Origin: Escherichia phage nasanit
Sequence record: PV245933.1
Length of the DNA stretch: 39,625 bases
Reading direction: 5' to 3' (one strand)
Shown here: in pieces, positions 1 through 39,625 of the stretch
How positions within the stretch are numbered: the first letter of the stretch is position 1
Layout of the letters: every line of letters starts with the position of its first letter
Program-made: the position numbers and the translations under genes
Notes under the pieces: generated by a model
What the model was told of the DNA's origin: nothing
The model's database searches: none
The model's input: the letters and a program-made list of their open reading frames with translations, nothing else

Positions 1-44
1 TGGAATACAACGAGGCCACGGATGGCTGACACTAGGAGGACATA

Positions 45-251
45 ATGTTGTCATTGGATTTTAACAACGAGGTAGTGAAGGCTGCTCCGATTGTAGGGAC
101 AGGGGTTGCCGATGGTGCTGCCAGACTGTTCTTCGGCCTGTCACTTAACGAGTGGTTCTATGTAGCCGCAATTGCCTACACAGTGGCTCAAATTGGTGCC
201 AAGGTAGTCGATGTGATTATCAAATGGAAGAAGGAGGGTAAAGATGTCTAA
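45..251 (+). CDS. 17.5: Holin, T7 gp17.5-like (type II holin)
   Basis: 68-aa ORF with AGGAGG SD about 8 nt upstream; hydrophobic core and basic C-terminus; close resemblance to T7-group holin as I recall it. Confidence 0.85.
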   Translation: MLSLDFNNEVVKAAPIVGTGVADGAARLFFGLSLNEWFYVAAIAYTVAQIGAKVVDVIIKWKKEGKDV

Positions 252-513
252 TGATAAATCTTTGATTCAATTCCTTGAGATGCTGGACACTGAGATGGCT
301 CAACGTATGCTGAAAGACCTTCAGGATGACGAGAAGCGCACACCTCAACTGTACAACGCAATCGGGAAACTATTAGAGCGCCACAAGTTCCAAGTCTCCA
401 AGTTACAGCCAGACCGTAACATCCTTGGTGGACTGGCAGATGGACTCGAAGAGTACCAGAACATGGTAGGTGCCGACGGTCTCACTGAAGATGAGAAGTA
501 CACGCTGAACTGA
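244..513 (+). CDS. 18: Terminase small subunit (DNA maturation protein A), gp18-like
   Basis: 89-aa ORF starting MSNDKSLIQFLEMLD, overlapping holin stop by 8 nt; T7 gp18 size and sequence pattern. Confidence 0.88.
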   Translation: MSNDKSLIQFLEMLDTEMAQRMLKDLQDDEKRTPQLYNAIGKLLERHKFQVSKLQPDRNILGGLADGLEEYQNMVGADGLTEDEKYTLN

Positions 514-516
514 TGG

Positions 517-560
517 AATAACTCAAGGCCACTACATCTAGTGGTCTTTATGATATTTCA
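517..560 (+). promoter_or_regulatory. Conserved processing hairpin (RNase III site-like, R18.5 position)
   Basis: AACTCAAGGCC...TAGTGGTCTTTATGATATT; member of an 8-copy hairpin family; stem pairs with G-U wobbles at RNA level. Confidence 0.45.
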
Positions 561-611
561 ACACAACTCACGGTGACGCTACGTGAAATCTGAAAATACG
601 GGAGGGTAGTT

Positions 612-1055
612 ATGCTCAAGAATTTAAAGAGCTACGCCATAATCGCTGCGTTTGCCTTGGGTATTACCCTTGCGTATAACCACGGATATGACAAAGCTAA
701 CACTAAATGGGAACAGGAGGTGCACAATGAGTACGTTAAGAAAGTTGAGGCGACTGCGGATAAACAGGCTGCTCTCAATGAAGTCTCACGACAATACCAA
801 GAAGACCTTGCGGCGCTGGAAGGCAGCACTGATAGGGTCATTAATGATTTGCGTAACGATGGTAAGCGGCTGCGTGTCAAACTATCAGCCACCTCACGAG
901 AACTCCAAGCTAACGGTGGATGCCTCGTTGATGGTCGAGCCGAACTTGACGAAGAGTTTAGTAAGCGTCTTATCGGAGTAACTCAAAGAGGGGATGCGTG
1001 GATTAAAGCGCTCCAAAATACAATAACTGAAATACAATCTAAGAAGGAGAAATAA
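612..1055 (+). CDS. 18.5: i-spanin (Rz-like), gp18.5
   Basis: 147-aa ORF, N-terminal TM helix then coiled-coil periplasmic domain; motif WEQEVHNEYVKKVEA typical of T7 gp18.5. Confidence 0.85.
   Translation: MLKNLKSYAIIAAFALGITLAYNHGYDKANTKWEQEVHNEYVKKVEATADKQAALNEVSRQYQEDLAALEGSTDRVINDLRNDGKRLRVKLSATSRELQANGGCLVDGRAELDEEFSKRLIGVTQRGDAWIKALQNTITEIQSKKEK
727..981 (+). CDS. 18.7: o-spanin (Rz1-like lipoprotein), gp18.7, embedded in +1 frame of 18.5
   Basis: 84 aa starting MSTLRKL inside ORF 652-981; lipobox-like VSGC followed by Pro-rich segment; embedded arrangement as in T7. Confidence 0.75.
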   Translation: MSTLRKLRRLRINRLLSMKSHDNTKKTLRRWKAALIGSLMICVTMVSGCVSNYQPPHENSKLTVDASLMVEPNLTKSLVSVLSE

Positions 1056-1056
1056 T

Positions 1057-1614
1057 ATGGCTGCTACAAACTCAAGAACCCGCACACTCTGGACCATCAA
1101 TGGTCGCTCACCAGACAGTCGTGATGTGTATGACCACAACAATATTGGTATTCGCGTTGGGCGTATCGACATCCCAGCTTCGGAGATGGTCAAGGTAGAT
1201 GGCTACTCTAAGGTTGAATACGTTGTTCAACTTAGCGATGGCACCACTGAGCAACATGCTACGTTCGAGACCCTTATGTCCACTTGGGGTGGCTCCGTCG
1301 AGTCTAAGCCGGGAAGCGGGTTCATGACGGTGTTCCTGAATGAGCAAAGCACTGAGCGACTCGGTATGGTTCGAATCGACGTATACAAAGAGTGGACTGG
1401 TGCTGACCCTGAACCTGAAGGTGGCATGGCTTCCTTAGTTAGCGCAACGCTTTCTGCGTCTGATAGTGAATTTGGTACACAGTTCGTGGATAGCGAAGGG
1501 AAGAGCGCTTCCGTTATGTTCCAACCTAGTAACATCGACGGGGCTGTATCTAAGACCGACACTATCAAGGCTCTTGAGAAGCGCATTGATGCCTTAGAGA
1601 AATCTGCCAAGTAA
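1057..1614 (+). CDS. Hypothetical protein, 185 aa, no family recognised
   Basis: Intact ORF; ATG 1 nt after 18.5 stop with AAGGAGA SD; ends 15 nt before gene 19; codon usage like neighbours; no TM segment; amphipathic C-terminus KALEKRIDALEKSAK. Confidence 0.6.
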   Translation: MAATNSRTRTLWTINGRSPDSRDVYDHNNIGIRVGRIDIPASEMVKVDGYSKVEYVVQLSDGTTEQHATFETLMSTWGGSVESKPGSGFMTVFLNEQSTERLGMVRIDVYKEWTGADPEPEGGMASLVSATLSASDSEFGTQFVDSEGKSASVMFQPSNIDGAVSKTDTIKALEKRIDALEKSAK

Positions 1615-1629
1615 CAATAGGAGGCCACA

Positions 1630-3387
1630 ATGTCTACTCAAGCAAACAAGAATGCGCTCATCGTGGCGCAACTTAAGGGTGACTTCGTGGCCTTCCTGTT
1701 CGTCTTATGGAAGGCTCTGAACTTACCTAAACCAACCAAGTGTCAGATTGATATGGCACGTACACTCGCTAATGGCGACCACAAGAAGTTTATCCTACAG
1801 GCGTTCCGTGGTATCGGCAAGTCCTTTATCACCTGTGCGTTCGTCGTGTGGGTCTTATGGCGTGACCCTCAACTTAAGGTGCTCATCGTGTCTGCCTCTA
1901 AGGAACGTGCTGATGCTAACTCCATCTTCATCAAGAACATCATCGACCTCCTTCCGTTCCTCTCTGAGTTGAAACCTCGACCGGGACAGCGAGACTCCGT
2001 GATTAGCTTCGACGTTGGCTTGGCGAAACCAGACCACTCACCCTCTGTGAAGTCTGTAGGCATTACTGGTCAGTTGACTGGTAGCCGTGCTGACATTATC
2101 ATCGCAGATGACGTTGAGGTTCCCGGCAACAGTTCTACAAGCTCTGCTCGTGAGAAGCTGTGGACACTGGTAACTGAGTTTGCTGCGTTACTTAAGCCGT
2201 TACCTACCTCTCGTGTTATCTACCTTGGGACACCTCAAACCGAGATGACTCTCTATAAGGAACTTGAGGATAACAAAGGGTACAGCACGGTAATCTGGCC
2301 AGCACAGTATCCACGTAATGATGCTGAGGCTCTCTACTATGGGGACCGCTTGGCTCCGATGCTTAAGGCTGAATACGATGAGGGCTATGAGTTACTTCGT
2401 GGTCAACCTACTGACCCTGTTCGATTCGATATGGATGACCTCCGTGAACGTGAACTCGAATATGGCAAAGCTGGCTACACTCTTCAGTTCATGCTTAACC
2501 CGAACCTTAGTGATGCCGAGAAGTACCCGCTACGGCTCCGTGACGCTATCGTGTGCGCTGTGGACCCCGAACGTGCCCCATTGTCTTACCAGTGGTTGCC
2601 GAACCGTCAGAACCGCAATGAGGAACTCCCTAACGTTGGTCTTAAGGGTGATGACATCCATGCGTTCCATACGTGCTCTTCTCGTACCGCTGAGTATCAG
2701 TCTAAGATTCTGGTCATTGACCCAAGTGGTCGTGGTAAGGATGAGACCGGGTACGCAGTCCTCTACTCACTTAACGGTTATATCTACTTGATGGAAGTCG
2801 GTGGGTTCCGTGGTGGTTACGATGATGCTACCCTAGAGAAGCTCGCTAAGAAGGCCAAGCAGTGGAAGGTACAGACAGTCGTCCATGAGTCCAACTTCGG
2901 TGACGGTATGTTCGGTAAGATTTTCTCTCCGATTCTCCTGAAGCACCATAAGTGTGCCTTAGAGGAAATCCGTGCTAAGGGCATGAAGGAGATGCGAATC
3001 TGCGATACTATCGAACCGTTGATGGGTGCGCACAAGCTGGTAATTCGTGATGAGGTTATTCGTGAGGACTACCAGACTGCTCGTGACCTTGATGGGAAAC
3101 ATGATGTTCGCTATAGTGCGTTCTATCAGATGACCCGTATGACCCGTGAGCGAGGCGCTGTGGCACACGATGACCGACTTGATGCTATCGCATTGGGTAT
3201 CGAATGGCTACGCGAGGGGATGCTTGTAGACAGCCGTGTAGGTGAAGAAGAGATGACCCTTGAGTTCCTTGAACACCACATGGAGAAACAGACCATTGGT
3301 GGCGACCAGATTCATAGCTATGATGTAGGAGGTGTGGACATCTACTATGAGGACGATGGGGACTCTAGCAGCTTCATTGAGTGGTAA
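1630..3387 (+). CDS. 19: Terminase large subunit (DNA maturation protein B), gp19
   Basis: 585 aa; Walker A-like AFRGIGKSF; strong overall similarity to T7 gp19 (T7 is 586 aa). Confidence 0.95.
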
Positions 3388-3476
3388 TATAGATAAGTAT
3401 GCGGGAAAGGTGCATAGGTAAGCACTTAGTACCGCTACGTTACCGTTAAGTAACTTACTGATATACATGAAGAAAT

Positions 3477-3499
3477 TAATACGACTCACTATTGGGAAG
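3477..3499 (+). promoter_or_regulatory. Phage RNAP promoter (phiOR position)
   Basis: TAATACGACTCACTATTGGGAAG; matches T7 promoter core except T at -1. Confidence 0.8.
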
Positions 3500-3655
3500 G
3501 GCACCCTAAGACAACTTAAAGACACTTAAAGACTGCATATGCAAAGTGCATACTTAGTGACTACTCTTAGAGACCCTTACAGTGTGGGATGATAGTAATT
3601 GTAATTACATCCCTACTATCAGTGTAACCATCAAGTATAACAAGGAGGACGCTCT

Positions 3656-3811
3656 ATGCGCTTACTATCCGTGCTCAAGACACTGGCAACGCATCGAGTG
3701 ACCTACAAATTTCTCGCTGTACTTGCTGCTTCCATCGGTCTCGCATCTAGTGTTGAACACATCGGTGAACTGGAGACTCTGCTTTGTTCTCTACTCACTT
3801 GTGTTCCTTAG
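3656..3811 (+). CDS. 19.5: gp19.5-like small protein (51 aa)
   Basis: ORF MRLLSVLKTLATHRVTYKF... with AAGGAGG SD; last gene before genome right end as in T7. Confidence 0.6.
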   Translation: MRLLSVLKTLATHRVTYKFLAVLAASIGLASSVEHIGELETLLCSLLTCVP

Positions 3812-3839
3812 ACTGCTCGTTGGCGCTTAACGCGCTCTT

Positions 3840-3877
3840 AGTGATTATGGTCGATATACATCTTCCCTATAATCACT
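3840..3877. repeat. Inverted repeat (9-bp arms AGTGATTAT / ATAATCACT) near genome right end
   Basis: Perfect 9-bp arms separated by 20 nt, read directly from sequence. Confidence 0.5.
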
Positions 3878-4084
3878 GTAAGAAGTCAACTCTAAGAGGT
3901 AGCCTTATGTATTCCTTAACGGTCTACAGGGTCTCTTAGGGTCTCTCACGTGGTCTAACCTTATGATAGCCACTCCAAGGATAACCTTATGAGAGACTTG
4001 ATGTACCCCTTTAAGAATCCTACAGAAAAATCTGAGTGGGTATCTCATAGTTCATACCAAGTGGTTTCCCCCTGTAGGTAACTC

Positions 4085-4187
4085 TGTGGATAACCTGAGG
4101 ATAACTCTGTGGATAACTTGTGGATAACTCTAGGTTAGAGGCTGTGTGGATAACTTTGGGTGAGACTGTTAGTAACTCTGTGGATAA
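4085..4187 (+). repeat. Array of five perfect TGTGGATAA 9-mers (complement TTATCCACA = consensus DnaA box) plus one imperfect copy
   Basis: Perfect copies at 4085, 4108, 4119, 4145, 4179; TGAGGATAA at 4096; all in the same orientation. Confidence 0.6.
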
Positions 4188-4207
4188 CTCTGTGTCTCTG
4201 TGTCCCT

Positions 4208-4214
4208 ATCTGTA
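4208..4214 (+). promoter_or_regulatory. Candidate phage-RNAP pause site (concatemer-junction type), ATCTGTA
   Basis: CCCTATCTGTAAG resembles the T7 class II pause/termination signal ATCTGTT at the T7 concatemer junction; one mismatch. Confidence 0.3.
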
Positions 4215-4366
4215 AGTGACCTTTGAGTTATCACCTTATGTTATCACCTTATGACCCTTTAAGTATCACCTTATGGCTGGTTATCCTTATGTTAACCTTC
4301 AGTCGGTGCCTTCAGTCCATAGACCTATCGTTGCCACTCTTAGACCAGCCTTAAATACCATACAGC

Positions 4367-4389
4367 TAATATGACTCACTATTGAGGAA
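4367..4389 (+). promoter_or_regulatory. Phage RNAP promoter (phiOL position), variant
   Basis: TAATATGACTCACTATTGAGGAA; degenerate relative to the other copies. Confidence 0.65.
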
Positions 4390-4472
4390 TAGCTAATACT
4401 GGTCATCTTCCTTATAGGGATAACTTAAAGACTACTAAAAGAGATACTTTGAGAATTCTTTAAGATTGAGTA

Positions 4473-4501
4473 TTGACATTGATAATAGCTTATGAGACTA
4501 T
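4473..4501 (+). promoter_or_regulatory. Sigma70-type early promoter (A1-like)
   Basis: TTGACA, 17-nt spacer, GACTAT. Confidence 0.5.
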
Positions 4502-4607
4502 AGCAACCGTTGAGAGACACAACGCTACCAACCACTAGACAAGACCGAGAGTTATCTAGTGAGGCTGAAGAGTCTCAAGTAGTCATCAACCAGACACACG
4601 AAAGTGG

Positions 4608-4636
4608 TTGACTCAACGAAAGCAATAACGTAGTAT
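4608..4636 (+). promoter_or_regulatory. Sigma70-type early promoter (additional)
   Basis: TTGACT, 17-nt spacer, TAGTAT. Confidence 0.45.
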
Positions 4637-4697
4637 AGCAGTCGTCAACAACTGGTCGCCCTCTGAAACAACATGAGGTGTCACGGTGAGAAAGGTG

Positions 4698-4727
4698 TTG
4701 ACAAGCAGTAAAGATAAGATGTAAGAT
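4698..4727 (+). promoter_or_regulatory. Sigma70-type early promoter (A2-like)
   Basis: TTGACA, 18-nt spacer, TAAGAT. Confidence 0.55.
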
Positions 4728-4857
4728 GTACGACATGCAATAAGAGAGAACGGATAGGAACTGCGAAACCTGCCGGATACTCGCCAAGGATGAGGCACTG
4801 CTTATTGGAGTATGCAGACACGATAAGCACCACGTTATCTTCTAGTCAAATTAAGTG

Positions 4858-4886
4858 TTGACACGGTAACGAAAGCACGATAAGAT
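4858..4886 (+). promoter_or_regulatory. Sigma70-type early promoter (A3-like)
   Basis: TTGACA, 17-nt spacer, TAAGAT; downstream sequence GTACCAC..AGTGAGTCACCACACTGAAAGGTGATGCGGTCTAACGAAACCTGACC resembles T7 A3 region. Confidence 0.55.
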
Positions 4887-5004
4887 GTACCACGAAATGA
4901 CGGAACAGTGAGTCACCACACTGAAAGGTGATGCGGTCTAACGAAACCTGACCAAAGACGCTCTTTAACAATCTGGATAATAGCTCTTGAGTGTACCGTA
5001 TAAG

Positions 5005-5050
5005 CGAATAACTCAAGGTCGCACTGAAAGCGTGGCCTTTATGATATTCA
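5005..5050 (+). promoter_or_regulatory. Conserved processing hairpin (RNase III site-like, R0.3 position)
   Basis: ATAACTCAAGGTCGCACTGAAAGCGTGGCCTTTATGATATTCA. Confidence 0.45.
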
Positions 5051-5079
5051 CTTAACGAACTAACATGAGGTAACACCTA

Positions 5080-5538
5080 ATGATTTTCACTAAAGAGCCT
5101 GCTAATGTCTTCTATGTACTGGTGTCAGCTTTCCGTTCCAACCTCGACGATGAGGTGAATATGAGTCGTCACCGCCACATGGTAAGCACTTTACGTGCCG
5201 CACCGGGTCTTTATGGCTCCGTTGAGTCAACCGATTTGACCGGGTGCTATCGTGAGGCAATCGCAAGCGCACCGACTGAGGAAAAAACGGTTCGTGTACG
5301 CTGCAAGGACAAGGCGCAGGCACTCAATGTTGCACGCTTAGCTTGCAATGAGTGGGAGCAAGATTGCGTACTGGTATACAAATCACAGACTCACACGGCT
5401 GGTCTGGTGTACGCTAAAGGAATCGACGGTTACAAGGCTGAACGTCTGCCGGGTAGCTTCCAAGAAGTGCCTAAAGGCGCACCGCTTCAAGGTTGCTTTA
5501 CGATTGATGAGTTCGGTCGCCGCTGGCAAGTACAGTAA
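5080..5538 (+). CDS. 0.3: S-adenosylmethionine-cleaving enzyme (T3 gene 0.3-type SAM hydrolase/lyase), anti-restriction
   Basis: 152 aa starting MIFTKEPANVFYVLVSAF; matches my recollection of T3 gp0.3 (152 aa), not T7 Ocr (117 aa, acidic). Confidence 0.8.
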   Translation: MIFTKEPANVFYVLVSAFRSNLDDEVNMSRHRHMVSTLRAAPGLYGSVESTDLTGCYREAIASAPTEEKTVRVRCKDKAQALNVARLACNEWEQDCVLVYKSQTHTAGLVYAKGIDGYKAERLPGSFQEVPKGAPLQGCFTIDEFGRRWQVQ

Positions 5539-5540
5539 GT

Positions 5541-5585
5541 GATAAACTCAAGGTCGCTCAATATGAGTGGCCTTTCATGATTATC
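5541..5585 (+). promoter_or_regulatory. Conserved processing hairpin (RNase III site-like)
   Basis: GATAAACTCAAGGTCGCTCAATATGAGTGGCCTTTCATGATTATC. Confidence 0.45.
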
Positions 5586-5611
5586 ATTTAACATGCAATA
5601 GGACTAACACC

Positions 5612-5812
5612 ATGAGTAAACTTCTGGCAACATCTAAAATCAAAGGTCAATGCACTGTAACACTGCGAGAGTATGATCACGGGGCAATGGGTAGCACCTA
5701 CGTTGTACGATACGGTAAACAAGTCACGCATTGGGTGAACGAGGTTTTGGCGCAAGAAGAATACCAAGCCTGCGTGATACACCAAGCAACATGTGCAGGC
5801 TGGAATGACTGA
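5612..5812 (+). CDS. Hypothetical early protein, 66 aa
   Basis: ORF MSKLLATSKIKGQC... with AGGA SD; the track start at 5567 lies inside the upstream hairpin and is rejected. Confidence 0.5.
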   Translation: MSKLLATSKIKGQCTVTLREYDHGAMGSTYVVRYGKQVTHWVNEVLAQEEYQACVIHQATCAGWND

Positions 5813-5859
5813 TGGCGCGATTTGCACGCACTGGACAATAGCCTTTTAGTCTAACCAGT

Positions 5860-5905
5860 GATAAACTCAAGGTCGCTCCTAGCGAGTGGCCTTTCATGAT
5901 TATCA
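5860..5905 (+). promoter_or_regulatory. Conserved processing hairpin (RNase III site-like), near-identical duplicate of 5541-5585
   Basis: GATAAACTCAAGGTCGCTCCTAGCGAGTGGCCTTTCATGATTATC. Confidence 0.45.
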
Positions 5906-5933
5906 CTTTGAAACAACGCACGGGATTAATATC

Positions 5934-6071
5934 ATGCTGAAACATTACGTCATGCCTATCCACACCAAGAACGGCGCTACAGTTTGCACACCTGATGGCT
6001 TCGCAATGAAACAACGAATCGAACGCCTTAAGCGTGAACTGCGCACAAATCGCAAGATCAACAATATCTAA
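5934..6071 (+). CDS. Hypothetical early protein, 45 aa, basic C-terminus
   Basis: ORF MLKHYVMPIHTKNG...; weak SD; track start at 5886 lies in the hairpin and is rejected. Confidence 0.4.
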   Translation: MLKHYVMPIHTKNGATVCTPDGFAMKQRIERLKRELRTNRKINNI

Positions 6072-6176
6072 ATCTAATTACATTTGACACTGGATAATGC
6101 ACGAAGTGAGCGCTAGCGACATCATGGGCGCTCTCTCTCCCTCTTAAAGTAAACTAACTAAATAGGACACAATCTA

Positions 6177-7274
6177 ATGAACTACACCGACATTCAGGCA
6201 CGTCTGGCAATCATCAAGTCTCTCCCGATTAGTGAACTGGACAAGCGCCAGCCTCTTTTGGTTGCACTGGCTGCTGACATCGTGAACGGTGAAACATGCG
6301 ATGGTGACGATACAAACGGGTCGCAGTGTCTTGAGTATCAGGACTGGTGGAACACCTTGGGCGCTCTCATGCGTGATGCAGGTTTTCGTATGTTGGGTAA
6401 TGGTCATTTTAGTGCGGCCTACTCGCATGAACTGTTACCGGGTCGAGTCGTCAAGGTTGGCTTTAAGAAAGAGGATTCAGGCGCTGCGTACACTGCGTTC
6501 TGTAGGATGCACCAAGGCCGAGCGGGTATCCCTAACGTCTATCACGTAGCACGTCATGCAGGTTGCTATACGGTCGTACTGGACCACTTAAAAAGCTGTG
6601 ACGACGATAATTATGACCATGAGGCATACGCTGACCTCGCACGTTACTTTGTGGAGTCGGATTGCCATGACGCAAGCGACTTTGCACCGGGTGACTACGA
6701 GTTCATCGAGACTTGCAAAATGATTCGTGAGTTCTTCAAAGGGATTGCATCTTTCGACATGCATCGCGGGAACATTATGTTCGACGATAACGATGTTCCG
6801 TACATCACTGACCCGGTTAGTTTCTCACATGACCGTGAACGTGAGGGCGGTTTGCCTCTGGACCCTGAAGAACTGCTGGCTGAGGTCGAGGCTGTAGCGC
6901 AAGAACGCATGATTGAACGTTGCCGCAACCGCAAGGCCAAGTGTGACCCTAACGGCTCCTTTCAGGTTAACCGCAAGGCCGCAATGAAACGCCGCAAGCG
7001 TAACCGTAAGTTACGTGCTAAACATGCAGCGGAAGGAATGCACCAGTTTGTCAAAGGGCGGCTTGAGCGTAGAGCTATTGACCGAAATGAACGCCGTGCT
7101 GAGATGTTTATGGGGTCTGCATGGCATTACGCATGGTTGCATAATGGTAACGCAACGTTCCGCAAGGTTGAACAAGTGAACGGCCTCAAGTGGCAACTAG
7201 GGGACCGCCTAGCAATCCAAGCGGGTCTCCCTTTGAACATCGACAAGTTACTTGACGCACAACTGAAAGGCTGA
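6177..7274 (+). CDS. 0.7: Ser/Thr protein kinase and host transcription shut-off protein, gp0.7
   Basis: 365 aa; N-terminal kinase region with MLGNGHFSAAYSH, KVGFKKEDSGAAYTAFCRM, FDMHRGNIMF; Arg/Lys-rich C-terminal domain as in T7 gp0.7. Confidence 0.9.
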   Translation: MNYTDIQARLAIIKSLPISELDKRQPLLVALAADIVNGETCDGDDTNGSQCLEYQDWWNTLGALMRDAGFRMLGNGHFSAAYSHELLPGRVVKVGFKKEDSGAAYTAFCRMHQGRAGIPNVYHVARHAGCYTVVLDHLKSCDDDNYDHEAYADLARYFVESDCHDASDFAPGDYEFIETCKMIREFFKGIASFDMHRGNIMFDDNDVPYITDPVSFSHDREREGGLPLDPEELLAEVEAVAQERMIERCRNRKAKCDPNGSFQVNRKAAMKRRKRNRKLRAKHAAEGMHQFVKGRLERRAIDRNERRAEMFMGSAWHYAWLHNGNATFRKVEQVNGLKWQLGDRLAIQAGLPLNIDKLLDAQLKG

Positions 7275-7277
7275 TAA

Positions 7278-7322
7278 GGTGTATCTTCAAGGTCGGCACT
7301 GACTGCTGGCCTTTATAGATAA
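7278..7322 (+). promoter_or_regulatory. Conserved processing hairpin (RNase III site-like, R1 position)
   Basis: TCTTCAAGGTCGGCACTGACTGCTGGCCTTTATAGATAAAC. Confidence 0.45.
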
Positions 7323-7347
7323 ACTTTCTTAACAACGTGAGGCAACA

Positions 7348-9999
7348 ATGACTAACGTAATCAACGCACCAAAGAACGACTTCTCTGACATCGCTAACGC
7401 AATCATGCCGTACAACATTCTGGCTGACCATTACGGTGCACAGCTTGCAGCTACGCAGTTACAGCTTGAGCACGAAGCGCACACTGAGGGTGAGAAGCGT
7501 TTTCTTAAGGCAATGGAACGTCAAATCAAAGCGGGTGAGTTCGGTGATAACGCAGTGGCTAAACCGCTCCTGTCATCTCTCGCACCGAAGTTTATCGAGG
7601 CGTGGAACACTTGGTTCACTGAAGTGGAAGCGAAGCGTGGCAAGCGTCCAGTGGCTTACAATCTGGTACAGAAGGTTGCACCTGAAGCTGCTGCATTCAT
7701 CACACTGAAGGTCACGCTGGCTTGCTTGACGAAAGAAGAGTTCACCAACCTGCAATCGGTCGCTACTAAGATTGGTCGTAGCATTGAAGATGAACTGCGT
7801 TTTGGTCGCATCCGTGACGAAGAAGCGAAGCACTTTAAGAACCACGTACAGGAGGCACTGAACAAGCGCGTTGGCATCGTCTACAAGAAAGCATTCATGC
7901 AAGCCGTAGAGGGTAAGATGCTTGATGCTGGTCAACTGCAAACCAAGTGGACTACATGGACACCTGAAGAATCAATTCACGTTGGTGTGCGCATGTTGGA
8001 ACTGCTCATCGGGTCTACTGGTCTCGTTGAGTTACACCGCCCGTTCGCTGGGAACATCGAGAAGGATGGCGAGTACATCCAGTTAACAGAACAATATGTA
8101 GACCTGCTGTCTAAACGTGCTGGTGCACTGGCTGCAATCGCTCCGATGTATCAGCCTTGCGTGGTCCCTCCGAAGCCTTGGACTTCTCCGGTTGGTGGTG
8201 GCTATTGGGCGGCTGGTCGCAAGCCTCTCTCTCTGGTTCGTACTGGTAGCAAGAAGGGACTGGAACGTTACAACGATGTGTACATGCCTGAAGTTTACAA
8301 GGCGGTGAACATCGCACAGAATACTCCTTGGAAGATTAACAAGAAGGTTCTGGCAGTGGTCAACGAGATTGTGAACTGGAAGCATTGCCCGGTTGAAGAT
8401 GTACCTGCTCTCGAACGTGGTGAACTGCCTGTCAAACCTGAAGACATCGACACGAACGAAGCGGCTCTGAAAGCGTGGAAGAAAGCGGCCTCCGCAATCT
8501 ATCGCAAAGAGAAAGCACGAGTTTCTCGCCGCATGAGCATGGAGTTCATGTTAGGTCAGGCCAATAAGTTCGCACAGTTCAAAGCTATCTGGTTCCCAAT
8601 GAACATGGACTGGCGCGGTCGTGTGTATGCTGTGCCGATGTTTAACCCGCAAGGCAACGACATGACCAAAGGCTTGTTGACGCTCGCTAAAGGTAAACCA
8701 ATCGGTGTCGATGGGTACTACTGGCTGAAGATTCACGGTGCTAACACTGCTGGCGTGGACAAGGTGGACTTTGCAGAACGCATCAAGTTCATTGATGACA
8801 ACCATGAGAACATCATGAGCGTAGCTGCTGACCCGATTGCTAACACTTGGTGGGCCGAGCAAGACTCTCCGTTCTGCTTCCTCGCGTTCTGCTTCGAGTA
8901 TGCAGGAGTCCAGCACCACGGGATGAACTACAACTGCTCTCTTCCGCTGGCGTTTGATGGTAGCTGCTCCGGTATTCAGCACTTCTCCGCAATGCTTCGT
9001 GATGAAATTGGTGGTCGCGCTGTTAACTTACTGCCGAGCAAGGAAGTCCAAGACATCTACCGCATCGTAGCGGAACGTGTCAACGAGATTCTGAACCAAG
9101 ATGTTATCAACGGGACCGACAACGAAGTAGAGACCGTGACCAACAAGGACACAGGGGAAATCACTGAGAAGCTCAAGCTGGGTACTAAAGAACTAGCTGG
9201 TCAGTGGCTGGCCTACGGTGTGACCCGCAAGGTCACTAAGCGTTCGGTTATGACGTTGGCTTACGGTTCCAAAGAGTACGGATTCCGTGACCAAGTTCTT
9301 GAGGATACCATTCAGCCAGCTATCGACGATGGCAAGGGCTTGATGTTCACTCAACCGAACCAAGCGGCTGGCTATATGGCTAAACTGATTTGGAACGCGG
9401 TAACGGTGACAGTGGTCGCAGCGGTTGAAGCAATGAACTGGCTGAAGTCTGCGGCTAAACTTCTAGCTGCTGAAGTCAAGGACAAGAAGACCAAAGAGGT
9501 TCTCCGCAAGCGCTGCGCGGTACATTGGGTTACTCCTGATGGCTTCCCGGTCTGGCAGGAATACAAGAAGCCAGTACAGACCCGCTTGAACCTGATGTTC
9601 TTAGGCCAGATTCGTCTACAGCCTACCGTGAACACCAACAAGGATAGCGGAATTGATGCTCGTAAGCAGGAGTCAGGCATCGCACCTAACTTTGTCCACT
9701 CAATGGATGGAAGCCACCTGCGCATGACTGTGGTCCGCTCCAATGAGGTCTACGGTGTGGAATCGTTCGCACTGATTCACGACTCCTTTGGTACTATCCC
9801 TGCTGATGCTGGCAACCTGTTTAAAGCAGTGCGCGAAACGATGGTCAACACTTACGAAGAGAACGATGTACTAGCAGACTTCTATGAGCAATTTGCTGAC
9901 CAGTTACATGAATCACAGCTTGACAAGATGCCTGAGATGCCAGCTAAAGGTTCTCTGGACCTGCAAGAAATCCTTAAGTCAGACTTTGCGTTTGCCTAA
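7348..9999 (+). CDS. 1: Single-subunit DNA-dependent RNA polymerase, gp1
   Basis: 883 aa (same length as T7 RNAP); C-terminal ...SDFAFA; specificity loop PTVNTNKDSGIDARKQESGIAPNFVHS retains Asn at the T7 N748-equivalent position. Confidence 0.97.
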   Translation: MTNVINAPKNDFSDIANAIMPYNILADHYGAQLAATQLQLEHEAHTEGEKRFLKAMERQIKAGEFGDNAVAKPLLSSLAPKFIEAWNTWFTEVEAKRGKRPVAYNLVQKVAPEAAAFITLKVTLACLTKEEFTNLQSVATKIGRSIEDELRFGRIRDEEAKHFKNHVQEALNKRVGIVYKKAFMQAVEGKMLDAGQLQTKWTTWTPEESIHVGVRMLELLIGSTGLVELHRPFAGNIEKDGEYIQLTEQYVDLLSKRAGALAAIAPMYQPCVVPPKPWTSPVGGGYWAAGRKPLSLVRTGSKKGLERYNDVYMPEVYKAVNIAQNTPWKINKKVLAVVNEIVNWKHCPVEDVPALERGELPVKPEDIDTNEAALKAWKKAASAIYRKEKARVSRRMSMEFMLGQANKFAQFKAIWFPMNMDWRGRVYAVPMFNPQGNDMTKGLLTLAKGKPIGVDGYYWLKIHGANTAGVDKVDFAERIKFIDDNHENIMSVAADPIANTWWAEQDSPFCFLAFCFEYAGVQHHGMNYNCSLPLAFDGSCSGIQHFSAMLRDEIGGRAVNLLPSKEVQDIYRIVAERVNEILNQDVINGTDNEVETVTNKDTGEITEKLKLGTKELAGQWLAYGVTRKVTKRSVMTLAYGSKEYGFRDQVLEDTIQPAIDDGKGLMFTQPNQAAGYMAKLIWNAVTVTVVAAVEAMNWLKSAAKLLAAEVKDKKTKEVLRKRCAVHWVTPDGFPVWQEYKKPVQTRLNLMFLGQIRLQPTVNTNKDSGIDARKQESGIAPNFVHSMDGSHLRMTVVRSNEVYGVESFALIHDSFGTIPADAGNLFKAVRETMVNTYEENDVLADFYEQFADQLHESQLDKMPEMPAKGSLDLQEILKSDFAFA

Positions 10000-10006
10000 C
10001 GGAATC

Positions 10007-10029
10007 TAATACGACTCACTATTGGGAGA
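10007..10029 (+). promoter_or_regulatory. Phage RNAP promoter (phi1.1A position)
   Basis: TAATACGACTCACTATTGGGAGA. Confidence 0.8.
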
Positions 10030-10090
10030 CCCTTGGGGGTTTCCCTACTTTAAGATAACTTTAAGTTTAACTTTAAGAGGAAACATAATC

Positions 10091-10648
10091 ATGTTTACTT
10101 TCATCACTTCAGTAGGCGCTCTCGTAGCAACCATTCTTGCAGCAACATACTACAACCGTTCAAAGGTATTTCTCACCAAGCTAATCAAAGAAGAGAAGAA
10201 CTCTCACGCACTCAAAGAGAGACTTGAAGATGGGTGGCGAGAGAGGCAGGAACTAGCTGGTCGAATCCGTACTTTAGAGTTCGAACAACAATATGACATG
10301 TCGAACCAACGAGAACTCATTGAGCGTCTACGCGCTGAGGCAATGGAGTACCGCAAGGAACTTAAAGAGGCAAAGAGTACCATCCGTGAGTACACATACA
10401 GTGACATCACGTCTATCAAGTTTACTGCTCACATCCCGGATGCTGGATGGAAGCGCACTGAGTTCAAGCTAGGCATAGGGTCTTGCGGCAAAGAGGTTAC
10501 GTGTTTGCACTGGAAAGAACAGTCGGACCGCTACCTGCTGACACAGACGTGCACTGATGGTGAGCGCAAAGAGTTCACCTATTATAAGAAAGACGTAGCT
10601 GGTCGCATTGAGATTGCACGTAAGGTTGCAGACAATACGACTCACTAA
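10091..10648 (+). CDS. Hypothetical membrane-anchored protein, 185 aa (gene 1.05 position)
   Basis: Start MFTFITSVGALVATILAATYY (TM helix) after AAGAGGA SD; coiled-coil-like middle; Cys-containing C-terminus; track start 10022 rejected (no SD, inside promoter leader). Confidence 0.6.
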   Translation: MFTFITSVGALVATILAATYYNRSKVFLTKLIKEEKNSHALKERLEDGWRERQELAGRIRTLEFEQQYDMSNQRELIERLRAEAMEYRKELKEAKSTIREYTYSDITSIKFTAHIPDAGWKRTEFKLGIGSCGKEVTCLHWKEQSDRYLLTQTCTDGERKEFTYYKKDVAGRIEIARKVADNTTH

Positions 10649-10655
10649 TGGGAAA
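10633..10655 (+). promoter_or_regulatory. Phage RNAP promoter (phi1.1B position), overlaps 3' end of the preceding ORF
   Basis: CAATACGACTCACTAATGGGAAA. Confidence 0.75.
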
Positions 10656-10663
10656 CACTGAAA

Positions 10664-10708
10664 GTTAAACTCAAGGTCATCTACATGGTGGCCTTCATGA
10701 TTAACTGT
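10664..10708 (+). promoter_or_regulatory. Conserved processing hairpin (RNase III site-like, R1.1 position)
   Basis: GTTAAACTCAAGGTCATCTACATGGTGGCCTTCATGATTAAC. Confidence 0.45.
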
Positions 10709-10737
10709 CAACGATACTACCAAGAGGAAATAACATT

Positions 10738-10887
10738 ATGCGTACCAACTTTGAACCAACCACTAAGCGCAACAACATCATCAATGAACATGGTGCTGAA
10801 TGGCAGGAACGTAAAGACCGCATGAAGAAACGTCACAAGACACAACGTGGCAACTCTGAGAAACGCAACTGGAAGGAGGCACTCTAA
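10738..10887 (+). CDS. 1.1: gp1.1-like small basic protein (49 aa)
   Basis: ORF MRTNFEPTTKRNN...; AAGAGGA SD; stop overlaps start of 1.2 (TAATG). Confidence 0.55.
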   Translation: MRTNFEPTTKRNNIINEHGAEWQERKDRMKKRHKTQRGNSEKRNWKEAL

Positions 10888-11159
10888 TGGGTCGCTTATA
10901 CAGTGGTAACTTAATAGCATACAAAGACGCTATCGAACGGCTTAAAGAAGACCACGATGCAAATGTGGTCGTTGAGACTTATCGCTATGAGGACTTCACA
11001 CAGCGACGGATGGTCGCCGGAGAGACACTTCGAGTGGTCTTACGGGATGGCTTAATGCTGACCGCTAAGTGTTTCGAACAGGACGACGAAGACGTTCGTT
11101 GCAATGCACAGACTGAATGGCTTCGTAAGGTACACAACGACCTGAAGCACTGGAAGTAA
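10887..11159 (+). CDS. 1.2: gp1.2-like protein (host dGTPase inhibitor in T7)
   Basis: 90 aa starting MGRLYSGNL, ending ...DLKHWK, as in T7 gp1.2. Confidence 0.8.
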   Translation: MGRLYSGNLIAYKDAIERLKEDHDANVVVETYRYEDFTQRRMVAGETLRVVLRDGLMLTAKCFEQDDEDVRCNAQTEWLRKVHNDLKHWK

Positions 11160-11179
11160 TACGACTCACTATTGCGAGA
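11157..11179 (+). promoter_or_regulatory. Phage RNAP promoter (phi1.3 position)
   Basis: TAATACGACTCACTATTGCGAGA, overlapping the 1.2 stop codon. Confidence 0.75.
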
Positions 11180-11180
11180 G

Positions 11181-11222
11181 GTAAACTAAAGGTCATCTAC
11201 ACGGTGGCCTTTGTGATTAACT
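11181..11222 (+). promoter_or_regulatory. Conserved processing hairpin (RNase III site-like, R1.3 position)
   Basis: GTAAACTAAAGGTCATCTACACGGTGGCCTTTGTGATTAAC. Confidence 0.45.
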
Positions 11223-11264
11223 TTTGCTTAAACATTAACCAATACACACTAAAGGAGTTCCATT

Positions 11265-12296
11265 ATGGAAATCACATTCAAGACTAACCCATTCAAAGCA
11301 GTATCCTACGTTGAGTCTGCCATTAAGAAAGCACTCGACAAGGCTGGCTACCTGATTGCTGACACTAAGCATGATGGTGTACGTGGTAACATCGTGGTTG
11401 ACAATACGGCTGACTGCCTGTGGCTGTCCCGTGTCTCCAAGACCATCCCCGCGCTTGAGCACCTTAATGGGTTCGACCAACGCTGGGCTAATGTTCTCAA
11501 AGATGACCGCTGGATTTTCCCTGATGGCTTCATGCTTGATGGTGAACTGATGGTCAAAGGTGTTGACTTCAACACAGGGTCTGGCCTACTGCGTACCAAG
11601 TGGCTCAAGAAGACGAACTGTGGATTTGATATTGGTGGAGTAGAGCCTCTCAAGGGGAGTAAAGTAGACTTCTGCTTAGACCCTAAGAAACTTAAGGTTG
11701 TCCTGTATGCCGCTATGCCGTATCACGATATGGTAGAAGGCAAAGAGTATGGCGTTATGTCCCTCCTGATGCAAGAGCATGTGCGTTCCCTCATTCCGGT
11801 TCTTAGTGAACACTTCCCGGAAATCACTTGGGAACTCTCTGAGGCCAAAGAAGTCTACGACATGGTAGAACTTCAGGAACTCTACGAGAAAGCCCGTGCC
11901 GATGGTCATGAAGGTCTGGTCGTCAAAGACCCGCTTGAAGTCTACAAGCGTGGCAAGAAGTCTGGCTGGTGGAAGATGAAGCCTGAGAATGAAGCTGATG
12001 GTATTATCGTTGGCCTCAATTGGGGTACTCCGGGTCTGGCTAATGAAGGTAAAGTGATTGGCTTCGAGGTTCTCTTGGAGTCCGGTCGTGTAGTCTCTGC
12101 CAACAACATTAGCCAAGCGTTGATGGATGAGTTCACTGCTGCCGTCAAACATGCTGAGTCTGTGGGTATGGGTATGCCGTACACTGGCTTCGCCTGTCAG
12201 GTTGCCTACATGGAGGAAACTCCAGACGGTTCTCTGCGTCACCCATCGTTCGTTATGTTCCGTGGAACTGAGGATAACCCAAAGGAGAAAATGTAA
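11265..12296 (+). CDS. 1.3: ATP-dependent DNA ligase, gp1.3
   Basis: 343 aa; adenylation motif KHDGVRG near N-terminus; overall T7 ligase pattern. Confidence 0.92.
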   Translation: MEITFKTNPFKAVSYVESAIKKALDKAGYLIADTKHDGVRGNIVVDNTADCLWLSRVSKTIPALEHLNGFDQRWANVLKDDRWIFPDGFMLDGELMVKGVDFNTGSGLLRTKWLKKTNCGFDIGGVEPLKGSKVDFCLDPKKLKVVLYAAMPYHDMVEGKEYGVMSLLMQEHVRSLIPVLSEHFPEITWELSEAKEVYDMVELQELYEKARADGHEGLVVKDPLEVYKRGKKSGWWKMKPENEADGIIVGLNWGTPGLANEGKVIGFEVLLESGRVVSANNISQALMDEFTAAVKHAESVGMGMPYTGFACQVAYMEETPDGSLRHPSFVMFRGTEDNPKEKM

Positions 12297-12478
12297 TGCT
12301 TATCTTTGACGAGAACGGTTGGAGAGTGTATCAACACCCACACCTGATGATATTCCACATATCAAAGTGGATGGAAGGAGATGACCGGAGAAGCTACGGG
12401 AGAACTTGGGACTACTTTACTGTCCATGAGTGCCATAGTATTAAGGAAGTCAAAGAGTACCTACGAAACAATATGTAA
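12296..12478 (+). CDS. Hypothetical protein, 60 aa (gene 1.4 position)
   Basis: ATG overlaps ligase stop; intact ORF. Confidence 0.45.
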   Translation: MLIFDENGWRVYQHPHLMIFHISKWMEGDDRRSYGRTWDYFTVHECHSIKEVKEYLRNNM

Positions 12479-12486
12479 AGACAAAT

Positions 12487-12520
12487 GGTCAGTCCTTAAC
12501 GGGCTGGCCTTTTTGTGTTT
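12487..12520 (+). terminator. Intrinsic terminator (early terminator TE position)
   Basis: RNA hairpin GGUCAGUCC-UUAAC-GGGCUGGCC (G-U wobbles) followed by UUUUUGUGUUU. Confidence 0.6.
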
Positions 12521-12543
12521 CTATACGACTCACTATGGAGGAA
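12521..12543 (+). promoter_or_regulatory. Phage RNAP promoter (phi1.5 position), variant
   Basis: CTATACGACTCACTATGGAGGA. Confidence 0.6.
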
Positions 12544-12550
12544 CTACCTC

Positions 12551-12631
12551 ATGCTATTTCTAATTGCTGCTGCTATCTTTGCCACGTTTGCCTTCGTTAT
12601 CATTGACGACAACTGCTGGCCGGATTGCTAA
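12551..12631 (+). CDS. Possible 26-aa hydrophobic peptide (gene 1.5 position)
   Basis: MLFLIAAAIFATFAFVIIDDNCWPDC; GGAGGA SD; very short, weak evidence. Confidence 0.25.
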   Translation: MLFLIAAAIFATFAFVIIDDNCWPDC

Positions 12632-12651
12632 TACGACTCACCTATGGAGGA
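12629..12651 (+). promoter_or_regulatory. Phage RNAP promoter (phi1.6 position), variant
   Basis: TAATACGACTCACCTATGGAGGA. Confidence 0.55.
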
Positions 12652-12658
12652 CACAACT

Positions 12659-12922
12659 ATGTTAAGACTTCACTTCAACAAATCTAATGGCATCTTCTCT
12701 GCGCGTGGCGCTGACCGCTCTACGGTTCTGGCCTCTGAGAAACACGCAGTCATCCCTAAAGTGCTTGGCTCGACCATTGAGTTAGCACCTCGTGTTCACG
12801 CTGTAATCACCACTGGCTTATATAAAGAAGCGACCACTGGCTCCCGGCCTTTCATTCCGGTTCTCGTCACCCGTTTTCCTAAAGTCCGTCTGGTAATTGC
12901 GCGTATCAAGGAGGTGTTCTAA
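12659..12922 (+). CDS. gp1.6-like hypothetical protein (87 aa)
   Basis: Start MLRLHFNK with GGAGGA SD; track start 12644 lies inside the promoter. Confidence 0.55.
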   Translation: MLRLHFNKSNGIFSARGADRSTVLASEKHAVIPKVLGSTIELAPRVHAVITTGLYKEATTGSRPFIPVLVTRFPKVRLVIARIKEVF

Positions 12923-13233
12923 TGGTCTGCATGGCATGTTTAGAGAATGATGACCGCTACCCTCACACCTGTGAACCTGTAGCTAAACCACAAGATATAG
13001 AGGGTGTTCGCAAGCCGAGCCACTATATGTTGTTTGATGACATTGAGGCTATCGAGGTGATTGCCCGTTCGATGACCCGTGAACAGTTCAAAGGGTACTG
13101 CTTAGGGAATATCCTTAAGTACCGCCTCCGTGCTGGTAAGAAATCCGAACTGGCATTCTTAGAGAAGGACATGGCGAAAGCTGGGTTCTACGGTGAACTG
13201 TACGAGAAACATAAAGGTAAATGCCATGCTTAA
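12922..13233 (+). CDS. 1.7: gp1.7-like nucleotide kinase, short form (103 aa)
   Basis: ACLENDDRYPHTC and KPSHYMLFDDIEAIEVIARSMT..KGYCLGNILKYRLRAGKK match T7 gp1.7 N- and C-terminal blocks; central part of the 196-aa T7 protein absent. Confidence 0.7.
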   Translation: MVCMACLENDDRYPHTCEPVAKPQDIEGVRKPSHYMLFDDIEAIEVIARSMTREQFKGYCLGNILKYRLRAGKKSELAFLEKDMAKAGFYGELYEKHKGKCHA

Positions 13234-13324
13234 ACCTAGCGAATGGTGTGAGCGTATGTTTGAAAAGACAGGTAACACCGACTACCTTGAATTATATAAT
13301 CACTGGAAGGAGAGAGGACAATGA
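13226..13324 (+). CDS. gp1.8-like small protein (32 aa)
   Basis: [32 protein letters not shown]; overlaps 1.7 end and gene 2 start. Confidence 0.45.
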
Positions 13325-13512
13325 GCACTCTGAATAAAGGGTCACTGGTAAACGGTGACAAGAAGTTCTTCGCTACGGTAGAAGGCCAAGGCCAATCGTT
13401 CGAAGTACCTGTGTTCGCTACGTCTCTTGAAGAGGCCAATGAGTTAGCTGAGTGGCAATACGTCCCTGCTGGCTTCGCTGTAACACGCATCCGTCCAGAC
13501 CGTAAGGTTTAA
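13321..13512 (+). CDS. 2: Inhibitor of host RNA polymerase, gp2
   Basis: 63 aa; ...[33 protein letters not shown] very close to T7 Gp2. Confidence 0.9.
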
Positions 13513-13532
13513 TAGGACTCACTAATGGGAGA
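13510..13532 (+). promoter_or_regulatory. Phage RNAP promoter (phi2.5 position)
   Basis: TAATAGGACTCACTAATGGGAGA. Confidence 0.7.
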
Positions 13533-13582
13533 CACTAACGTTTCCCCACTTTAACTTTCAGAAACTTTAAAGGAGAATCATT

Positions 13583-14287
13583 ATGGCATTCGCAAAACGT
13601 AAAGTATTCACTTCCGCTCGTGGTGTTGCTGAACCTTACTGCTATCTGGCAAAGCCGGACTTCGGTAGTGGCGACTTCAAGAACGAACGTGGTGTCTACA
13701 AGGTGTCACTTACTGTATCCAACAACGACCCTCGCTGTCAGAAAATGATTGACGAGATTGTCGAAGCCCATGAAGCGGACTATGCTGCTCGTCTTGAAGA
13801 GTACGAAGCGAACCCGCCGAAAGTTGTCAAGGGTAAGAAACCGCTGAAGCCGTATGTTGGCGACATGCCTTTCATGGATAACGAAGACGGAACCACTACG
13901 TTCAACTTCAAGTGCTACGGCTCGTTCACTGACAAGAAGACTGGTGAGAACAAACCAATCGACTTGGCTATTGTGGACTCCAAAGGTAAGCGCATCCGTG
14001 GCGAGCGTCCAGCTATCTCTGGTGGCTCTGAACTGAAGATTAAATACACTCTGTTCCCTTATGGTTGGTCTGCTGTGGCAGGTGCTTCCGTTAAGCTGCA
14101 ACTGGATTCCGTGATGCTGATTAAGCTGGTCGAGTTCGGTGGTGGTGATGACGATTGGGGTGATGAAATCGAAGAAGATGGCTACGAAGCTGATGAAAGC
14201 CAGACCAGTCAACGTCCTAAAAATGATTCTGGTTGGAACGAAGAACCGGAAGATGAAGGCGACGAAGATGAAGATGGCGACTTCTAA
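13583..14287 (+). CDS. 2.5: Single-stranded DNA-binding protein, gp2.5
   Basis: 234 aa; acidic C-terminal tail ending DEDEDGDF with terminal Phe; T7 gp2.5 pattern. Confidence 0.95.
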   Translation: MAFAKRKVFTSARGVAEPYCYLAKPDFGSGDFKNERGVYKVSLTVSNNDPRCQKMIDEIVEAHEADYAARLEEYEANPPKVVKGKKPLKPYVGDMPFMDNEDGTTTFNFKCYGSFTDKKTGENKPIDLAIVDSKGKRIRGERPAISGGSELKIKYTLFPYGWSAVAGASVKLQLDSVMLIKLVEFGGGDDDWGDEIEEDGYEADESQTSQRPKNDSGWNEEPEDEGDEDEDGDF

Positions 14288-14733
14288 TGGCTAAGGGATA
14301 TGCAGGTCGAGGCACTCGTGTGGGTGCCTTTCGCTCTGGCTTGGAGGATAAGGTAAGCAAACAGCTTGAGTCAAAGAACATTAAGTTCGACTATGAGCGC
14401 TGGCGTGTACCATATGTTGTCCCTGCAAGCAACCATACCTATTGCCCGGACTTCCTGTTACCTAATGGCATCTTTGTGGAAACCAAAGGTCTGTGGGACA
14501 GTGATGACCGCAAGAAACACTTACTGATTCGTGAACAGTATCCTGAACTTGATGTGCGCATCGTGTTCTCTTCAAGCCGCTCCAAGCTGTACAAAGGGTC
14601 TCCGACCAGCTACGGTGAGTGGTGCGAGAAGCATGGCATTCTGTTTGCTGATAAATTAATTCCAGTTGATTGGCTGAAAGAGCCTTCTAAGGATGTTCCA
14701 TTCGATAAATTTAAAGAGGTGAAGAAGAAATGA
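14287..14733 (+). CDS. 3: Endonuclease I (Holliday junction resolvase), gp3
   Basis: 148 aa; conserved blocks PASNHTYCPDFLLPNGIFVETKG and KLYKGSPTSYGEWCEKHGI. Confidence 0.93.
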   Translation: MAKGYAGRGTRVGAFRSGLEDKVSKQLESKNIKFDYERWRVPYVVPASNHTYCPDFLLPNGIFVETKGLWDSDDRKKHLLIREQYPELDVRIVFSSSRSKLYKGSPTSYGEWCEKHGILFADKLIPVDWLKEPSKDVPFDKFKEVKKK

Positions 14734-15185
14734 GTAAGGTACAATTCAAACCACGCGCTGTGACAGAAGCAATCTTTGTCCACTGTAGCGCAACCAAGGC
14801 GTCCATGAATGTTGGACTGCGTGAAATCCGTCAGTGGCATAAAGAACAGGGCTGGCTTGATGTAGGCTACCACTTCATTATTCGCCGTGATGGTACAATC
14901 GAAGAAGGCCGTCCGGTCGGAGTCGTTGGGTCTCACGTTAAGGACTGGAACAGTAAGTCGGTCGGTGTGTGCCTCGTTGGTGGTATCGACGATAAGGGCA
15001 AACACGAAGCTAACTTTACGCCAGCACAGATGCACTCTCTTAAAGAGAAACTCGCAGACCTGCTGGACATGTATCCAGATGCAGAAGTAAAAGCGCACCA
15101 CGATGTGGCACCTAAAGCGTGTCCGTCATTCAACTTGAGCCGCTGGCTGAAGACTGGTGAATTAGTAACTAGTGATTGGGGTTAA
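14730..15185 (+). CDS. 3.5: N-acetylmuramoyl-L-alanine amidase (T7 lysozyme) / RNAP inhibitor, gp3.5
   Basis: 151 aa; AIFVHCSATK, GYHFIIRRDGT, HHDVAPKACPSF motifs of T7 lysozyme. Confidence 0.95.
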   Translation: MSKVQFKPRAVTEAIFVHCSATKASMNVGLREIRQWHKEQGWLDVGYHFIIRRDGTIEEGRPVGVVGSHVKDWNSKSVGVCLVGGIDDKGKHEANFTPAQMHSLKEKLADLLDMYPDAEVKAHHDVAPKACPSFNLSRWLKTGELVTSDWG

Positions 15186-15189
15186 TATT

Positions 15190-15282
15190 ATGATGGTTAT
15201 CCACGAGATGGGTCTGTACGATTTGATTTATCGCCTCGCGTTCATGCTGGCAATGGTCTACATTCTTACCCGCAAGGATTAA
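15190..15282 (+). CDS. Possible 30-aa hydrophobic peptide
   Basis: MMVIHEMGLYDLIYRLAFMLAMVYILTRKD; short, weak evidence. Confidence 0.3.
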   Translation: MMVIHEMGLYDLIYRLAFMLAMVYILTRKD

Positions 15283-15301
15283 TAGAACTCACTATGGGAG
15301 A
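15280..15301 (+). promoter_or_regulatory. Phage RNAP promoter (phi3.8 position), variant
   Basis: TTAATAGAACTCACTATGGGAGAG followed by 5' hairpin GGGAGAG..TCTCCC. Confidence 0.65.
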
Positions 15302-15352
15302 GCCGAAAGGTTTCTCCCTTTGTTCGCTAAAATTGTATAAGGAGTAATCACT

Positions 15353-17304
<1,952 letters not shown>

Positions 17305-17306
17305 AT

Positions 17307-17329
17307 CAATACAACTCACTAATGGGACA
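17307..17329 (+). promoter_or_regulatory. Phage RNAP promoter (phi4.3 position), variant
   Basis: CAATACAACTCACTAATGGGACA. Confidence 0.65.
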
Positions 17330-17372
17330 GACACTCTGTTCCCATTTATCAATCCGCTTAAGGAGAATCACA

Positions 17373-17585
17373 ATGTTTAAATTCATCAATACTCTTGGTA
17401 AGCTGTTAGTTAAAATGTACTTCCGTGAAGCTAAACGTCTGAACGACAAGGCACGTAAGGACGCTGAACAGGCTCAACGCTTGGCGAAGCAGGCACGTCT
17501 ACTGTCTGAAGATGCAAGTGCTGGCGTTACGTCTGCTGCTAAGATTGCAGCGAAAGCAACCGACCTCAACAAGTTCTTCCTGTAA
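17373..17585 (+). CDS. 4.3: gp4.3-like protein (70 aa)
   Basis: Start MFKFINTLGKLL after AAGGAGA SD; same length as T7 gp4.3. Confidence 0.65.
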   Translation: MFKFINTLGKLLVKMYFREAKRLNDKARKDAEQAQRLAKQARLLSEDASAGVTSAAKIAAKATDLNKFFL

Positions 17586-17764
17586 TGGTTACGATAACCC
17601 TTGTGCTCACTCTGATAACTGTGAGCGGACAAACAATAAGTCAAGTCCCTATCACGGCACCGAAGGCTGAGGCATACGAAATATGCGAACAGCAAGGGCG
17701 CTCATGGTCTAAGGACTTGATGAAGAACGGCAGGGTTTTCACTGCCAACTACAACTGTATCTAA
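17585..17764 (+). CDS. Hypothetical small protein, 59 aa, N-terminal hydrophobic segment
   Basis: MVTITLVLTLITVSG... (signal peptide or TM-like), 3 Cys; ATG overlaps 4.3 stop. Confidence 0.45.
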   Translation: MVTITLVLTLITVSGQTISQVPITAPKAEAYEICEQQGRSWSKDLMKNGRVFTANYNCI

Positions 17765-17778
17765 TAGGAGTACACAAC

Positions 17779-18081
17779 ATGGCTATTAAATTCCCCGGTA
17801 ACACTATCCGTCTGTCCGACACCATCGACCAGTATGCTCGTCGGGTGCACATCAACGTCCGTAATGGCAAGGTCACTTTGGTCTACCGCTGGAAGGACCA
17901 TAAGTCCACCAAGGCGCACACACAGCGTGTGACTCTGGATGACACACAGGCAGGTCGTCTGCTGGCTTCCGTTGCTGTAGCCGCTACTGTGGCTGTAGGT
18001 GAAGACAATGTGCGTCAGGTTCTGCTGGGTAAGACCGTGGAGTCTGAGGGCAACATGCTTGCTGACAAGTGTGAAGAGTAA
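17779..18081 (+). CDS. Hypothetical protein, 100 aa
   Basis: Intact ORF with TAGGAG SD. Confidence 0.6.
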   Translation: MAIKFPGNTIRLSDTIDQYARRVHINVRNGKVTLVYRWKDHKSTKAHTQRVTLDDTQAGRLLASVAVAATVAVGEDNVRQVLLGKTVESEGNMLADKCEE

Positions 18082-18082
18082 G

Positions 18083-18127
18083 AGTTAAACTAAAGGTCAT
18101 CTTAACGGGTGGCCTTCGTGATTAACT
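18083..18127 (+). promoter_or_regulatory. Conserved processing hairpin (RNase III site-like, R4.7 position)
   Basis: GAGTTAAACTAAAGGTCATCTTAACGGGTGGCCTTCGTGATTAAC. Confidence 0.45.
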
Positions 18128-18138
18128 TTTGTATGAAA

Positions 18139-18162
18139 TCTATTCAACTCACTAATGGGAGA
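18139..18162 (+). promoter_or_regulatory. Phage RNAP promoter (phi4.7 position), variant
   Basis: TCTATTCAACTCACTAATGGGAGA. Confidence 0.6.
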
Positions 18163-18170
18163 ACAACAAT

Positions 18171-18569
18171 ATGCGTAATCGTAATGTAATCGAAGCTGAA
18201 ATCTCTAAGCTGCAAGCTGAACTGGCTGATGTCAAAGAGTATGAATGTGCTCGTGACTCTGCGGTACACATCCTGAAGAACTTAGGGTGGACTCGCTCCC
18301 GTGGTCAATGGGTGAAACCTGCCAAGGCAAACACCAAGCTGTTCGATAAGGACACCATGACCCACATTAAGGCTGGTGACTTCTGCGCATCAACTGAGAC
18401 ATCATCTCTATGGTACGTGCGCACGGTCGATGGCAACATCTGCTGGTGCTCACGAGTGTCCCGCATTACTCCTAACGGAACCTTAGTGACCAGCAACAAC
18501 GTTGGAATCAAAGCTGAGAACCTGAAGGTAATCAACGTGAAAGACTATATGGGATACACCCATCGTTAA
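18171..18569 (+). CDS. gp4.7-like hypothetical protein (132 aa)
   Basis: Intact ORF directly downstream of promoter; size close to T7 gp4.7 (135 aa). Confidence 0.6.
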   Translation: MRNRNVIEAEISKLQAELADVKEYECARDSAVHILKNLGWTRSRGQWVKPAKANTKLFDKDTMTHIKAGDFCASTETSSLWYVRTVDGNICWCSRVSRITPNGTLVTSNNVGIKAENLKVINVKDYMGYTHR

Positions 18570-18588
18570 ACTTTAAGGAGTAAACACA

Positions 18589-20703
18589 ATGTTACTATCC
18601 GACATCGAAACAAACGGGTTGCTGCACAACGTTAGTCAATTTCACTGTGCGGTGACTTACGACTACACAACTGACCAGTACATCCGTTACCGACCTGATG
18701 ACTTTGGGGCGTACATTGATGCACTCGAAGCCGAGGTTGCTCGTGGTGGTCTCATTGTGTTCCACAACGGTCACAAGTATGACGTTCCTGTTATCGAGAA
18801 GCTGGCGAAGCTGATTCTGAATCGTGACGTTAAGTTCCCGAAAGAGAACGTCTTGGACACCTTAGTGATGTCCCGACTGATTTACTCTAACATCAAAGAC
18901 ACTGATGCTGGTCTGCTGCGTTCTGGCAAGCTGCCAGGTAAACGCTTTGGCTCTCACGCTCTTGAGGCGTGGGGCTACCGCTTAGGCGAAATGAAGGGTG
19001 AGTACAAGGACGACTTTAAGAAGTCACTGGAAGAGTCTGGTGATGAATACGAAGACGGGATGGAGTGGCTGTTCTTCAACGAAGACATGATGGAATATAA
19101 CGTTCAAGACGTTGTAGTCACCAAGGCACTCTTTGAGAAACTGTGTAGCAACACTTTCTATTTCCCGAACGAGACACCCGCTGGAAGCACAGAAGCAGAA
19201 CGTTTCTGGAACGGTAGCCTTGAGGCTGTCAAGCTGGAACATGATGCTGCATGGTTGTTAGCTAAGATGGAGCGTAACGGTTTTCCTATTGACATTAAGT
19301 CTCTTGAGAACCTGTACGCAGAACTCGCTGGTAGACGTGGTGAGCTACTCGTAGAGTTAACCAATACGTTTGGCTCATGGTACTCCGCTAAGGGCGGTAC
19401 TGAAGCATTCAGGCATCCTCGTACCGGAAAGCCGCTCACCAAGTATCCTCGTGTGAAGTACCCGAAACAGGGTGGTATATTTAAGAAGCCTAAGAACAAG
19501 AAGCAACGTGAAGGCTTAGAGCCATGTGAGTTGGATACCCGCGATTACGTTGAGGGTGCTCCGTATACTCCGGTTGAGCACGTTGTGTTTAACCCTTCGA
19601 GCCGAGACCACATCACTCGTGTTCTCACCAAGGCTGGTTGGGTTCCCGTTGAGTTCACCCCAAGTGGTGCACCAAAGGTAGACGATGAGGTCTTAGAGCA
19701 CGTTAAGGTAGACGACCCTGATGCACAGCGTTGCATTGAGTTGATTAAAGAATACCTTATGATTCAGAAACGTATCGGTCAGGTTGCTGAGGGTGATAAC
19801 GGCTGGCTCCGAATGATTGGAGAAGATGGTCGTATTCACGGAAGCGTTAACCCTAACGGTGCGGTAACTGGACGTGCAACCCATAGTTTCCCTAACGTGG
19901 CACAGGTGCCTTCTATCCGTGCTGCTTATGGCGAACCTTGCCGTGCTGCTTTCGGTGCCGAGCACAACATGAAAGACGGTAAGCCAGACCCTTGGATTCA
20001 AGTTGGTGTGGATGCGTCCGGCCTTGAGCTACGTTGCTTGGGCCACTTCATGTATCGTTATGATGAGGGTGAGTACGTTGAGACTATCCTCACTGGTGAC
20101 ATCCATACGAAGAACCAATTGGCTGCGGGCCTACCAACTCGTGACAACGCTAAGACATTTATCTATGGGTTCCTCTATGGTGCTGGCGCTGCGAAGATAG
20201 GACAGATTGTTGGTGGTACTGCCGAAGACGGTAAGCGACTCATAAAGAACTTCCTTGAGCAAACCCCTGCTATCGCTGCATTACGTGAAGCAATCACAGG
20301 GACACTCGTCAAGGACTCTAAGTGGGTTGGTGGTGAACAGAAAGTAACTTGGAAGCGCCGTTGGGTTCGAGGCTTGGATGGTCGTAAAGTACACGTCCGT
20401 AGTCCTCACGCTGCGTTGAACACCTTGTTGCAATCTGCTGGTGCTCTGATTTGTAAACTGTGGATTGTAGAGACTGAGCGTCTGTTACTGGAAGCTGGCC
20501 TGAAGCATGGCTGGGATGGTGACTTTGCGTATATGGCTTGGGTACACGATGAGATTCAGGTAGCTGCACGTACTCAAGAGATTGCCGATAAGATTGTAGA
20601 GTTGGCACAGCAAGCAATGCGTAATGTGGGAGACCACTTTAACTTTAGATGTCAGTTAGATACCGAAGGTAAGACTGGCGCAAACTGGAAAGATTGTCAC
20701 TAA
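18589..20703 (+). CDS. 5: DNA polymerase (family A, with 3'-5' exonuclease), gp5
   Basis: 704 aa (same as T7 gp5); N-terminal exo motif MLLSDIETNGL; overall T7 gp5 pattern. Confidence 0.97.
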   Translation: MLLSDIETNGLLHNVSQFHCAVTYDYTTDQYIRYRPDDFGAYIDALEAEVARGGLIVFHNGHKYDVPVIEKLAKLILNRDVKFPKENVLDTLVMSRLIYSNIKDTDAGLLRSGKLPGKRFGSHALEAWGYRLGEMKGEYKDDFKKSLEESGDEYEDGMEWLFFNEDMMEYNVQDVVVTKALFEKLCSNTFYFPNETPAGSTEAERFWNGSLEAVKLEHDAAWLLAKMERNGFPIDIKSLENLYAELAGRRGELLVELTNTFGSWYSAKGGTEAFRHPRTGKPLTKYPRVKYPKQGGIFKKPKNKKQREGLEPCELDTRDYVEGAPYTPVEHVVFNPSSRDHITRVLTKAGWVPVEFTPSGAPKVDDEVLEHVKVDDPDAQRCIELIKEYLMIQKRIGQVAEGDNGWLRMIGEDGRIHGSVNPNGAVTGRATHSFPNVAQVPSIRAAYGEPCRAAFGAEHNMKDGKPDPWIQVGVDASGLELRCLGHFMYRYDEGEYVETILTGDIHTKNQLAAGLPTRDNAKTFIYGFLYGAGAAKIGQIVGGTAEDGKRLIKNFLEQTPAIAALREAITGTLVKDSKWVGGEQKVTWKRRWVRGLDGRKVHVRSPHAALNTLLQSAGALICKLWIVETERLLLEAGLKHGWDGDFAYMAWVHDEIQVAARTQEIADKIVELAQQAMRNVGDHFNFRCQLDTEGKTGANWKDCH

Positions 20704-20718
20704 TAGGAGACACATATC

Positions 20719-21021
20719 ATGGCTATTACTAAACGTTTTAAAGTATCATTCGAAGTCACCGCTGTAATTGATAGCGAGTCTGAGAACAACCTGAATGATT
20801 TACTCGTAGACATCGCTAAGAAAGCTGCCACTGGTGAGGAACTTAACCCGTTTAAACGTGAGTTGCTAGTTCAAGGTCTAACCTATGGACCAGAAGGTGC
20901 TGCCGCATTCTGTATCAAGCAGGGTCTTCGCAATTTTATTCGTGAGGGCCACGGCGAACTGAGTTCAACCGAGCGAAAGCTCATGCGATTCTCTCCAGCT
21001 ACTATTCGTGAGGTGAAGTAA
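20719..21021 (+). CDS. 5.5: gp5.5-like protein (100 aa)
   Basis: Starts MAITKRFKVSFEVTAVIDSE; position and size as T7 gp5.5. Confidence 0.65.
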   Translation: MAITKRFKVSFEVTAVIDSESENNLNDLLVDIAKKAATGEELNPFKRELLVQGLTYGPEGAAAFCIKQGLRNFIREGHGELSSTERKLMRFSPATIREVK

Positions 21022-21230
21022 TGGGTGATTATCTACGTGTACTGGCGGCTATCAAAAGCTGCCCCAAGACCTTTCAGTCGAACTATGTGCGCAACAATGC
21101 GTCACTGGTGGCTGAGGCTGCGAGTCGTGGTCATATCTCTTGCCTATCAGTCGATGGGCGTAATGCTGGCGCTTGGGAAGTAACAGGCGCTGGTGTCCGA
21201 TTCCTGAAGAAGATGGGAGGTTGCGTATGA
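21021..21230 (+). CDS. 5.7: gp5.7-like protein (69 aa)
   Basis: Same size as T7 gp5.7; start overlaps 5.5 stop; stop overlaps gene 6 start. Confidence 0.65.
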   Translation: MGDYLRVLAAIKSCPKTFQSNYVRNNASLVAEAASRGHISCLSVDGRNAGAWEVTGAGVRFLKKMGGCV

Positions 21231-22141
21231 GCGCAATTACACTGAAGGAGTTCTACGAGTTACGCCAAGGGAAATCCGATAAGGGTGTTCTCGTAATGGA
21301 TGGTGACTGGCTGGTATTCCAAGCGATGGCAGCAAGCGAAGTCGAGACCGATTGGGGTGACGATGTGTGGACCTTAGAGTGTGACCACGGGAAAGCGTGG
21401 AACATTCTGGTTGACTCTATCAAGTCCTATGCGAGTCGTAAGAAGGCTTGGCGTGATGCACCTATCGTACTGGCCTTCACGGACGCTGTGAACTGGCGTA
21501 AGGAACTAGTGGACCCAACCTATAAGGAGAACCGTAAGGCATCCCGTAAGCCTGTAGGATACCGTGCGTTCGTCGAGCGTGTTCAAGCATGTGAGGACTG
21601 GATGTCTATCCTTGAAGACCGACTTGAGGGTGATGACGTAATGGGAATCATTGGGTCTGGTGCTAAACATTTTGGTTTCAAGAAGGCTGTACTGGTCTCC
21701 TGTGATAAGGACTTTAAGACCATCCCTGATTGTGACTTCTTGTGGTGCACGACTGGTAACATCTTGACTCAAGACCAGACTACTGCTGACTACTGGCACA
21801 TCTATCAGACCATTAAAGGTGACTTGACGGATGGTTATGGTGGCATTCCGGGCTGGGGCGAGACTACCGCTGAGTGGCTGGAGAACCCGTATGCCTTTGA
21901 ACAGGTTGAGAAAACTTTCAAGTCTGGTGCCCGTAAGGGACAGACAGTTCTCGAATGGAAAAAGGTTGACATGGGTGAGCGAACCCTATGGGAAGCCATT
22001 GTGACACTTGGTGCAAAAGCTGGGATGACCGAAGAGGAAATCATTAAGCAAGGCCAGATGGCTCGTATACTTCGATTCGAAGAGTACAACTTTATCGACA
22101 AGGAGATTTACCTATGGTCGCCGGAACAGTTGCGTTCGTAA
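21227..22141 (+). CDS. 6: 5'-3' exonuclease, gp6
   Basis: 304 aa from MSAITLKEFYELRQGKSDKGVLVMDGDWLVFQAM; T7 gp6 pattern. Confidence 0.93.
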   Translation: MSAITLKEFYELRQGKSDKGVLVMDGDWLVFQAMAASEVETDWGDDVWTLECDHGKAWNILVDSIKSYASRKKAWRDAPIVLAFTDAVNWRKELVDPTYKENRKASRKPVGYRAFVERVQACEDWMSILEDRLEGDDVMGIIGSGAKHFGFKKAVLVSCDKDFKTIPDCDFLWCTTGNILTQDQTTADYWHIYQTIKGDLTDGYGGIPGWGETTAEWLENPYAFEQVEKTFKSGARKGQTVLEWKKVDMGERTLWEAIVTLGAKAGMTEEEIIKQGQMARILRFEEYNFIDKEIYLWSPEQLRS

Positions 22142-22200
22142 TGTTCGCAATCGTAGCCTTCGCTATGGTGTGGGCTGCATTTATAGCTAAGAGTGTGTAA
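22141..22200 (+). CDS. Possible 19-aa hydrophobic peptide (gene 6.3 position)
   Basis: MFAIVAFAMVWAAFIAKSV; ATG overlaps gene 6 stop; very short. Confidence 0.2.
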   Translation: MFAIVAFAMVWAAFIAKSV

Positions 22201-22228
22201 CTCTAGGCATTCTTCTCGACAGTGAAAT

Positions 22229-22251
22229 CAATACGACTCACTATTGAGAGG
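22229..22251 (+). promoter_or_regulatory. Phage RNAP promoter (phi6.5 position)
   Basis: CAATACGACTCACTATTGAGAGG. Confidence 0.75.
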
Positions 22252-22302
22252 GGTGCCTATATGATACCTACTTTAAGTTTAACTTTAAGGAGAACATTAA
22301 TT

Positions 22303-22548
22303 ATGTTAACCCCTATCAAGAAGTATATGGAGAACCCACAAGATATTCCTAACGTTCCTCGTGCAACTATGGAGTACCTACAGGTTCAATACAATGCTGG
22401 ATATGCTATTCAGTCAGGACTAATCAACCGATTGAAACAGGCTGGATGGTCTGAAAGCTACATCGCTGGGTTCCTCGCGGGTCTCAACTATGCGTCTCAA
22501 ACTCTGGACGACATGGAGGCAATCCGTAAGGAACAGGCTGAGTCGTAA
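22303..22548 (+). CDS. gp6.5-like hypothetical protein (81 aa)
   Basis: Start MLTPIKKYMEN after TTTAACTTTAAGGAGA leader; track start 22222 rejected. Confidence 0.6.
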   Translation: MLTPIKKYMENPQDIPNVPRATMEYLQVQYNAGYAIQSGLINRLKQAGWSESYIAGFLAGLNYASQTLDDMEAIRKEQAES

Positions 22549-22557
22549 GGAGGTCTT

Positions 22558-22833
22558 ATGTGCTTTTCGCCAAAGATTAAGACACCTAAAGTAAAGACTG
22601 AATCCATCCGAGCTATCGACCCTGCGCCACTGACGGAAGAACCGAAAGGTATTCTCTTTGGTGGCGAAGAGGACAATGATAGCGGGACCTCTTCTGAGGT
22701 GCCAACGGGTGGCAAGAAGTCCCTGAAGGTGAAACTGGATGACTCCGTTGAGAAGTCCAAGAAGGCAGACTCCGATGCTGCCAAGAAGAAGTCTAAATCT
22801 GGTATCCGTACCAGTATCTTTAAGAAGAAATAA
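22558..22833 (+). CDS. 6.7: gp6.7-like virion protein (91 aa)
   Basis: Starts MCFSPKIKTPK; Lys-rich C-terminus. Confidence 0.75.
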   Translation: MCFSPKIKTPKVKTESIRAIDPAPLTEEPKGILFGGEEDNDSGTSSEVPTGGKKSLKVKLDDSVEKSKKADSDAAKKKSKSGIRTSIFKKK

Positions 22834-22847
22834 ATAGGAGGTCTATC

Positions 22848-23216
22848 ATGGGTTGGGGTAAAAAGATTCGCAAATCAGTTAAGAAGGCTGTCAAGAAAGT
22901 AACCAAGCCTATCGAGAAGGTAGTCAAGGAAACTGGTAAGGCAGTTGAGAAGGTCGGTAAGGAAGCTGGTAAGGTCGTTGGTGGCGTTGCTGGTGCACTT
23001 GCTGGTGGTGGTAAGCCTGATGTACAGGTGGTTGAACAAGCTGCTCCTGTAGCTGCTCCGGCCCCGGCTGCTGCACAGATTATTGAGCCACCGAGTAAAG
23101 ACGATGTGGATACCGATGATGATGCACAGACCGAATCTGGCAAGAAGAAAGCCCGTGCTGGCGGTAAGAAATCTCTGAGTGTCGCTCGCAGTTCTGGCGG
23201 TGGTCTGAATATCTAA
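22848..23216 (+). CDS. 7.3: gp7.3-like virion/tail-associated protein (122 aa)
   Basis: Lys-rich repetitive N-terminus, Ala/Pro-rich middle, basic C-terminus; position between 6.7 and 8. Confidence 0.7.
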   Translation: MGWGKKIRKSVKKAVKKVTKPIEKVVKETGKAVEKVGKEAGKVVGGVAGALAGGGKPDVQVVEQAAPVAAPAPAAAQIIEPPSKDDVDTDDDAQTESGKKKARAGGKKSLSVARSSGGGLNI

Positions 23217-23229
23217 TTAAGGAGGCACT

Positions 23230-24837
23230 ATGGCAAGCTCACAGAAACGTGAAGGCTTCGCGGAGAATGGTGCCAAGGCGGTGTATGACGCATTGAAGAA
23301 CGACCGGAACTCCTATGAGACCCGTGCGGAAAACTGTGCGAAGTACACCATCCCTTCGTTGTTCCCTAAAGACTCCGACAACGCCTCTACTGACTACACC
23401 ACTCCGTGGCAAGCAGTTGGCGCTCGTGGCTTGAACAACTTGGCCTCTAAGCTCATGCTCGCTCTGTTCCCTATGCAGACGTGGATGAAGCTGACCATCT
23501 CTGAGTTCGAAGCGAAACAATTGGTTGCACAGCCAGCCGAACTAGCGAAGGTCGAAGAAGGTCTCTCAATGGTCGAGCGAATCTTGATGAACTACATCGA
23601 GTCCAACTCGTACCGTGTGACACTCTTTGAGACCCTCAAGCAGTTGGTCGTTGCAGGTAACGCTCTGCTCTACATTCCTGAACCTGAAGGTGCTTACAAT
23701 CCGATGAAGCTATACCGACTGTCTTCTTATGTTGTCCAACGAGACGCATTCGGCACGGTGCTACAGATTGTAACCTTAGATAAGACTGCCTATGCAGCAC
23801 TTCCAGAAGACGTTCGAAACTCTATGGACTCCGGTCAGGAACATAAAGGCGACGAAATGATTGATGTGTACACTCACATTTATCTTGACGAAGAATCTGG
23901 TGAGTACCTCAAGTACGAAGAGATTGATGGTGTTGAAGTCGATGGTACAGATGCTTCTTATCCGGTGGACGCTTGTCCTTATATCCCGGTTCGCATGGTA
24001 CGCATTGATGGAGAATCATATGGTCGTTCTTACTGTGAGGAATACTTAGGTGACTTACGGTCCCTTGAGAACCTCCAAGAAGCTATCGTTAAGATGTCAA
24101 TGATTAGTGCTAAAGTTATTGGCTTGGTTAACCCGGCTGGTATCACACAGGTTCGTCGTTTGACCAAAGCACAGACTGGTGACTTCGTGTCTGGTCGTCC
24201 AGAAGACATCTCGTTCCTTCAGCTTGAAAAGGCCGCAGACTTCTCTGTAGCGAAAGCTGTGAGTGAACAGATTGAGGGCCGACTGTCCTATGCCTTTATG
24301 TTGAACTCCGCTGTGCAACGCACTGGTGAGCGTGTGACTGCCGAAGAGATTCGATATGTTGCATCTGAACTCGAAGATACCCTTGGTGGTGTCTATTCGA
24401 TTCTCTCACAGGAACTTCAGTTGCCAATGGTTCGTGTCCTGCTGAAGCAACTTCAAGCGACCAATCAGATTCCTGAGCTACCGAAAGAGGCCGTTGAGCC
24501 TACTATCAGTACCGGGATGGAAGCATTGGGTCGTGGTCAAGACCTCGATAAGCTGGAGCGTTGTATTGCTGCTTGGTCTGCTCTTGCTCCTATGCAGAAT
24601 GACCCGGACATCAACATTGCGACCATTAAGTTGCGCATTGCGAACGCTATCGGCATCGACACTTCTGGTATCCTCAAGACACCTGAAGAGAAACAACAGG
24701 AGATGGCTGAGGCTGCTCAAGGAACTGCACTGGAGAACGCTGCTGCATCTGCTGGTGCTGGTGCTGGTGCACTTGCTACTGCAAGCCCTGAGAACATGCA
24801 AGCGGCTGCTGAACAGGCTGGAATGGTTCCAAATTAA
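23230..24837 (+). CDS. 8: Head-to-tail connector (portal) protein, gp8
   Basis: 535 aa (T7 is 536); AAGGAGG SD. Confidence 0.96.
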   Translation: MASSQKREGFAENGAKAVYDALKNDRNSYETRAENCAKYTIPSLFPKDSDNASTDYTTPWQAVGARGLNNLASKLMLALFPMQTWMKLTISEFEAKQLVAQPAELAKVEEGLSMVERILMNYIESNSYRVTLFETLKQLVVAGNALLYIPEPEGAYNPMKLYRLSSYVVQRDAFGTVLQIVTLDKTAYAALPEDVRNSMDSGQEHKGDEMIDVYTHIYLDEESGEYLKYEEIDGVEVDGTDASYPVDACPYIPVRMVRIDGESYGRSYCEEYLGDLRSLENLQEAIVKMSMISAKVIGLVNPAGITQVRRLTKAQTGDFVSGRPEDISFLQLEKAADFSVAKAVSEQIEGRLSYAFMLNSAVQRTGERVTAEEIRYVASELEDTLGGVYSILSQELQLPMVRVLLKQLQATNQIPELPKEAVEPTISTGMEALGRGQDLDKLERCIAAWSALAPMQNDPDINIATIKLRIANAIGIDTSGILKTPEEKQQEMAEAAQGTALENAAASAGAGAGALATASPENMQAAAEQAGMVPN

Positions 24838-24857
24838 TACGACTCACTAATGGGAGA
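24835..24857 (+). promoter_or_regulatory. Phage RNAP promoter (phi9 position)
   Basis: TAATACGACTCACTAATGGGAGA overlapping gene 8 stop. Confidence 0.8.
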
Positions 24858-24913
24858 GACAATACGTCCTCCCTTTGAGTTCAACTTTATGAAATCTAAA
24901 GGAGATAACAATT

Positions 24914-25825
24914 ATGGCTGGTGAATCTAACGCTGACGTATACGCATCTTTTGGTGTGAACTCTGCGGTTGTCGGTGGGTCTACTCCTACTGACCACGAA
25001 CAGGCTATGCTTGAACTCGACGTTGCTGCCCGTGATGGTGATGACGCAATTGAGTTAGTAAGTAACGATGACCCGTATGGTAATCCAGACCCGTTCGGTG
25101 AAGAAGACGAAGACCGCACTGAGATTCGTATCTCCACTGATGGTGAACCTGAAGTAACCGAAGAAGGTGAAATCGACTATGAAGGAACCGAAGATGAAGG
25201 CTCCGAAGAGTTTGAACCAGTTGGTGACGTTCCAGATGAACTGAACGAAGCCTCAAGTCAACTCGAAGAGCACGAAGCTGGTTTCGAAGAGATGGTCAAT
25301 CAGGCTGCTGAACGTGGTCTGTCTGAAGAAACCATCGTGCGTATCCAACAGGAATACGGAGAGGACGGTCTGTCTGAAGAGTCTTACGAAGAGTTAGCCA
25401 AAGCTGGTTACTCCAAGTCGTTTGTTGACTCCTACATCCGTGGTCAGGAAGCACTGGTAGAACAGTATGTTCAGTCCGTTATGGAGTACGCTGGCGGTGG
25501 AGCACAGTTCCAAGCAATCTACAATCACCTCGAAGTGTCCAACCCGGATGCTGCCGAGTCTCTGATTAGTGCCTTGGAGAATCGTGACCTCGCAACAGTT
25601 AAGGCTATCGTTAATCTCGCTGGTGCAAGCCGTGAGAAGACTTTCGGTAAACCTGCTGCCCGTAGCATTTCTAAACGTGCCGTACCTGCTGCACCTGTAC
25701 GAGCCAAACAGTCTGGCTTTGAGTCACAGGCTGAGATGATTGCTGCAATGTCCGACCCTCGCTACCGTTCGGACTCTAAGTTCCGTGCTGAAGTTGAGCG
25801 TAAGATGATGTACAGTAACTTCTAA
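24914..25825 (+). CDS. 9: Capsid assembly (scaffolding) protein, gp9
   Basis: 303 aa, highly acidic, T7 gp9 pattern. Confidence 0.93.
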   Translation: MAGESNADVYASFGVNSAVVGGSTPTDHEQAMLELDVAARDGDDAIELVSNDDPYGNPDPFGEEDEDRTEIRISTDGEPEVTEEGEIDYEGTEDEGSEEFEPVGDVPDELNEASSQLEEHEAGFEEMVNQAAERGLSEETIVRIQQEYGEDGLSEESYEELAKAGYSKSFVDSYIRGQEALVEQYVQSVMEYAGGGAQFQAIYNHLEVSNPDAAESLISALENRDLATVKAIVNLAGASREKTFGKPAARSISKRAVPAAPVRAKQSGFESQAEMIAAMSDPRYRSDSKFRAEVERKMMYSNF

Positions 25826-25828
25826 AAT

Positions 25829-25851
25829 TAATACGACTCACTATTGGGAGA
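25829..25851 (+). promoter_or_regulatory. Phage RNAP promoter (phi10 position), consensus copy
   Basis: TAATACGACTCACTATTGGGAGA. Confidence 0.85.
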
Positions 25852-26020
25852 GAGATGGAATCCCACGATTGGAGGTCACACAGACCATTAAGTTGCTGTG
25901 ACATCTGGCTTCCGGGCTTGTCGTGGGAATGCTCCCTTTGAGTGATACACAATGAGAACCAACTCGTTTCAAGTAGTACCTCACACATTTAAACTTTAAA
26001 TTAACAGAAGGAGATTCAAC
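25852..26020 (+). promoter_or_regulatory. Long structured 5' leader of the major capsid gene, with epsilon-like translational enhancer
   Basis: About 170 nt between transcription start and ATG; nested inverted repeats (CCCACGA/TCGTGGG, GTCACA(CA)G/CTGTGAC, GGGAG/CTCCC); TTTAAACTTTAAATTAACAGAAGGAGA before the ATG. Confidence 0.5.
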
Positions 26021-27064
26021 ATGGCTAAGATGAATGGTGGTCAGCAAATTGGTAAAGACCAAGGTAAAGGTATGTCTGCTGGTGATAAACTGGCTCTGTT
26101 CCTGAAAGTGTTCGGTGGTGAAGTTCTGACAGCGTTTACTCGTACCTCTGTTACCATGAACAAACACCTCGTGCGTTCCATTCAGTCCGGTAAGTCCGCG
26201 CAGTTCCCTGTGCTGGGTCGTACCAAAGCTGCTTACCTGCAACCGGGTGAGAACCTCGATGACAAACGTAAAGACATGAAGCACACTGAGCGTACCATTA
26301 ACATTGATGGTCTGCTGACTGCTGACGTTCTGATTTACGACATCGAAGACGCAATGAACCACTATGACGTGCGCTCCGAGTATACCGCACAGTTGGGTGA
26401 ATCTCTTGCGATGGCTGCTGATGGCGCGGTTCTGGCTGAAATGGCTAAACTGTGTAACCTGCCGTCTGCGTCTGATGAGAACATCGCTGGTCTCGGTAAG
26501 GCTCATGTACTGGAAGTTGGCAAGCAGTCTGAGCTTCGGGGAGACCAAGTTAAGCTGGGTCAGGCTATCATCGCACAGTTAACTCTGGCTCGTGCCAAGC
26601 TGACTGGCAACTATGTTCCGGCTGCTGACCGTGTGTTCTACACCACTCCAGACAACTACTCTGCTATTCTGGCTGCTCTGATGCCTAACGCTGCAAACTA
26701 TCAGGCTCTGATTGACCCGTCTACTGGCTCTATCCGCAACGTTATGGGCTTCGAAGTTATTGAGGTTCCGCATCTGACTGCTGGTGGTGCTGGCGAAGAC
26801 CGTCCAGAAGAGGGTGCAAATCCGACTGGTCAGAAACATGCGTTCCCTGAGACTTCCTCTGGTGACACCCGTGTTGCTCTGGACAACGTTGTCGGTCTGT
26901 TCAATCACCGCTCTGCCGTTGGTACTGTTAAGCTGAAAGATATGGCACTGGAACGTGCTCGTCGAGCTAACTTCCAAGCAGACCAGATTATCGCTAAGTA
27001 CGCTATGGGTCACGGTGGTCTGCGCCCTGAAGCATGTGGTGCGCTGGTTTTCAACAAGTCTTAA
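26021..27064 (+). CDS. 10: Major capsid protein, gp10A
   Basis: 347 aa; T7 gp10A pattern (T7 is 345 aa). Confidence 0.97.
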   Translation: MAKMNGGQQIGKDQGKGMSAGDKLALFLKVFGGEVLTAFTRTSVTMNKHLVRSIQSGKSAQFPVLGRTKAAYLQPGENLDDKRKDMKHTERTINIDGLLTADVLIYDIEDAMNHYDVRSEYTAQLGESLAMAADGAVLAEMAKLCNLPSASDENIAGLGKAHVLEVGKQSELRGDQVKLGQAIIAQLTLARAKLTGNYVPAADRVFYTTPDNYSAILAALMPNAANYQALIDPSTGSIRNVMGFEVIEVPHLTAGGAGEDRPEEGANPTGQKHAFPETSSGDTRVALDNVVGLFNHRSAVGTVKLKDMALERARRANFQADQIIAKYAMGHGGLRPEACGALVFNKS

Positions 27065-27198
27065 CTTCTCGCAAACTCGTAGGGGACACTGAGTCCCTTA
27101 CTGAAGTTGAGCAAGAGCTAACGCCACAACAGAAAGCTGCCCGTACCCGTGCGGCAAACAAGGCTCGAAAGGAAGCTGAGCTAGCTGCTACTGAATGA
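26021..27198 (+). CDS. 10: Minor capsid protein gp10B by -1 ribosomal frameshift near 27046-27052
   Basis: G GTT TTC slippery sequence just before the 10A stop; the -1 frame stays open for 48 further codons to TGA at 27196-27198. Confidence 0.55.
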
Positions 27199-27209
27199 TA
27201 ACTATATGA

Positions 27210-27248
27210 AACCCCTTGGGTGCCTTCACGGGTGCTTGAGGGGTTTTT
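27210..27248 (+). terminator. Intrinsic terminator (T-phi position)
   Basis: AACCCCTTGGGTGCCTTCACGGGTGCTTGAGGGGTTTTTT; GC-rich hairpin plus U-tract, very similar to T7 T-phi. Confidence 0.8.
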
Positions 27249-27269
27249 TCGCTACAAGGAGACACACTT

Positions 27270-27860
27270 ATGCGTTCCTATGAAACAACCCTAGAGACAG
27301 GTGAAGAGTTGGCTGCTGTCAATGACATCTTGGCCTCTATCGGTGAACCACCAGTATCTACTCTGGAGGGTGACTCTAACGCCGATGTTGCCAACGCCCG
27401 TCGAGTTCTCAATAAGATTAACCGACAGATTCAGTCTAAGGGCTGGACGTTCAACATTGAGGAAGGTCAACAGTTGGTCCCCGATGTGTTCAACGGTCTG
27501 ATTCCATATATGTCAGACTACCTGTCTGTGCTCTCTCAAGGTGGTGCGACTGCTTACGTCAACCGTGGTGGTTACGTCTTTGACAGGACCACTGGCACCG
27601 ATGTGTTCCAGAACCCTATCACAGTGACCATCATCAAACTGAGAGAGTTCTATGAGATGCCTGAATGCTTCCGCTACTGGATTGTCACCAAGGCCGCTCG
27701 ACAGTTCAACAACCGATTCTTTGGTGCACCTGAGATTGATGCTGTGCTGGCTGAAGAAGAACAAGAAGCGAAGATGCAGTGTCATGAGTACGAACTGGAC
27801 TTCGGTAACTTCAACATGCTTGATGGTGATGCCTTCACTGGTGGTCTACTGTCTCGTTAA
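27270..27860 (+). CDS. 11: Tail tubular protein A, gp11
   Basis: 196 aa (same as T7 gp11); AAGGAGA SD. Confidence 0.93.
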
Positions 27861-27879
27861 TAACTTAAGGAGGTCTCTA

Positions 27880-30258
27880 ATGGCTCTTATTTCACAATCC
27901 GTCAAGAACCTGAAGGGCGGTATCAGTCAACAGCCGAACATCTTAAGGTTCCCCGAACAGGGTTCCGAACAGATTAACGGTTGGTCTTCGGAGACCGAGG
28001 GCTTACAGAAGCGTCCACCTTTTGTCTTCACTAAGACCATTGGAGACCAGAATGCCCTTGGTGCCAAGCCTCTCGTTCACCTCATCAACCGTGATAGTGT
28101 CGAACAGTATTACGTTGTGTTCACCGGACAGGGAGTACGAGTGTTTGACTTGAATGGCAAAGAGTACGCTGTGAAAGGTGACTTGTCGTATGTCAAAGTG
28201 GGAAACCCTCGTGATGACTTGAGGATGGTCACGGTAGCTGACTATACGTTTATCGTAAACCGTAACATGGTTGTCCGTGCTGATACGGCCCCGCTGTATA
28301 CACTCAAGGAGAATGGCGACTGTCTGATTAACGTTCGCGGTGGTCAGTATGGTCGAACCTTAGCATTCACCATTAATGGCGTAAGGATTGCATATGAGAT
28401 TGCCCGTGGTGATAAACCTGAGCACGTAAACGAAACTGACGCACAGTGGCTAGTTAAGAAACTTGCTGGCCTAGCTCGTGCACATGGTTCCTTTAAGGAC
28501 TGGAAGTTCAACGAAGGGCCGGGGTTCATCCATGTTATTGCTCCGGGTAACAGCCAGATTAACTCACTGTCCACTGAAGATGGTTACGCCAACCAGTTGA
28601 TGAACGCAGTAATGCACACCAGCCAGTCATTCAGTAAGTTGCCTCTTGAGGCTCCTAATGGATACACGGTGAAGATTGTTGGGGACACCTCTAAGACTTC
28701 TGATATGTTCTACGTTCAATATGACAACGTGAAGAAGGTGTGGAAAGAGGTTGCTGGATGGGGAGTACAGAAGGGACTCAATGGAGGCACTATGCCACAC
28801 GCATTGGTTCGCCAGTCTGATGGTTCCTTCCAGATGCAGGTGCTACCGTGGGCGCAACGAACTTGTGGTGACATGGATACTAACCCGACTCCATCCATCG
28901 TTGACCAGAAGATTAACGATGTGTTCTTCTTCCGTAACCGCTTAGGGTTCCTAGCTGGTGAGAACATTGTGATGTCTCGTACCTCCAAGTATTTCTCACT
29001 GTTCCCTGCGTCAGTGGCTAACCTGTCAGATGATGACCCGATTGATGTGGCTGTATCTCACAACCGTATCTCAATCCTGAAGTATGCCGTACCGTTCTCC
29101 GAAGAGTTGCTGCTATGGTCTGACCAAGCACAGTTCGTCCTGTCTGCTTCTGGCATCCTCTCACCGAAGTCTGTAGAGTTGAACCTTACGACTGAGTTCG
29201 ACGTGTCCGACCGTGCGCGCCCTTATGGTGTTGGTCGGGGCGTGTACTTTGCGTCACCCCGTGCTTCCTATACGTCACTCAACCGATACTATGCAGTACA
29301 GGACGTTAGCTCCGTTAAGTCCGCTGAAGATATGAGTGCTCACGTTCCAAGTTACATCCCCAATGGTGTGTTCTCTATCCGTGGCTCAGGTACTGAGAAC
29401 TTCATCTCCGTGCTATCTGCCAACGCTCCTAGTAAAATCTTCCTCTACAAGTTCCTCTACTTGAACGAAGAGATTGCTCAACAGTCATGGTCCCATTGGG
29501 AACTCGGAAGTAACGTAACGGTTCTGGCTTGTGACTCTATCGGCTCAACGATGTACCTTGTGTTGCGCAATCAGTCACACACTTGGATGTGCCGAGCACA
29601 CTTTACGAAGAACAGCATTGACTTCCCTGATGAGCCTTATCGTCTGTACATTGACAACAAGGTCAAGCATGTGATTCCTAAAGGTGCGTACAACGATGAC
29701 ACCTACACGACCACTATCAAGCCTGTGGACATCTACGGTATGAAGTATTGGACTGGTAGGTTCTACATTGTGTCCTCTGATGGTCTGGTCTCGTGGTTCG
29801 ACCCTCCGCGTGGTGGTTGGCCTAATGGCGTTCCTGTGCTGTCAATGAGTGGGAACCGAGAAGGCGAGACTATCTATATCGGAATGGCAATCAACTTCCG
29901 CTATGTGTTCTCTAAGTTCCTCATCAAGAAGACCGCCGACGATGGCTCTACAGCTACCGAGGATATTGGTCGCTTGCAGCTTCGCCGTGCATGGGTTAAC
30001 TATGAGGATTCTGGTGCATTCGTTGTGGAAGTTGAGAACACGTCACGTCTGTTCAGCTACGATATGGCAGGTGCCCGTTTGGGTTCCAATGCTCTACGTG
30101 CTGGTGGACTTAACGTTGGCACAGGCCAGTTCCGCTTCCCGGTCGTTGGCAACGCACAGTTGAATGAAGTCCGTATTATCTCTGACCACACCACACCACT
30201 GAACGTTATTGGTTGTGGATGGGAGGGTAACTACCTTCGTCGTTCTTCTGGTATCTAA
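27880..30258 (+). CDS. 12: Tail tubular protein B, gp12
   Basis: 792 aa from MALISQSVKNLKGGISQQP with AAGGAGG SD; C-terminal IGCGWEGNYLRRSSGI; track start 27652 rejected. Confidence 0.95.
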   Translation: MALISQSVKNLKGGISQQPNILRFPEQGSEQINGWSSETEGLQKRPPFVFTKTIGDQNALGAKPLVHLINRDSVEQYYVVFTGQGVRVFDLNGKEYAVKGDLSYVKVGNPRDDLRMVTVADYTFIVNRNMVVRADTAPLYTLKENGDCLINVRGGQYGRTLAFTINGVRIAYEIARGDKPEHVNETDAQWLVKKLAGLARAHGSFKDWKFNEGPGFIHVIAPGNSQINSLSTEDGYANQLMNAVMHTSQSFSKLPLEAPNGYTVKIVGDTSKTSDMFYVQYDNVKKVWKEVAGWGVQKGLNGGTMPHALVRQSDGSFQMQVLPWAQRTCGDMDTNPTPSIVDQKINDVFFFRNRLGFLAGENIVMSRTSKYFSLFPASVANLSDDDPIDVAVSHNRISILKYAVPFSEELLLWSDQAQFVLSASGILSPKSVELNLTTEFDVSDRARPYGVGRGVYFASPRASYTSLNRYYAVQDVSSVKSAEDMSAHVPSYIPNGVFSIRGSGTENFISVLSANAPSKIFLYKFLYLNEEIAQQSWSHWELGSNVTVLACDSIGSTMYLVLRNQSHTWMCRAHFTKNSIDFPDEPYRLYIDNKVKHVIPKGAYNDDTYTTTIKPVDIYGMKYWTGRFYIVSSDGLVSWFDPPRGGWPNGVPVLSMSGNREGETIYIGMAINFRYVFSKFLIKKTADDGSTATEDIGRLQLRRAWVNYEDSGAFVVEVENTSRLFSYDMAGARLGSNALRAGGLNVGTGQFRFPVVGNAQLNEVRIISDHTTPLNVIGCGWEGNYLRRSSGI

Positions 30259-30288
30259 AATTAGAAACACCCCGACTCAATAAGTGAA

Positions 30289-30311
30289 CAATACGACTCA
30301 CTATTGGGAAG
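30289..30311 (+). promoter_or_regulatory. Phage RNAP promoter (phi13 position)
   Basis: CAATACGACTCACTATTGGGAAG. Confidence 0.8.
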
Positions 30312-30339
30312 GGGGTTTATACTTAAAGGGAGAAACTCT

Positions 30340-30753
30340 ATGTTAATAATCAGACCTACCAAAGAATCCGACTTCGATAGATTCACTCCGTCACCTGAAG
30401 ACATCGCTGAGGCTCACGCTTATGGTATTGAACCAGCATTTCCACCAGCCAATGAGTGCGTCACTATGTCACTTCATGGTATGCCAGTGGCTATCGGTGG
30501 CAACTGTGGGGACCAAGTGTGGTTCGTAACGTCCGCTCGTGTGTGGAAACTAAGTATGAAGACCCGAAGAGAGTTCCGAAAGCTCATTCTGGAATATCGT
30601 GATACCATGCTCAAACAGTATCCGATTATCTGGAACTACGTTTGGGTCGGCAACAAGTCCCACATTAGGTTCTTGAAGTCTATCGGTGCGGTGTTCCATA
30701 ATGAGTTTACTGGTGACAGTAATCAATTCCAACTATTCACAATAGGAGGTTAA
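30340..30753 (+). CDS. 13: Internal virion protein A, gp13
   Basis: 137 aa from MLIIRPTKESD; T7 gp13 is 138 aa. Confidence 0.85.
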   Translation: MLIIRPTKESDFDRFTPSPEDIAEAHAYGIEPAFPPANECVTMSLHGMPVAIGGNCGDQVWFVTSARVWKLSMKTRREFRKLILEYRDTMLKQYPIIWNYVWVGNKSHIRFLKSIGAVFHNEFTGDSNQFQLFTIGG

Positions 30754-30755
30754 CT

Positions 30756-31361
30756 ATGTGCTGGATGGCTGCAATCCCTATCGCTATGCAAGGCGCTTCC
30801 ATGATTATGGGAGGTATGCAGGGTGAACAGGCAAAGGCCGCACAGATTGACCAAGGTCGTCGCCAAAGTTGGCAGATGGTAAAGGAGATGAATTATAACG
30901 ATGCTAATCTCAAGTTAGAATCGCGTGACCTCATTGACTCCACTGTACAGGAGATGACCCAAGCGAATATGAACCGTGTGAGAAACATGGGGACTATCCG
31001 AGCGGCAATCGGTGAAGGGATGCTTGAGGGTAACTCTATGGACCGCGTACAGCGCGTGACCGAGGGTGACTTCCTTCGAGAGTCTCAAGGTCTCACTGAG
31101 AACTACCAACGTGACTACAGTGTCATCTTAGGGAAGCGTTTAGCTAACCACGAGAACACAGTAAGTCAGATTAAAGAAATCAACAACTCTGAGCCACGGC
31201 TTAAAGGCAAGCTGGAACAAATTATCGACCCATTAGGCTTAGGCTTAACGAAGCTGGTTGATGTTGCAACCGATGGTAGTCCTCTAACCAATAAGTTAGG
31301 TAAGAAGGCCGCTGCTAAGGTCAAGGCTTCAGATGCCAAGTCAACAGGCCAAGGTAAATAA
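30756..31361 (+). CDS. 14: Internal virion protein B, gp14
   Basis: 201 aa; start MCWMAAIPIAMQGASMIMGGMQG. Confidence 0.9.
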   Translation: MCWMAAIPIAMQGASMIMGGMQGEQAKAAQIDQGRRQSWQMVKEMNYNDANLKLESRDLIDSTVQEMTQANMNRVRNMGTIRAAIGEGMLEGNSMDRVQRVTEGDFLRESQGLTENYQRDYSVILGKRLANHENTVSQIKEINNSEPRLKGKLEQIIDPLGLGLTKLVDVATDGSPLTNKLGKKAAAKVKASDAKSTGQGK

Positions 31362-31375
31362 AGGAGGTACAGTTT

Positions 31376-33655
31376 ATGAGTAAGTTAGCTCAAGCATTGG
31401 GTAACATGAACGCTCCGGCTACCAGTCGTCTGCGTGGCACTGGTCGTATGGAAGTTAAGGCCGCAACAGTATACGAAGACCCTAAGTATGCCGAGAAGTC
31501 AAAGCTGATTGGCACTGTAGGTAAACTTGCTGAGATGGGCGCAGATGCTTACATGAAGTATGACCAGTATCAGAAGGATAAAGCAGACGAACGCTCAAAC
31601 GAGATTATTCGTAAGCTGACTCCTGAACAACGCCGAGAGGCCATTAAGAATGGAACCCTATTATATCAGGATGACCCATATGCGATGGAAGCTCTTAAGA
31701 TTAAGACTGGTCGTAACGCTGCGTATCTCGTAGATGACGAAGTGGCACAGAAGGTGAAGAACGGTGAGTTCCGTACTCGTCAAGAGTTGGAAGAGTTCCG
31801 TCACAGCCGACTGCAAGAAGCCGCTAAGAACTATGCGGAACAGTTCGGTATCGACGAGACTGATGAGCACTATCAGAAAGGTTTCAACTCCGACATCACT
31901 GAACGTAACATCGCCCTCTATGGTGCTCATGATAACTTCCTGAGTGACCAAGCTAAGAAGGGCGCTGTCATCAACAGCCGAGTAGAGTTGAACTCTGTGT
32001 TGAACGACCCGGACACTCTGCGTTCTCCCTATGCTGGAGAGTTCTTTGAGAACTACTTCAGTGCCGGATTGACTACAGGAAGTATCCCTAGTGATGACCA
32101 AGCGTTCACCATGATTAGCCAAGGTCTGTCTGACGTGGTTAACCGTGAAGGTGGTGGTCAGTTCCTGAAACAGATTGAGAACCGTAAGGTGAAACTCCAC
32201 GGAAAAGAGACTACCTTCAAGGAACTGATGGGTTCCGAACAGTGGAACAATCTGATGGTTAAGGCTCAACATAATGAGTTCCAGTTGAATGCTAAGAAGA
32301 CCGAGGCGTTCCAACTTAATGTGAACTCTGCGTTGAACCAAGAGAACGTGAACACTGGCTGGGAACAGTTGCAGTCCATCAAGGCTGAACTGGACACACT
32401 GCAACCGGGCGAAGAGATGACACCTGAACGTCAGGCGTTAATCAATGCACAGACGCAGATGCAGGACAGGATGAAGCGGGAGACCGCTGAGTTAGCCAAG
32501 CAGATGGACAAGCAACAGAAGTCGATGAACAAGATGAACGTCATTGACGCACAGTTCCAGAAGCGGCTCAATGGTCAGTATGTGTCTACTGCGTATGGCG
32601 ATATGCCTACCAACGAGAACACTGGTGAGTTCACCCATAGTGACATGGTTAACTATGCGAACAAGAAGCTGGCTGACATTGACGCTATGGACATCCCTGA
32701 TGCACAGAAGGACCGCATGAAGTTGGACTACCTCAAAGCTGACTCCGAGAAGGGTGCTTTCCGTACTGCGGTTGGTGAACTGATTGGTGACGCTGAGAAG
32801 GAATGGACGTCTGCTGTGATTAACGGGAAGATGCCCGAAGATGGTGGAGTGGCACTTAATGCTCTTCGTCGTGTTCGTAATGCTGACCCTGAGTTATTCG
32901 CTGCACTCTATCCTGATAAAGCCGAGATGTTCCTCACGATGGACATGATGGACAACCAAGGGATTGACCCGCAAATCCTGCTGGATGCAGATAAGGCTCG
33001 ACAGTCTCTTACCAAAGAGATGCAGTACGAGGATGACAAGGCTTGGGCTTCGCTGAAGAACAACTCCGAGTCTCCCGAACTGTCCCGTATGCCAGCCACC
33101 TTGGACGCTGGTGCTCGTAAGATTTATGACTCTGTGAAGTACCGTACTGGCAATGCTGATATGGCGATGCAACAGGTCGATAAGTATCTCAAAGAGAACA
33201 CAACGACTCTCACTGGTGATGGTGTTGATGGTGATACCATTGGTGTCTTAACGAGAAACTCCCTGCGTGTGACCGATGACCCGGACTCTTGGAAACAAGG
33301 TAAGGACATTATCGACACAGCCGCTAAGAAACTCGCTGAGACGAACAAGTGGATTACCAACAAGCAACTTACTGTGTTTGAGCGCGGTGGCTCTATCTAC
33401 CTGATGGACACGACCGGACAGGTAAACATTCGGTATGACAAGCAGTTGCTCTCTAAGATGTATCAAGAGAACCAAGCGAAGCTGGATGAGGAAGCCCGTA
33501 ATAAGGCACTCAAAGATGCCAACAAGCGAACCCTACATACACGAGCTATGAACCGCAAGCGTGAACGTGAAGCTAAGAAGCCTAAACGCTCTGGCAGCAT
33601 GTACGATAGCGTAAGTGGCAAAGGTATTCTGGATACGCTGACTGGTAAAGACTAA
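31376..33655 (+). CDS. 15: Internal virion protein C, gp15
   Basis: 759 aa, largely alpha-helical; position and size as T7 gp15. Confidence 0.93.
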   Translation: MSKLAQALGNMNAPATSRLRGTGRMEVKAATVYEDPKYAEKSKLIGTVGKLAEMGADAYMKYDQYQKDKADERSNEIIRKLTPEQRREAIKNGTLLYQDDPYAMEALKIKTGRNAAYLVDDEVAQKVKNGEFRTRQELEEFRHSRLQEAAKNYAEQFGIDETDEHYQKGFNSDITERNIALYGAHDNFLSDQAKKGAVINSRVELNSVLNDPDTLRSPYAGEFFENYFSAGLTTGSIPSDDQAFTMISQGLSDVVNREGGGQFLKQIENRKVKLHGKETTFKELMGSEQWNNLMVKAQHNEFQLNAKKTEAFQLNVNSALNQENVNTGWEQLQSIKAELDTLQPGEEMTPERQALINAQTQMQDRMKRETAELAKQMDKQQKSMNKMNVIDAQFQKRLNGQYVSTAYGDMPTNENTGEFTHSDMVNYANKKLADIDAMDIPDAQKDRMKLDYLKADSEKGAFRTAVGELIGDAEKEWTSAVINGKMPEDGGVALNALRRVRNADPELFAALYPDKAEMFLTMDMMDNQGIDPQILLDADKARQSLTKEMQYEDDKAWASLKNNSESPELSRMPATLDAGARKIYDSVKYRTGNADMAMQQVDKYLKENTTTLTGDGVDGDTIGVLTRNSLRVTDDPDSWKQGKDIIDTAAKKLAETNKWITNKQLTVFERGGSIYLMDTTGQVNIRYDKQLLSKMYQENQAKLDEEARNKALKDANKRTLHTRAMNRKREREAKKPKRSGSMYDSVSGKGILDTLTGKD

Positions 33656-33678
33656 CAGACCACGATAGGAGGTTCCAA

Positions 33679-36600
33679 GTGGATAAGTATAACCCGAACG
33701 AACCGCATGAATATGATGCGTTATTTCAACAAGCTGCTGACACACATGGAGTCTCCTATGGCCTTCTTCGGAAGGTCGGTTGGGTAGAGTCCCGCTTTAA
33801 ACCTACGGCTCAATCACCAACAGGGCCGAGAGGTGTCATGCAGTTCACTAAGGCAACTGGTCAGGCTTATGGTCTCCAGAACGATGAGGACTTCACTGAC
33901 CCGGCTAAGTCCATTGATGCAGGTGCTCGTTACCTCGCAGACCTCGTTAAGAAGTACGATGGCGATGAACTTAAAGCTGCCCTAGCGTACAACCAAGGTG
34001 AAGGGCGTAATGGTAAGCCACAACTGGAAGCCTACGATTCTGGTAACTTTGCTGGCATCGGTGATGAAGGTCGTAACTATCTGCGTTCACTTCTGGATGT
34101 CGCTAAGTCTCCTAAGAGTGGGGACATTGAGTCATTCGGAGGTATCACCCCAAAGGCTAAAGGGATTCCGTTTGATGCTGCGATGAGTGGTATCGGGAAG
34201 AAAGGAAAGGTAACAACTGAACTCCCTGAGTCTCACGAAATGTCCTTTCAAGGTAAAGAACAGGCCGCTCCCAATCAGCCGTTCGGAAAAGATTATTGGG
34301 AAGCCAAAGGTACAACTCTTGACGAAGCAAACGAGCGTTCAACCTTCTTCGGATTTGGTAATGCTGCCGAAGCAGAACTCTCTAACTCAACCTTGGGTGT
34401 TGCCTTCCGTGCTGGTAAGCGTGACAATGGTTTCGATGTTCTTACTGACGTACTTCAGCCGACACGGTTTAATAGCCACATTTGGTCGCCTGAAGAACTC
34501 GAAAAGATTCGCAACGAAGTGAAGAACCCTGCGTACATGAACGTTGTACTTGGTGGTTCCGCTGAGAACCTTGACGAGCTAATCAAGTTAGCCAATGAGA
34601 ACTTCGAGTTGGACTCTAAGGCCGCTGATGCTGGACTTGGTGCAAAACTATCTGCTGGGATTATTGGTGCTGGTGTGGACCCTCTGACCTACGTTCCAAT
34701 CGCTGGGTCTGCGGCTAAGGGATTCAAACTGGTGAACAAGGCGTTGATGGTGGGTGCTCAAGCTGGTGCACTTAACGTTGCCTCCGAGGGTCTGCGTACA
34801 TCCGTTGCTGGTGGTGATGCTCACTATGCGGAAGCTGCTCTTGCTGGTATGCTGCTTGCTGGGGGACTCACTGCGGTTGCTGATGGTGTTGCTGCTGGTC
34901 TCCGTAAGTCTGGTGCTGAACAGATTGAGAACCCGTTTGCTGCTGCGCAGATGCGTTTTGAGGCTCGTGAGACTGCCCGTAACACTGGTGGATATGATGC
35001 AAGTCGTATGCCTCCGAGTGAAGACCGAGTGTTCTCACAGCACAACGGCGTTGAGTATGCACCTCTCGAAACTGAACCGGGTGCGGTAGTTCTGAAGGAC
35101 GGCTCAATCATTAGTGATACCAACTTGGCTAACCCAATGACTGCCAAAGAGTTTGCCGAAGTAGACCCTGAACGTGCTGCATGGGGCTTGCCTATGCGTG
35201 GCCTGAGTGAAATCGGTTTGAGAACTCTACGTTCTGAACATGCAGAAATCCGTGGACTAGCTAAGGACTTAGTGCGCTCACCTACAGGTATGGAGTCTGG
35301 CTCACATGGTAAGTTTGGGGCTACCGCCTCAGACATCAAAGAGCGCCTACACAGTAACAACCAGCGAACCTACAATGACCTCTATGGTGCAATGAAGGAA
35401 GCTATGGCTGACCCTGAGTGGTCTGTGGGTATGTTCAAGCAGGGTGCCCAAGGTGCTCGTCAGGAAATCTATCGTCGTGTTGCAATCGCTATTGAGCGTC
35501 CAGAACTTCAGGCCAACTTAACGAAGGCTGAACGTAAGGTAATGGACATCATGAAGGAACATTTCGACCTCAAGCGTGAGATGATGGAGAACCCGTCGAT
35601 GTTCGGCAACAAGGCAACTTCCATCTTCCCTAACAGTCGTCACAAAGGGACTTACGTTCCTCATGTGTACTCACGGGAAGCCAAGCAGTTGTACTCACAG
35701 GCTCTCGGTGGCTCTGATGGTTTACAGGAAGCAATCGCTGCAAGCTGGATGACCTCTTACCGTTCACGTCCAGAAGTTAAGACTCGTGTGGATGAGCATT
35801 TAGCGGAGACATTAGGTATCGACCCTAAAGCTGTTACCGAAGAGATGGTGATGAAACATGCCAGCGACAAGGCTTATGGTATTGCGAAGACAGATGAGTT
35901 CAACTCTTCAAGTGTCATCGACGATAACATTGAGGGTCTGGTAGGGATTGAGAATAACTCGTTCCTTGAAGCCCGTAACCTGTTCGATTCTGACATGCCA
36001 GTCACGCTCCCGAATGGACAACAGTTCTCTGTGAATGACCTCCGAGACTTCGATATGAAGCATGTGATGCCAGCATATGACCGCCGTGTTGACGGTGATA
36101 TTGCTATCATGGGTGGTACAGGAAAGACGACTGCTGAACTCAAGGATTACATTATGGCTCTCGATAAGAAGTCTGAAGGTAAAGGCACAATGAAAGGTGA
36201 AGTGGAAGCACTCAAGGATACCGTTAAGATTCTCACAGGCCGTGCTCGACGCAATCAGGATACTATGGGTGACACTATGGTCCGCGCTATGTCCGATATG
36301 TCCTTCTTTACGAAGAACGCATATATGGGCTTGCAGAACCTAACTGAAATCTCTGGTCTCTTGGCGAAAGGTAACACCCGTGCGATGCTTCATGGCATTC
36401 CCGCTCTGCGTGACCTAGCATTCCGCAACAAGCCAGTGTCCGGTAAGGAACTTAAGGAACTACACTCTATGGTGTTCGGTAAAGAGTTCGATGACTTAAT
36501 TAGACCGACCCGTCAGGACATCATTCAGCGACTCCGTGAATCTACGGATACACCTGATGTTGCCGCTAAGGTTGTTGGTACGGTTAAGCACACCACTCAA

Positions 36601-37626
36601 GAGTTGGCTGCTCGCTCTCCGTTCACTAAGTTCCTCAATGGTACTTCCAACTACATTCTGGACATGGCCCGTCAAGGTGTCATGGGAGATGTGGTAACTC
36701 ATGCCATTACTGGTAAGGGTGCCAACAAGTGGATTAAAGGAGACATGCTGAAATCTGCGAGTATCTCTAAGGAACAATGGGAAGGCATTCAGAACCTCAT
36801 CCGCGAGAACGTCACTCAAGGCGCTGACGGCAAGTACACCTTCAAGGACAAGCGCAAGCTGGCTAATGACCCTCGTGCTATGGACTTGTGGCGCTTAGCT
36901 GATAAGGTTGCCGATGAGACAATGCTGAGACCTCACAAGGTTTCACTTCAGGATTCCCATGCGTTTGGTGCTGCTGCCAAGCTGGTGCTTCAGTTTAAGT
37001 CGTTTGTCATCAAGTCGATGAACTCTAAGTTTATCCGCTCTGGTCACGAGGCTATGAAGAATCACCGAGCTATGGACATGGCGCTGACCTACGCAATCTC
37101 TGGAGGTATCGCTGGTTCCTACTACGTGGCACAGGCCCACTTGAAGGCTGCTGGTCTACCTAAAGAGCAACAGAAGGACTACTTGAAGAAAGCTCTGGAC
37201 CCTAAGATGATTGCCTATGCTGCTGCGTCCCGAAGTTCACACTTAGGTTCCCCGTTGAGTATCGCAAACTTCGCTATGGGTGCTGCTGGTTACGACCAAG
37301 GTCTCATGGTCCGCTCTACTATTCTCCCGAAAGGTGAGGACAAGCGGGAACGGAATAAGGCGGTAACTTCCCGTGACATGAGTGAATCCATTATGGGTGC
37401 TATTGGTGAACAGGTTCCTGCTCTTGGCTTCGCGGGTGCTGCTCTAGCTACTGGTCGAAATGCTTATGGTGTCCTTACGGCTCCAAACAAAGTGACCGAG
37501 CGTGAGATGATGACTGGCTTAATGAACGCCCACCGAGAGATGATTCCTAACGACCCAATCTCTCAACAGATGCTCATTAAGTTCTATGAGGCCAACGGTG
37601 TTCACATTAAGGCTGACAAGAAGTAA
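33679..37626 (+). CDS. 16: Internal virion protein D with N-terminal lytic transglycosylase domain, gp16
   Basis: 1315 aa; apparent GTG start after AGGAGG SD; SLT-like motif GWVESRF..GVMQFTKATG..AYNQGEG. Confidence 0.95.
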   Translation: MDKYNPNEPHEYDALFQQAADTHGVSYGLLRKVGWVESRFKPTAQSPTGPRGVMQFTKATGQAYGLQNDEDFTDPAKSIDAGARYLADLVKKYDGDELKAALAYNQGEGRNGKPQLEAYDSGNFAGIGDEGRNYLRSLLDVAKSPKSGDIESFGGITPKAKGIPFDAAMSGIGKKGKVTTELPESHEMSFQGKEQAAPNQPFGKDYWEAKGTTLDEANERSTFFGFGNAAEAELSNSTLGVAFRAGKRDNGFDVLTDVLQPTRFNSHIWSPEELEKIRNEVKNPAYMNVVLGGSAENLDELIKLANENFELDSKAADAGLGAKLSAGIIGAGVDPLTYVPIAGSAAKGFKLVNKALMVGAQAGALNVASEGLRTSVAGGDAHYAEAALAGMLLAGGLTAVADGVAAGLRKSGAEQIENPFAAAQMRFEARETARNTGGYDASRMPPSEDRVFSQHNGVEYAPLETEPGAVVLKDGSIISDTNLANPMTAKEFAEVDPERAAWGLPMRGLSEIGLRTLRSEHAEIRGLAKDLVRSPTGMESGSHGKFGATASDIKERLHSNNQRTYNDLYGAMKEAMADPEWSVGMFKQGAQGARQEIYRRVAIAIERPELQANLTKAERKVMDIMKEHFDLKREMMENPSMFGNKATSIFPNSRHKGTYVPHVYSREAKQLYSQALGGSDGLQEAIAASWMTSYRSRPEVKTRVDEHLAETLGIDPKAVTEEMVMKHASDKAYGIAKTDEFNSSSVIDDNIEGLVGIENNSFLEARNLFDSDMPVTLPNGQQFSVNDLRDFDMKHVMPAYDRRVDGDIAIMGGTGKTTAELKDYIMALDKKSEGKGTMKGEVEALKDTVKILTGRARRNQDTMGDTMVRAMSDMSFFTKNAYMGLQNLTEISGLLAKGNTRAMLHGIPALRDLAFRNKPVSGKELKELHSMVFGKEFDDLIRPTRQDIIQRLRESTDTPDVAAKVVGTVKHTTQELAARSPFTKFLNGTSNYILDMARQGVMGDVVTHAITGKGANKWIKGDMLKSASISKEQWEGIQNLIRENVTQGADGKYTFKDKRKLANDPRAMDLWRLADKVADETMLRPHKVSLQDSHAFGAAAKLVLQFKSFVIKSMNSKFIRSGHEAMKNHRAMDMALTYAISGGIAGSYYVAQAHLKAAGLPKEQQKDYLKKALDPKMIAYAAASRSSHLGSPLSIANFAMGAAGYDQGLMVRSTILPKGEDKRERNKAVTSRDMSESIMGAIGEQVPALGFAGAALATGRNAYGVLTAPNKVTEREMMTGLMNAHREMIPNDPISQQMLIKFYEANGVHIKADKK

Positions 37627-37649
37627 ACAATACGACTCACTATTGGGAA
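37627..37649 (+). promoter_or_regulatory. Phage RNAP promoter (phi17 position)
   Basis: CAATACGACTCACTATTGGGAAG followed by 5' hairpin GGGAAGG..CTTCCC. Confidence 0.8.
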
Positions 37650-37696
37650 GGCTCACATAGCTTCCCTCTATTTACCTAACCGAAAGGAGGCTACAG

Positions 37697-39625
37697 ATGG
37701 CTAACAAAATTTCCACTGTGCGTACTTACCCACTTAATGGTGCCGTGAACTTCACAATCACCTTTGAGTATCTGGCCCGTAAGTTCGTGCAAGTAACCCT
37801 AATTGGTAAAGACCGTAAGGAACTGGTTCTCAATCAGGACTACCGCTTTACCTCTAAGACGCAAATCACAACATCTCGTACTTGGACTGCCGCAGATGGC
37901 TACCAGATGATTGAGATTCGTCGATTCACTTCAGCTACTGACCGTCTGGTTGACTTTGCTGATGGCTCTATTCTTCGTGCGTATGACCTGAACATCTCAC
38001 AGATTCAGACGCTGCACGTTGCTGAGGAAGCACGAGACCTCACTGCTGATACTATTGGTGTCAACAACGATGGTCACTTAGATGCCCGTGGTCGTAAGAT
38101 TGTGAACCTTGCGTTCGCTACCAATGACTATGATGCGGTCCCTCTGAAGCAGATTAAAGAGCGTGAGTCCTCTGCGTGGAGTGCTGTTACTAAGGCAAAC
38201 GAACATGCTGACCGTTCTAATCGAGAGGCTAATCGTTCTCGTGATGAGGCTAACCGTGCTCAACGTGAAGCTGACCGTTCAACTCAACAGGCAGGTATCT
38301 CTACGGCACAAGCGGTTGAGTCCAAGAAGCAAGCTGACCGTTCCAACTCTGAGGCTAACCGTGCTAAAGGTTATGCTGATAGTATGACCGCAAGTGTCGC
38401 TGAGGCCAAGAAGCAAGCTGACCGTTCCAACTCTGAGGCCAATCGTGCCCGTGATGAGGCCAATCGTGCTGCCGGAGAAGTGACTAAAGCTGCTGCTGAG
38501 GTTGCCAAGGCTGCTGCACATGTGGCTACAGCTAAGGGACATGCTGACCGAGCCAACACTGAGGCCAACCGCTCCAAGAGTGAAGCCGACCGTGCAAAGA
38601 CCGAGGCCGATAAGTTGGGGAACATGAATGACCTAGCAGGGACCATTGAGAGCATTGGAAGTAATGGTAAGGACATTAACTTCAAGGGAGGCGTTAATGG
38701 TAACACAATTCTTGCTAAGAACTCTGTACACGCTGGGGTTCAACCAAACACTGCGTTCTTCAGTGATAACACACTACGTCTTCGCAACCGTGACCACAAG
38801 GAACGCGCTTGGGACATCTTTGTTTGGGGTAATGATTCTGGACGGGGCAACGTACTGGAGTTCGGAACTAACTACGGTAAAGGGTATGGGATGTACTTGC
38901 AGTTTGCTAATGGTGACTCACAAGATTCCCAACTTCAGGTTAATGGTGCAATTGCAGCTAAGACAGATATTTATGGACGGGGCATCACAGCAAATGGGGA
39001 ATTAATTACCCGATCACAAAACCTTAAGCTGATTAACTCTGCTCGTCGACATATTCAGTTCATGACTGCCGATAACTACACCGATGGTTATCTCTATAAA
39101 GACCCCGGTGCTGGTGCGTGGAGACTTAACTTTGGTCATGCAGCTAACATGGAGTATACGTTTGCTTCAAACGGTCACTTGACATCTAACTCAGGGTGGA
39201 ACATCCCACCAGATGGTAACCTATATATCAAGAAGTACGGAATGTACATTGATGCTTGGGTCAACAAGCGTCTGTCCGAACATGCCTACAACAAGGGTGA
39301 AGTTAACAACTTGGTCAACGGTCGCCTCACTGCTGGTCAAGGTGATGGTCGCTATGTCCGCAAGAACGCTGGGTGGGCTGAGGTCTGGAAAGGCTCTGCT
39401 GGTGGTGGTGTCTCTGTAGGTCTCTCTCAAGATGTCCGCTGGAGAACCATCTGGATTCAAACACAAGGTCGTTGGAACCCTGTTCAAATTGGGGACAATG
39501 GGGCTTACTATATCTCGTCTATGGGTGGGTGGTTGCAGTTCACCATCTCTAATAACGGTAGGACGTTCCGTAACGATGCAGACAGAGCTTCTGTTCCTAC
39601 GAGAATCTTGGTTCAAACCCAATAA
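37697..39625 (+). CDS. 17: Tail fiber protein, gp17
   Basis: 642 aa; N-terminal tail-attachment domain MANKISTVRTYPLNG..FEYLARKFV..DGSILRAYDLN and C-terminal block GWAEVWKGSAGGGVSV..WIQTQ conserved with T7; repeat-expanded shaft; ends at last base of window. Confidence 0.93.
   Translation: MANKISTVRTYPLNGAVNFTITFEYLARKFVQVTLIGKDRKELVLNQDYRFTSKTQITTSRTWTAADGYQMIEIRRFTSATDRLVDFADGSILRAYDLNISQIQTLHVAEEARDLTADTIGVNNDGHLDARGRKIVNLAFATNDYDAVPLKQIKERESSAWSAVTKANEHADRSNREANRSRDEANRAQREADRSTQQAGISTAQAVESKKQADRSNSEANRAKGYADSMTASVAEAKKQADRSNSEANRARDEANRAAGEVTKAAAEVAKAAAHVATAKGHADRANTEANRSKSEADRAKTEADKLGNMNDLAGTIESIGSNGKDINFKGGVNGNTILAKNSVHAGVQPNTAFFSDNTLRLRNRDHKERAWDIFVWGNDSGRGNVLEFGTNYGKGYGMYLQFANGDSQDSQLQVNGAIAAKTDIYGRGITANGELITRSQNLKLINSARRHIQFMTADNYTDGYLYKDPGAGAWRLNFGHAANMEYTFASNGHLTSNSGWNIPPDGNLYIKKYGMYIDAWVNKRLSEHAYNKGEVNNLVNGRLTAGQGDGRYVRKNAGWAEVWKGSAGGGVSVGLSQDVRWRTIWIQTQGRWNPVQIGDNGAYYISSMGGWLQFTISNNGRTFRNDADRASVPTRILVQTQ
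38207..38610 (+). repeat. In-frame tandem repeats within tail fiber shaft (ADRSN-x-EANR units)
   Basis: About 34-bp direct repeat AAGAAGCAAGCTGACCGTTCCAACTCTGAGGC at 38328 and 38403, plus degenerate copies; protein motif ADRSN(R/S)EANR(S/A) repeated 4-5 times. Confidence 0.6.

What the first reader, a model, noticed from the sequence alone, without database searches (positions are those of the whole stretch)
1057..1614. Unassigned 185-aa late gene inserted between the spanin pair and the large terminase
In the T7/T3 gene order as I know it, gene 18.5/18.7 is followed almost directly by gene 19. Here a 558-bp ORF occupies that junction, tightly coupled on both sides (ATG 1 nt after the 18.5 stop with an AAGGAGA SD; stop 15 nt before the gene 19 ATG). 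Codon usage matches its neighbours, so it is not a recent foreign insertion. The product has no TM segment, a Gly/Ser/acidic middle and an amphipathic C-terminus (KTDTIKALEKRIDALEKSAK), and I cannot place it in any family. Its position implies late co-expression with lysis and packaging genes. Plausible roles are a virion-associated accessory protein, a lysis or packaging modulator, or an anti-defence/exclusion factor.
Basis: partly seen in the sequence, partly recalled or inferred. Interest (0 to 1): 0.7.

Follow-up and report, generated by a model that had tools for sequence, protein, structure and literature searches.

The report
Accessory fibre-like "gene 18.9" protein
This is a real but non-essential late gene of a BA14-type T7-like phage, belonging to an uncharacterised gene family always wedged between the lysis and DNA-packaging genes; its swappable tail-fibre-like parts suggest an extra surface fibre on the virus particle, which nobody has yet tested.

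Summary
Window 1057-1614 (+) is a 185-codon ORF with an AAGGAGA ribosome-binding site. It starts 1 nt after the 18.5 stop and ends 15 nt before gene 19. It has phage-like composition and no membrane segment, and it is under purifying selection (dN/dS 0.12-0.24).

The window is a Berlinvirus genome (BA14/BSP161 group). The ORF is a standard but unnamed gene there ("unknown product", PHROG 20446). Profile comparison links it to "gp18.9" of Erwinia phage L1 and to Ningirsuvirus/Aarhusvirus relatives, always at the same junction.

The family has a conserved N-terminal beta-rich domain of about 120 aa and an exchangeable C-terminal part. In sister alleles that part is built from tail-fibre modules: a knob-like domain, a T7 gp17-shaft-like coiled coil, fibre repeats and a "head fiber" helix-turn-helix.

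The gene is one of the most variable in otherwise 95-100 % identical genomes. It assorts independently of the tail-fibre tip. It is dispensable: absent from phage A7 and internally deleted in phage Carena.

My best reading (about 0.5) is an oligomeric accessory surface fibre or decoration adhesin. Virion association is untested, and the window protein itself has no confident fold match. Interest is moderate.

The parts
1044..1050 (+). Shine-Dalgarno AAGGAGA, 6 nt upstream of the ATG, lying inside the last codons of gene 18.5
   Evidence: Read from the sequence. The same AAGGAGA-N6-ATG arrangement is conserved in BA14, BSP161, 285P, S523, FE44, Yep-phi-type and PYPS50 loci.
1057..1614 (+). Coding sequence of the 185-aa accessory protein, the Berlinvirus allele of the 'gene 18.9' family (stop codon included)
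   Evidence: ORF. PHROG 20446 E 2e-126. Orthologues 91-98 % identical in 16 phage records. dN/dS 0.12-0.24. hhalign to the gp18.9 family gives probability 95.6 %.
1057..1419 (+). Conserved N-terminal beta-rich domain (residues 1-121, ending DPEPE), the family-defining module
   Evidence: Alignments A1/A2. AF2 pLDDT 77-91 with 8 strands and 1 helix. It is the only part shared with PHROG 27102 (residues 4-124) and with gp18.9. dN/dS 0.05-0.15 for most pairs.
1420..1551 (+). Gly/Ser/acidic linker plus a small FG...VDS.G...V.F...ID beta-hairpin module (residues 122-165). This is where sister alleles carry tail-fibre modules.
   Evidence: Low-confidence AF2 region with two short strands. The module is conserved in P0004, P0005, P0021, P0024 and Altay-2017. 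It is replaced by a knob-like domain or a gp17-shaft-like coiled coil in other alleles.
1552..1611 (+). C-terminal amphipathic heptad helix KTDTIKALEKRIDALEKSAK (residues 166-185), a likely oligomerisation element
   Evidence: AF2 helix 168-184. Conserved as I.ALEKRI.ALEK in A1. The unit is duplicated in P0004. Its only PDB resemblances are designed three-stranded coiled coils at non-significant E of about 0.2.
612..1055 (+). Gene 18.5 (Rz-like i-spanin), the upstream neighbour. Its stop codon lies 1 nt before the ATG of the accessory gene.
   Evidence: PHROG 1327 E 6e-61, Pfam Phage_lysis.
727..981 (+). Gene 18.7 (Rz1-like o-spanin) embedded in the +1 frame of 18.5, with lipobox MVSGC
   Evidence: Translation. 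The position matches BA14's annotated 18.7.
1630..3387 (+). Gene 19 (large terminase), the downstream neighbour, 15 nt after the stop
   Evidence: ORF. 94-99 % identical to TerL of BA14, 285P and Yersinia Berlinviruses.
514..560 (+). Stable RNA hairpin between genes 18 and 18.5, at the place of T7's R18.5 RNase III site. It is the likely 5' processing point of the 18.5-X-19 late mRNA.
   Evidence: Fold -17.7 kcal/mol, z -3.6. The identification as an RNase III site is inferred from T7 knowledge and was not tested.
37628..37650 (+). Phage RNA-polymerase promoter phi17, the nearest upstream promoter in this permuted window, driving 17-17.5-18-18.5-X-19
   Evidence: 21/23 match to the consensus built from the promoters annotated in Yepe2. 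There are no promoter matches between here (through the window junction) and phiOR at 3477.

Best explanation
The ORF is a genuine, late-expressed, non-essential accessory gene. It is the BA14-type allele of an uncharacterised family (called gp18.9 in Erwinia phage L1) that occupies the 18.5|19 junction in several genera of T7-like phages.

The product is a soluble, acidic 20-kDa modular protein with three parts:
- a conserved beta-rich N-terminal domain (residues 1-121);
- a short hairpin module;
- a heptad helix at the C-terminus.

I propose that it oligomerises through the C-terminal helix, probably as a trimer. I propose that it joins the assembling virion as a short accessory surface fibre or decoration, on the head, neck or tail. 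In this model the conserved N-domain serves as the common module and the exchangeable C-terminal modules tune reversible binding to host surfaces. The protein would then affect adsorption or host range in nature without being needed for plaque growth in the laboratory.

Shown: gene reality, family membership, fixed position, modular architecture, tail-fibre modules in sister alleles, hypervariability, dispensability and late transcription context.

Inferred: oligomeric state, virion association, which end is the anchor, and the adhesin role.
For: 1. Real gene: native codon usage, and dN/dS 0.12-0.24 for most pairs.

2. Fixed synteny in every context retrieved, directly after Rz and 12-16 nt before TerL:
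- BA14, Altay-2017, vB_YpP_T3, Yepe2;
- metagenomic contigs L011-L015;
- Dagda, pEp_SNUABM_03, L1, Sibilus, JA10, SK1.

3. Family link: hhalign of the X family against the gp18.9 family gives probability 95.6 %, E 1.2e-8. P0027 combines the X N-domain with the gp18.9 C-terminus.

4. Fibre modules in sister alleles:
- The Yep-phi-type middle domain hits tail-fibre PHROG 6578 (E 2e-4 and 1.6e-5).
- It also hits rV5-like and T5-like tail-fibre proteins (27-35 % identity, E 3e-4 to 1e-2) and long 489-2506-aa proteins.
- P0010 carries a T7 gp17-shaft-like segment hitting tail-fibre PHROGs 4242 (5.5e-9), 9502, 8713 and 13980.
- gp18.9 alleles carry YTKAEVDSKV-type repeats.
- The Dagda allele's C-terminal helix-turn-helix hits PHROG 4366 'head fiber protein' at 6.9e-5.

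5. It evolves like host-range genes. The N-domain is 60-64 % identical where TerL, TerS, holin, portal, MCP, gp11 and gp12 are 93-99 %. That is comparable with gp7.3 and the gp17 tip. In the 95-100 % identical pair of Yep-phi type and Yepe2, it is one of only two strongly divergent genes.

6. Late class III context with no internal promoter, a strong SD and no signal peptide or TM. The protein is therefore made in the cytoplasm when virions assemble.

7. Precedent: in the Autographiviridae phage PhiM1, capsid decoration proteins, one with a fibre arm, are experimentally seen on the capsid (PMC11440229). By size they appear to be PhiM1_47/48, encoded next to TerL and the spanin.
Against: - I found no direct evidence of virion association. 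The only virion proteome I could read is from phage A7, which lacks the gene.
- The fibre evidence comes from sister alleles, so for this allele it is an inference from modular homology.
- The N-domain is itself fast-evolving, which is unexpected for an anchor binding a 94-99 % conserved capsid or tail protein.
- It has no Phage_T7_tail attachment domain.
- AF2 models are monomeric and only moderately confident (pLDDT 73-75).
Confidence: 0.5

Rival explanations
1. It is an intracellular arms-race protein: an anti-defence factor, a defence-trigger decoy or a host-takeover factor that acts in the cytoplasm and is never incorporated into the particle.
For: - It is one of the two most divergent genes between otherwise 95-100 % identical phages. 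The other is gp5.5, a host H-NS inhibitor.
- It is dispensable and patchily distributed.
- It sits in an insertion hot spot.
- It has no fold or family assignment.
Against: - It is transcribed only from late class III promoters together with structural, lysis and packaging genes. Known T7-group anti-defence genes are early or middle (general T7 knowledge).
- The swapped-in modules are specifically tail-fibre, knob or head-fibre modules. An intracellular inhibitor has no obvious use for these.
Confidence: 0.17
2. It is a tail-fibre assembly or attachment helper, such as a chaperone or a fibritin-like scaffold for gp17, rather than an adhesin in its own right.
For: It is expressed late on the same transcript as gene 17. 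It is coiled-coil and fibre-like in character.
Against: - Its alleles assort independently of the gp17 tip. PYPS50 has a gp17 C-terminus 91 % identical to the window's but an unrelated Yep-phi-type allele. BA14 has a 55 % gp17 tip but the same allele.
- Yep-phi type and Yepe2 have 96.5 % identical gp17 but unrelated C-terminal halves of this gene.
- Phage A7 and Carena make infectious particles without it.
- T7 and T3 assemble homologous fibres without any such gene.
Confidence: 0.1
3. It is a modulator of lysis (spanin/holin timing) or of DNA packaging (terminase accessory), as its position and translational coupling suggest.
For: The ATG is 1 nt after, or overlapping, the Rz stop. The gene ends 12-16 nt before TerL, and this arrangement is conserved in all loci.
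Against: - It has no TM segment, signal peptide or lipobox, so it cannot reach the periplasmic spanin domains.
- Rz, TerS, TerL and holin are 91-99 % conserved while this gene is swapped, deleted or absent.
- It has no similarity to any lysis or packaging family.
Confidence: 0.07
4. It is a selfish or mobile insertion, or the remnant of one, that persists at a permissive junction without benefit to the phage.
For: The same junction holds HNH or endonuclease VII homing genes in Kayfunavirus, Teetrevirus and Yersinia phages. The gene's presence is patchy.
Against: - It has no nuclease motifs or domains.
- It shows sustained purifying selection.
- It has a conserved family-specific N-domain across at least four genera, always at one site, with a native SD and coupling.
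Confidence: 0.04

Closest known systems
gp18.9 of Erwinia phage vB_EamP-L1 and its homologues in Elunavirus, Ningirsuvirus (JA10, Sibilus), Aarhusvirus (Dagda) and pEp_SNUABM phages (PHROG 5004)
   Same: - Identical genomic slot between 18.5/18.7 and 19, with an overlapping or adjacent start and a short spacer to TerL.
- Similar size (about 200-226 aa).
- Homologous N-terminal region (hhalign 95.6 %).
- P0027 is a natural chimera of the two families.
- Also uncharacterised.
   Different: Only the first ~63 residues or so align. gp18.9 alleles have YTKxEVD fibre repeats and a C-terminal helix-turn-helix ending VMKS. The window allele has instead a hairpin module plus an ALEKRIxALEK helix.
Phage tail fibres and receptor-binding proteins (T7 gp17, R2 pyocin fibre PA0620, rV5-like lateral fibres, phi812/K RBPs)
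   Same: - Conserved N-terminal module with exchangeable distal modules.
- It evolves as fast as gp17 tips and gp7.3.
   Different: - It is much smaller (185 aa).
- It has no Phage_T7_tail attachment domain.
- It is dispensable, whereas gp17 is essential.
Fibre-bearing capsid decoration proteins (PhiM1 alpha-paw/alpha-claw, phi29 gp8.5 head fibre, T4 Hoc, T5 pb10)
   Same: - Small, non-essential, late accessory proteins made of an anchor plus an outward fibre or adhesin.
- The PhiM1 genes that fit these proteins by size (62 and 179 aa) lie next to TerL and the spanin.
- The Dagda allele's C-terminus hits PHROG 4366 'head fiber protein'.
   Different: - There is no sequence or fold homology between the window protein and any of these.
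- The PhiM1 proteins are dimers anchored by an N-terminal helix-turn-helix (PMC11440229).
- Capsid binding of the 18.9 family has never been shown.
Homing endonuclease insertions at the 18.5|19 junction (pO91, STP-SP6, mtp14, fPS-52)
   Same: They occupy exactly the same intergenic slot, with the same tight coupling.
   Different: Those are HNH or endonuclease VII proteins. The window protein has no nuclease motif and no similarity to them (scores).

Membership tests
Gene 18.9 / PHROG 20446-27102-5004 positional family of Studiervirinae | Encoded directly after the Rz-like i-spanin gene and immediately before the large terminase gene | tested here: met
   Window coordinates. The same slot is used in all 20+ loci examined.
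Gene 18.9 / PHROG 20446-27102-5004 positional family of Studiervirinae | Conserved N-terminal domain of about 120 aa (KT.W...R..DS..v.D..g.G...GrIDIp...GY.KVEY...DPEPE) | tested here: met
   PHROG 20446 E 2e-126, PHROG 27102 E 1e-46 over residues 4-124. Alignments A1/A2. hhalign to the gp18.9 alignment gives 95.6 %, E 1.2e-8.
Phage tail fibre / receptor-binding protein | Detectable homology to known fibre or RBP modules | tested here: inconclusive
Phage tail fibre / receptor-binding protein | T7-type N-terminal tail-attachment domain (Pfam PF03906 Phage_T7_tail) | tested here: not met
   No Pfam hit at E up to 1. BLASTP against the phage's own gp17 found nothing.
Phage tail fibre / receptor-binding protein | Trimeric assembly and presence in the virion | not testable with these tools
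   Only monomer AF2 was available. No accessible proteome or cryo-EM exists for a phage carrying the gene.
Capsid decoration / head-fibre proteins (PhiM1 alpha-claw type; PHROG 4366) | Helix-turn-helix 'claw' or PHROG 4366-type C-terminal motif | tested here: not met
   The window protein has a single short C-terminal helix and no PHROG 4366 hit. Only the Dagda allele hits PHROG 4366, at 6.9e-5. PhiM1_47/48 fall in other PHROGs.
Capsid decoration / head-fibre proteins (PhiM1 alpha-claw type; PHROG 4366) | Binding to the mature capsid lattice | not testable with these tools
   Requires cryo-EM or virion mass spectrometry.
Homing endonuclease (HNH / endonuclease VII) insertions at the 18.5|19 junction | HNH or Endo VII catalytic motif | tested here: not met
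   No Pfam or NCBIfam nuclease hit. The sequence is unlike the pO91, STP-SP6 and mtp14 junction ORFs.
Lysis proteins (spanin / holin / antiholin) | Transmembrane segment, signal peptide or lipobox | tested here: not met
   Maximum 19-aa Kyte-Doolittle hydropathy is 0.47, and there is no Cys lipobox. No lysis PHROG or Pfam hit.

The most novel reading that the evidence does not exclude
T7-like coliphages of the BA14/Berlin group, and Erwinia, Dickeya and Klebsiella relatives, carry a previously unrecognised class of short accessory fibre encoded by 'gene 18.9'. It would use a new N-terminal fold and a cassette-like C-terminus that captures tail-fibre modules. This would give these 'single-RBP' podophages a second, rapidly exchangeable surface-binding specificity. 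It could explain host-range differences between phages with near-identical tail fibres, for example Yep-phi versus Yepe2/Berlin.
Probability: 0.3. Interest if true: 0.65.

Novelty: new variant of a known kind. Interest (0 to 1): 0.45.

Why it matters
Host range of T7-like phages is normally attributed to gp17, with contributions from gp11/12 and gp7.3. If this gene encodes a second, cassette-like surface fibre, it would be:
- a new determinant to consider when engineering or choosing therapeutic and diagnostic phages (Yersinia pestis typing phages, E. coli/Salmonella/Erwinia biocontrol phages);
- a natural, dispensable display site on a T7-type particle;
- a candidate explanation for host-range differences between phages with almost identical tail fibres.

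If instead it acts inside the cell, its hypervariability marks it as an arms-race gene worth screening against defence systems. Either way, the annotation 'hypothetical protein' can be upgraded to a defined family with a defined architecture and clear experiments.

Tried and rejected
- **Sequence family searches.** Pfam, NCBIfam and PDB sequence searches on the window protein and on family profiles found nothing. The A3 profile found only non-significant designed coiled coils.
- **C-terminal 64 residues.** tblastn found them nowhere outside the family.
- **Own tail fibre.** BLASTP against the phage's own gp17 showed no similarity. This rejects a gp17 fragment or duplication.
- **Homing endonuclease idea.** The junction ORFs of pO91, STP-SP6 and mtp14 are HNH or Endo VII and unrelated to this gene.
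- **Link to PhiM1 alpha-claw.** There is no shared PHROG. I kept this as a positional and functional analogy only.
- **Literature.**
  - No virion-proteome or functional statement about this gene appears in the phage A7, Tierpark Yersinia, YepMm, Sextaphag or Y. pestis podophage papers.
  - The Yep-phi proteomics, HRP29 and Erwinia L1 papers are not held.
  - 'gp18.9' returns no paper.
- **Wider locus scan.** The search for related loci with the broad alignment failed for lack of conserved stretches. With A1 it returned only the known isolates.
- **Antisense ORF.** The ORF at 1227-1628 (133 aa) has a poor codon index (0.45-0.57 for reverse frames), so I treat it as spurious.

Full report
**1. 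Observation**

The ORF is exactly as described.
- It runs from ATG 1057 to TAA 1612-1614 and encodes 185 aa.
- AAGGAGA lies at 1044-1050.
- The gene 18.5 stop is at 1053-1055, 1 nt before the ATG.
- The gene 19 ATG is at 1630, 15 nt after the stop.

PHROG and Pfam confirm the neighbours:
- class II holin, 45-251;
- small terminase, 244-513;
- Rz-like i-spanin, 612-1055, with the embedded o-spanin at 727-981 (lipobox MVSGC);
- large terminase, 1630-3387.

The ORF is a real gene rather than a chance frame.
- GC is 0.50 and GC3 0.52. A codon index of 0.66 lies within the range of the phage's other genes (0.57-0.81). The other five frames of the same DNA score 0.42-0.57.
- Pairwise dN/dS among seven BA14-type orthologues is mostly 0.12-0.24. 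The N-terminal 121 codons are more constrained than the rest.
- The product is 20.1 kDa with pI 4.8, and its maximal 19-residue hydropathy is 0.47, so it has no membrane segment.

**2. What the window is, and how common the gene is**

The window is a circularly permuted, complete genome of a Berlinvirus, the BA14 group of T7-like phages. Its closest relative is Salmonella phage BSP161.

The gene is not peculiar to this genome.
- tblastn finds it in 57 phage records.
- Sixteen records carry the same 185-aa type at 91-98 % identity: BSP161, 285P, PZJ0206, FE44, P483, S523, PhiV-1, BA14, ETEP21B and CarlSpitteler.
- The remaining records are mostly Yersinia Berlinviruses that share only residues ~4-121.
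- It is annotated everywhere as 'unknown product' or 'hypothetical protein', for example BA14 AS7_0050 and Yepe2 ASE_0044.
- It matches PHROG 20446 end to end (E 2e-126) and PHROG 27102 over the N-terminal domain only. Both PHROGs have unknown function.
- Pfam, NCBIfam and PDB sequence searches are empty.
- The family is small: 15 clusters among 5.8 billion proteins, and about 20 N-domain-bearing representatives among 1.84 billion.

**3. Fixed position, wider family**

Every genomic context I could retrieve places the gene directly after the Rz-like spanin gene, with the start overlapping or 1 nt after its stop. It ends 12-16 nt before the large terminase gene. This holds for the most distant metagenomic members as well (L011-L015).

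Foldseek against viral models pointed to uncharacterised proteins of Klebsiella phage Sibilus and Dickeya phage Dagda. Both sit at the same junction. They belong to a sister family, PHROG 5004, that also includes:
- Erwinia phage vB_EamP-L1, where the gene is annotated 'gp18.9';
- Pantoea phage SK1;
- Dickeya phage JA10;
- the pEp_SNUABM phages.

Profile-profile comparison of the two families gives 95.6 % probability, E 1.2e-8, over the first ~63 residues. The metagenomic protein P0027 is a natural chimera: it has the N-domain of the window's family and the C-terminus of the gp18.9 family.

The window gene is therefore the Berlinvirus allele of a 'gene 18.9' family. That family spans at least Berlinvirus, Elunavirus, Ningirsuvirus and Aarhusvirus.

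**4. Architecture**

Alignments and AlphaFold models show three parts.

*Part 1, the N-domain.* A conserved beta-rich N-terminal domain covers residues 1-121. It has pLDDT 77-91 and ends in DPEPE.

*Part 2, the variable middle.* In the window type it is a Gly/Ser/acidic linker plus a small FG...VDS.G...V.F..ID hairpin.

*Part 3, the C-terminal element.* Here it is the heptad helix TIKALEKRIDALEK. One relative, P0004, has this unit duplicated.

Sister alleles replace parts 2 and 3 with recognisable tail-fibre modules.
- **Yep-phi type (256 aa).** This allele has a ~100-aa middle domain.
  - It hits tail-fibre PHROG 6578.
  - It hits rV5-like and T5-like tail-fibre proteins by tblastn.
  - It hits long 489-2506-aa proteins in the representative search.
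- **P0010.** It carries a T7 gp17-shaft-like segment that hits tail-fibre PHROG 4242 at 5.5e-9.
- **gp18.9 alleles.**
  - They carry YTKAEVDSKV-type repeats.
  - Their C-terminal helix-turn-helix hits PHROG 4366 'head fiber protein' in Dagda, at 6.9e-5.

**5. Evolutionary behaviour**

Between the window and Yersinia Berlinviruses:
- holin, TerS, TerL, portal, MCP, gp11, gp12 and gp15 are 93-99 % identical;
- the N-domain of this gene is only 60-64 % identical, and the remainder is unrelated;
- only gp7.3 (the host range and adsorption protein), the gp17 tip, the kinase and the ligase are comparably divergent.

Between the Yep-phi type and Yepe2, almost every protein is 95-100 % identical, including the tail fibre at 96.5 %. 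This gene is 70 % identical over 114 residues and then unrelated. That makes it one of only two strongly divergent genes in the pair; the other is gp5.5.

Alleles assort independently of the tail-fibre tip.
- PYPS50 has a gp17 C-terminus 91 % identical to the window's, yet carries the Yep-phi-type allele.
- BA14 has a gp17 tip only 55 % identical, yet carries the same allele as the window.

**6. Dispensability and the nature of the locus**

Shigella phage vB_ShiP-A7, a Berlinvirus, lacks the gene altogether. Its Rz stop abuts the TerL start (citing PMC8427288 table 2). Salmonella phage SPLA4 and Kluyvera phage Kvp1 also show the short junction.

Escherichia phage Carena, a viable isolate, carries an in-frame 330-bp internal deletion. 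It fuses residues 1-42 to the last 33.

Other genera carry HNH or endonuclease VII homing genes in the same slot: pO91, STP-SP6, mtp14 and fPS-52.

The junction is therefore a permissive hot spot, and the gene is an accessory. Purifying selection and the conserved N-domain still argue that it is useful where it is present.

**7. Expression context**

I built a 23-nt promoter consensus from the promoters annotated in Yepe2. In the window, the nearest upstream phage promoter is phi17 at 37628. The next promoter is phiOR at 3477, and none lies between them.

The gene is therefore on the class III late transcript with genes 17, 17.5, 18, 18.5 and 19.

A stable hairpin at 514-560 (-17.7 kcal/mol, z -3.6) lies where T7 has its R18.5 RNase III site. 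Identifying it as such rests on knowledge of T7.

**8. Mechanism**

The most economical reading is a small oligomeric accessory fibre or decoration on the virion surface. The supporting observations are:
- it is made late in the cytoplasm;
- it has one conserved module and cassette-like fibre modules;
- it is hypervariable, like host-range determinants;
- it is non-essential.

A precedent exists in another Autographiviridae phage. Cryo-EM of PhiM1 shows two capsid decoration proteins, one with a fibre arm proposed to mediate adhesion (PMC11440229). By size (62 and 179 aa), these appear to be PhiM1_47 and PhiM1_48, which are encoded right after TerL and next to the spanin. This is an analogy, not homology.

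Several things are not shown:
- virion association;
- oligomeric state, since the C-terminal helix resembles designed three-stranded coils only at non-significant E;
- which end anchors.

The N-domain's own rapid divergence sits awkwardly with an anchor role.

I give this explanation about 0.5. The rivals are:
- an intracellular arms-race protein, about 0.17: favoured by hypervariability, disfavoured by late timing and fibre modules;
- a gp17 assembly helper, about 0.1: disfavoured by independent assortment and dispensability;
- a lysis or packaging modulator, about 0.07: no membrane targeting, and the neighbours are conserved while it is swapped or lost;
- a selfish insertion, about 0.04: no nuclease, and the gene is under purifying selection.

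**9. Novelty and verdict**

The gene is already in the databases as a hypothetical protein, and no paper I could search assigns it a function.

What is new here:
- the family definition and its link to gp18.9;
- the modular architecture with captured tail-fibre modules;
- the hypervariability and dispensability data.

I classify it as a new variant of a known kind, namely phage accessory fibre or decoration proteins. Membership of that kind is inferred, not demonstrated. Interest is moderate at 0.45. The finding is a clear, cheaply testable hypothesis in a model phage group, but not a categorically new system.

Noticed in passing
L019 1013-1240 (Escherichia phage Carena, OR769031.1); corresponds to window 1183-1512: A viable Berlinvirus isolate carries an in-frame 330-bp internal deletion of this gene, giving a 75-aa product (residues 1-42 fused to the last 33). 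The junction lies at a short microhomology (GCTTC...ATG).
   Followed up: yes
18.5|19 junction in L016 (pO91), L017 (STP-SP6), L018 (mtp14); Yersinia phage fPS-52: Other Studiervirinae genera carry HNH or endonuclease VII-type homing endonuclease genes in exactly the same slot between the spanin and TerL. The junction is therefore a general insertion hot spot.
   Followed up: partly
window 514-560: A stable RNA hairpin (-17.7 kcal/mol, z -3.6) lies between genes 18 and 18.5, at the position of T7's R18.5 RNase III processing site.
   Followed up: partly
window 727-981 (+1 frame inside 612-1055): An embedded o-spanin (gene 18.7) with lipobox MVSGC lies wholly within the i-spanin gene, as in T7.
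   Followed up: yes
L026 15149-15469 vs L028 15024-15308 (Yep-phi type vs Yepe2): Apart from the gene under study, the only strongly divergent protein between these 95-100 % identical Yersinia phages is gp5.5, the H-NS inhibitor, at 52 % identity. It is a second arms-race-like hot spot.
   Followed up: no
window 22848-23216 (gp7.3-like, 122 aa): The host-range and adsorption protein gp7.3 is only 49-68 % identical to its counterparts in close relatives, and it is longer (122 aa versus 90-100 aa). It is as divergent as the tail-fibre tip.
   Followed up: no
window 1227-1628 (- strand): A 133-aa antisense ORF (GTG start) overlaps most of the gene. Reverse-frame codon indices are poor (0.45-0.57), so it is probably spurious.
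   Followed up: partly
window 3477, 4367, 10007, 10633, 11157, 12521, 13510, 17307, 22229, 24835, 25829, 30289, 37628: Thirteen T7-type promoter matches (18-22 of 23 positions against the consensus of Yepe2's annotated promoters), all on the + strand. The window is a circular permutation of a complete genome, starting just upstream of the holin gene.
   Followed up: partly
L025 7734-8472 (Pectobacterium phage PhiM1, PhiM1_47 and PhiM1_48): The 62-aa and 179-aa ORFs right after TerL fit by size the published alpha-claw (~6 kDa) and alpha-paw (~17 kDa) capsid decoration proteins. The GenBank record still calls them hypothetical, and the paper uses different gp numbers.
   Followed up: partly

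Follow-up and report, generated by a model that had tools for sequence, protein, structure and literature searches.

The 16 sites of 23 bp found in the window (the whole 39,625-nt stretch of Escherichia phage nasanit that was analysed, PV245933.1) are, with an estimated probability of about 0.93, the full middle and late promoter set of a Berlinvirus. The set is real but ordinary, having been annotated and published for Berlinvirus before. The novelty implied by the sequence-only reading is absent, because the GenBank record of BA14 (EU734171), which annotates the same 16 promoters, a 2008 paper on Kvp1, and a 2024 study of PP74 already cover it. Judged from the promoter sequences, T at -1 is the sole systematic departure from the T7 consensus, and is conserved genus-wide.

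Promoters, terminators, and genome layout

The promoters were scored with a weight matrix derived from the 16 sites themselves and scanned over both strands. All 16 match TAATACGACTCACTATTGGGAGA on the plus strand, at 16.2-40.5 bits, whereas the next-best position on either strand of the whole window scores 5.0 bits. The count of sixteen phage polymerase promoters in the sequence-only reading is borne out. Every site (16/16) lies between genes or at gene ends. The 10-mer CGACTCACTA occurs 10 times versus 0.06 expected by chance, and the 23-mer, with up to three mismatches allowed, 10 times versus 0.00 expected. The exact consensus is found twice in the genome (10007 and 25829), and in 15 viral contigs, 14 of which measure 38.5-40.8 kb, as Berlinvirus isolate genomes do, and one of which is a 7.7-kb fragment.

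The claim that all 16 promoters share CGACTCACTA is incorrect. It is present in ten; the other six carry TGACTCACTA, GGACTCACTA, GAACTCACTA, CAACTCACTA (in two), and CGACTCACCT, and it is ACTCAC at -10 to -5 that is common to all 16. In a fixed register, position +1 is G in 16/16, position -2 is T in ten and A in six, and position -1 is T in 14 and G in two (sites 12521 and 15280), so that the T or A claimed at -2 and the nearly universal T claimed at -1 are both seen. For the latter two sites, phi1.5 and the phi3.8 equivalent, the register is ambiguous: each either has G at -1 or has lost one base and keeps T there. The unnamed 'phi' promoter of BA14 at 10827 is the phi3.8-equivalent sequence with the register shifted by one base.

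Table 1. Features of the nasanit window (promoters in a fixed register; scores from the weight matrix)
Feature	Position	Strand	Sequence or evidence	Bits	Remarks
phiOR, after gene 19	3477..3499	+	TAATACGACTCACTATTGGGAAG	38.9	identical to annotated BA14 phiOR
Terminal repeat, one collapsed copy	4043..4215	+	terminus motifs and phiOR-phiOL spacing		
phiOL	4367..4389	+	TAATATGACTCACTATTGAGGAA	30.9	orthologous to BA14 phiOL
Four host (sigma-70 type) early promoters, genes 0.3 to 1	4472..4886	+	TTGAC(A/T) boxes at 4472, 4608, 4698, 4858		
Gene 0.3, T3-type S-adenosylmethionine lyase, 152 aa	5080..5538	+	PDB 7OCK, Pfam PF23780		
Gene 1, single-subunit RNA polymerase, 883 aa	7348..9999	+	full-length alignment to T7 RNAP PDB 1CEZ, E = 0		
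Specificity loop, residues 739-770	9562-9657	+	N748 codon 9589-9591		
phi1.05, 8 nt past polymerase gene	10007..10029	+	exact consensus	40.5	identical to BA14 phi1.05
phi1.1	10633..10655	+	CAATACGACTCACTAATGGGAAA	39.1	identical to BA14 phi1.1
phi1.3	11157..11179	+	TAATACGACTCACTATTGCGAGA	37.6	1 difference from BA14 phi1.3
Early terminator TE, after ligase gene, just before phi1.5	12487..12519	+	hairpin and T run		
phi1.5	12521..12543	+	CTATACGACTCACTATGGAGGAA	24.2	G at -1; orthologous to BA14 phi1.5
phi1.6	12629..12651	+	TAATACGACTCACCTATGGAGGA	16.4	off-consensus at -4, -3; identical to BA14 phi1.6
phi2.5	13510..13532	+	TAATAGGACTCACTAATGGGAGA	36.3	identical to BA14 phi2.5
phi3.8 equivalent, before gene 4	15280..15302	+	TAATAGAACTCACTATGGGAGAG	16.2	G at -1 or one base short
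phi4.3	17307..17329	+	CAATACAACTCACTAATGGGACA	34.8	orthologous to BA14 phi4.3; identical to 285P site
phi4.7	18140..18162	+	CTATTCAACTCACTAATGGGAGA	30.6	identical to BA14 phi4.7
phi6.5	22229..22251	+	CAATACGACTCACTATTGAGAGG	37.1	orthologous to BA14 phi6.5
phi9	24835..24857	+	TAATACGACTCACTAATGGGAGA	39.8	identical to BA14 phi9
phi10, ahead of major capsid gene	25829..25851	+	exact consensus	40.5	identical to BA14 phi10
Late terminator Tphi, after gene 10	27210..27251	+	AACCCCTTGGGTGCC-TTCACG-GGTGCTTGAGGGGTT-TTTTCG		
phi13	30289..30311	+	CAATACGACTCACTATTGGGAAG	38.8	identical to BA14 phi13
phi17	37628..37650	+	CAATACGACTCACTATTGGGAAG	38.8	identical to BA14 phi17

The window is a nearly complete Berlinvirus genome (T7-like, subfamily Studiervirinae). 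The single collapsed copy of the terminal repeat shows that a linear genome was assembled here in circularly permuted form; the order is genes 17.5-19, the end, the start, and then genes 0.3 to 17. Both the left-end motif TCTCATAGTTCATAC and the junction motif CTCTGTGTCCCTATCTGT agree with the termini of BA14 and PP74, and the distance from phiOR to phiOL, 890 nt, agrees with that in BA14 minus one repeat copy. Three of the host promoters came from a consensus scan and the fourth was read off the sequence; their offsets from phiOL agree with those of the four annotated host promoters of BA14. TE has the same position in BA14, T7, and T3, and Tphi that of the terminator annotated in BA14.

From homology with T7 and T3, the temporal programme of infection may be inferred. 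Host RNA polymerase would start at the four sigma-70 promoters (4472-4886), transcribe the early genes, among them 0.3 for the anti-restriction SAM lyase, 0.7 for the kinase, and gene 1 for the phage RNA polymerase, and end at TE (12487). The phage polymerase would then bind the 23-bp promoters one and all, reading -11 to -7 with its specificity loop (R746, N748, R756, and Q758, the same as in T7) and -17 to -13 with its AT-rich recognition loop, and would melt -4 to -1, with G at +1 as the first nucleotide. The DNA-metabolism genes would be driven by phi1.05 to phi4.7, and those for the virion and for packaging by phi6.5, 9, 10, 13, 17, and OR; Tphi (27210) follows the capsid gene. Within the promoter segment concerned with melting and initiation, T at -1 places A on the template strand.

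We infer that each of the 16 sites is used, an assumption that bears above all on the weak phi1.5, phi1.6, and phi3.8. A working set smaller than 16, in which some sites, notably these three (16-24 bits) and phiOL, are non-functional relics, appears unlikely. Promoter-like relics do exist, because the T7-type promoter ahead of gene 17 in T3, though perfect, is annotated as unused, and the deviations at the weak sites fall in the melting region (-4 to -1), whose spacing affects which start site is chosen. However, BA14, 285P, PZJ0206, and Berlin have the deviant forms at the same positions with almost no base changed, the short form of phi1.5 being kept in the last three, and promoters also stand at these three positions (phi1.5, phi1.6, and phi3.8) in T7. 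Moreover, as in T7, the start regions of phi1.5 and phi1.6 also serve the following gene as ribosome-binding site: that of gene 1.5, with a 13-nt leader, and GGAGGA for gene 1.6, with its ATG at 12659.

Relationship to Berlinvirus, T7, and T3

The whole-genome comparison proposed in the sequence-only reading gave DNA identities of 92-95% to the Berlinviruses PZJ0206, 285P, BSP161, and BA14, and in the per-gene comparison the proteins are mostly >90% identical to those of BA14, 285P, PZJ0206, and Berlin. The 16 promoters annotated in BA14 are at orthologous positions; 11 of the 23-mers are identical and five differ by 1-4 bases. BA14 also has a SAM-lyase gene 0.3, but its terminal repeat has different short repeats and its overall DNA identity is ~92-93%. 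Matching sites are also present in 285P, PZJ0206, and Berlin, and logos of the Berlin and Kvp1 promoters appeared in 2008 (PMC2579914). In this group the member tested by experiment is Pectobacterium phage PP74, of the same genus; a 2024 study reported cell-free activity of its polymerase ('R6') on TAATACGACTCACTATTGGGAA and selected it for recombinant enzyme production (PMC11475235). PP74 has the same promoter consensus as nasanit, T at -1 included, and the same specificity-loop contacts and intercalating hairpin in the polymerase; unlike nasanit, it has ocr at the 0.3 position and infects Pectobacterium.

T7 (Teseptimavirus) has the same consensus at -17 to -2 and +1 to +6, promoters at positions that agree for 15/16 sites, and TE and Tphi at the same places. 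In contrast, 16/17 T7 promoters have A at -1, in agreement with the canonical form cited earlier, versus T in 14/16 here. T7 has a phi1.1A/B pair where nasanit has phi1.05 and phi1.1, the second post-gene-1 promoter of nasanit preceding gene 1.1 rather than lying at T7 phi1.1B. The six late promoters of T7 (phi6.5 to phiOR) are mutually identical, whereas those of nasanit are not, and gene 0.3 of T7 is ocr, not a SAM lyase. T7 also has phi4c; in the weight-matrix scan no position within gene 4 of nasanit scores above -14 bits, and the orthologue of the phi4c site (16545) is not promoter-like. The absence noted earlier is thus correct, but it marks no lineage, because T3 and BA14 also lack phi4c.

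T3 (Teetrevirus) shares with nasanit the SAM lyase, gene 1.05, phi1.05/phi1.1, and the lack of phi4c. Its promoters differ at -12 to -10, as had been stated, with ACC there, and have A or C at -1. T3 has phi11, and is without phi1.6, phi4.7, and a functional phi17.

The T3-type SAM-cleaving gene 0.3 is indeed present, its protein being identical to the T3 SAM lyase (PDB 7OCK) at 150/152 residues and scoring 144 bits against Pfam PF23780 (cut-off 28). The DNA of the 0.3 cassette (4844-5588) is 98% identical to that of phage Carena, the closest, and 91-95% to T3-like phages, versus just 78-87% to the corresponding regions in BA14, 285P, and PZJ0206; for the gene itself the protein and DNA identities are 99% and 90.5% to T3 versus 90% and 79% to BA14. 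This gene, which is absent from T7, together with gene 1.05 and the phi1.05/phi1.1 layout that resemble T3, and the promoter at -17 to -2 and the specificity loop that resemble T7, could be read as a T7/T3 mosaic made by recombination, in which a T3-type early region was joined to a T7-type polymerase and promoters, with T at -1 as the mark of the hybrid lineage. We regard such an origin as highly improbable. Among the 30-odd genes compared, the protein distance to T7 is about equal to that to T3 (74% and 74% identity, respectively, for DNA polymerase, 80% and 83% for the portal, and 77% and 79% for the capsid), and outside 0.3 no gene is markedly nearer to one than to the other. The T7 and T3 polymerases (82.2% identical) are nearer to each other than either is to that of nasanit, and most genes are >90% identical to those of Berlinvirus genomes; the per-gene identities suggest a uniform placement outside the T7 and T3 clades. 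Within the genus the 0.3 slot holds a SAM lyase, ocr (PP74), or nothing (Berlin), and it is therefore a swappable cassette that does not define a lineage. The 'mosaic T7/T3 lineage' of the sequence-only reading thus stands locally, in the T3-like DNA of a cassette that alone looks exchanged with T3-like phages, but not genome-wide. By these comparisons the phage belongs to a third, already named lineage.

The polymerase and T at position -1

The nasanit polymerase has R746, N748, R756, Q758, W422, D537, Y639, and D812. It is 99.8% identical to that of 285P, 99.0% to BA14, 94.2% to PP74, 76.3% to T7, and 75.1% to T3, and 97-100% to those of the Berlinviruses BA14, 285P, PZJ0206, and Berlin. The Asn reported at the T7 N748-equivalent position is found (codon 9589-9591), with R746, R756, and Q758 also kept, whereas T3 has D at the 748 position. 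The specificity-loop contact residues, whose base contacts in T7 polymerase have been described (PMC5937735), are those of T7, which fits T7-type recognition of -11/-10. Differences from T7 are seen in the intercalating hairpin (Q232P, N233F, V236N, V237I, G238E, and Q239K) and at Y418M, near W422.

T at -1 is found in 14/16 promoters of BA14, as in nasanit, in 14/16 of 285P, 15/17 of PZJ0206, and 12/14 of Berlin, versus 1/17 sites of T7 and 0/14 of T3, so that the systematic difference claimed from T7 and T3 is upheld. In these five Berlinvirus genomes, nasanit included, A at -1 occurs in 0/79 promoter sites.

T at -1 may be a neutral inherited quirk, the Berlinvirus and T7 polymerases each using both A(-1) and T(-1) promoters; we consider this possible but rather doubtful. 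T7 polymerase keeps ~40% of the wild-type output on an A-1T variant (RNA/DNA of 73 versus 153-188, from one barcode; PMC5937735 table S2), T7 phi2.5 naturally carries T at -1, and the base-contacting residues of the binding region are all the same in the two polymerases. However, the lack of A at -1 in all 79 sites persists among genomes whose DNA diverges by 5-20%. The BA14 polymerase/promoter system is distinct in function from the T7 and T3 ones, according to a 2026 summary (PMC13600099) of the cross-transcription work of Mertens and Hausmann (1982). PP74 polymerase gave no measurable output on any non-cognate promoter tested, 'even a single nucleotide change' being mentioned for a promoter that the available text of PMC11475235 leaves unstated. 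T at -1 most probably adjusts how the cognate polymerase initiates and would contribute, in some measure, to the separation of the Berlinvirus system from that of T7.

Genus placement and genome layout

The window is a nearly complete T7-like phage genome of 39,625 bases in circularly permuted form. By megablast against 50,697 phage records, positions 3400-25000 are 94.8% identical in DNA to Enterobacter phage PZJ0206 (94% covered), 95.3% to 285P (88%), and 93.0% to BA14 (85%), and positions 25000-39625 are 92-93% identical to BSP161, 285P, and BA14. The genus criterion of the ICTV, as quoted in PMC13600099, is a genome-wide DNA identity to members of at least 70%; here the two halves of the query, covered to 85-100%, are 92-95% identical to phages (PZJ0206, 285P, BA14, and BSP161) that their records place in Berlinvirus. 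A second trait of the genus, the promoter consensus of Berlin type with T at -1, is also present. With about 92-95% identity to the phages nearest to it, this further Berlinvirus genome probably lies below the 95% species line. The possibility that it is an already deposited genome was rejected, because in the phage collection no record goes beyond an identity of about 95% across most of its length.

The features of the genome are collected in the table. The copies of TGTGGATAA belong to a unit, ACTCTGTGGATAAC, that recurs within the collapsed terminal repeat; they span 103 bp, and no other exact copy occurs in the window. TGTGGATAA is the reverse complement of TTATCCACA, the DnaA-box consensus, and the copies are putative sites for the host DnaA. 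They are absent from BA14, 285P, PZJ0206, T3, and the first 12 kb of PP74, which have other short repeats there, and the same variant of the terminal repeat is found in P483, vB_ShiP-A7, and vB_SEqdws-315 (86-93% identity). Short stretches of this variant also match intergenic DNA of several microviruses.

Positions of the features of the Escherichia phage nasanit sequence (PV245933.1)
Feature	Position	Strand	Remark
Genes 17.5 to 19	244-3387		
185-aa gene between genes 18.5 and 19	1057-1614		
16 phage promoters (starts)	3477, 4367, 10007, 10633, 11157, 12521, 12629, 13510, 15280, 17307, 18140, 22229, 24835, 25829, 30289, 37628	+	mismatch scan and weight matrix
Collapsed terminal repeat, one copy	about 4043-4215		right-end promoter before; left-end promoter and four host-type promoters after
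Copies of TGTGGATAA	4085-4187	one orientation	five exact; a sixth at 4096 with one mismatch
Genes 0.3 to 17	from after the host-type promoters to the window end		
0.3 cassette	4844-5588		
Hairpin elements AACTCAAGGTCGC...GTGGCCTTTATGAT	5003-5059, 5537-5593, 5857-5908, about 7285-7320		before genes 0.3, 0.6, 0.7, and 1
Gene 0.3	5080-5538		T3-type SAM lyase
Gene 1, RNA polymerase, 883 aa	7348-9999		aligns to T7 RNA polymerase over full length
TE, putative early terminator	12487-12519		
Gene 5.5	20719-21021		H-NS inhibitor family
Tphi, putative late terminator	27210-27251		after the capsid gene
Gene 17, tail fibre	37697-39625		

The promoter set and its polymerase

The promoters were located by a mismatch scan followed by a weight matrix. 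The 16 sites score between 16.2 and 40.5 bits, with the 17th-best position on either strand at 5.0 bits, and the total information content of the set is 35.9 bits. As is characteristic of promoters of the T7 group (Studiervirinae), a conserved segment of about 23 bp (-17 to +6) is repeated far beyond chance: the 23-mer at three or fewer mismatches is seen 10 times, against 0.00 expected by shuffling. All 16 sites lie on the coding strand, between genes or over gene ends, ahead of gene clusters, and the leader from a site to the next gene is 13-175 nt, except for phiOL. The start region of phi1.5 and phi1.6, GGAGGA, lies 13 nt ahead of the ATG of the following gene and also serves that gene as ribosome-binding site, as in T7. 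These two sites and the phi3.8 equivalent have deviating bases between -4 and -1.

When the register is held fixed, 14 sites have T and two have G at -1, 10 have T and six have A at -2, and all 16 have G at +1. These counts bear out the consensus TAATACGACTCACTATTGGGAGA of the sequence-only reading, which had also stated that all 16 sites share CGACTCACTA; that statement is wrong, as the string is present in 10 of the 16 (0.06 copies expected by shuffling), and the invariant block is ACTCAC at -10 to -5. Apart from this point, the earlier finding is accurate in its essentials. The absence of a promoter inside gene 4 holds as well, the best weight-matrix score there being -14 bits, and the position in gene 4 that aligns with T7 phi4c reads CAAGACAAAGAACTCAAGATGCA. 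As a lineage marker, however, this absence is meaningless, because T3 and BA14 also lack phi4c. A check for a hidden promoter, in gene 4 or on the minus strand, gave no hit in either location.

These sites make up the usual promoter set of a known genus, one that is already annotated. The GenBank record of BA14 (EU734171) annotates 16 phage promoters (phiOL, 1.05, 1.1, 1.3, 1.5, 1.6, 2.5, an unnamed one before gene 4, 4.3, 4.7, 6.5, 9, 10, 13, 17, and OR), none of which is inside gene 4. They are in the same 16 places as those of the window; eleven of the 23-mers are exact matches, and one to four bases are changed in each of the remaining five. With the matrix, the same sites are found in 285P, PZJ0206, and Yersinia phage Berlin. 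T occupies -1 in 14 of 16 sites in BA14, 14 of 16 in 285P, 15 of 17 in PZJ0206, and 12 of 14 in Berlin, as opposed to one of 17 in T7 (phi2.5) and none of 14 in T3, while A at -1 is found in no Berlinvirus site (window, BA14, 285P, PZJ0206, and Berlin). The 5' region of PP74 has the same consensus and the same bias at -1 as all five of these genomes. In the viral collection the exact consensus is found in 15 contigs, of which 14 are 38.5-40.8 kb long, as Berlinvirus isolates are, and the last is a fragment of 7.7 kb.

Promoter logos for Kvp1 and Berlin were given in the 2008 Kvp1 genome paper, in which the pairing of such promoters with T3-like genes 0.3, 0.6, and 0.7 in Kvp1 was noted (PMC2579914), and for the Berlinvirus PP74, a Pectobacterium phage, TAATACGACTCACTATTGGGAA was predicted in a study of 2024 (PMC11475235). 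In a literature search the exact 23-mer string gave no match, and a 16-mer led to the PP74 paper; Berlinvirus does not feature in PMC13029058, on phage polymerases for in vitro transcription. As a discovery the finding carries little weight, because earlier work on BA14, Berlin, Kvp1, and PP74 has documented the promoter set, the T at -1, and the pairing with a T3-type gene 0.3; what is gained from the window is one more Berlinvirus genome.

The same genome encodes the single-subunit polymerase that would read these sites, with its catalytic and promoter-contact residues intact. W422, D537, Y639, and D812 are present, the Asn reported at the T7 N748-equivalent position is confirmed, and the specificity loop also keeps R746, R756, and Q758. 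In T7 polymerase, N748 contacts -11/-10, R756 contacts -9, and Q758 contacts -8 (PMC5937735). The promoter is thus of T7 type from -12 to -8, where the consensus is CGACT and the contact residues are as in T7. The T3 type, defined by ACC at -12 to -10 together with Asp at the N748-equivalent position, differs from the CGA and Asn of the window. The T7 type also has TATA at -4 to -1, with A at -1 in 16 of 17 promoters; A is found there in none of the 16 sites of the window, and therefore the promoter is not T7-type in the strict sense.

Mosaicism and locally exchanged genes

The sequence-only reading proposed a mosaic T7/T3 lineage. Genome-wide this does not hold, as the per-gene identities do not alternate between T7-like and T3-like blocks. 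The protein identities to T7 and T3, respectively, are 76% and 75% for the RNA polymerase, 74% and 74% for the DNA polymerase, 69% and 70% for the primase-helicase, 80% and 83% for the portal, 77% and 79% for the capsid, and 81% and 80% for the terminase. The same proteins are mostly more than 90% identical to those of Berlinvirus genomes (97-100% for the RNA polymerase), and the T7 and T3 polymerases, at 82.2% identity, are closer to each other than either is to that of the window. Judged from these identities, the phage belongs to a third lineage, neither T7 nor T3.

The part of the proposal that stands is a local exchange at the 0.3 cassette. The T3 type of gene 0.3 is confirmed by 150 identities in 152 residues to the T3 SAM lyase (PDB 7OCK), and its score against Pfam PF23780 is 144.4 bits (cut-off 28), which makes it a predicted SAM lyase by sequence. 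In DNA the cassette is 98% identical to that of Berlinvirus Carena, and 91-95% to many T3-like phages, among them phiYeO3-12 at 95.1% and T3 at 91.5% (database search) or 90.5% (pairwise alignment), but only 78-87% to the matching region of BA14, 285P, and PZJ0206, otherwise the closest Berlinviruses. Elsewhere in the genus the slot holds ocr (PP74) or no 0.3 gene (Berlin). The anti-restriction slot is thus a swappable cassette, and its alternative contents (SAM lyase, ocr, or nothing), together with the closeness to T3-like phages, point to an exchange between genera.

In the early region, the hairpin elements probably serve as sites at which RNase III processes the early transcript; the T3 feature annotated as RNase III site R4.7 aligns with the first three copies.

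Gene 5.5 shares only 51-59% identity with its alleles in BA14, 285P, PZJ0206, and Berlin, against 94-99% for its neighbours, and by this comparison it is a second host-takeover gene that has been replaced locally. Among the structural genes, gene 17 diverges most (89-90% to PZJ0206 and 285P, 72% to BA14, and 83% over half its length to Berlin), a divergence that would fit a difference in host range. The 185-aa gene has no T7 or T3 counterpart and no Pfam match; its sole match is phrog_20446, a family of unknown function, and it is 94-96% conserved in BA14, 285P, and PZJ0206 but only in part in Berlin (58% over 59% of its length). T3 itself (AJ318471) carries before its gene 17, at 32757-32779, a perfect T7 consensus promoter with A at -1, annotated as unused by T3 polymerase. 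This promoter is of T7 type and not of Berlinvirus type, and therefore the donor of that T3 segment was T7-like.

Proposed transcription scheme and a possible role of position -1

By homology with T7 and T3, the host polymerase would read the early region from the four sigma-70 promoters to TE, and the phage polymerase would next use its 16 promoters. Indirect support for starts at +1 of these sites would come from the activity in vitro of the 94%-identical PP74 polymerase on the consensus promoter (PMC11475235). As neither the upstream half of the promoter nor the residues by which it is read differ from T7, T7-like binding is expected, and the difference from T7 lies in the melted part of the promoter.

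It is possible, but rather unlikely (a probability of roughly 0.3), that -1 alone makes the Berlinvirus polymerase/promoter pair functionally separate from T7. T7 polymerase tolerates T at -1 moderately well: on the variant TAATACGACTCACTATTGG it gave an RNA/DNA ratio of 73 for one barcode, which is about 40% of the wild type (153-188 over four barcodes; PMC5937735, table S2). For the reverse direction the picture is less clear: the cross-transcription experiments of Mertens and Hausmann (1982) on BA14, in the summary given by a 2026 paper, indicate a system functionally different from T7 and T3 (PMC13600099), and the text of the PP74 study, in which the promoters concerned are not named, speaks of no output from non-cognate promoters upon 'even a single nucleotide change' (PMC11475235). 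The PP74 polymerase, 94.2% identical to that of the window, formed with its promoter the most active of 26 pairs tested, above T7 polymerase in the cell-free assay (PMC11475235). At an early stage of initiation by a homologous single-subunit polymerase, the +1 pair has the template base at -1 stacked on it (PMC10600007), and a template purine at -1 could thus plausibly favour initiation. Better stacking of a template-strand A at -1 beneath the initiating GTP is also conceivable, and may account for the high output that the 2024 study gives for the PP74 polymerase.

If -1 did separate the two systems, the discrimination would lie in the melting and initiation part, since T7 has the same binding region (-17 to -5) and, in the specificity loop, the same four residues for reading bases, and -1 would be read by residues outside that loop. 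At 90 positions the Berlinvirus polymerases are invariant yet different from a residue shared by T7 and T3. The candidate readers, invariant in Berlinvirus and different in T7, would be Q232P, N233F, V236N, G238E, and Q239K in the intercalating hairpin (in all five polymerases compared; residue 237 is I or V), and Y418M, next to W422, and Q786M, at both of which T7 and T3 share a residue. The assignment of -1 reading to given residues by comparison of genera was rejected, because T at -1 with G at +1 occurs in one lineage only, and the residue differences are consequently confounded with phylogeny.

In practical terms, the Berlinvirus polymerases recognise a promoter one base off the standard T7 promoter, and one of them is reported to be better than T7 polymerase in cell-free assays. 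Two-way cross-recognition at -1 bears both on an independent expression system and on the residues that read the initiation region. If the separation by -1 is true, this position would be a second, unexploited route to mutually independent expression systems of the T7 family.

Follow-up and report, generated by a model that had tools for sequence, protein, structure and literature searches.

The genome of Escherichia phage nasanit (PV245933.1) raises the question of what is represented by the approximately 550 bp of repeat-dense DNA that separate gene 19.5 from the promoter at the phiOL position. In what follows, the window is the whole stretch of DNA analysed, 39,625 nucleotides long. An initial reading made from the letters alone (hereafter the sequence-only reading) had described this region as non-coding and as the collapsed ends of a T7-like genome. 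The description as non-coding agrees with the results obtained here. The frame annotated as an ORF of 'unknown product' in phage BA14 is interrupted by stops in the window, for which reason coding potential across the junction was rejected, and a structured RNA was rejected because the region had no Rfam match at E <= 1. The explanation that we consider very probable is a T7-like (Berlinvirus) concatemer junction, present in a circular assembly with a single 165-bp repeat, whose interior is an exchangeable cassette of boxes predicted to load the host protein DnaA. The features on which this explanation is built are collected in the table.

Table. Features of the junction region and of the terminase genes, in window coordinates.
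Feature	Coordinates	Strand	Basis or remark
Small terminase (gp18)	244-513		PF11123, E = 5e-18
Large terminase (gp19)	1630-3387		PF22530, T7-type, E = 8e-40
Putative phage RNA polymerase promoter, phiOR position, upstream of gene 19.5	3478..3500	+	TAATACGACTCACTATTGGGAGA copy; BA14 phiOR at equivalent position
Gene 19.5, last gene before the right genome end	3656..3811	+	51-aa ORF, homologous to T7 gp19.5
Perfect 9-bp inverted repeat AGTGATTAT/ATAATCACT, 20-nt spacer	3840..3877 (arms 3840-3848, 3869-3877)	.	
Right-end heptamer array, CCTTATG x3 (3903, 3959, 3985)	3903..3991	+	Counterpart of T7 SRR
Direct terminal repeat, one collapsed copy, 165 bp	4043..4207	+	Alignment with T7, BA14, Kvp1 and A7; rule that ATCTGT follows the repeat
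Conserved left-end element TCTCATAGTTCATA	4043..4056	+	Invariant or near-invariant columns, six-phage alignment
Interior 12-bp tandem array, consensus TAACTCTGTGGA, 9.8 copies	4073..4187	+	5 perfect DnaA boxes TGTGGATAA
Conserved right-boundary element TCTCTGTGTCCCT	4195..4207	+	Identical in T7, BA14, Kvp1 and P483; one base different in A7
ATCTGTA, counterpart of the T7 concatemer-junction class II pause/termination motif ATCTGTT	4208..4214	+	Preceded by T (4207)
Left-end heptamer array, CCTTATG x4 (4234, 4247, 4269, 4285)	4234..4291	+	Counterpart of T7 SRL
Putative phage RNA polymerase promoter, phiOL position, TAATATGACTCACTATTGAGGAA	4368..4390	+	Aligns with annotated BA14 phiOL
Three sigma-70-like putative early promoters, T7 A1-A3 position	4608-4636, 4698-4727, 4858-4886	+	Consensus scan

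The relationships of the phage were established by a megablast search with 24.6 kb of the window. Members of the genus Berlinvirus (Autographiviridae, Studiervirinae) were the best matches, with Enterobacter phage PZJ0206 and Escherichia phage 285P showing ~95% identity to the window, and no identical record was present in the collection searched. PZJ0206 is the closest genome-wide relative. The window starts with the genes for holin, small terminase, gp18.5, a 185-aa ORF, large terminase and gene 19.5, whereas a SAM lyase at the gene 0.3 position, gene 0.7 and the RNA polymerase lie to the right of the junction. Both terminase subunits are of the T7 type, as expected for a T7-type junction, the large one having 94-98% identity to gp19 of BA14, Kvp1 and A7, and T7-type replication genes are encoded by the phage itself. 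The junction is located, as in T7, between gene 19.5 on one side and phiOL and the early host promoters on the other. The assignment of these early promoters is mainly positional, since the number of sigma-70-like sites is not above shuffle expectation; four host RNA polymerase promoters are annotated in the equivalent region of BA14.

The last and the first 400 bases of the window aligned in many relatives as a single unbroken block spanning tail fibre, holin and small terminase, which indicates that the window is a closed circular assembly. The circle is opened arbitrarily between genes 17 and 17.5. The relatives have linear genomes with direct terminal repeats (TRs), and only one TR copy is found in the window because the assembler closed a linear, terminally redundant genome into a circle. 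Short direct terminal repeats have been described as often deleted (PMC10438801). The circular closure, the single copy and the linear relatives with direct TRs together support the earlier claim that one repeat copy had collapsed.

The boundaries of the repeat were deduced by comparison with relatives whose ends are known. The central block of the region starts with TCTCATAGTTCA at 4043 and contains CTGTGTCCCTATCTGTAAG at 4198-4216, and TCTCATAGTT and CCCTATCTGT occur only once each in the window. The TRs of T7, BA14, Kvp1 and T3 start with TCTCAYAG and end in ...CTCTGTGTCCCT, and those of Berlin and A7 carry close variants of both end motifs. Their lengths are 160 bp in T7 (a repeat recovered here from the T7 record), 194 in BA14 and Kvp1, 231 in T3, 226 in Berlin and 177 in A7. 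An alignment of six phages displayed invariant columns clustered at both edges of the TR and a variable interior. The left invariant edge reads TCTCAYAGT...TTCCCCC and the right one TCTCTGTGTC(C/T)CTATCTGT, from which the conserved sequence runs on to ATCTGTAAG. T3 and Berlin keep the boundary pattern with some substitutions, and SP6 has only ATCTGT in common. The similarity of the block to the start and end of the T7 and T3 repeats, proposed in the sequence-only reading, was thus borne out by the alignment with relatives of known ends. In all the Studiervirinae records checked, ATCTGT adjoins the end of the TR, beginning at position 161 in T7, 232 in T3, 227 in Berlin and 195 in BA14; SP6, with ATCTGT at 174, was outside this check, as its record has no repeat annotation. 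The same arrangement is found in the window, where TCTCAYAG lies at 4043 and TCTCTGTGTCCCT (4195-4207) is directly followed by ATCTGT at 4208. Because ATCTGT comes directly after the TR in T7, T3, BA14 and Berlin, the ends of the phage were placed at 4043 and 4207, which would be the first and the last base of virion DNA.

Two of the relatives used for this comparison have ends that were mapped experimentally. The ends of Kvp1 (194-bp repeats) were determined by primer walking on phage DNA (PMC2579914), and those of Shigella phage A7 (177-bp repeats), whose TR is of the same type as that of the window, by run-off sequencing of restriction fragments (PMC8427288). In addition, the BA14 record annotates the 194-bp TR at both ends and a 'concatemeric junction' feature on CTATCTGT, with phiOL ~160 bp further. 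Since an A stands on both flanks, the boundary of the TR is ambiguous by +/-1, and the extra A in the 177 bp of A7 may be an artefact of run-off sequencing. With one repeat restored, the virion genome should run from 4043 to 39625 and then from 1 to 4207, which gives 39,790 bp. Ends near 4043 and 4215 had been predicted beforehand: the left one is exact by homology and the right one lay 8 bp too far, because ATCTGTA is situated outside the repeat, as it is in T7.

The class II signal, as described, consists of the seven bases ATCTGTT, all strictly conserved, with A, C or T immediately upstream. The motif of the window is preceded by one of these bases and agrees with the signal at six of the seven positions. 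The seventh base is A in BA14, Kvp1, A7 and P483, C in Kp7, and T in T7, T3, SP6, phiEap-1 and NJ2, and the invariant core in the whole family is ATCTGT. The resemblance to the pause signal noted earlier therefore extends to the position and to six bases and stops at the last one; by analogy with T7, ATCTGTA is a candidate pause site for the phage polymerase.

The elements that flank the repeat are also those of a T7-like junction. Nine phage promoters with the common TAATACGACTCACTATTGGGAGA occur in the window, and the product of gene 19.5 is identical at 48/51 residues to gp19.5 of BA14 and at 49/51 to that of Kvp1. The inverted repeat that the sequence-only reading had placed at 3840-3877 has perfect arms, is identical in BA14 and Kvp1, begins 29 bp after the stop of gene 19.5 and has its centre 185 bp from the left edge of the TR. 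Its fold as single-stranded DNA is better than that of shuffled sequences (z = -2.9). The inverted repeat of T7 is imperfect and 19 nt long; 30 bp separate it from the 19.5 stop, and its centre is 190 bp from the left edge of the T7 repeat. Chung, Nardone and Hinkle are said to have proposed in 1990 that a hairpin end left of the T7 junction is a processing intermediate, and the possible correspondence between that hairpin and the inverted repeat of the window is to be taken as a lead, not as a result. The heptamer CCTTATG is the commonest 7-mer of the junction and is present 12 times in the window, always on the + strand, against 3.55 expected and a maximum of 9 in shuffled sequences. Seven of the copies are split about the central block, three to its left and four to its right within 3903-4291, as had been reported, so that heptamer arrays stand on both sides of the TR. 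The heptamers of BA14 and Berlin are CCTTATG/CCTTAAG, whereas T7 uses CCTAAAG, with 8 copies right of its left TR.

Taken as a whole, the T7 junction and that of the window are alike in their location between gene 19.5 and phiOL, the TCTCAYAG motif at the left, the boundary TCTCTGTGTCCCT followed by ATCTGT at the right, the heptamer arrays flanking the repeat and the T7-type terminase. They differ in the seventh base of the pause-like motif (ATCTGTT in T7, ATCTGTA in the window), in the length of the repeat (160 and 165 bp, respectively) and in the interior, which in T7 is unrelated in sequence and has no DnaA boxes. BA14, Kvp1 and A7 are closer, as their flanks, both TR end elements, CCTTATG arrays, inverted repeat and ATCTGTAA are nearly identical to those of the window.

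The interior of the repeat, a part of the region that the sequence-only reading overlooked, is a tandem array. Tandem Repeats Finder independently identified a 12-bp array of 9.8 copies at 4079-4194 with the consensus TAACTCTGTGGA, which, read in tandem, is a DnaA box plus CTC. The nonamer TGTGGATAA is the consensus DnaA box TTATCCACA read on the opposite strand, and five perfect copies of it (at 4085, 4108, 4119, 4145 and 4179) lie within 4085-4187, in one orientation and all inside the TR; the expectation for the window is 0.37. On either strand of the whole window, TT(A/T)TNCACA, the relaxed consensus, has no occurrence outside the TR interior. Two degenerate units, one at 4073 with 2 mismatches and one at 4096 with 1 mismatch, occupy the gaps, and the units at 4073, 4085, 4096, 4108 and 4119 form a row with 11-12-bp spacing. 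From the box-plus-CTC unit, a same-orientation row of host DnaA is predicted on each genome end and at the junction. An oriC-type origin has a 13-mer, a GATC cluster and IHF/Fis sites beside its boxes; this combination does not accompany the array, and neither the 13-mer unwinding element (<=2 mismatches) nor the IHF consensus nor GATC occurs in 3600-4700. The array is therefore not an oriC-like origin, and this candidate was rejected.

The comparison of close relatives demonstrated that the interior is exchanged as a unit. PZJ0206 has an interior of the BA14/Kvp1 type, different from that of the window and devoid of boxes, while in the flanks and at the edges of the repeat it hardly differs from the window, which indicates that the interior (about 4057-4195) behaves as a swapped cassette. 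The cassette type of the window was found again in P483 (5 perfect boxes), A7 (4) and SEqdws-315 (4), with unit numbers that vary among the four phages, and a more diverged cassette was found in NJ2 (3 boxes plus TGTGGGTAA variants). Box arrays recur further away: the TR of phiEap-1 (Eapunavirus) has 5 boxes with 21-22-bp spacing, that of Klebsiella phage 175002 (Przondovirus) has an array with quite different spacers, and those of the Klebsiella and Proteus Molineuxvirinae Kp7, ZK1 and PmP19 have 5-6 boxes each, again with different spacers, as do the arrays of three junction loci from IMG/VR (L359, L282 and L323). What these arrays have in common is YYTGTGGATAACT. Wherever ATCTGT was located (it was not in ZK1 and PmP19), a distance of 15-22 bp separates it from the end of the last perfect box upstream, with the exception of NJ2, in which degenerate units fill that stretch.

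Most T7-like repeats have no such array. The DnaA box is absent from the TRs of T7, T3, SP6, Berlin, BA14, Kvp1 and PZJ0206, and from 44 of the 45 different TCTCAYAG...TGTGTCCCT repeats that were identified in a sample of IMG/VR. This distribution implies that the boxes are dispensable for the basic function of the junction and that any role they have is accessory. In the IMG/VR scans for three boxes and for paired CTGTGGATAACT, the matches listed were mostly unrelated contigs, and no frequency was derived from them. Screening the listed three-box loci for CCCTATCTGT gave no match, because A7 reads CTCTATCTGT there. The combined pattern of two boxes followed by CTATCTGT was specific, the only T7-like contigs in IMG/VR that it matched being A7 and P483.

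The possibility that the interior repeat is the recognition site of the terminase was weakened by the comparison of the terminases themselves. The gp18 and gp19 of the window are 95.5% and 94.7% identical, respectively, to those of Kvp1, which has no boxes, and 67% and 78% identical to those of phiEap-1, which has them. Judged by these sequences, the small and the large terminase do not co-vary with the type of TR; their identity tracks overall relatedness, and the interior of PZJ0206 differs. Sequence variation within the array was compared among four close relatives. An unrestricted right-anchored ungapped test gave p = 0.41, owing to a register shift of the leftmost unit. In the ungapped alignable block, the three shared boxes have 0/27 variable positions compared with 10/47 in the neighbouring interior, a difference (p = 0.007) that was reached only after dropping the misaligned unit and that hints at constraint on the boxes among these four phages. 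Tandem repeats can become homogenised without selection.

By homology with T7, the following sequence of events may be proposed. Replication would join genome units head to tail in concatemers, with a single repeat separating neighbouring units. The phage RNA polymerase, moving rightward from the late promoters and phiOR, would cross the repeat and meet ATCTGTA at its right edge, where pausing is predicted. The T7-type terminase (gp18/gp19) would then cut at the conserved boundary elements, at positions that in this phage are those predicted above, and the repeat would be duplicated to leave a TR at both ends of every 39,790-bp virion DNA. In position, the inverted repeat (centred 185 bp left of the TR) and the CCTTATG arrays that flank the TR correspond to T7 features. 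In these respects the junction probably works as it does in T7, to which the 12-bp array would add a same-orientation row of host DnaA on each genome end and at the junction.

Whether the ends are where they have been placed, or exist at all, depends on the reading of the single repeat. A genome without fixed ends, packaged by a headful mechanism and circularly permuted, would turn this repeat into internal repeat-rich DNA and would account for a circular assembly in which the ends are not duplicated, but its probability is close to nil: assemblers routinely collapse short direct terminal repeats, which have been described as often deleted (PMC10438801), the terminase is of the T7 type, and all the relatives examined whose termini are preserved have fixed ends at homologous motifs, two of them mapped experimentally. 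A right end near 4215, with a repeat that reaches through ATCTGTA, would fit the conserved sequence that runs on to ATCTGTAAG; it is very improbable, since the repeats of T7, T3, BA14 and Berlin stop directly before ATCTGT and the Kvp1 record stops two bases earlier still (...GTGTCCC), while A7 stops one A later, at the base that is possibly a run-off artefact. A DnaA-dependent replication origin or iteron region, instead of or besides a packaging junction, would explain five clustered boxes in the same orientation, and the secondary origins of T7 map near phiOL. This alternative is also highly unlikely, although a little less so, given that the unwinding element, the IHF consensus and GATC are missing from 3600-4700, that the phage has its own T7-type replication genes, that its closest relative PZJ0206 is entirely free of boxes and that the edges of the block are exactly the conserved end motifs of the TR. 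A T7-like concatemer junction remains the preferred explanation.

Within that explanation, a further question is whether the boxes matter as DnaA boxes. Their look could be incidental, the interior being a generic array with 11-12-bp periodicity whose effect depends on DNA shape or on a phage protein and in which concerted evolution happened to fix a unit reading TGTGGATAA. The box-free repeats of Berlin (GGTGTACTTTA-type) and T7 (CCYTRRGGGTT-type) also consist in part of tandem units of ~11 bp, intermediate TGTGGGTAA units exist in NJ2 and phage 175002, the left-hand units switch between a perfect box and one mismatch among close relatives, and most T7-like TRs do without boxes. Against it, the chance of finding this 9-mer in a given 12-bp unit is ~1e-4, the same YYTGTGGATAACT appears in four lineages with spacers that are unrelated and not homogenised within an array, the terminases do not track the TR type, and the same kind of tandem box array exists in unrelated microviruses. 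We regard an incidental origin of the boxes as unlikely, though by no means negligible. The exact match to the strongest DnaA consensus, the recurrence with unrelated, non-homogenised spacers and the independence from terminase sequence argue, with moderate confidence, for the interior being a real DnaA-recruiting array and not a chance product of repeat homogenisation.

A broader proposal, tentative and short of probable though quite conceivable, is that the interior of the TR is a mobile cassette that recruits a host factor: several T7-like and SP6-like enterobacterial phage lineages would have acquired or kept tandem arrays of perfect boxes, always a short distance upstream of ATCTGT, and DnaA would coat the ends and junctions. 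Bound in this way, DnaA could be an orientation-specific roadblock or an architectural factor for pausing and processing at the junction, it could tether the entering genome end, as proposed for T5, or the array could sequester host DnaA. Known systems offer partial parallels. The perfect high-affinity 9-mers of the window are like those of the E. coli oriC and datA clusters, and the low-affinity arrays of oriC have neighbouring sites 2-3 bp apart in one orientation, as in the array of the window. Unlike oriC and datA, the array has no unwinding element, GATC or IHF site, and its boxes are packed much more densely (5 in 103 bp). In lambda, an IHF site in cosB places a host-protein site inside a cis-acting packaging region, where the host protein aids terminase assembly; this is an analogy only, because the host protein, the type of terminase and the structure of the ends all differ.

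The nearest precedent for boxes in a TR is phage T5, which is unrelated to the phage of the window. The injection-stop (iss) region in the left terminal repeat of T5 contains about 8 DnaA boxes, TTATCCACA being the commonest, and, as in the window, the boxes lie in a direct terminal repeat on the genome end that enters first, in DNA that is non-coding, repeat-dense and conserved across relatives (10.1101/866236). In T5, whose repeat measures 10 kb, the boxes are several kb away from the end of the repeat and form pairs 3 bp apart within inverted repeats, in contrast to the same-orientation tandem array of the window, whose distance from the end of the 165-bp repeat is 43-145 bp. The role suggested for the T5 boxes, a tether between the membrane, DnaA and the genome, is itself only a hypothesis (10.1101/866236).

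The junction itself is textbook T7 biology, and its type of TR was already present in public records (A7 and P483). The paper on A7 does not mention DnaA (PMC8427288). In the searchable literature, no paper linking DnaA boxes to T7-like phages or Autographiviridae was found, only the T5 work and unrelated papers; subscription-only literature was outside the search, and an earlier mention is possible. The function of the repeats inside T7-type terminal redundancies has, to our knowledge, never been settled. Here, that interior turns out to be a clean array built from the strongest DnaA recognition sequence known, swapped as a cassette between near-identical phages and recurring in distant relatives, and it ties the T7 group to a long-standing puzzle, the DnaA boxes in the terminal repeat of T5. 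The hypothesis of host DnaA at phage ends is open to simple binding assays and to box mutations (e.g. TGTGGATAA to TGTCCATAA). If it is true, a group of phages believed to do without host replication-initiation proteins would have a dependency on the host that had not been described before. For annotation, the consequence is that the circular assembly is to be re-opened at 4043 and the 165-bp repeat restored, which yields a linear genome of the length given above.

Comparison of the window with its closest genome-wide relative, PZJ0206 (L273; 95% identical), revealed that the interior of the terminal repeat (4057-4195) is wholly different in the two phages, whereas the flanks and the edges of the repeat match. 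This pattern indicates that a cassette has been exchanged, with breakpoints located within the conserved ends of the repeat. Tandem units of about 11 bp were also found inside terminal repeats that carry no DnaA boxes, namely the left repeat of Yersinia phage Berlin and that of T7. Because the units occur in these box-free repeats too, a periodic interior of 11-12 bp looks like a general property of this group of terminal repeats.

Several further Autographiviridae, belonging to Eapunavirus, Przondovirus and Molineuxvirinae, carry arrays of three to six perfect DnaA boxes within or at their terminal repeats. In these arrays nearly every box points the same way, the exception being phage 175002 with two inverted boxes, and the spacers between them show no relation to those of the window. 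Wherever the junction motif ATCTGT could be located, 15-22 bp separated it from the last perfect box, except in NJ2. Box arrays also occur in microviruses. In bajarodmic virus 162 (Microviridae), a tandem of five perfect boxes, 2-3 bp apart, begins directly after the replication-initiator gene. Pairs of the form CTGTGGATAACT were also matched in a number of further records from micro- and gokushoviruses and, among the matches listed, in many IMG/VR contigs of 4-7 kb.

Coordinates of the features described (L-numbers denote compared sequences, with positions counted within each)
Feature	Sequence	Position	Strand
185-aa ORF, between gp18.5 and large terminase	window	1057-1614	+
Phage promoters	window	3483, 4373, 10013, 11163, 12527, 22235, 25835, 30295, 37634	
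GGTGTACTTTA-like tandem units	Yersinia phage Berlin left repeat, L272	60-140	
CCYTRRGGGTT-like tandem units	T7, L005	70-150	
DnaA-box array	phiEap-1, L132	1-215	
DnaA-box array	Kp7, L262	1-245	
DnaA-box array	ZK1, L263	455-745	
DnaA-box array	PmP19, L265	1075-1330	
DnaA-box array	Klebsiella phage 175002, L264	1-225	
DnaA-box array	NJ2, L133	630-860	
DnaA-box arrays	IMG/VR loci L359, L282, L323		
Five-box tandem	bajarodmic virus 162, L134	1501-1555	

A 105-aa ORF of 'unknown product' is annotated in BA14 from gene 19.5 into the terminal repeat (L001 1185-1502, corresponding to 39380-39697 of the BA14 record). Since the matching frame of the window (3784-4101) is interrupted by multiple stops, this ORF across the junction is probably not a gene. 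The 185-aa ORF upstream of the large terminase gave no match in a Pfam search; its BA14 counterpart is likewise annotated as 'unknown product', whose place in A7 and Kvp1 holds no such ORF.

Across the 39,625 bases of the window GATC is strongly depleted: it occurs only three times, and 3812-4366 contains no copy. T7 is similarly depleted. The window contains nine phage promoters with the consensus TAATACGACTCACTATTGGGAGA, whose sole difference from the T7 promoter consensus is a T for A immediately before the start site.

Follow-up and report, generated by a model that had tools for sequence, protein, structure and literature searches.

A candidate DnaA-binding array in the terminal repeat of the T7-like Escherichia phage nasanit

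Results

Genome context and terminal repeat

The whole 39,625-bp stretch of DNA analysed (the window) is a circularly permuted, T7-like genome of the genus Berlinvirus. Its long ORFs all lie on the + strand in T7 order, and the 13-kb stretch from RNA polymerase (RNAP) to DNA polymerase (DNAP) is 95% identical to that of phage 285P and 92–95% identical to those of BA14, PZJ0206, P483, and others. The terminase subunits gp18 (244-513) and gp19 (1630-3387) were confirmed by Pfam. Gene 19.5 (3656-3811) is preceded by a phage-RNAP promoter at the phiOR position (3477-3499, + strand; ACTCACTAT core at 3484). Short CCTTATG repeats (3900-3995, + strand), which read as the counterpart of the CCTAAAG arrays of T7, lie to the left of the terminal repeat (TR), and (T)ATCACCTTATG short repeats (4226-4297, + strand), also recognized by reading the sequence, lie to its right. 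Farther right are a phage-RNAP promoter at the phiOL position (4367-4389, + strand; BA14 annotation) and three predicted sigma70-type early promoters equivalent to A1–A3 (4608-4886, + strand; BA14 and T3 annotations). The only AT-rich stretch nearby (4400-4480, 72–75% AT) is just beyond phiOL.

The TR is present as one collapsed copy of 165 bp (4043-4207), running from TCTCATAG at 4043 to TGTGTCCCT ending at 4207; these limits come from homology with BA14, T7, and T3. The BA14 annotation places the TR at 1-194 and the concatemer junction at 193-200, and the TRs of T7 and T3 are 160 bp and 231 bp long. All three start with TCTCA(T/C)AG and end with TGTGTCCCT, landmarks that fall in the window at 4043-4050 and 4199-4207, so that the initial annotation was right to put the array inside a putative terminal repeat. 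The features by which a T7-group TR is recognized—conserved termini, the ATCTGT junction signal, flanking heptamer arrays, and phiOR/phiOL—are all present. In the Ship_A7 record, the TR with its array stands at both ends.

The left part of the TR is a conserved block, TCTCATAGTTCATAC...TTTCCCCC (4043-4072, + strand), that holds the left terminus of the genome and is common to every Berlinvirus relative, whether it carries the array or not. The right boundary (4199-4213, + strand) is TGTGTCCCT followed by ATCTGT(A), the site of the T7 concatemer-junction class II pause/termination signal, whose core in T7 is ATCTGTT (bioRxiv 10.1101/2021.01.11.426313). ATCTGT, here at 4208, is kept at this place in every relative examined (T7, T3, Berlinviruses, phiEap-1, NJ2, Kp175002, and Kp7), and BA14 annotates the concatemeric junction at the same position. 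The array is thus bracketed by the conserved TR ends and adjoins the pause site, beginning 30 bp from the terminus and, in concatemers, stopping 20 bp upstream of the pause site.

A coding or structured-RNA reading of the TR was ruled out: no ORF of at least 50 aa overlaps it (there are only ORFs of 21–47 aa, with TAA in all + frames), and 3400-5100 contains no Rfam match. Neither a host promoter nor a host terminator (e.g., a T3-like leftward A0) was predicted within the TR.

The box array

A motif scan of the window located five perfect copies of TGTGGATAA, which is the complement of the DnaA box TTATCCACA, and a one-mismatch copy, TGAGGATAA, all on the + strand. The first perfect box (4085-4093) is followed by C; TGAGGATAA (4096-4104) comes 2 bp later and is likewise followed by C. 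The next perfect boxes are at 4108-4116, after a gap of 3 bp, and at 4119-4127, after a gap of 2 bp, so that the left cluster has starts at 4085, 4096, 4108, and 4119 and gaps of 2, 3, and 2 bp. The box at 4119-4127 and the fourth perfect copy, at 4145-4153, are both unchanged in all four Berlinviruses that carry the array. The fifth (4179-4187) forms with its flanks CTGTGGATAACTCTG (4178-4192, + strand), 15 nt identical to box R4 of E. coli oriC on the other strand. The count given in the initial annotation, five perfect consensus boxes in one orientation within about 100 bp plus a sixth copy with one mismatch, is borne out, the five lying within 103 bp.

Reading of the sequence and alignment of relatives added two degenerate units on the + strand, in register with the array. 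The unit at 4073-4081, TGTAGGTAA, has two mismatches and reads TGTGGGTAA in P483, Ship_A7, and SEqdws-315. The decayed unit at 4167-4175, TGTTAGTAA, has three mismatches, stands 3 bp before the last perfect box, and reads TGTGGGTAA in Ship_A7 and SEqdws-315 and TGTTGGTAA in P483. With these units, the array spans 4073-4187 and occupies most of the 165-bp TR.

Both strands of the window (39,625 bp) are otherwise free of perfect TGTGGATAA copies, of which a uniform model predicts ~0.3 for the whole window; copies with at most one mismatch number 17 in it versus 9.5 ± 3.0 in shuffles. Duplication is how tandem repeats arise, so that the presence of five copies within 103 bp is not itself the test. 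The relevant evidence is instead that the conserved unit matches the DnaA box exactly, and that the box recurs in differently built cassettes of other phages.

Match of the repeat unit to the DnaA box

All units within two mismatches of the core were taken from the TRs of six phages (n = 43); the core columns were therefore ascertained by the search, whereas the flanks and the tenth base were not. The block conserved across the 43 units is the 10-mer TGTGGATAAC: the C following the 9-mer is present in 43/43, and information content falls sharply on both sides, so that conservation is limited to the box and does not describe a longer or shifted unit. TGTGGATAAC is also the sequence of boxes R1 and R4 in the oriC of E. 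coli MG1655, including the flanking C (R1 is cCTGTGGATAACa; R4 is aCTGTGGATAACTCTG on the other strand). An 11-mer common to R1 and R4, CTGTGGATAAC, occurs in three of the phage copies.

Several of the 9-mers fit TTATNCACA, as expected of a DnaA cluster, and these include the high-affinity form TTATCCACA; consensus DnaA sites have Kd values of 4–20 nM (PMC4451416). The single orientation and the gaps of 2–3 bp match the geometry described for cooperative oligomerization, in which same-orientation sites 2 bp apart line up DnaA along a single helical face, and filling can proceed cooperatively, site by site, starting at a strong one (PMC4451416). By every sequence criterion that could be tested, the array is a genuine DnaA-box cluster.

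The likeness to oriC goes beyond the shared 10-mer and the 15 nt that one phage copy has in common with R4. The low-affinity arrays of oriC, with 2-bp spacing, are also head-to-tail with strong sites beside weaker ones, the layout of cooperative growth (PMC4451416). On the other hand, the phage array lacks a DNA unwinding element (DUE), an IHF or Fis site, a GATC cluster, and an opposed second array; it has five perfect TTATCCACA boxes in 103 bp where oriC has two; and it lies at the end of a linear phage genome rather than at a chromosomal origin. Judged by its sequence, the array would be a better platform for DnaA than oriC itself.

Berlinviruses with and without the array

Besides nasanit, the array is carried by P483, Shigella phage Ship_A7, and SEqdws-315, and it is missing from most Berlinviruses. 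No DnaA box within one mismatch was found inside the TRs of BA14, 285P, Kvp1, D226, ErnstBeyeler, CarlSpitteler, S523, PZJ0206, P694, Berlin, T7, or T3. The statement in the initial annotation that the terminal repeat of T7 carries unrelated short repeats was correct, the T7 TR being without such boxes; the comparison it called for, with T3 and other relatives, showed that only some of the Berlinviruses have the array and that the T3 TR is likewise devoid of boxes. The TRs of T7, T3, BA14, and Kvp1 nevertheless have the same frame as that of nasanit, consisting of TCTCA(T/C)AG, a C-tract, a variable short-repeat interior, and TGTGTCCCT plus ATCTGT, with heptamer arrays and phiOR/phiOL on either side; their interiors lack any DnaA box within one mismatch, whereas the nasanit interior is a box array.

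Alignment of the Berlinvirus TRs showed that the ends are kept and the interior is replaced. The four carriers have left clusters of 3–6 copies, differing by whole units of 11–12 bp, and are collinear in the right part. Within this right part, 0 of 27 columns are variable in the three perfect boxes versus 11 of 63 non-box columns (Fisher p = 0.015, from a small sample of four phages); in this small sample, invariant boxes among varying spacers make up what appears to be a purifying pattern. An exact 25-mer of box plus spacer matched only the P483 and Ship_A7 genomes in IMG/VR. As the alignments read, the array is an optional cassette in the variable TR interior, exchanged horizontally.

A tblastn comparison of 60 window ORFs with four array-plus and two array-minus genomes revealed no gene that tracks the array. 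Both in carriers (P483, Ship_A7, and SEqdws-315) and in non-carriers (285P and PZJ0206), gp18 is 98–100%, gp19 98–99%, and RNAP 98–100% identical; with array-less 285P, the identities are 100% for gp18 and 99% for gp19. The co-variation expected of repeats recognized by a phage protein, such as the terminase small subunit, was accordingly not seen. Because terminase and RNAP are near-identical and no gene co-varies, a phage-encoded protein that recognizes the unit is unlikely, and the cassette must have moved via recombination within the TR.

A trade-off with the RecBCD inhibitor gp5.9 was also considered and proved uninformative: a homologue is absent from 5/5 array-plus genomes examined, and also from 285P and most close relatives. 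The distribution of gp5.9 across the group is patchy.

Arrays in other phages and genomes

In the TR of Enterobacter phage phiEap-1 (Eapunavirus), T7-type CTTnAGGTG units are interspersed among five perfect boxes spaced ~22 bp apart. The NJ2 TR has three perfect boxes and three TGTGGGTAA units, and that of the Klebsiella Przondovirus 175002 (Kp175002) has two TTATCCACA boxes facing three TGTGGGTAA units and one TGTGGATAA. The Klebsiella phages Kp7 and ZK1 (Molineuxvirinae) have 5–6 perfect boxes; the BLAST match falls at two places per record, i.e., at both ends, and for Kp7 the left end was read, where the boxes occupy nt 63-240. About 20 Klebsiella and Proteus records are similar to Kp7 and ZK1. 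A constant distance of 16–22 nt from the last box to ATCTGT in five lineages was considered as functional spacing and rejected as trivial, because the array abuts the conserved 20-nt block at the TR end.

Head-to-tail arrays of at least three perfect boxes at 11–12 bp were found at no fewer than 120 viral loci in an IMG/VR scan. These loci include Microviridae, in which the array comes after the replication-initiator gene; one such microvirus (L014) has a similar array with an AT-rich stretch directly after it. In a group of environmental Autographiviridae (the L021 group; terminase ~50% identical), the arrays lie between the terminase and RNAP genes, in the opposite orientation relative to the genes, and flank strong sigma70 early promoters. 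Many bacterial genomes, too, have arrays of the same kind. What these unrelated viruses share is the host factor alone.

Comparison with known DnaA-box clusters

The datA, DARS, and mioC regions resemble the array in being box clusters that are not origins; they bind several monomers, and plasmid copies of them titrate DnaA (PMC5835720). They differ in that a particular geometry of the boxes is required at datA and DARS, with an IHF site between essential boxes as a further requirement at datA (PMC5835720), whereas the phage has a simple direct array without an IHF consensus.

The closest phage precedent is in T5-like phages, whose terminal repeat contains DnaA boxes in its injection-stop (iss) region (Heusterspreute 1987, as cited in Davison 2020, bioRxiv 10.1101/866236). 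As in nasanit, consensus or near-consensus boxes lie in a non-coding part of the repeat. T5 is a virulent coliphage that replicates without need for DnaA; its box pairs are 3 bp apart, and arrest of T5 DNA entry by membrane-associated DnaA has been proposed as a hypothesis (bioRxiv 10.1101/866236). The layouts differ. The eight T5 boxes come in pairs within large inverted repeats (IRC/IRD), are several kb away from the end of their 10-kb repeat, and occur in all relatives; nasanit has a direct array 40–145 bp from the end of a 165-bp repeat, shared by some relatives only. No inverted repeats of the IRC/IRD type were found at the nasanit array, only imperfect arms of 10–24 nt being listed there.

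Apart from the T5 preprint, the open-access literature yielded no relevant description of DnaA boxes in the TRs of T7-like phages or other Autographiviridae, or in Microviridae; older T7 literature and book chapters fall outside that scope. The array thus appears to be a known kind of element in a new context, one that recurs across Autographiviridae TRs.

Discussion

The initial annotation weighed two readings of the repeats: sites for host DnaA, or a phage-specific repeat matching the DnaA consensus by coincidence. Several lines of evidence favor the DnaA-site reading. The information content of the repeat drops precisely where TGTGGATAAC, the oriC R1/R4 sequence plus its flanking C, begins and ends; the sites are spaced and oriented as in cooperative DnaA arrays (PMC4451416); co-variation with the array is seen for no phage gene, the terminase subunits being 98–100% identical with and without it; and the same 10-mer is found in the TR cassettes of other genera and another subfamily. 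As possible roles, the initial annotation suggested that the array could recruit or titrate host DnaA, or affect DNA entry, end replication, or concatemer processing. A part in replication as an origin is weakened, and titration early in infection is argued against on numbers. Overall, we lean toward the view that the array is a genuine cluster of host-DnaA binding sites, borne on an optional, horizontally exchanged cassette in the TR interior.

The rival in which the units are bound by a phage protein (e.g., gp18 or another end-processing factor), or are intrinsically bent DNA, with the DnaA match a coincidence, draws on the phased 10–12 bp short repeats present in all T7-group TRs and on the variants TGTGGGTAAC, GGATACC, and GGGGATGACC in relatives including T7 and T3. 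The TGTGGGTAA units, which are predicted to be weak DnaA sites and are common in carrier TRs, could also hint at a phage-specific unit. Nevertheless, this explanation is very unlikely: the 285P TR has no such unit even though its gp18 and gp19 are 100% and 99% identical to those of nasanit, no ORF co-varies with the array, the same 10-mer occurs in phages whose proteins are only distantly related and in Microviridae, and the conserved block coincides exactly in extent with the DnaA box plus its flank. Equally poor prospects attach to an auxiliary DnaA-dependent origin, at which TR-bound DnaA would open nearby DNA and load helicase to give an end-proximal start beside phiOL, which is a secondary origin in T7. 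The array does resemble the DnaA assembly region of oriC, phiOL and an AT-rich tract lie ~180–290 bp to its right, and the array of microvirus L014 directly precedes an AT-rich stretch. But no DUE adjoins the nasanit array (AT content is 50–62% across 4040-4300), the IHF consensus WATCAANNNNTTR and GATC both have zero copies in 3801-4500, and these absences weaken the origin option; moreover, the phage has its own RNAP-primed replication system with a helicase-primase, 98–100% identical to that of its array-less siblings. P1 oriR, pSC101, and F oriS are DnaA-dependent plasmid and prophage origins, on mobile elements whose clustered consensus boxes recruit the host initiator, but there the boxes are accompanied by iterons, an AT-rich region, and a Rep gene, which the nasanit array is without; no iterons with a Rep gene were found, there being no ORF of at least 50 aa over the TR. 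An origin role is, on this evidence, highly improbable.

Two further rivals accept that DnaA may bind and differ on the consequence. In one, the array acts in trans as a sink: the hundreds of TR copies made by amplification soak up DnaA, block host re-initiation, and derepress DnaA-controlled genes. Its five consensus boxes per TR exceed the number in oriC or datA, the latter having two consensus and four one-misfit boxes (PMC5835720). The cellular supply of DnaA is only about 200 monomers per origin, and boxes carried on plasmids titrate the protein in vivo (PMC5835720). The DnaA pool would be exceeded once genome copies reached a hundred or more, and orientation-independent action would fit the reversed arrays of the L021 group. 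Against this, a single infecting genome brings only ~10–16 sites (~6–8 per TR), which is too few early, so that a sink is quantitatively possible only late, when host initiation and gene derepression are moot. Late in infection by T7-like phages, host transcription is already off and degradation of the chromosome is under way. A sink also leaves unexplained the TR-specific placement of arrays in four or five lineages, and we regard it as unlikely. We give the same low probability to the other rival, a functionless tandem repeat that is neutral or mildly selfish filler in the sequence-tolerant TR interior and recombines via the TR ends. This neutral cassette is nonetheless a serious alternative, and it stays so because near-identical phages do without the array: sister phages with genomes 92–95% identical lack it. 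Furthermore, copy number drifts by whole units, the units at 4096 and 4167 are decayed, and TR interiors are generally hypervariable short-repeat DNA. It is harder to reconcile with neutrality that perfect boxes are retained in differently organized cassettes from several genera and two subfamilies, that the three right-hand boxes are without substitution although their spacers vary, and that the chance of a random unit matching the 9-mer consensus is ~1 in 10^4 per repeat family.

DnaA very probably occupies the array, spreading head-to-tail over ~115 of the 165 bp. At physiological concentrations, either DnaA-ATP or DnaA-ADP would be bound to the strong boxes, and cooperativity would fill the weak units; loading would take place on the left end immediately on cell entry, and on each concatemer junction. 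Given such binding, the complex might have a cis-acting function at the genome end and the junction, as a nucleoprotein supplied by the host and serving an architectural or protective purpose. We put forward this cis role tentatively, by elimination of the other options and analogy only. Entry of the genome into the cell starts with the left TR, and a DnaA oligomer on the TR could cap, anchor, or shape it. First-entering DNA might thereby be held or shaped near the membrane-associated DnaA pool, the TR might be shaped immediately upstream of the pause site while ends are processed and DNA is packaged, or both. The array-less sister phages may do the same job with their own phased short repeats. 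With a cis-acting role of this kind, the array would be neither a replication origin nor a trans-acting DnaA sink, and it would be dispensable for the basic life cycle.

Several considerations temper this proposal. The closest relatives, on the same hosts, are without the array, so that whatever benefit it brings is not essential and may amount to nothing. The TR arrays of Studiervirinae that can be aligned by BLAST may share one origin spread by recombination, and would then not be fully independent replicates. Lastly, the reversed orientation in the L021-type Autographiviridae group suggests that arrays may serve different purposes in different phages.

In practical terms, assemblers can collapse tandem arrays in TRs, and gene callers put spurious ORFs over them. 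The array also gives a cheap handle on the function of the TR interior and on the use of DnaA by virulent phages at DNA ends, since natural array-plus/array-minus pairs are available on E. coli K-12 (SEqdws-315 or P483 versus 285P and BASEL phages).

DnaA-box clusters are well understood on chromosomes and plasmids, whereas phages of the T7 group use machinery of their own for replication, transcription, and packaging, and T7-like phages have long been seen as a model of independence from host replication proteins. A broader and more speculative idea, which we consider rather doubtful, is that T7-like phages repeatedly recruit DnaA to their TRs, where this host factor would act in cis in a step specific to the ends. 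That step would be the anchoring or protection of first-entering DNA, or the organization of the concatemer junction beside the pause site for end duplication and packaging. If this were true, the TR arrays of Berlinvirus, Eapunavirus, Przondovirus, Molineuxvirinae, and T5-like phages would represent one general, so far unrecognized strategy.

Box arrays and the junction signal of the terminal repeat

DnaA-box arrays also occur in the terminal repeats of Klebsiella phages of the Molineuxvirinae, with five to six perfect boxes within 1-260 in both Kp7 and ZK1; a database search found about 20 similar records. The Kp7 and ZK1 arrays stop just short of a TATCTGT motif that resembles the T7-group junction signal. 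The layout is convergent in Klebsiella phage 175002 (Przondovirus), where two TTATCCACA boxes face three TGTGGGTAA units and one TGTGGATAA within a terminal repeat-like region (60-190), an arrangement reminiscent of R1 versus R4 boxes in oriC.

The junction signal of the window (4208-4214) reads ATCTGTA, as it does in most Berlinviruses, and that of T7, T3, phiEap-1, and NJ2 reads ATCTGTT. Any change in the 7-mer reportedly abolishes class II termination by T7 RNA polymerase (bioRxiv 10.1101/2021.01.11.426313). Because ATCTGTA departs from this 7-mer, either the RNA polymerase of the window phage has a different signal requirement or else the pause is weaker.

GenBank records place hypothetical proteins over the terminal repeat or the array in SEqdws-315 (1-330) and BA14 (258-575). 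None of these ORFs is conserved; they are likely to be spurious.

Gene content and mosaicism

A 185-aa ORF lies between genes 18.5 and 19 of the window (1057-1614) and had no match in a Pfam search; it is shared with P483, 285P, and PZJ0206, and is absent from Ship_A7, SEqdws-315, and phiEap-1. The distribution of the RecBCD inhibitor gp5.9 is patchy across close relatives, PZJ0206 having it between genes 5.7 and 6, where the window (21021-22141) has no homologue. The ejection protein gp16 (33679-37626) is mosaic, because it aligns to its counterparts in P483, Ship_A7, and PZJ0206 over only ~54% of its length and their genes are 500-1000 nt longer. Across the whole window GATC occurs three times, compared to ~155 expected from length; Dam/MboI-type sites are therefore strongly avoided genome-wide.

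Arrays in other viral groups

IMG/VR viral contigs very commonly carry head-to-tail arrays of three to eight perfect TGTGGATAA(C) boxes with 11-12 bp spacing (at least 120 loci), and the contigs bearing them differ widely in GC content. In several of the matches listed, the array adjoins G or C tracts on a contig of 36-40 kb and is 40-200 bp away from the contig end.

Small ssDNA phages carry arrays as well: bajarodmic virus 162 (Microviridae) has five perfect TGTGGATAA boxes spaced at 11-12 bp (601-655), and six further matches of the box search (H79-H84) are to such phages. The Microviridae array sits immediately 3′ of the replication-initiator gene, is followed by a very AT-rich stretch, and resembles a DnaA-dependent origin or priming site; we found no report of such an array or origin in the open-access literature.

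In a group of environmental Autographiviridae (terminase ~50% identical), two or three box clusters lie between the terminase and RNA polymerase genes (9340-9680 in contig L021, 6870-7260 in contig L067), in the opposite orientation to the array of the window. A sigma70 promoter close to consensus (TTGACA-17-TATACT) precedes the start of one cluster by ~25 nt, a placement suggesting that DnaA controls early transcription.

Follow-up and report, generated by a model that had tools for sequence, protein, structure and literature searches.

The early region of Escherichia phage nasanit raises the question of what two small open reading frames, each preceded by a near-identical hairpin, are doing between an anti-restriction gene and the later part of the early operon (positions 5080-6176 of sequence record PV245933.1, analyzed here over its whole length of 39,625 nucleotides, hereafter the window). 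A preliminary description had read this arrangement as a duplicated cassette carrying two unfamiliar proteins; the span it gave and the elements it listed (a 152-aa gene, a 66-aa ORF, a 45-aa ORF and hairpins) are all present. The region very probably belongs to the early (class I) operon of a T7-like member of the Studiervirinae, an operon processed at hairpins and mosaic between T3 and T7. Its layout is ordinary for T7/T3-like phages: nothing in the region is new, and both small genes have already been catalogued. The closest whole genome found, by megablast of the whole window, is that of Escherichia phage Carena (OR769031; Berlinvirus), which is 93.6% identical over 91% of the query. Promoters A1-A3 of T7 and T3 are used by the host RNA polymerase and drive the early operon. 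A promoter scan places three sigma-70-type promoter-like sites, equivalents of T7/T3 A1-A3, on the + strand at 4608-4636, 4698-4727 and 4858-4886, and T7 positions 713-921, including promoter A3, align to window positions 4857-5076. From these A1-A3-type promoters, host RNA polymerase would transcribe the region rightward.

The first gene of the region, gene 0.3 (5080..5538, + strand), encodes a 152-aa T3-type S-adenosylmethionine lyase (SAMase). Its product matches Pfam PF23780 over residues 13-151 (E 2.5e-42; 144 bits, with the cut-off at 28) and is identical to the T3 SAMase (PDB 7OCK chain L) at 150 of 152 residues, differing at residues 23 and 62, which bears out the earlier identification of the gene as encoding a T3-type SAM-cleaving enzyme and not Ocr. 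The protein is 100% identical to gp0.3 of phiYeO3-12, with all eight nucleotide differences between the genes being synonymous. The acidic pair E67/E68 is present, as counted in the translation, and E68 is required for T3 SAMase activity according to mutagenesis (PMC7877911). The T3 enzyme cleaves SAM, yielding MTA and homoserine lactone, and counteracts both type I restriction and BREX (PMC7877911, PMC8406200, bioRxiv 10.1101/2023.02.27.530186). By analogy, gp0.3 would remove SAM, disarming both defenses; the SAM lyase of T3, the type to which gp0.3 belongs, also inactivates MetK. Some relatives carry Ocr and SAM lyase together.

Gene 0.3 is flanked by hairpins that extend well beyond the two originally noticed. 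Copy A, at the R0.45 position (5534..5595, + strand; repeat unit 5538-5589; covariance model 75.3 bits; apical loop CAATATG), adjoins the gene 0.3 stop codon, and copy B, the R0.5 counterpart (5853..5914, + strand; repeat unit 5857-5908; 74.0 bits; apical loop CCTAGCG), lies 319 nt further on; both are putative RNase III sites, with E values of about 1e-16. The two copies are identical at 46 of 52 positions (88%), so the claim of a near-identical hairpin before each small ORF stands, with a repeat unit of 52 nt in place of the about 45 nt first given. The count of two copies does not stand. Further, diverged copies, likewise putative, are found on the + strand upstream of gene 0.3 (R0.3-type, 4999..5059; 69.8 bits, E 5e-15; z = -2.73) and upstream of gene 1 (R1-type, 7273..7333; 57.7 bits; z = -4.42), and four more occur elsewhere in the window. 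The eight strong covariance-model matches in the window are all on the + strand, with none between 5914 and 7273; the six that were placed against ORFs (at 4999, 5534, 5853, 7273, 10657 and 11173) are intergenic, and the other two begin at 509 and 18077. The core pattern TCAAGGTCG-N8-14-GGCCTTT occurs four times in the window, against 0.00 expected.

Folding and covariation both indicate that these elements are maintained as RNA structures. Copies A and B form two-helix hairpins with an internal loop (-24.8 and -21.8 kcal/mol; z = -5.25 and -3.95, respectively), and none of 200 shuffles folds as well. Their minimum free energy folds show RNase III-site architecture: the upper helix is rich in G+C, the lower one in A+U, and the internal loop between them is asymmetric. 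In an alignment of 28 homologous hairpins, pairing is kept in 93% of cells, compared to 27-50% in slid controls, and compensatory changes are found in 12 of 20 pairs, including nine of the ten pairs of the lower helix; the observed values are reached by none of 500 shuffles. The upper stem-loop of copy B, AAGGTCGCTCCTAGCGAGTGGCCTT, is identical at 25 of 25 positions to T7 1441-1465, which we take to be the mapped R0.5 site; the T7 record V01146 carries no RNase III site annotation. R0.5 of T7 was reportedly mapped as a cleavage site by Dunn and Studier in 1983. The annotation of phiYeO3-12 names R0.3 (as 'putative RNase III site R0.3'), R0.45 and R1 at equivalent hairpins. Judged by fold, covariation and these correspondences, the hairpins belong to the family of T7-type RNase III sites, of which the window has eight copies or more. 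The earlier reading of them as resembling processing sites is thereby upheld, given that copy B shares its upper stem-loop with the T7 element and that the equivalents in phiYeO3-12 are annotated as RNase III sites. A scan of the whole window at Rfam gathering thresholds returned no match, which says nothing against this assignment because T7 RNase III sites are not represented by any Rfam family.

It is extremely unlikely that the hairpins are instead intrinsic terminators or attenuators, or protein-binding or recombination elements without a role at the RNA level. They are intergenic G+C-rich stem-loops, as terminators would be, and a terminator scan gives one match within hairpin B, though on the minus strand. 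On the + strand, the sequence 3' of the stems reads CCTTTCATGATT and lacks a U-tract, and the lower helix and asymmetric internal loop, which would be needless in a terminator, are conserved through the compensatory changes described above; the terminator reading is rejected on these grounds. All hairpin copies lie on the transcribed strand, and the stem-loop that copy B shares with the T7 R0.5 element argues against non-processing readings more generally.

With the hairpins read as RNase III sites, the boundaries of the early messages can be predicted. Five early RNase III sites are given for T7 (PMC4858673). Internal loops confine the cut to a single phosphodiester, and protective hairpins stay on the 3' ends (PMC1540722). 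RNase III cleavage and the resulting mRNA boundaries in nasanit are predictions from sequence: host RNase III would cut the polycistronic RNA once per hairpin, within the internal loop, and each cut would leave the upstream message with a protective 3' hairpin. This would yield monocistronic mRNAs for gene 0.3 and, at about 320 nt, for the 66-aa gene, a dicistronic mRNA for the 45-aa gene and gene 0.7, and a gene 1 mRNA. The proposal that each small ORF is released as its own mRNA therefore fits the 66-aa gene but not the 45-aa gene, as no hairpin separates the latter from gene 0.7 and one shared mRNA is expected for both. The non-coding spacer between them (6072..6176, + strand) contains neither a + strand ORF nor an RNase III-type hairpin, and part of it (6090-6151) is missing from Enterobacter phage PZJ0206. 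An inverted repeat at 6080-6150 was considered as an extra processing site and rejected (fold z = +0.68, with no covariance-model match). Gene 0.7 (6177..7274, + strand) encodes a 365-aa serine/threonine protein kinase and host transcription shut-off protein (PHROG 2828, E 1.8e-178), 53% identical to T7 gp0.7, and the RNA polymerase gene, gene 1 (7348-9999), lies downstream of the R1-type hairpin.

Both small ORFs behave as real genes, since they differ from their homologues chiefly in the third position of codons (18 of 27 nucleotide differences for the 66-aa ORF compared with phiYeO3-12, and 18 of 22 for the 45-aa ORF compared with T7). Neither protein had been recognizable at first, and neither has a match in Pfam or NCBIfam or a useful one in a PDB sequence search; both are nonetheless identified by comparison with phage proteins. 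The 66-aa protein is gp0.45 of the T3/phiYeO3-12 family, encoded by gene 0.45 (ATG at 5612, stop ending at 5812; 5612..5812, + strand) directly 3' of the R0.45-type hairpin. It matches PHROG 6500, a family without an assigned function, at positions 1-66 of 66 (E 1e-44) and is identical to phiYeO3-12 gp0.45 at 57 of 66 residues. Relatives are found in 157 phage records, most at 80-100% identity, with those of HZ2R8 and P483 at 100%. An AlphaFold model (pLDDT 92) has four strands and one helix, and a Tyr-Gly pair, His57 and Cys61 are invariant in the family. A BFVD structure search with gp0.45 returned uncharacterized phage proteins only, the neighborhoods of two distant relatives are phage-like contigs with small unnamed genes that offer no functional clue, and a literature search on gp0.45 function yielded nothing beyond one table entry. 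Profile matches within long Flg_new/InlB B-repeat proteins were set aside as reflecting similarity between beta-hairpin repeats. On present evidence, gp0.45 may be a small cytoplasmic early factor that binds a host protein.

The 45-aa protein, encoded at 5934..6071 on the + strand (ATG at 5934, stop ending at 6071), is a short form of T7 gp0.6A that lacks the 0.6B frameshift extension. It is identical at 41 of 45 residues (91%) to the translation of T7 1636-1770, annotated as gene 0.6A (tblastn E 2e-21), and matches PHROG 8393 at profile positions 1-45 of 111 (E 2.2e-28); its homologues carry Pfam PF26851 in precomputed annotation, and in the cassette maps its gene sits between an R0.5-type site and gene 0.7. 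The strongly basic tail remarked upon earlier is the conserved C-terminal segment of gp0.6A. A weak match of T7 gp0.6A to an NCBIfam RiPP family (E 0.06) was dismissed as noise. Neither the full-length 0.6A (53 aa) nor its 0.6B extension (111 aa) is present in the window, where the ORF ends at 45 aa and 6072-6176 holds no + strand ORF; similarity to T7 extends only to 6067, immediately ahead of the stop codon.

This truncation, together with a weak Shine-Dalgarno sequence (GGGA) and the variable non-coding spacer that follows, would suit a decaying remnant of gene 0.6 that has lost its C-terminus, the 0.6B extension and its translational coupling to gene 0.5. Such decay is improbable, however, as 45-aa forms recur in public data from many independent phages and metagenomes, and codons that differ from T7 only synonymously outnumber amino-acid-changing ones by 15 to 4. 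Residues 1-40 are also the part conserved in distant Aeromonas, Dickeya and large E. coli myophages, and because these residues are what distant phages retain, the short form is read as the conserved core of the protein. According to three sources that cite Molshanski-Mor et al. 2014 (PMC6965359, PMC5624674, bioRxiv 10.64898/2026.09.14.751387), T7 Gp0.6 is reported to bind or inhibit MreB and to round cells. The 45-aa protein is the conserved core of T7 gp0.6A, and its most likely target is the cell-shape system of MreB; the targeting of MreB by the short form is an extrapolation from T7 Gp0.6. The suggestion that the small proteins belong to the host-takeover class fits the 45-aa protein in this respect, as its family is reported to target MreB.

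The remaining question is how two such similar hairpins came to stand 319 nt apart. A recent tandem duplication of a 'hairpin plus small gene' unit, after which the downstream genes diverged or were replaced, would account for copies A and B being the most similar hairpin pair in the window (88%, compared to 62% for copy A and R0.3) and for the additional C that both carry in their internal loops, on the 3' side, a base absent from T7 R0.5, Carena and PZJ0206 copy B. This origin is nevertheless highly improbable. The copies are not mutual closest relatives: for all their 88% identity to each other, copy A is one base from PZJ0206 copy A, its upper stem-loop also being found in HZ2R8, PZJ0206 and L016, while copy B matches hairpins of P483, L016, P694 and phiYeO3-12 at 92-94% identity and shares its upper stem-loop with T7 R0.5. 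These identities already point against sister sequences, and local gene conversion between the copies accounts better for the extra C that they share. The 0.45 and 45-aa genes are unrelated to each other, and each has orthologues of >90% identity in other phages. Finally, directly upstream of copy B lies a decayed 3' remnant of a T7-type gene 0.4, recognized by alignment to T7 (5836..5856, + strand); the homologous stretch runs from this remnant through the hairpin, with T7 1408-1480 being 86% identical to window positions 5836-5909 over 74 nt. The idea of a duplicated cassette is accordingly withdrawn, as each copy is closer to hairpins of other phages than to its partner and copy B follows the relic of gene 0.4.

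As judged by these alignments and by cassette maps of 26 loci, the layout is a recombinational mosaic in which T3-type and T7-type cassettes meet at hairpins, rather than a local duplication. Its first piece is T3-type (R0.3, gene 0.3, R0.45 and gene 0.45), its second T7-type (the gene 0.4 tail, R0.5 and gene 0.6A, with gene 0.5 deleted) and its third Berlinvirus-type (0.7, R1 and gene 1), with cassettes exchanged at the hairpins by what would be homologous recombination. Alignments of the window to Carena, covering 4428-5589 and 5857-7500, overlap on the single hairpin of Carena. The window and HZ2R8 are 96% identical over a stretch whose limits are precisely hairpins A and B (5538-5915), despite HZ2R8 carrying Ocr and 0.4 upstream, and the hairpin-0.45-hairpin unit is found in about 18 phage records. 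Because such alignments commonly stop where a conserved element stops in any event, this clustering of breakpoints shows conserved linkers flanking variable cassettes. Carena and L016, which both lack 0.45, have differing apical loops in their hairpins (B-type and A-type, respectively), and crossovers would therefore have occurred at different points inside the hairpin; these apparent hybrids are the sole direct pointer to crossover within hairpins.

Identification of the two 'unknown small ORFs' as 0.45 and 0.6A improves the annotation of the region and amends the earlier notion of a new, duplicated cassette, and the comparison shows early genes of T7-like phages being swapped as hairpin-bounded units. 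We tentatively propose, as a possibility falling somewhat short of even, that the hairpins do double duty in RNA processing and as recombination linkers, that early genes are portable cassettes with their own sites and that gp0.45 is a host-takeover or anti-defense factor. If so, T7-like phages could freely shuffle SAM lyase, Ocr, 0.4, 0.45, 0.5/0.6 and the membrane-like '0.6A'. A literature search for RNase III sites as recombination junctions found no prior statement. Swapping of hairpin-bounded units bears on counter-defense adaptation in T7-like phages and on engineering of the early region, and gp0.45, as an uncharacterized family with a confident predicted fold and wide phage distribution, is a reasonable candidate for host-target screens. 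Both are modest leads and are not specific to this window.

The window shares different parts of its early region with different named phages. T7 (V01146) has the order 0.4, R0.5, 0.5, 0.6A/B, 0.7, R1, 1, and is matched by the window in the succession R0.5, 0.6, 0.7, R1, gene 1, as well as in having 0.6 and 0.7 within one RNase III-delimited segment; T7 carries 0.5-0.6-0.7 on one mRNA, comparable to the 0.6A-0.7 mRNA expected here. However, T7 has Ocr as gene 0.3 where the window has SAM lyase, and T7 genes 0.4 and 0.5 are absent from the window save for the 0.4 relic. T7 gp0.6A has eight more C-terminal residues than the window protein, which stops at 45, plus the 0.6B frame. Conversely, the window has a hairpin-bounded 0.45 cassette that T7 lacks, and its internal loop is one C longer than that of T7. 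The phiYeO3-12/T3 order is R0.3, 0.3 SAMase, R0.45, 0.45, 0.6A/B, 0.7, R1; window positions 4881-5814 are 92% identical in nucleotides to phiYeO3-12, with hairpins at the R0.3 and R0.45 positions, although the apical loop of hairpin A reads CAATATG in the window and CCATGCG in phiYeO3-12. Beyond 0.45 the two part: phiYeO3-12 continues directly, with no second hairpin, into an unrelated membrane-like '0.6A', whereas the window has the second hairpin and the T7-type 0.6A. Carena is short of exactly one hairpin-plus-0.45 unit, its single hairpin carrying the B-type loop. Enterobacter phage PZJ0206 (MT625440) has the same layout as the window, namely SAM lyase, hairpin A, 0.45 (left unannotated), hairpin B, the 45-aa gene and 0.7, and is 98.6% identical to it over 5538-5960, with its hairpins likewise spaced 319 nt apart.

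The stretch is a circularly permuted T7-like phage genome, with Escherichia phage Carena (Berlinvirus) as its best whole-genome match (93.6% identity over 91% of the window's first 25 kb). The permutation, judged against the physical genome of T7-type phages, shows at positions 1-4400, with late genes, including a 585-aa ORF (1630-3387) matching the Carena terminase large subunit, coming ahead of the early promoters; the genome ends and terminal repeat should lie roughly at 3400-4400. The early region, of an ordinary type that has been sequenced before, comprises three sigma-70-type promoter-like sites located by promoter scan (4608-4886), a hairpin (4999-5059), gene 0.3 (152 aa; 5080-5538), hairpin copy A (5534-5595), gene 0.45 (66 aa; 5612-5812, start 5612), hairpin copy B (5853-5914), a 0.6A-type gene (45 aa; 5934-6071, start 5934), a 105-nt spacer (6072-6176), the 0.7 kinase gene (6177-7274), a hairpin (7273-7333) and the phage RNA polymerase gene (gene 1; 7348-9999), all four hairpins being covariance-model hits on the + strand. 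T7 has only about 100 nt separating gene 1 from the R1.1-type hairpin, an interval that here holds an ORF (10022-10648; about 185 aa from its first ATG) whose hydrophobic N-terminus leads into a charged helix-like stretch.

The preliminary description took gene 0.3 to encode a T3-type SAM-cleaving enzyme, and this assignment holds. The product matches Pfam PF23780 (S-adenosylmethionine lyase; E 2.5e-42), shares 150 of 152 residues with the T3 SAMase chain (PDB 7OCK), is 100% identical to phiYeO3-12 gp0.3 and retains both E67 and E68. The T3 enzyme is a lyase rather than a hydrolase, and mutation of E68 abolishes complementation (PMC7877911); it inactivates MetK and defeats BREX (PMC8406200; bioRxiv 10.1101/2023.02.27.530186).

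Hairpin copies A (repeat unit 5538-5589) and B (5857-5908) are identical at 46 of 52 positions and spaced 319 nt apart. Each folds into a G+C-rich upper helix, an asymmetric internal loop and an A+U-rich lower helix, at -24.8 kcal/mol (z = -5.25) for copy A and -21.8 kcal/mol (z = -3.95) for copy B. None of 200 shuffles folds as well, bearing out two hairpin copies that each precede a small ORF, and for their core motif the window has four occurrences, with 0.00 expected. Copy B shares its upper stem-loop (AAGGTCGCTCCTAGCGAGTGGCCTT) base for base with T7 1441-1465, a segment lying between T7 genes 0.4 and 0.5 that we take to be the position of site R0.5. In phiYeO3-12, a T3 relative, the equivalent hairpins are annotated as putative RNase III sites R0.3, R0.45 and R1; annotation and stem-loop identity both favour the earlier proposal that these hairpins are processing sites. 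Across 28 aligned hairpins from the window and ten relatives, 93% of cells pair under a two-helix model, and shifting the partner by 1-3 columns lowers this to 27-50%; compensatory changes occur in 12 of 20 pairs, and 0 of 500 shuffles reach any observed measure. Scanned with a covariance model of this alignment, the window gives eight strong hits, each on the + strand (509, 4999, 5534, 5853, 7273, 10657, 11173 and 18077). All eight belonged to the training alignment, so their scores chiefly confirm that the window holds no further match. The further T7-type hairpins at 509-568, 10657-10715, 11173-11231 and 18077-18136 (52-60 bits), together with a weak one at 12473-12529 (14 bits; +), are probably R18.5, R1.1, R1.3, a middle-region site and R3.8, respectively. 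Both early copies carry an extra C on the 3' side of the internal loop (5576-5579 and 5895-5898), reading CCTTTCATGA in contrast to CCTTTATGA in T7, Carena and copy B of Enterobacter phage PZJ0206; gene conversion between the two may account for it.

Internal loops limit RNase III cleavage to one phosphodiester, leaving a protective 3' hairpin behind (PMC1540722). Processing would yield one mRNA apiece for gene 0.3 and the 66-aa gene, and the 45-aa gene would share a common mRNA with the 0.7 kinase gene, the covariance-model scan of the window having found no hairpin site between 5914 and 7273. The suggestion that each small ORF is released as its own mRNA would thus be only half right, applying to the 66-aa gene and not to the 45-aa gene. 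A sigma-70-like site, TTGAAA-16-TATCAT (10/12; 5908-5935), extends into the start of the 45-aa gene and corresponds in position to T7 minor promoter B, which lies just downstream of R0.5; this site may be a chance match, since the scan gave 6 promoter-like sites against 4.5 expected. The spacer before gene 0.7 is variable: it contains an imperfect inverted repeat (GAGCGC...GGCGCTC) without significant fold, PZJ0206 lacks 6090-6151, and a 17-nt stretch (6119-6135) recurs at 88% within gene 0.7 (6352-6368).

Both small proteins, initially considered unrecognisable, belong to known phage families. The 45-aa protein is a short gp0.6A, 91% identical to T7 1636-1770 (annotated gene 0.6A) and matching positions 1-45 of 111 in PHROG 8393. 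For T7 Gp0.6, citing passages attribute an MreB interaction and rounded or lemon-shaped cells to Molshanski-Mor et al. 2014 (as cited in PMC6965359, PMC5624674 and bioRxiv 10.64898/2026.09.14.751387). Unlike T7, the window form lacks the last 8 residues of gp0.6A and the entire 0.6B frameshift extension, T7 homology stopping at 6067. Such 45-aa versions recur in public data and are not peculiar to nasanit, and in distant phages (those of Aeromonas and Dickeya, and large ones of E. coli) the conserved part is residues 1-40. T7 gene 0.5 is absent from the window, and the sequence upstream of the 45-aa ATG (5909-5940; GGGATTAATATCATGCT) looks more like the initiation region of T7 gene 0.5 (GGGAGTAATGTATATGCT) than like the sequence upstream of T7 0.6A, which suggests that gene 0.5 may have been excised cleanly, leaving 0.6A directly behind an R0.5-type hairpin.

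The 66-aa protein is gp0.45 of T3/phiYeO3-12 (PHROG 6500; E 1e-44); phages HZ2R8 and P483 encode it with 100% identity, and it is present in 157 phage records. Third codon positions hold 18 of its 27 differences from phiYeO3-12, and 18 of the 22 between the 45-aa ORF and T7, a bias indicating that both are real genes under purifying selection. Exhaustive profile searching revealed that it belongs to a larger family of phage proteins of 60-88 aa (39 with E up to 0.001; broad set P0020-P0057); in an alignment of 26 sequences from this family, Y34, G35, A47, H57 and C61 never vary. With this alignment, AlphaFold predicts four strands and one helix (pLDDT 92; all five models at least 88.9). BFVD structure matches are uncharacterised phage proteins only, so that structure prediction supplied a fold and no function, and a literature search for gp0.45 found no described function. 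The predicted C-terminal helix contains a His-x3-Cys arrangement suggestive of a metal or active site; our best guess is a small early factor binding a host protein. This uncharacterised protein, not specific to the window, is one of two modest leads.

The two hairpin-ORF units had been read as a duplicated cassette. Each copy, however, has nearer relatives in other phages than in its counterpart, and homology breakpoints sit at the hairpins. Alignments with Carena (4428-5589 and 5857-7500) overlap on its single hairpin, homology with HZ2R8 (5538-5915; 96%) begins and ends exactly at the two hairpins, and alignments with the related loci L008, L015, L016 and P694 stop at 5588-5592. Gene 0.45 is missing from both Carena and L016, whose apical loops differ, pointing to crossovers at different points within the hairpin. 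Just upstream of hairpin B, about 20 nt (5836-5856) align to the final codons of T7 gene 0.4, a gene itself absent from the window, and are a recombination relic of its 3' end. Together, these features argue for a mosaic layout rather than duplication in the nasanit genome, with T3-type, T7-type and Berlinvirus-type blocks apparently joined at hairpins. The earlier observation, enzyme call and processing-site idea survive; the unknown proteins and duplicated cassette do not.

Hairpins and genes were mapped in 26 related loci. The window and PZJ0206, 98.6% identical over 5538-5960, share the full order SAM lyase, hairpin A, 0.45, hairpin B, 0.6A, 0.7, and about 18 phage records contain the hairpin-0.45-hairpin unit. 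Loci L015, L016 and L017 (P694) carry Ocr-type and SAM-lyase-type gene 0.3 together, each in its own hairpin-bounded cassette. RNase III hairpins of T7-like phages appear to serve as cassette boundaries, the second modest lead and likewise not specific to the window: Carena has SAM lyase, hairpin B, 0.6A; L016 has Ocr, hairpin, SAM lyase, hairpin A, 0.6A; HZ2R8 has Ocr, 0.4, hairpin A, 0.45, hairpin B, about 465 nt, 0.6A; P483 has SAM lyase, hairpin, 0.45, membrane-like protein; P694 has SAM lyase, hairpin, Ocr, 0.4, hairpin B, 0.45, membrane-like protein; and T7 has Ocr, 0.4, R0.5, 0.5, 0.6A/B.

What the first reader, a model, noticed from the sequence alone, without database searches (positions are those of the whole stretch)
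10007..10660. Membrane-anchored 185-aa ORF between the two origin-region promoters, with the second promoter embedded in its 3' end
In T7 the phi1.1A and phi1.1B promoters are close together and form the primary replication origin region. Here they are separated by a 558-bp gene whose product has an N-terminal TM helix, a charged coiled-coil-like segment and a Cys-containing C-terminal domain. The phi1.1B promoter overlaps its last codons. T3-like phages have a gene 1.05 in this slot, so this may be a homologue, but its function is unknown to me. An early membrane protein could act in superinfection exclusion, replisome membrane anchoring or host interference.
Basis: partly seen in the sequence, partly recalled or inferred. 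Interest (0 to 1): 0.5.

Follow-up and report, generated by a model that had tools for sequence, protein, structure and literature searches.

The report
Membrane-tethered T3 gene 1.05 homologue
This is a real, translated early gene of a T7-like phage: the long, membrane-anchored form of the widespread but uncharacterised "gene 1.05" protein of phage T3, carried on an optional cassette that close relatives swap, truncate or lack.

Summary
A 185-codon ORF (10091-10648, +) lies between two phage-RNA-polymerase promoters (10007-10029 and 10633-10655), and the second promoter covers its last four codons and stop. The window is a Berlinvirus-type T7-like phage, 97.5% identical here to phage ErnstBeyeler. 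BA14, 285P and Kvp1 already annotate this ORF as gene 1.05. Residues 106-176 match Pfam PF25755 (T3 gene 1.05 protein, E 1e-29). T3's own protein (90 aa) is that domain alone. Residues 1-105 add a transmembrane helix and a heptad-repeat helix.

In 80 of 81 anchored relatives the charge pattern puts the conserved six-stranded beta domain in the cytoplasm. Both halves are under purifying selection (dN/dS about 0.05 and 0.1-0.16). The N-terminal half is exchanged as a cassette between near-identical phages. Yersinia phage Berlin, of the same genus, lacks the whole gene, and distant relatives carry it elsewhere in their early region.

The domain has no solved structural relative, no annotated function, and no paper on it in the searched library. 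My best inference is a dispensable early host-directed binding module, oligomerised and pinned to the inner membrane. I found no support for an origin-linked or exclusion role. It is a new member of a known, uncharacterised family, of modest interest.

The parts
10007..10029 (+). Phage-RNA-polymerase promoter phi1.05, an exact match to this phage's consensus
   Evidence: 0 mismatches; 10 sites in the window against 0 in shuffles. BA14, Kvp1 and T3 annotate the equivalent site as promoter phi1.05.
10024..10045 (+). Predicted hairpin at the 5' end of the phi1.05 transcript (GGGAGACCC-UUGG-GGGUUUCCC)
   Evidence: -16.3 kcal/mol, 98% of the ensemble, z -2.3. It is conserved in Berlin. Its resemblance to the T7 phi10 transcript start is from my own knowledge.
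10046..10090 (+). AT-rich leader with three ACTTTAAG repeats and the Shine-Dalgarno AAGAGGAAA; by analogy with T3, the likely primary-origin AT-rich element
   Evidence: 77-80% AT. The T3 record places its primary origin in the homologous leader. Berlin has five repeat copies there. Origin function here is inferred, not tested.
10091..10648 (+). Gene 1.05 homologue, 185 aa including the stop codon
10091..10405 (+). N-terminal module (aa 1-105): transmembrane helix (about aa 2-21) plus a heptad-repeat helix of about 80 residues; an exchangeable cassette
   Evidence: KD 1.88; AF2 helix 2-102; heptad signal. DNA identity to Carena, JSS1, BP12A and WW1 falls to 26-50% only across 10083-10383. dN/dS is 0.1-0.16.
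10406..10621 (+). Conserved PF25755 domain (aa 106-177): six-stranded beta meander with invariant G128, G130, C132, G133, Q152, Y164, G171, R172
   Evidence: dN/dS is about 0.05.
10622..10648 (+). Low-confidence C-terminal tail (aa 178-185, pLDDT below 50 for 182-185); its last residues N-T-T-H and the stop are spelled by the promoter sequence
   Evidence: The NTTH ending is shared by relatives with T7-type promoters and absent in T3.
10633..10655 (+). Phage promoter phi1.1, overlapping the last four codons and the stop of gene 1.05
   Evidence: 3 mismatches. It is annotated as phi1.1 in BA14 and Kvp1.
10659..10710 (+). Hairpin with an internal loop, equivalent to the T3 RNase III site R1.1, ending the gene 1.05 message
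   Evidence: -18 kcal/mol, z -3.6. T3 annotates R1.1 at the same relative place. There was no Rfam match.
10722..10740 (+). Second copy of the AAGAGGAAA-N-ATG motif at the start of gene 1.1; together with 10076-10093 it bounds the 647-bp segment that Berlin lacks
   Evidence: alignment of window, Berlin and T3.

Best explanation
Gene 1.05 encodes a dispensable, early-expressed accessory protein aimed at the host cell.

Shown:
- It has its own consensus phage promoter and a leader with a 5' hairpin, AT-rich repeats and a strong ribosome-binding site.
- It is under purifying selection.
- Its conserved part is a beta domain of about 72 residues, found alone in T3 and many other Autographiviridae.

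Inferred:
- That domain is the working part and binds a conserved cytoplasmic target, a host protein or possibly a small ligand.
- The N-terminal heptad helix oligomerises the protein.
- The transmembrane helix inserts N-out/C-in, so several copies of the domain hang about 80 helical residues below the inner face of the cytoplasmic membrane. The target is captured or blocked there.
- By analogy with T7 early proteins such as Ocr, gp0.4, gp0.6, gp1.2, gp2 and gp5.9 (my own knowledge), the likely outcome is neutralisation of a host function or defence, useful only in some hosts.

The target itself is unknown.
For: - Gene identity: PF25755 E 1.2e-29; phrog_8103 and phrog_6440; annotated as gene 1.05 in BA14, 285P and Kvp1.
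- Translated and constrained: dN/dS is about 0.05 in the C domain, for example dN 0.032 against dS 0.61 versus BA14. It is 0.09-0.16 in both N-module alleles.
- The domain is the constant unit. The family has 194 clusters at 50% identity. The 179 sequences in hand sort into anchor + long helix + domain (68), anchor + short linker + domain (13), helix without anchor + domain (19), domain alone (72) and 7 unclassified.
- Cytoplasmic orientation: K/R count is 0.02 before the hydrophobic core against 2.4 in the 12 residues after it, in 80 of 81 anchored members.
- Oligomerising helix: AF2 helix 2-102 with pLDDT above 90 and period-3.5 hydrophobicity.
- Accessory and modular: the N module is swapped between phages that are 93-100% identical in the flanks. 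Berlin lacks the gene. Truncated natural variants exist: fPS-7 g003 and P0033. A paper on sixteen related Yersinia phages reports g003 in two variants or absent (PMC5923468).
- Early-region placement in distant relatives.
- Essentially phage-restricted: one motif hit in genomes of 185,579 species, on a phage-like contig.
Against: - There is no direct evidence for any target or phenotype.
- The invariant residues could be purely structural (Gly turns, buried Cys) rather than a binding site.
- Membrane insertion and oligomerisation are predictions only.
- Because the gene is lost so easily, it could be nearly neutral in laboratory hosts.
Confidence: 0.5

Rival explanations
1. It is a binder or 'sponge' for a small molecule or nucleotide signal, or a tiny enzyme. 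The invariant Gly-rich loop (L-G-x-G-x-C-G-K) together with Q152, D156, K160, Y164 and R172 would form a ligand pocket, possibly between subunits brought together by the coiled coil. It would intercept an immune second messenger near membrane effectors.
For: - The polar residues are invariant across phages of many host genera. That pattern fits a ligand site better than a host-specific protein interface.
- G128-x4-G133-K134 resembles the start of a phosphate-binding loop (read from the sequence).
- An oligomerising module is present.
- The gene lies in the early accessory region.
Against: - There is no similarity to Pfam families other than PF25755 and no structural match to solved proteins.
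- The Walker-type Ser/Thr after GK is absent (E135).
- An all-beta domain of 72 residues is too small for a P-loop fold.
- To my knowledge, known sponges are soluble.
Confidence: 0.15
2. It is a replication or origin-linked factor. The protein would tether the primary origin or the replisome to the membrane through a nucleic-acid-binding small barrel, which would explain the gene's position between the origin promoters.
For: - The gene sits directly after the leader that T3 annotates as its primary origin.
Against: - Berlin keeps the promoter and AT-rich leader but lacks the gene.
- T7 lacks it as well (my own knowledge).
- The Phi-S1 and ISAO8 homologues are not at this position.
- The T3 form has no anchor.
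- The domain is only mildly basic (14 K/R against 11 D/E).
Confidence: 0.1
3. It is a superinfection-exclusion or membrane-acting protein: an early inner-membrane protein that blocks genome entry of a second phage or alters the envelope.
For: - An N-terminal transmembrane helix is predicted.
- Expression is early.
- The N module is variable, which could reflect an arms race.
Against: - The predicted topology leaves only one or two residues outside the membrane, with the conserved domain in the cytoplasm.
- 91 of the 179 sequences sorted have no anchor at all.
- The window has its own holin and i-spanin with the opposite charge pattern, so it is not a lysis protein either.
Confidence: 0.1
4. 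It is not a functional gene but a chance or decaying ORF kept open only because the DNA carries promoter and origin signals.
For: - Truncated and deleted variants occur.
- The last codons are dictated by the promoter.
- The ErnstBeyeler copy has R172C at an invariant position.
Against: - dN/dS is 0.05-0.16, with dS up to 0.9.
- Homologues are present in 561 phage records and 194 clusters at 50% identity.
- There is a strong Shine-Dalgarno sequence and a confident fold.
Confidence: 0.03

Closest known systems
Enterobacteria phage T3 gene 1.05 protein (NP_523302; Pfam PF25755 Phage_T3_1_05)
   Same: The beta domain is homologous: residues 106-176 cover profile positions 2-72 of 73. The genomic slot is the same, between promoters phi1.05 and phi1.1, with phi1.1 overlapping the 3' end and the R1.1 site and genes 1.1 and 1.2 following. 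Function is unknown in both.
   Different: T3's protein is 90 aa, with only a short N-terminal extension and no anchor or coiled coil. T3 lacks the second common Cys (C154). In T3 the promoter overlap is 6 nt rather than 16 nt.
gp1.05 of Berlinvirus phages BA14, 285P, Kvp1 and PhiV-1 (the BA14 note reads 'fusion protein with gene 1.05')
   Same: Same 185-aa architecture, at 91-98% protein identity, with the same promoters.
   Different: The exact sequence of the window protein is not in the 15-billion-protein collection, so it is a new allele. The C domain of the window groups with 285P, ErnstBeyeler and Carena rather than with BA14 and Kvp1 (dS 0.08-0.1 against 0.6-0.8).
'Fusion protein' of Klebsiella phage KP32 and gp1.05 of phiSG-JL2 and EcoDS1/ST31
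   Same: All have the same C-terminal domain preceded by a helical N-terminal region.
   Different: The N-terminal regions are unrelated in sequence. The ST31/EcoDS1 type has a coiled coil without an anchor, plus a 30-aa tail.
Sm/Hfq, WYL and SspB-type small beta barrels
T7-type i-spanin gp18.5 (N-terminal anchor plus coiled coil)
   Same: Both have a single N-terminal transmembrane helix followed by a long helical region.
   Different: The window has its own gp18.5 at 612-1055, with Lys residues before the helix (N-in, C-out) and late expression. Gene 1.05 has the opposite charge pattern and is early.

Membership tests
Pfam PF25755 (Phage_T3_1_05) | Score above the curated gathering threshold (27 bits) over most of the 73-position profile | tested here: met
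   102.5 bits, E 1.2e-29, profile positions 2-72 of 73, residues 106-176. All 42 diverse relatives also match.
Pfam PF25755 (Phage_T3_1_05) | Family-wide invariant residues (LGxGxCG loop, Q, Y, GR) | tested here: met
   G128, G130, C132, G133, Q152, Y164, G171 and R172 are all present in the window protein.
Gene 1.05 of T3-like and Berlinvirus phages (positional orthologue) | Located between the RNA polymerase gene and gene 1.1, flanked by promoters phi1.05 and phi1.1 | tested here: met
   RNA polymerase gene 7348-9999, promoters at 10007 and 10633, gene 1.1 at 10738-10887 and gene 1.2 at 10887-11159. The order is the same in T3, BA14 and Kvp1.
Single-pass inner-membrane protein, N-out/C-in | A hydrophobic segment of about 19 or more residues with positive charges on the cytoplasmic side | tested here: met
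   KD 1.88 for residues 1-19, no K/R before the segment and R23, K25, K30, K33 after it. The same pattern holds in 80 of 81 anchored relatives. This is a prediction only.
Single-pass inner-membrane protein, N-out/C-in | Experimental membrane association and orientation | not testable with these tools
   This needs fractionation and PhoA/GFP or protease-accessibility assays.
Coiled-coil oligomer | Heptad periodicity in a long helix | tested here: met
   Period-3.5 power is 46 against 4-29 at other periods. a/d positions are 0.5-0.88 hydrophobic against 0.15-0.25 elsewhere. AF2 gives helix 2-102. The oligomeric state was not tested.
Zinc-binding Cys domain (implied by 'Cys-containing domain') | Four conserved Cys/His ligands | tested here: not met
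   Only C132 is invariant. C154 is absent in T3, C138 is variable and H115 alternates with N.
P-loop NTPase | GxxxxGK[ST] within an alpha/beta fold | tested here: not met
   G128-x4-G133-K134 is followed by E135, not S/T. The domain is all-beta, with six strands.
Sm/Hfq or WYL small-barrel nucleic-acid binders | Significant structural or sequence similarity | tested here: not met
Two-component spanin (i-spanin) | N-in/C-out anchor, late lysis cassette, embedded or adjacent o-spanin | tested here: not met
   The charge pattern is opposite and the location is early. The window has a separate gp18.5-like gene with an embedded ORF at 612-1055.
Known anti-phage defence proteins (PADLOC) | Match to a model in the library | tested here: not met
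   0 families at E up to 1. The library holds host defence proteins, not phage counter-defence proteins, so this says little about an anti-defence role.

The most novel reading that the evidence does not exclude
The PF25755 domain is a new class of phage early effector. It would be a small cytoplasmic beta barrel with an invariant Gly-Cys-Gly-Lys loop that neutralises a conserved bacterial immune or housekeeping component, either a protein or a signalling nucleotide. Phages would tune its potency or location by swapping interchangeable N-terminal coiled-coil and membrane-anchor cassettes. The anchored form would act at the inner face of the membrane, for example against a membrane-bound defence effector.
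Probability: 0.25. Interest if true: 0.6.

Novelty: new member of a known kind. Interest (0 to 1): 0.3.

Why it matters
The family occurs in at least 561 sequenced phages, including many therapeutic Klebsiella, Escherichia, Salmonella and Yersinia podoviruses. Yet every record examined calls it 'hypothetical' or 'fusion protein'.

A defined function would fill one of the last blanks in the T3/T7-type early region. It could also reveal a new host target or counter-defence.

The analysis here yields concrete, testable hypotheses. The domain is the working unit and faces the cytoplasm. The N-terminal module is an exchangeable tether. The gene is optional within a single genus, so natural plus/minus pairs already exist for comparison (for example Berlin against BA14 or this phage).

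For this window alone, the result is mainly annotation: a known gene with unknown function.

Tried and rejected
- Literature. Searches for gp1.05, 'gene 1.05', PF25755, accession numbers and BA14/Kvp1/285P gave only genome-annotation tables and no functional study. The accessory-gene screen preprint 10.1101/2023.04.06.535777 does not contain '1.05', 'BA14', 'Autographiviridae' or 'coiled', and its only 'transmembrane' hits concern RonA. Kiljunen et al. 2005 (PMC545605), on nonessential genes of phiYeO3-12, is not held.
- Sequence libraries. PDB sequences, PADLOC and NCBIfam gave nothing.
- N-terminal module alone. The search found only one truncated relative, so there is no evidence that the module is fused to other effector domains.
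- Bacterial homologues. The profile alignment was too divergent for the search for related loci. A degenerate DNA pattern for FKLGLGPCGK found a single phage-like contig. This pattern is stringent, so divergent bacterial copies could be missed.
- Rfam on 9900-11000: no family.
- Terminator scan after the ligase gene (12200-12500): nothing found. Early read-through by host RNA polymerase is therefore inferred only from the BA14 annotation of TE.
- Rejected ideas: lipoprotein (the residue before the Cys is usually Pro and there is no signal peptide), Zn finger, P-loop, spanin, and a paralogue elsewhere in the window.

Full report
**What is there.** The window is a complete, circularly permuted genome of a T7-like phage of the Berlinvirus group. 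The stretch 9900-10900 is 97.5% identical to Escherichia phage ErnstBeyeler and 92-96% identical to PhiV-1, P483, 285P, BA14 and Kvp1. The phage RNA polymerase gene ends at 9999. An ORF runs from ATG 10091 to the stop at 10646-10648 (185 aa) with AAGAGGAAA seven bases upstream. Genes 1.1 (10738-10887), 1.2 (10887-11159) and the ligase gene follow. The phage promoter consensus matches exactly at 10007-10029 and with three mismatches at 10633-10655. It has ten matches in the window and none in shuffled sequence.

**Identity.** Residues 106-176 match Pfam PF25755, 'Enterobacteria phage T3 gene 1.05 protein', at E 1.2e-29, far above threshold. The whole protein matches PHROG families of unknown function. 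Kvp1 notes similarity to the C-terminus of T3 gene 1.05, and both records mark the flanking promoters phi1.05 and phi1.1. The T3 record has the same order: phi1.05, primary origin, gene 1.05, phi1.1 overlapping the gene's end, RNase III site R1.1, then genes 1.1 and 1.2. T3's protein is only 90 aa and corresponds to the C-terminal domain.

**Anatomy of the protein.**
- AlphaFold2 with a 21-sequence alignment gives one helix across residues 2-102 and six beta strands across 106-177. Mean pLDDT is 88 and the last residues are disordered. The domain modelled alone gives the same six-strand meander.
- Residues 1-19 have Kyte-Doolittle hydropathy 1.88.
- Residues 26-102 show hydrophobic periodicity peaking at 3.5 residues, with a/d positions enriched in hydrophobic residues. 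This is consistent with a coiled coil.
- An exhaustive profile search of 1.84 billion representative proteins found 194 clusters at 50% identity. I sorted the 179 family sequences then in hand (the listed representatives plus the closer relatives). They fall into four architectures: anchor + long helix + domain (68), anchor + short linker + domain (13), helix without anchor + domain (19) and domain only (72). Seven were unclassified.
- In the 81 anchored members there are on average 0.02 Lys/Arg before the hydrophobic core and 2.4 in the twelve residues after it, and 80 of 81 follow this pattern. By the positive-inside rule the N-terminus is outside and the conserved domain is cytoplasmic.
- Across 42 diverse members the invariant residues are G128, G130, C132, G133, Q152, Y164, G171 and R172. 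F125, L127, V136, L139, D156, K160 and F162 are nearly invariant. Only one Cys is invariant, so this is not a zinc-type Cys domain.

**It is a real, constrained gene.** I made codon comparisons with eleven relatives. In the C domain, dN/dS is about 0.05: for example dN 0.032 against dS 0.61 versus BA14, and 0.043 against 0.95 versus PYPS50. In the N module it is 0.09-0.16, in both alleles of that module. The tblastn search finds the family in 561 of 50,697 phage records.

**It is modular and optional.**
- In Carena, JSS1, BP12A and WW1 the DNA is 93-100% identical to the window up to about 10080 and again from about 10400. Identity drops to 26-50% exactly across the N-terminal module. The replacement module has the same architecture (anchor plus helix, 109 aa) but an unrelated sequence. 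Carena's C domain is identical in protein to the window's (dN 0, dS 0.1).
- Yersinia phage Berlin, the type species of the genus, has the same promoter, the same 5' hairpin, the same ACTTTAAG repeats and the same ribosome-binding site. These run directly into gene 1.1. There are only 113 bp between the polymerase gene and gene 1.1.
- Relative to Berlin, window 10091-10737 is a 647-bp insertion or deletion bounded by two copies of AAGAGGAAA-N-ATG. The segment holds the ORF, phi1.1, the R1.1-like hairpin and a second ribosome-binding site.
- Other natural variants are truncated. fPS-7 g003 has the anchor plus only the last three strands. P0033 has the anchor and helix with the domain deleted. 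A study of sixteen related Yersinia phages lists g003 as present in two forms or absent (PMC5923468).
- In Pseudomonas phage Phi-S1 the domain-only homologue lies just upstream of the polymerase gene. In Yersinia phage ISAO8 it sits among the small early genes, upstream of the primase gene and with no RNA polymerase gene in the 6.6 kb examined.
- The position between 'origin' promoters is therefore a feature of some Studiervirinae, not of the family.

**Expression signals.** The phi1.05 transcript would begin with a stable hairpin (-16.3 kcal/mol). A 77-80% AT leader with three ACTTTAAG repeats and the ribosome-binding site follows. From my own knowledge this resembles the T7 phi10 leader with its translational enhancer, which suggests good expression. 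Downstream of phi1.1 a hairpin with an internal loop (10659-10710, z -3.6) matches the place of T3's RNase III site R1.1. By analogy with T3, the AT-rich leader is the likely origin element. This is inferred, not tested.

**Search for function.**
- No paper in the searched library says anything about function.
- No solved structure is related by sequence.
- The viral structure library returns only uncharacterised proteins of Autographiviridae infecting Pectobacterium, Salmonella, Klebsiella, Dickeya, Pseudomonas, Ralstonia, Aeromonas, Providencia and Delftia.
- PADLOC and NCBIfam give nothing.
- A degenerate DNA pattern for the invariant loop found one contig among genomes of 185,579 bacterial species, and it looks phage-derived.
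- All names that sources give the cluster members read are 'hypothetical', 'uncharacterized' or 'fusion protein'. The window's exact sequence is not in the collection.

**Most likely mechanism (inference).** The constant, strongly constrained unit is the cytoplasmic beta domain. The variable units are an oligomerising helix and, in some phages, a membrane anchor. The gene is early, well expressed, optional and phage-restricted. That profile fits the host-directed early proteins of T7-type phages, which bind and disable single host components (my own knowledge of Ocr, gp0.4, gp0.6, gp1.2, gp2, gp5.9). I therefore favour, at about 0.5 confidence, a binding module for a conserved cytoplasmic target. 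In this phage it would be displayed as an oligomer on an 80-residue stalk under the inner membrane.

**Rivals.**
- Ligand or second-messenger binding through the invariant Gly-Cys-Gly-Lys loop and the polar invariants: 0.15.
- An origin or replisome tether: 0.1. This is weakened by Berlin, Phi-S1, ISAO8 and the anchor-less forms.
- Superinfection exclusion: 0.1. This is weakened by the cytoplasmic orientation and by the many soluble forms.
- A non-functional ORF: 0.03. This is contradicted by the selection data.
- A spanin: excluded. The window has its own holin (45-251) and i-spanin (612-1055), and the i-spanin has the opposite charge pattern.

**Verdict.** The protein is a new allele of a known, annotated but functionally blank family. 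What this analysis adds is the domain map, the predicted orientation, the invariant residues, the evidence for cassette exchange and for presence/absence within one genus, and the uncoupling of the gene from the origin. Interest is modest (0.3). It would rise if a target were found.

Noticed in passing
window 10024-10090; L021 (Yersinia phage Berlin) 135-250: The phi1.05 leader has a 5' hairpin (GGGAGACCC-UUGG-GGGUUUCCC), three ACTTTAAG repeats (five in Berlin, about two in T3) and AAGAGGAAA. It resembles the T7 phi10 leader/translational enhancer and coincides with the place T3 annotates as its primary origin. The repeat number varies between phages.
   Followed up: partly
window 10091-10737 against L021 246: Relative to Berlin, the whole gene 1.05 + phi1.1 + R1.1 unit is a 647-bp indel flanked by two AAGAGGAAA-N-ATG motifs (10076-10093 and 10722-10740). 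This suggests gain or loss by recombination between the repeated ribosome-binding regions.
   Followed up: partly
window 10659-10710: A hairpin with an internal loop (-18 kcal/mol, z -3.6) lies at the position of the T3 RNase III site R1.1. No Rfam family matches it.
   Followed up: partly
window 10431-10520: A patch inside the conserved domain shows 63-75% DNA identity to BA14, Kvp1, CarlSpitteler and SEqdws-315, but 96-100% to 285P, ErnstBeyeler and Carena. The protein stays nearly the same. This marks a second, older recombination mosaic within the C domain.
   Followed up: partly
L008 (phage ErnstBeyeler) 398-955: The deposited ErnstBeyeler copy has Cys in place of the family-invariant Arg172 (GCIEIA instead of GRIEIA). 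It could be a real loss-of-function variant or a sequencing error.
   Followed up: no
L018 (Yersinia phage fPS-7) 1120-1317; P0033; P0180: Natural truncations exist: a 65-aa protein with the anchor plus only the last three strands of the domain, and anchor-plus-helix proteins with the domain deleted or missing. They show the slot tolerates decay.
   Followed up: partly
L020 (Sphingobium sp. CCH11-B1 contig, 19 kb) 2699-2956: This is the only bacterial-genome match to the invariant-loop pattern. It is an 85-aa domain-only homologue next to a 5'-3' exonuclease-like ORF and small ORFs. It is probably a podovirus-like contig or prophage remnant in an alphaproteobacterial assembly.
   Followed up: partly
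window 10738-10887: Gene 1.1 encodes a 49-aa, very basic protein (MRTNFEPTTKRNN...). It is conserved across T3, T7 and Berlin-type phages and is also without known function.
   Followed up: no
window 45-251, 612-1055, 652-981: The canonical late lysis genes lie at the start of the permuted window: a holin-like 68-aa ORF, a gp18.5-type i-spanin of 147 aa, and an embedded +1-frame ORF that is probably the o-spanin.
   Followed up: partly
window 12200-12500: The simple scan found no intrinsic-terminator-like site after the ligase gene, although BA14 annotates the early terminator TE there. The scan's rules may miss it.
   Followed up: no

What the first reader, a model, noticed from the sequence alone, without database searches (positions are those of the whole stretch)
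12296..22833. Compact gene set: several T7 accessory genes absent and gene 1.7 shortened
Relative to T7 gene content as I recall it, I find no Ocr, no HNH/homing endonuclease genes (3.8 and 5.3 slots), no gene 5.9 (RecBCD inhibitor; gene 6 starts directly at the 5.7 stop) and no gene 7 (6.7 is followed directly by 7.3). Gene 1.7 is a 103-aa short form retaining only the N- and C-terminal blocks. The 3.8 slot holds only tiny hydrophobic ORFs. Absence of a RecBCD inhibitor and of Ocr implies different host-defence countermeasures, possibly served by the unassigned ORFs.
Basis: partly seen in the sequence, partly recalled or inferred. Interest (0 to 1): 0.35.

Follow-up and report, generated by a model that had tools for sequence, protein, structure and literature searches.

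The report
Ordinary Berlinvirus accessory-gene content
The T7 genes reported as missing really are missing, but this is the normal, already-annotated gene layout of a known group of T7 relatives (Berlinvirus, e.g. phage 285P), and the lost anti-restriction function is covered by a well-known T3-type enzyme elsewhere in the genome.

Summary
The window is a circularly permuted, complete T7-like genome of the genus Berlinvirus. Its closest relative is Escherichia phage 285P (95.7% identity over 96% of 12296-22833).

**Absences confirmed.** tBLASTn with all 56 T7 proteins, and profile HMMs against every six-frame segment, find no Ocr, gp0.4, gp2.8, gp3.8, gp5.3, gp5.9, gp7 or gp7.7. The region is 94.6% coding. 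Each of its seven gaps of 20 nt or more (largest 102 nt) holds a phage promoter, so there is no room for hidden genes.

**Gene 1.7.** It is a 103-aa form that keeps a CxxC...DDRYPHxC motif and the DUF3310 domain.

**Not unusual.**
- 285P is annotated with the same layout.
- At least 11 described Berlinviruses have the same direct 5.7/6 junction, while close relatives carry a 59-aa gp5.9 there.
- gp1.7 homologues range from 84 to 181 aa, and forms of about 100-109 aa are common.

**Interpretation only partly right.** The 0.3 slot (5080-5538) encodes a SAM lyase 99% identical to T3 gp0.3, which is a known anti-restriction function. gp5.9 is dispensable and polymorphic within the genus. No unassigned ORF resembles an acidic DNA mimic.

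The genome (39.6 kb) is not smaller than T7 overall. Low interest; already known.

The parts
5080..5538 (+). Gene 0.3 slot. It encodes a T3-type S-adenosylmethionine lyase (152 aa), the non-homologous functional replacement for Ocr. It lies outside the finding's coordinates.
   Evidence: Pfam PF23780, E=2.5e-42. 99% protein identity to T3 gp0.3. 90.5% DNA identity to T3.
12296..12478 (+). orf60: a 60-aa protein of unknown function. It overlaps the ligase stop codon and is the last gene before the early terminator. It is not homologous to T7 gp1.4.
   Evidence: phrog_6957, E=6.6e-25. Homologues in 242 phage records, including unrelated myoviruses. 100% identical in phage pO103, 87% in SPLA4, and 67% in an unannotated copy in 285P.
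12487..12509 (+). Terminator-like hairpin followed by a T run, at the position of the early terminator TE.
   Evidence: BA14 annotates TE at the equivalent position, just before promoter phi1.5.
12922..13233 (+). Gene 1.7, short allele (103 aa). It has an N-terminal CxxC-x7-H-x-C motif plus a C-terminal DUF3310 domain. It lacks T7 residues 1-20 and about 36-113.
   Evidence: tBLASTn. Pfam PF11753, E=1.9e-22. Alignment. 285P annotates an identical-length gp1.7.
14284..14290 (+). Junction of genes 2.5 and 3, overlapping by 1 nt. There is no gene 2.8 (HNH endonuclease).
15190..15282 (+). orf30: a tiny hydrophobic ORF directly after gene 3.5, conserved across Berlinviruses.
   Evidence: phrog_25602, E=1.6e-20. 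Intact alleles at 72-97% amino-acid identity in 5 relatives. Annotated as 'unknown' in 285P and BA14.
15279..15301 (+). Phage RNA polymerase promoter (phi3.8 equivalent), TTAATAGAACTCACTATGGGAGA, followed by a short inverted repeat.
   Evidence: Read directly. Matches the BA14 annotated promoter GTAATAGAACTCACTATGGGAGA.
15353..15439 (+). orf28: a tiny hydrophobic ORF with an AAGGAG Shine-Dalgarno sequence, just upstream of gene 4A (ATG at 15450).
   Evidence: phrog_25193, E=4.9e-20. 86-93% identity in 5 relatives.
17585..17764 (+). orf59: a 59-aa protein of unknown function between genes 4.3 and 4.5, with a hydrophobic N-terminus.
   Evidence: phrog_6794. 100% identical in 285P, BA14, CarlSpitteler and SPLA4. 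Restricted to Autographiviridae, 76 records.
20704..20718 (+). 15-nt spacer between gene 5 and gene 5.5. The 5.3 slot is empty.
21021..21230 (+). Gene 5.7 (69 aa, 83% identical to T7 gp5.7).
21227..22141 (+). Gene 6 exonuclease (304 aa). Its ATG overlaps the 5.7 stop codon (ATGA), so the 5.9 slot is empty.
   Evidence: The same contiguous junction occurs in 11 distinct described phages.
22114..22200 (+). 28-aa hydrophobic ORF in the 6.3 slot. It is not homologous to T7 gp6.3, but BA14 annotates it as gp6.3.
   Evidence: 100% identical to BA14 gp6.3.
22558..22833 (+). Gene 6.7 (91 aa).
22834..22847 (+). 14-nt spacer containing AGGAGG. The gene 7 slot is empty.
22848..23216 (+). Gene 7.3 (122 aa). 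Gene 8 follows after 13 nt (ATG at 23230), so there is no gene 7.7.
   Evidence: Pfam PF11653, E=6.8e-25..

Best explanation
The window is a complete Berlinvirus genome (subfamily Studiervirinae) carrying the accessory-gene configuration already annotated in Escherichia phage 285P.

The T7 genes it lacks fall into three classes:
1. Selfish HNH homing endonucleases (2.8, 3.8, 5.3, 7.7). These are scattered sporadically among T7-like phages.
2. Dispensable host-interaction genes that are present or absent within the genus itself (5.9, 7, 0.4).
3. Ocr, whose slot is filled by a non-homologous analogue, the T3-type SAM lyase.

Gene 1.7 carries one of many natural N-terminal length variants. It keeps the invariant DUF3310 domain, which is inferred to be the functional core of the dTMP/dGMP kinase.

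The tight junctions, with overlapping or closely spaced start and stop codons and no pseudogene remnants, fit cassette-like gain and loss by homologous recombination between the conserved flanking genes. The phage therefore replicates with the T7 core set plus SAM lyase, and does without a RecBCD inhibitor, as many of its described relatives do.

*Shown:* the absences, the layout, the identity to known phages, and the polymorphism within the genus. *Inferred:* that the short gp1.7 is an active kinase, and that loss of gp5.9 is neutral or advantageous.
For: **Identity of the genome.** 95.7% identity to 285P over 96% of the region, and 93-95% to about 60 other Berlinviruses.

**Same layout in a described phage.** The 285P annotation shows a 103-aa gp1.7, two tiny ORFs after 3.5, gene 5.7 overlapping gene 6, and the order 6.7, 7.3, 8.

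**Presence/absence across relatives.**
- gp5.9 is present in SPLA4, Berlin and P694. It is absent in the window, 285P, CarlSpitteler and BA14.
- gp7, Ocr, gp0.4 and a 169-aa gp1.7 occur only in P694.
- HNH genes occur only in BA14 and Berlin.

**The 5.7/6 junction.** It is contiguous in 11 distinct phages. It carries an extra 177 nt (gp5.9) in many others whose flanks are up to 98% identical, and an extra 284 nt in a third group.

**No hidden homologues.**. Coding density is 94.6%, and every gap of 20 nt or more contains a phage promoter.

**SAM lyase.**; PMC8594841.

**gp1.7 length variation.** Homologues span 84-181 aa, and 26 of the 120 listed clusters are 100-109 aa. There are 34 invariant columns, all from residue 28 onward. 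The Berlin record already notes 'similar to T7 1.7 at C-terminus', and phage vB_ShiP-A7 has a 97-aa nucleotide kinase (PMC8427288).

**gp5.9 is dispensable.** RefSeq notes it as non-essential. T7 mutants in gene 5.9 escape retron Ec48 and remain viable (bioRxiv 10.1101/2020.06.21.156273).
Against: - No experiment on this phage or on any short gp1.7 was available. Kinase activity of the 103-aa form rests on domain conservation only.
- The AlphaFold model of the DUF3310 domain matches no solved fold, so structure offers no independent support.
- The direction of change at each slot (loss or gain) was not resolved phylogenetically.
- The window is only 93-96% identical to any deposited genome, so it is a distinct isolate whose phenotype is unknown.
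Confidence: 0.9

Rival explanations
1. Divergent homologues of Ocr, gp5.9, gp7 or the HNH endonucleases are present but too diverged for simple comparison.
For: Berlinvirus gp5.9 is only 43-50% identical to T7 gp5.9, over about 55% of its length. So strong divergence of these small proteins does occur.
Against: - HMMs that include the Berlinvirus-type gp5.9, P694 gp7 and Ocr, and seven HNH proteins find nothing better than E=0.58 in any six-frame segment.
- Pfam and PHROGs scans of every ORF without a T7 homologue give no such family.
- The slots are 0-15 nt long, and the region is 94.6% coding.
Confidence: 0.02
2. The missing genes are assembly or deletion artefacts of this particular sequence, for example a laboratory deletion mutant or a collapsed assembly.
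For: The window is a permuted assembly that opens between genes 17 and 17.5 rather than at the physical genome end.
Against: - Identical junctions occur in independently sequenced phages. The 5.7/6 junction is found in 11 distinct isolates, and the whole layout in 285P.
- The reading frames and start/stop overlaps are clean.
Confidence: 0.02
3. The functions of gp5.9 (and possibly gp7 or gp0.4) are supplied by non-homologous analogues among the conserved unassigned small ORFs: orf60, orf59, orf185, and the tiny membrane ORFs.
For: - orf60 lies upstream of the early terminator, so it is probably an early gene. It is spread across unrelated virulent phages (242 records), a distribution typical of host-takeover or anti-defence genes.
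- orf59 and orf185 are conserved and have no known function.
Against: - The same ORFs also occur in relatives that do carry gp5.9. orf60 and orf59 are both present in SPLA4. So they do not substitute for it in a complementary pattern.
- None has the acidic DNA-mimic composition of gp5.9 or Ocr. Their acidic content is at most 16%, against 22-29% for the mimics.
- gp5.9 is dispensable anyway.
Confidence: 0.12
4. Absence of gp5.9, and the trimmed gp1.7, are adaptive. They remove proteins that trigger guard-type abortive-infection systems (retron Ec48 for RecBCD inhibitors, Avs5 for gp1.7), so the presence/absence polymorphism is kept by balancing selection.
For: - T7 escapes retron Ec48 through gene 5.9 mutations, and gp5.9 expression kills Ec48-carrying cells.
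- T7 gp1.7 activates EfAvs5 (PMC11897194).
- The 5.9 slot shows at least three states among phages whose flanks are 94-99% identical. gp1.7 N-termini are hypervariable while the C-terminus is invariant.
Against: - There are no data on which part of gp1.7 Avs5 senses.
- No test shows that Berlinvirus-type gp5.9 triggers Ec48.
- The polymorphism could equally be neutral mosaicism.
- This is an evolutionary gloss that is compatible with the best explanation rather than an alternative to it.
Confidence: 0.3

Closest known systems
Escherichia phage 285P (GQ468526 / NC_015249; genus Berlinvirus)
   Same: - Gene order and accessory content match across the region: a 103-aa gp1.7, two tiny ORFs in the 3.8 slot, and no 2.8, 3.8, 5.3, 5.9, 7 or 7.7.
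- It has a SAM lyase at the 0.3 slot, gene 1.05, and the 185-aa ORF between 18.5 and 19.
- DNA identity over the region is 95.7%.
   Different: - The window's 0.3 gene is T3-like: 99% protein identity to T3, against 90% for 285P.
- The window carries a T7-like 0.6A (91% identity) that 285P lacks.
- Its orf60 is only 67% identical to the unannotated 285P copy.
- Overall the window is a distinct isolate, about 93-96% identical to known genomes.
Bacteriophage T7 (NC_001604; Teseptimavirus)
   Same: - Full core set with conserved synteny: genes 0.7, 1, 1.1-1.3, 1.6, 2, 2.5, 3, 3.5, 4, 4.2-4.7, 5, 5.5, 5.7, 6, 6.5, 6.7, 7.3 and 8-19, at 37-84% amino-acid identity.
- The same type of phage promoter.
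- Similar genome length.
   Different: - T7 has Ocr, 0.4, 0.5, 1.4, 2.8, 3.8, 4.1, 5.3, 5.9, 7 and 7.7, and a 196-aa gp1.7.
- The window has instead a SAM lyase, gene 1.05, orf60, orf59, orf185 and a longer tail fibre.
Bacteriophage T3 (NC_003298; Teetrevirus)
   Same: - SAM lyase at the 0.3 slot, 99% identical as protein.
- A gene 1.05 domain.
- No annotated genes 3.8, 7 or 7.7, and a small ORF after gene 3.5.
   Different: T3 keeps gp5.9 (98% identical to T7's), an HNH gene at the 5.3 slot, and a 163-aa gp1.7 with an unrelated N-terminus.
Berlinviruses with fuller accessory sets (P694, Yersinia phage Berlin, SPLA4, ErnstBeyeler)
   Same: Same genus, with 89-98% identical flanking genes.
   Different: - They carry a 59-aa gp5.9 between genes 5.7 and 6.
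- P694 also carries gene 7, Ocr plus 0.4, and a 169-aa gp1.7 with a duplicated CxxC...DDRYPH module.

Membership tests
Genus Berlinvirus (Autographiviridae, Studiervirinae) | High nucleotide identity and collinearity with recognised members over most of the genome | tested here: met
   95.7% identity over 96% of 12296-22833 to 285P. 93.6% over 91% of the first 25 kb to phage Carena.
Genus Berlinvirus (Autographiviridae, Studiervirinae) | Single-subunit T7-type RNA polymerase, with cognate phage promoters spread along one coding strand | tested here: met
   An 883-aa gp1, 76% identical to T7 RNA polymerase. 15 promoter-like sites matching the BA14 consensus, all on the + strand.
gp1.7 nucleotide kinase family (Pfam DUF3310, PF11753) | DUF3310 domain scoring above the Pfam gathering threshold | tested here: met
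   E=1.9e-22, 79.5 bits against a cutoff of 24, residues 29-90. phrog_2585 'nucleotide kinase', E=3.7e-58.
gp1.7 nucleotide kinase family (Pfam DUF3310, PF11753) | dTMP/dGMP kinase activity | not testable with these tools
   The activity is known only for the 196-aa T7 protein (cited in PMC11897194, and PMC7693777). The AlphaFold model of the short form matches no solved kinase fold.
T3-type S-adenosylmethionine lyase (Pfam PF23780) | Full-length domain match and close identity to T3 gp0.3 | tested here: met
   E=2.5e-42, profile positions 1-132 of 133. 99% identity over 100% of T3 gp0.3.
T3-type S-adenosylmethionine lyase (Pfam PF23780) | SAM cleavage and protection from type I restriction | not testable with these tools
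   Inferred from 99% identity to the characterised T3 enzyme. The BASEL study reports that type I restriction-modification systems were largely ineffective against all the tested Autographiviridae, including the SAM-hydrolase-bearing Studiervirinae.
Ocr (T7 gp0.3 DNA mimic) | Sequence or profile similarity to Ocr; highly acidic protein of about 117 aa | tested here: not met
   tBLASTn best E=0.83. HMM best E=1. No ORF has comparable acidity.
gp5.9 RecBCD inhibitor | Sequence or profile similarity to T7/T3-type or Berlinvirus-type gp5.9; a gene between 5.7 and 6 | tested here: not met
   tBLASTn best E=0.46. No tBLASTn hit for the Berlinvirus-type queries. 5-sequence HMM best E=0.63. Genes 5.7 and 6 overlap by 4 nt.
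HNH homing endonucleases (T7 gp2.8, 3.8, 5.3, 7.7 and relatives) | Similarity to any of seven HNH proteins from T7, T3, BA14 and Berlin, or a Pfam HNH domain in any ORF | tested here: not met
   tBLASTn E>=0.19. HMM best E=1.4. No HNH family in the Pfam scans.
T7 gp7 (host range) | Similarity to T7 or P694 gp7; a gene between 6.7 and 7.3 | tested here: not met
   tBLASTn E>=0.29. HMM best E=1.4. The spacer is 14 nt.

The most novel reading that the evidence does not exclude
Berlinviruses that lack gp5.9, including this one, are not simply tolerating RecBCD.

Either they evade it through a non-homologous factor among the conserved unassigned ORFs. The early gene orf60 (12296-12478) is the most attractive candidate, because it is shared with unrelated T4-like, rV5-like and jumbo phages.

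Or the three-state polymorphism of the 5.9 slot, together with the hypervariable gp1.7 N-terminus, is kept by balancing selection. The opposing pressures would be host nucleases and guard-type defences that sense these proteins (retron Ec48, Avs5).
Probability: 0.2. Interest if true: 0.45.

Novelty: already known. Interest (0 to 1): 0.08.

Why it matters
It matters little as a discovery. The layout has been in GenBank since 285P, BA14 and Berlin were deposited, and the replacement of Ocr by SAM lyase in non-Teseptimavirus Studiervirinae is stated in the literature.

Its practical value is as a caution: T7 is not the reference gene set for all T7-like phages.

It also points to natural pairs of Berlinviruses that differ in carrying gp5.9, such as CarlSpitteler and ErnstBeyeler. 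These could be used to measure the cost and benefit of a RecBCD inhibitor in the presence of guard systems.

Tried and rejected
1. **Hidden divergent homologues.** tBLASTn at word size 2 with E up to 10 and family HMMs against all six-frame segments gave only noise.
2. **Genes on the minus strand.** The eight longest antisense ORFs (143-247 aa) have no Pfam family.
3. **A solved structure for the short gp1.7.** There was no PDB sequence match at E<=1. The AlphaFold model has mean pLDDT 77: the helical C-terminal domain scores 82-93 and the N-terminal 40 residues are poor. It had no Foldseek PDB match better than E=3.2. The fold therefore gives no functional evidence.
4. **Primary gp1.7 biochemistry.** The paper by Tran et al., J Biol Chem 2012, is not held in the library under either identifier. 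I could not check whether truncated forms are active.
5. **Acidic DNA-mimic screen of the unassigned ORFs.** No candidate was found.
6. **'Compact genome' as a whole-genome property.** Rejected. The window is 39,625 bp against 39,937 bp for T7. Losses in the class II region are offset by gene 1.05, orf185, orf59, orf60 and a longer tail fibre.

Full report
**What the window is.** The ORF map and tBLASTn with all 56 annotated T7 proteins show a complete T7-like genome. It is circularly permuted, so the window opens between genes 17 and 17.5. The physical left end lies near 4043, where the BA14 terminal repeat starts to align. Megablast of 12296-22833 finds Escherichia phage 285P at 95.7% identity over 96% of the query, and about 60 further phages at 90-95%. 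The first 25 kb gives the same picture, with Carena, CarlSpitteler, P483, P694 and 285P as top hits. The fetched records among these are classified in the genus Berlinvirus. No deposited genome is identical, so this is a distinct isolate of a known genus.

**Checking the observation.**
- tBLASTn gives only noise (E>=0.16) for T7 gp0.3, 0.4, 0.5, 1.4, 2.8, 3.8, 4.1, 5.3, 5.9, 6.3, 7 and 7.7. gp1.5 also has no homologue: its one weak hit (E=0.004) is an off-locus minus-strand match. All other T7 genes are recovered in T7 order.
I built HMMs from T7, T3 and Berlinvirus versions of gp5.9, gp7, Ocr, gp0.4 and seven HNH endonucleases, plus the 75-aa protein that fills the 5.3 slot in some relatives. 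I searched all 1405 six-frame stop-to-stop segments of the window. Nothing scored better than E=0.58, while the control gp1.7 HMM scored 1.7e-62.
- There is no room for hidden genes. The region 12296-22833 is 94.6% coding. Its seven gaps of 20 nt or more (largest 102 nt) each contain a T7-type phage promoter.
- The junctions read as described. The gene 6 ATG overlaps the 5.7 stop codon (ATGA at 21227-21230). Gene 6.7 is followed after 14 nt by gene 7.3. Gene 7.3 is followed after 13 nt by gene 8, gene 5 after 15 nt by 5.5, and genes 2.5 and 3 overlap by one base.
- The 3.8 slot holds a 30-aa and a 28-aa hydrophobic ORF, separated by the promoter TTAATAGAACTCACTATGGGAGA. Both ORFs match PHROG families and stay intact in diverged relatives.

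**Gene 1.7.** The 103-aa product aligns to T7 gp1.7 residues 21-35 and 96-196. It keeps a CxxC-x7-H-x-C motif (MVCMACLENDDRYPHTC) and the C-terminal DUF3310 domain (PF11753, E=1.9e-22). It lacks T7 residues 1-20 and the Cys-rich middle segment. This is not a peculiarity of this genome.
- 285P, Berlin, SPLA4 and CarlSpitteler encode forms of 103-104 aa. BA14 encodes 123 aa, P694 169 aa with a duplicated N-terminal module, and T3 163 aa with an unrelated N-terminus.
- Among the 120 best of 790 homologous protein clusters, lengths run from 84 to 181 aa, and 26 clusters are 100-109 aa.
- In a 49-sequence alignment the 34 invariant columns all fall from residue 28 onward.
- The family is therefore a constant DUF3310 core with a modular, hypervariable N-terminus.
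- Whether the short form is an active dTMP/dGMP kinase is inferred, not shown. The AlphaFold model (pLDDT 82-93 for the helical C-terminal domain) has no significant match among solved structures.

**The layout is lineage-typical and polymorphic within the genus.** The 285P annotation has exactly this organisation. A presence/absence matrix across seven Berlinviruses plus T3 and T7 shows:
- gp5.9, as a 59-aa Berlinvirus type, in SPLA4, Berlin and P694, but not in the window, 285P, CarlSpitteler or BA14;
- gene 7, Ocr and 0.4 only in P694;
- HNH genes only in BA14 (a 2.8-like gene before gene 5) and Berlin.

A 301-nt query spanning the 5.7/6 junction is covered at 80% or more by 84 records. It is contiguous in 11 distinct phages: S523, D226, BSP161, SEqdws-315, Carena, CarlSpitteler, 285P, P483, A7, BA14 and pO103. 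It is interrupted by 177 nt (gp5.9) in many others, and by about 284 nt in a third group. Flanks are up to 98-99% identical across these states. This is the signature of cassette exchange by recombination between conserved neighbouring genes.

**The interpretation.** For restriction, the answer is known and lies outside the stated coordinates. The 0.3 slot (5080-5538) encodes an S-adenosylmethionine lyase (PF23780, E=2.5e-42) that is 99% identical to T3 gp0.3. The BASEL study states that every Studiervirinae genus other than Teseptimavirus carries this enzyme at the 0.3 locus, and that type I restriction-modification systems were largely ineffective against all the tested phages (PMC8594841).

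For RecBCD, several lines agree that the inhibitor is dispensable:
- gp5.9 is annotated as non-essential.
- T7 gene 5.9 mutants are viable and escape retron Ec48.
- CarlSpitteler, which lacks 5.9, has E. coli K-12 as its recorded host, and the BASEL study isolated its phages on K-12 MG1655 deltaRM.

Among the unassigned ORFs, none has the acidic DNA-mimic composition of gp5.9 or Ocr. orf60 and orf59 also occur in SPLA4, which does have gp5.9, so they do not complement its absence. A non-homologous analogue cannot be excluded, but nothing supports one.

**An evolutionary gloss (inference).** gp5.9 triggers retron Ec48, and T7 gp1.7 activates Avs5 (PMC11897194). The polymorphism at the 5.9 slot and in the gp1.7 N-terminus could therefore reflect selection to shed sensed proteins. 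This is compatible with the main explanation, but it is untested.

**'Compact' is regional only.** The stretch from the ligase gene to gene 8 is 1,752 bp shorter than in T7. The whole window, however, is 39,625 bp against 39,937 bp for T7. It carries genes T7 lacks: gene 1.05, orf185, orf59, orf60, and a 642-aa tail fibre.

**Verdict.** The feature is the already-annotated accessory-gene configuration of 285P-like Berlinviruses. Novelty: already known. Interest: low.

Noticed in passing
window 12296-12478 (with the terminator-like hairpin at 12487-12509 and the phi1.5 promoter at 12521-12543): orf60 overlaps the ligase stop codon and lies upstream of the early terminator, so it is probably the last early gene. 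Homologues occur in 242 phage records, including unrelated T4-like (Phi1, JSE), rV5-like and jumbo (UB, Turkey3) phages, as well as Cronobacter and Serratia phages. 285P has an unannotated copy that is 67% identical. Function unknown.
   Followed up: partly
window 21227-21230; related records listed: The 5.7/6 slot of Berlinviruses has at least three states: empty, +177 nt (gp5.9), and about +284 nt encoding a different hypothetical protein (Salmonella phages DS_BP2, LPST144, LPST153, SWJM-03, BP12A). The third-state gene was not examined.
   Followed up: no
window 4844-6071: The early region is mosaic. The 0.3 gene is T3-like: 99% protein and 90.5% DNA identity to T3, against about 78% DNA identity to other Berlinviruses. 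A T7-like 0.6A ORF (5934-6071, 91% amino-acid identity to T7) is absent from the six other Berlinviruses sampled.
   Followed up: partly
L005 (P694) 5157-6215: Berlinvirus P694 carries a SAM lyase and also an Ocr homologue (94% identity) plus gp0.4 (84%) in tandem. That gives it two anti-restriction genes.
   Followed up: no
window 1057-1614: A 185-aa ORF lies between genes 18.5 and 19, a position that is empty in T7. It matches phrog_20446 and has no Pfam family. It is conserved in 285P (96%) and CarlSpitteler (92%), and partly in Berlin (58%).
   Followed up: partly
window 5567-5590 and 5886-5909: The same short leader, which translates as MAFHDYH from a GTG, precedes both 0.6-type ORFs. It also matches an intergenic repeat in P694 and T7. 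It may be an RNase III or processing-site repeat rather than coding sequence.
   Followed up: no
window 17585-17764: orf59, between genes 4.3 and 4.5, has a hydrophobic N-terminus resembling a signal sequence. It is 100% identical in four Berlinviruses despite 1-3 nucleotide differences. Homologues are restricted to Autographiviridae, including Klebsiella phages.
   Followed up: partly
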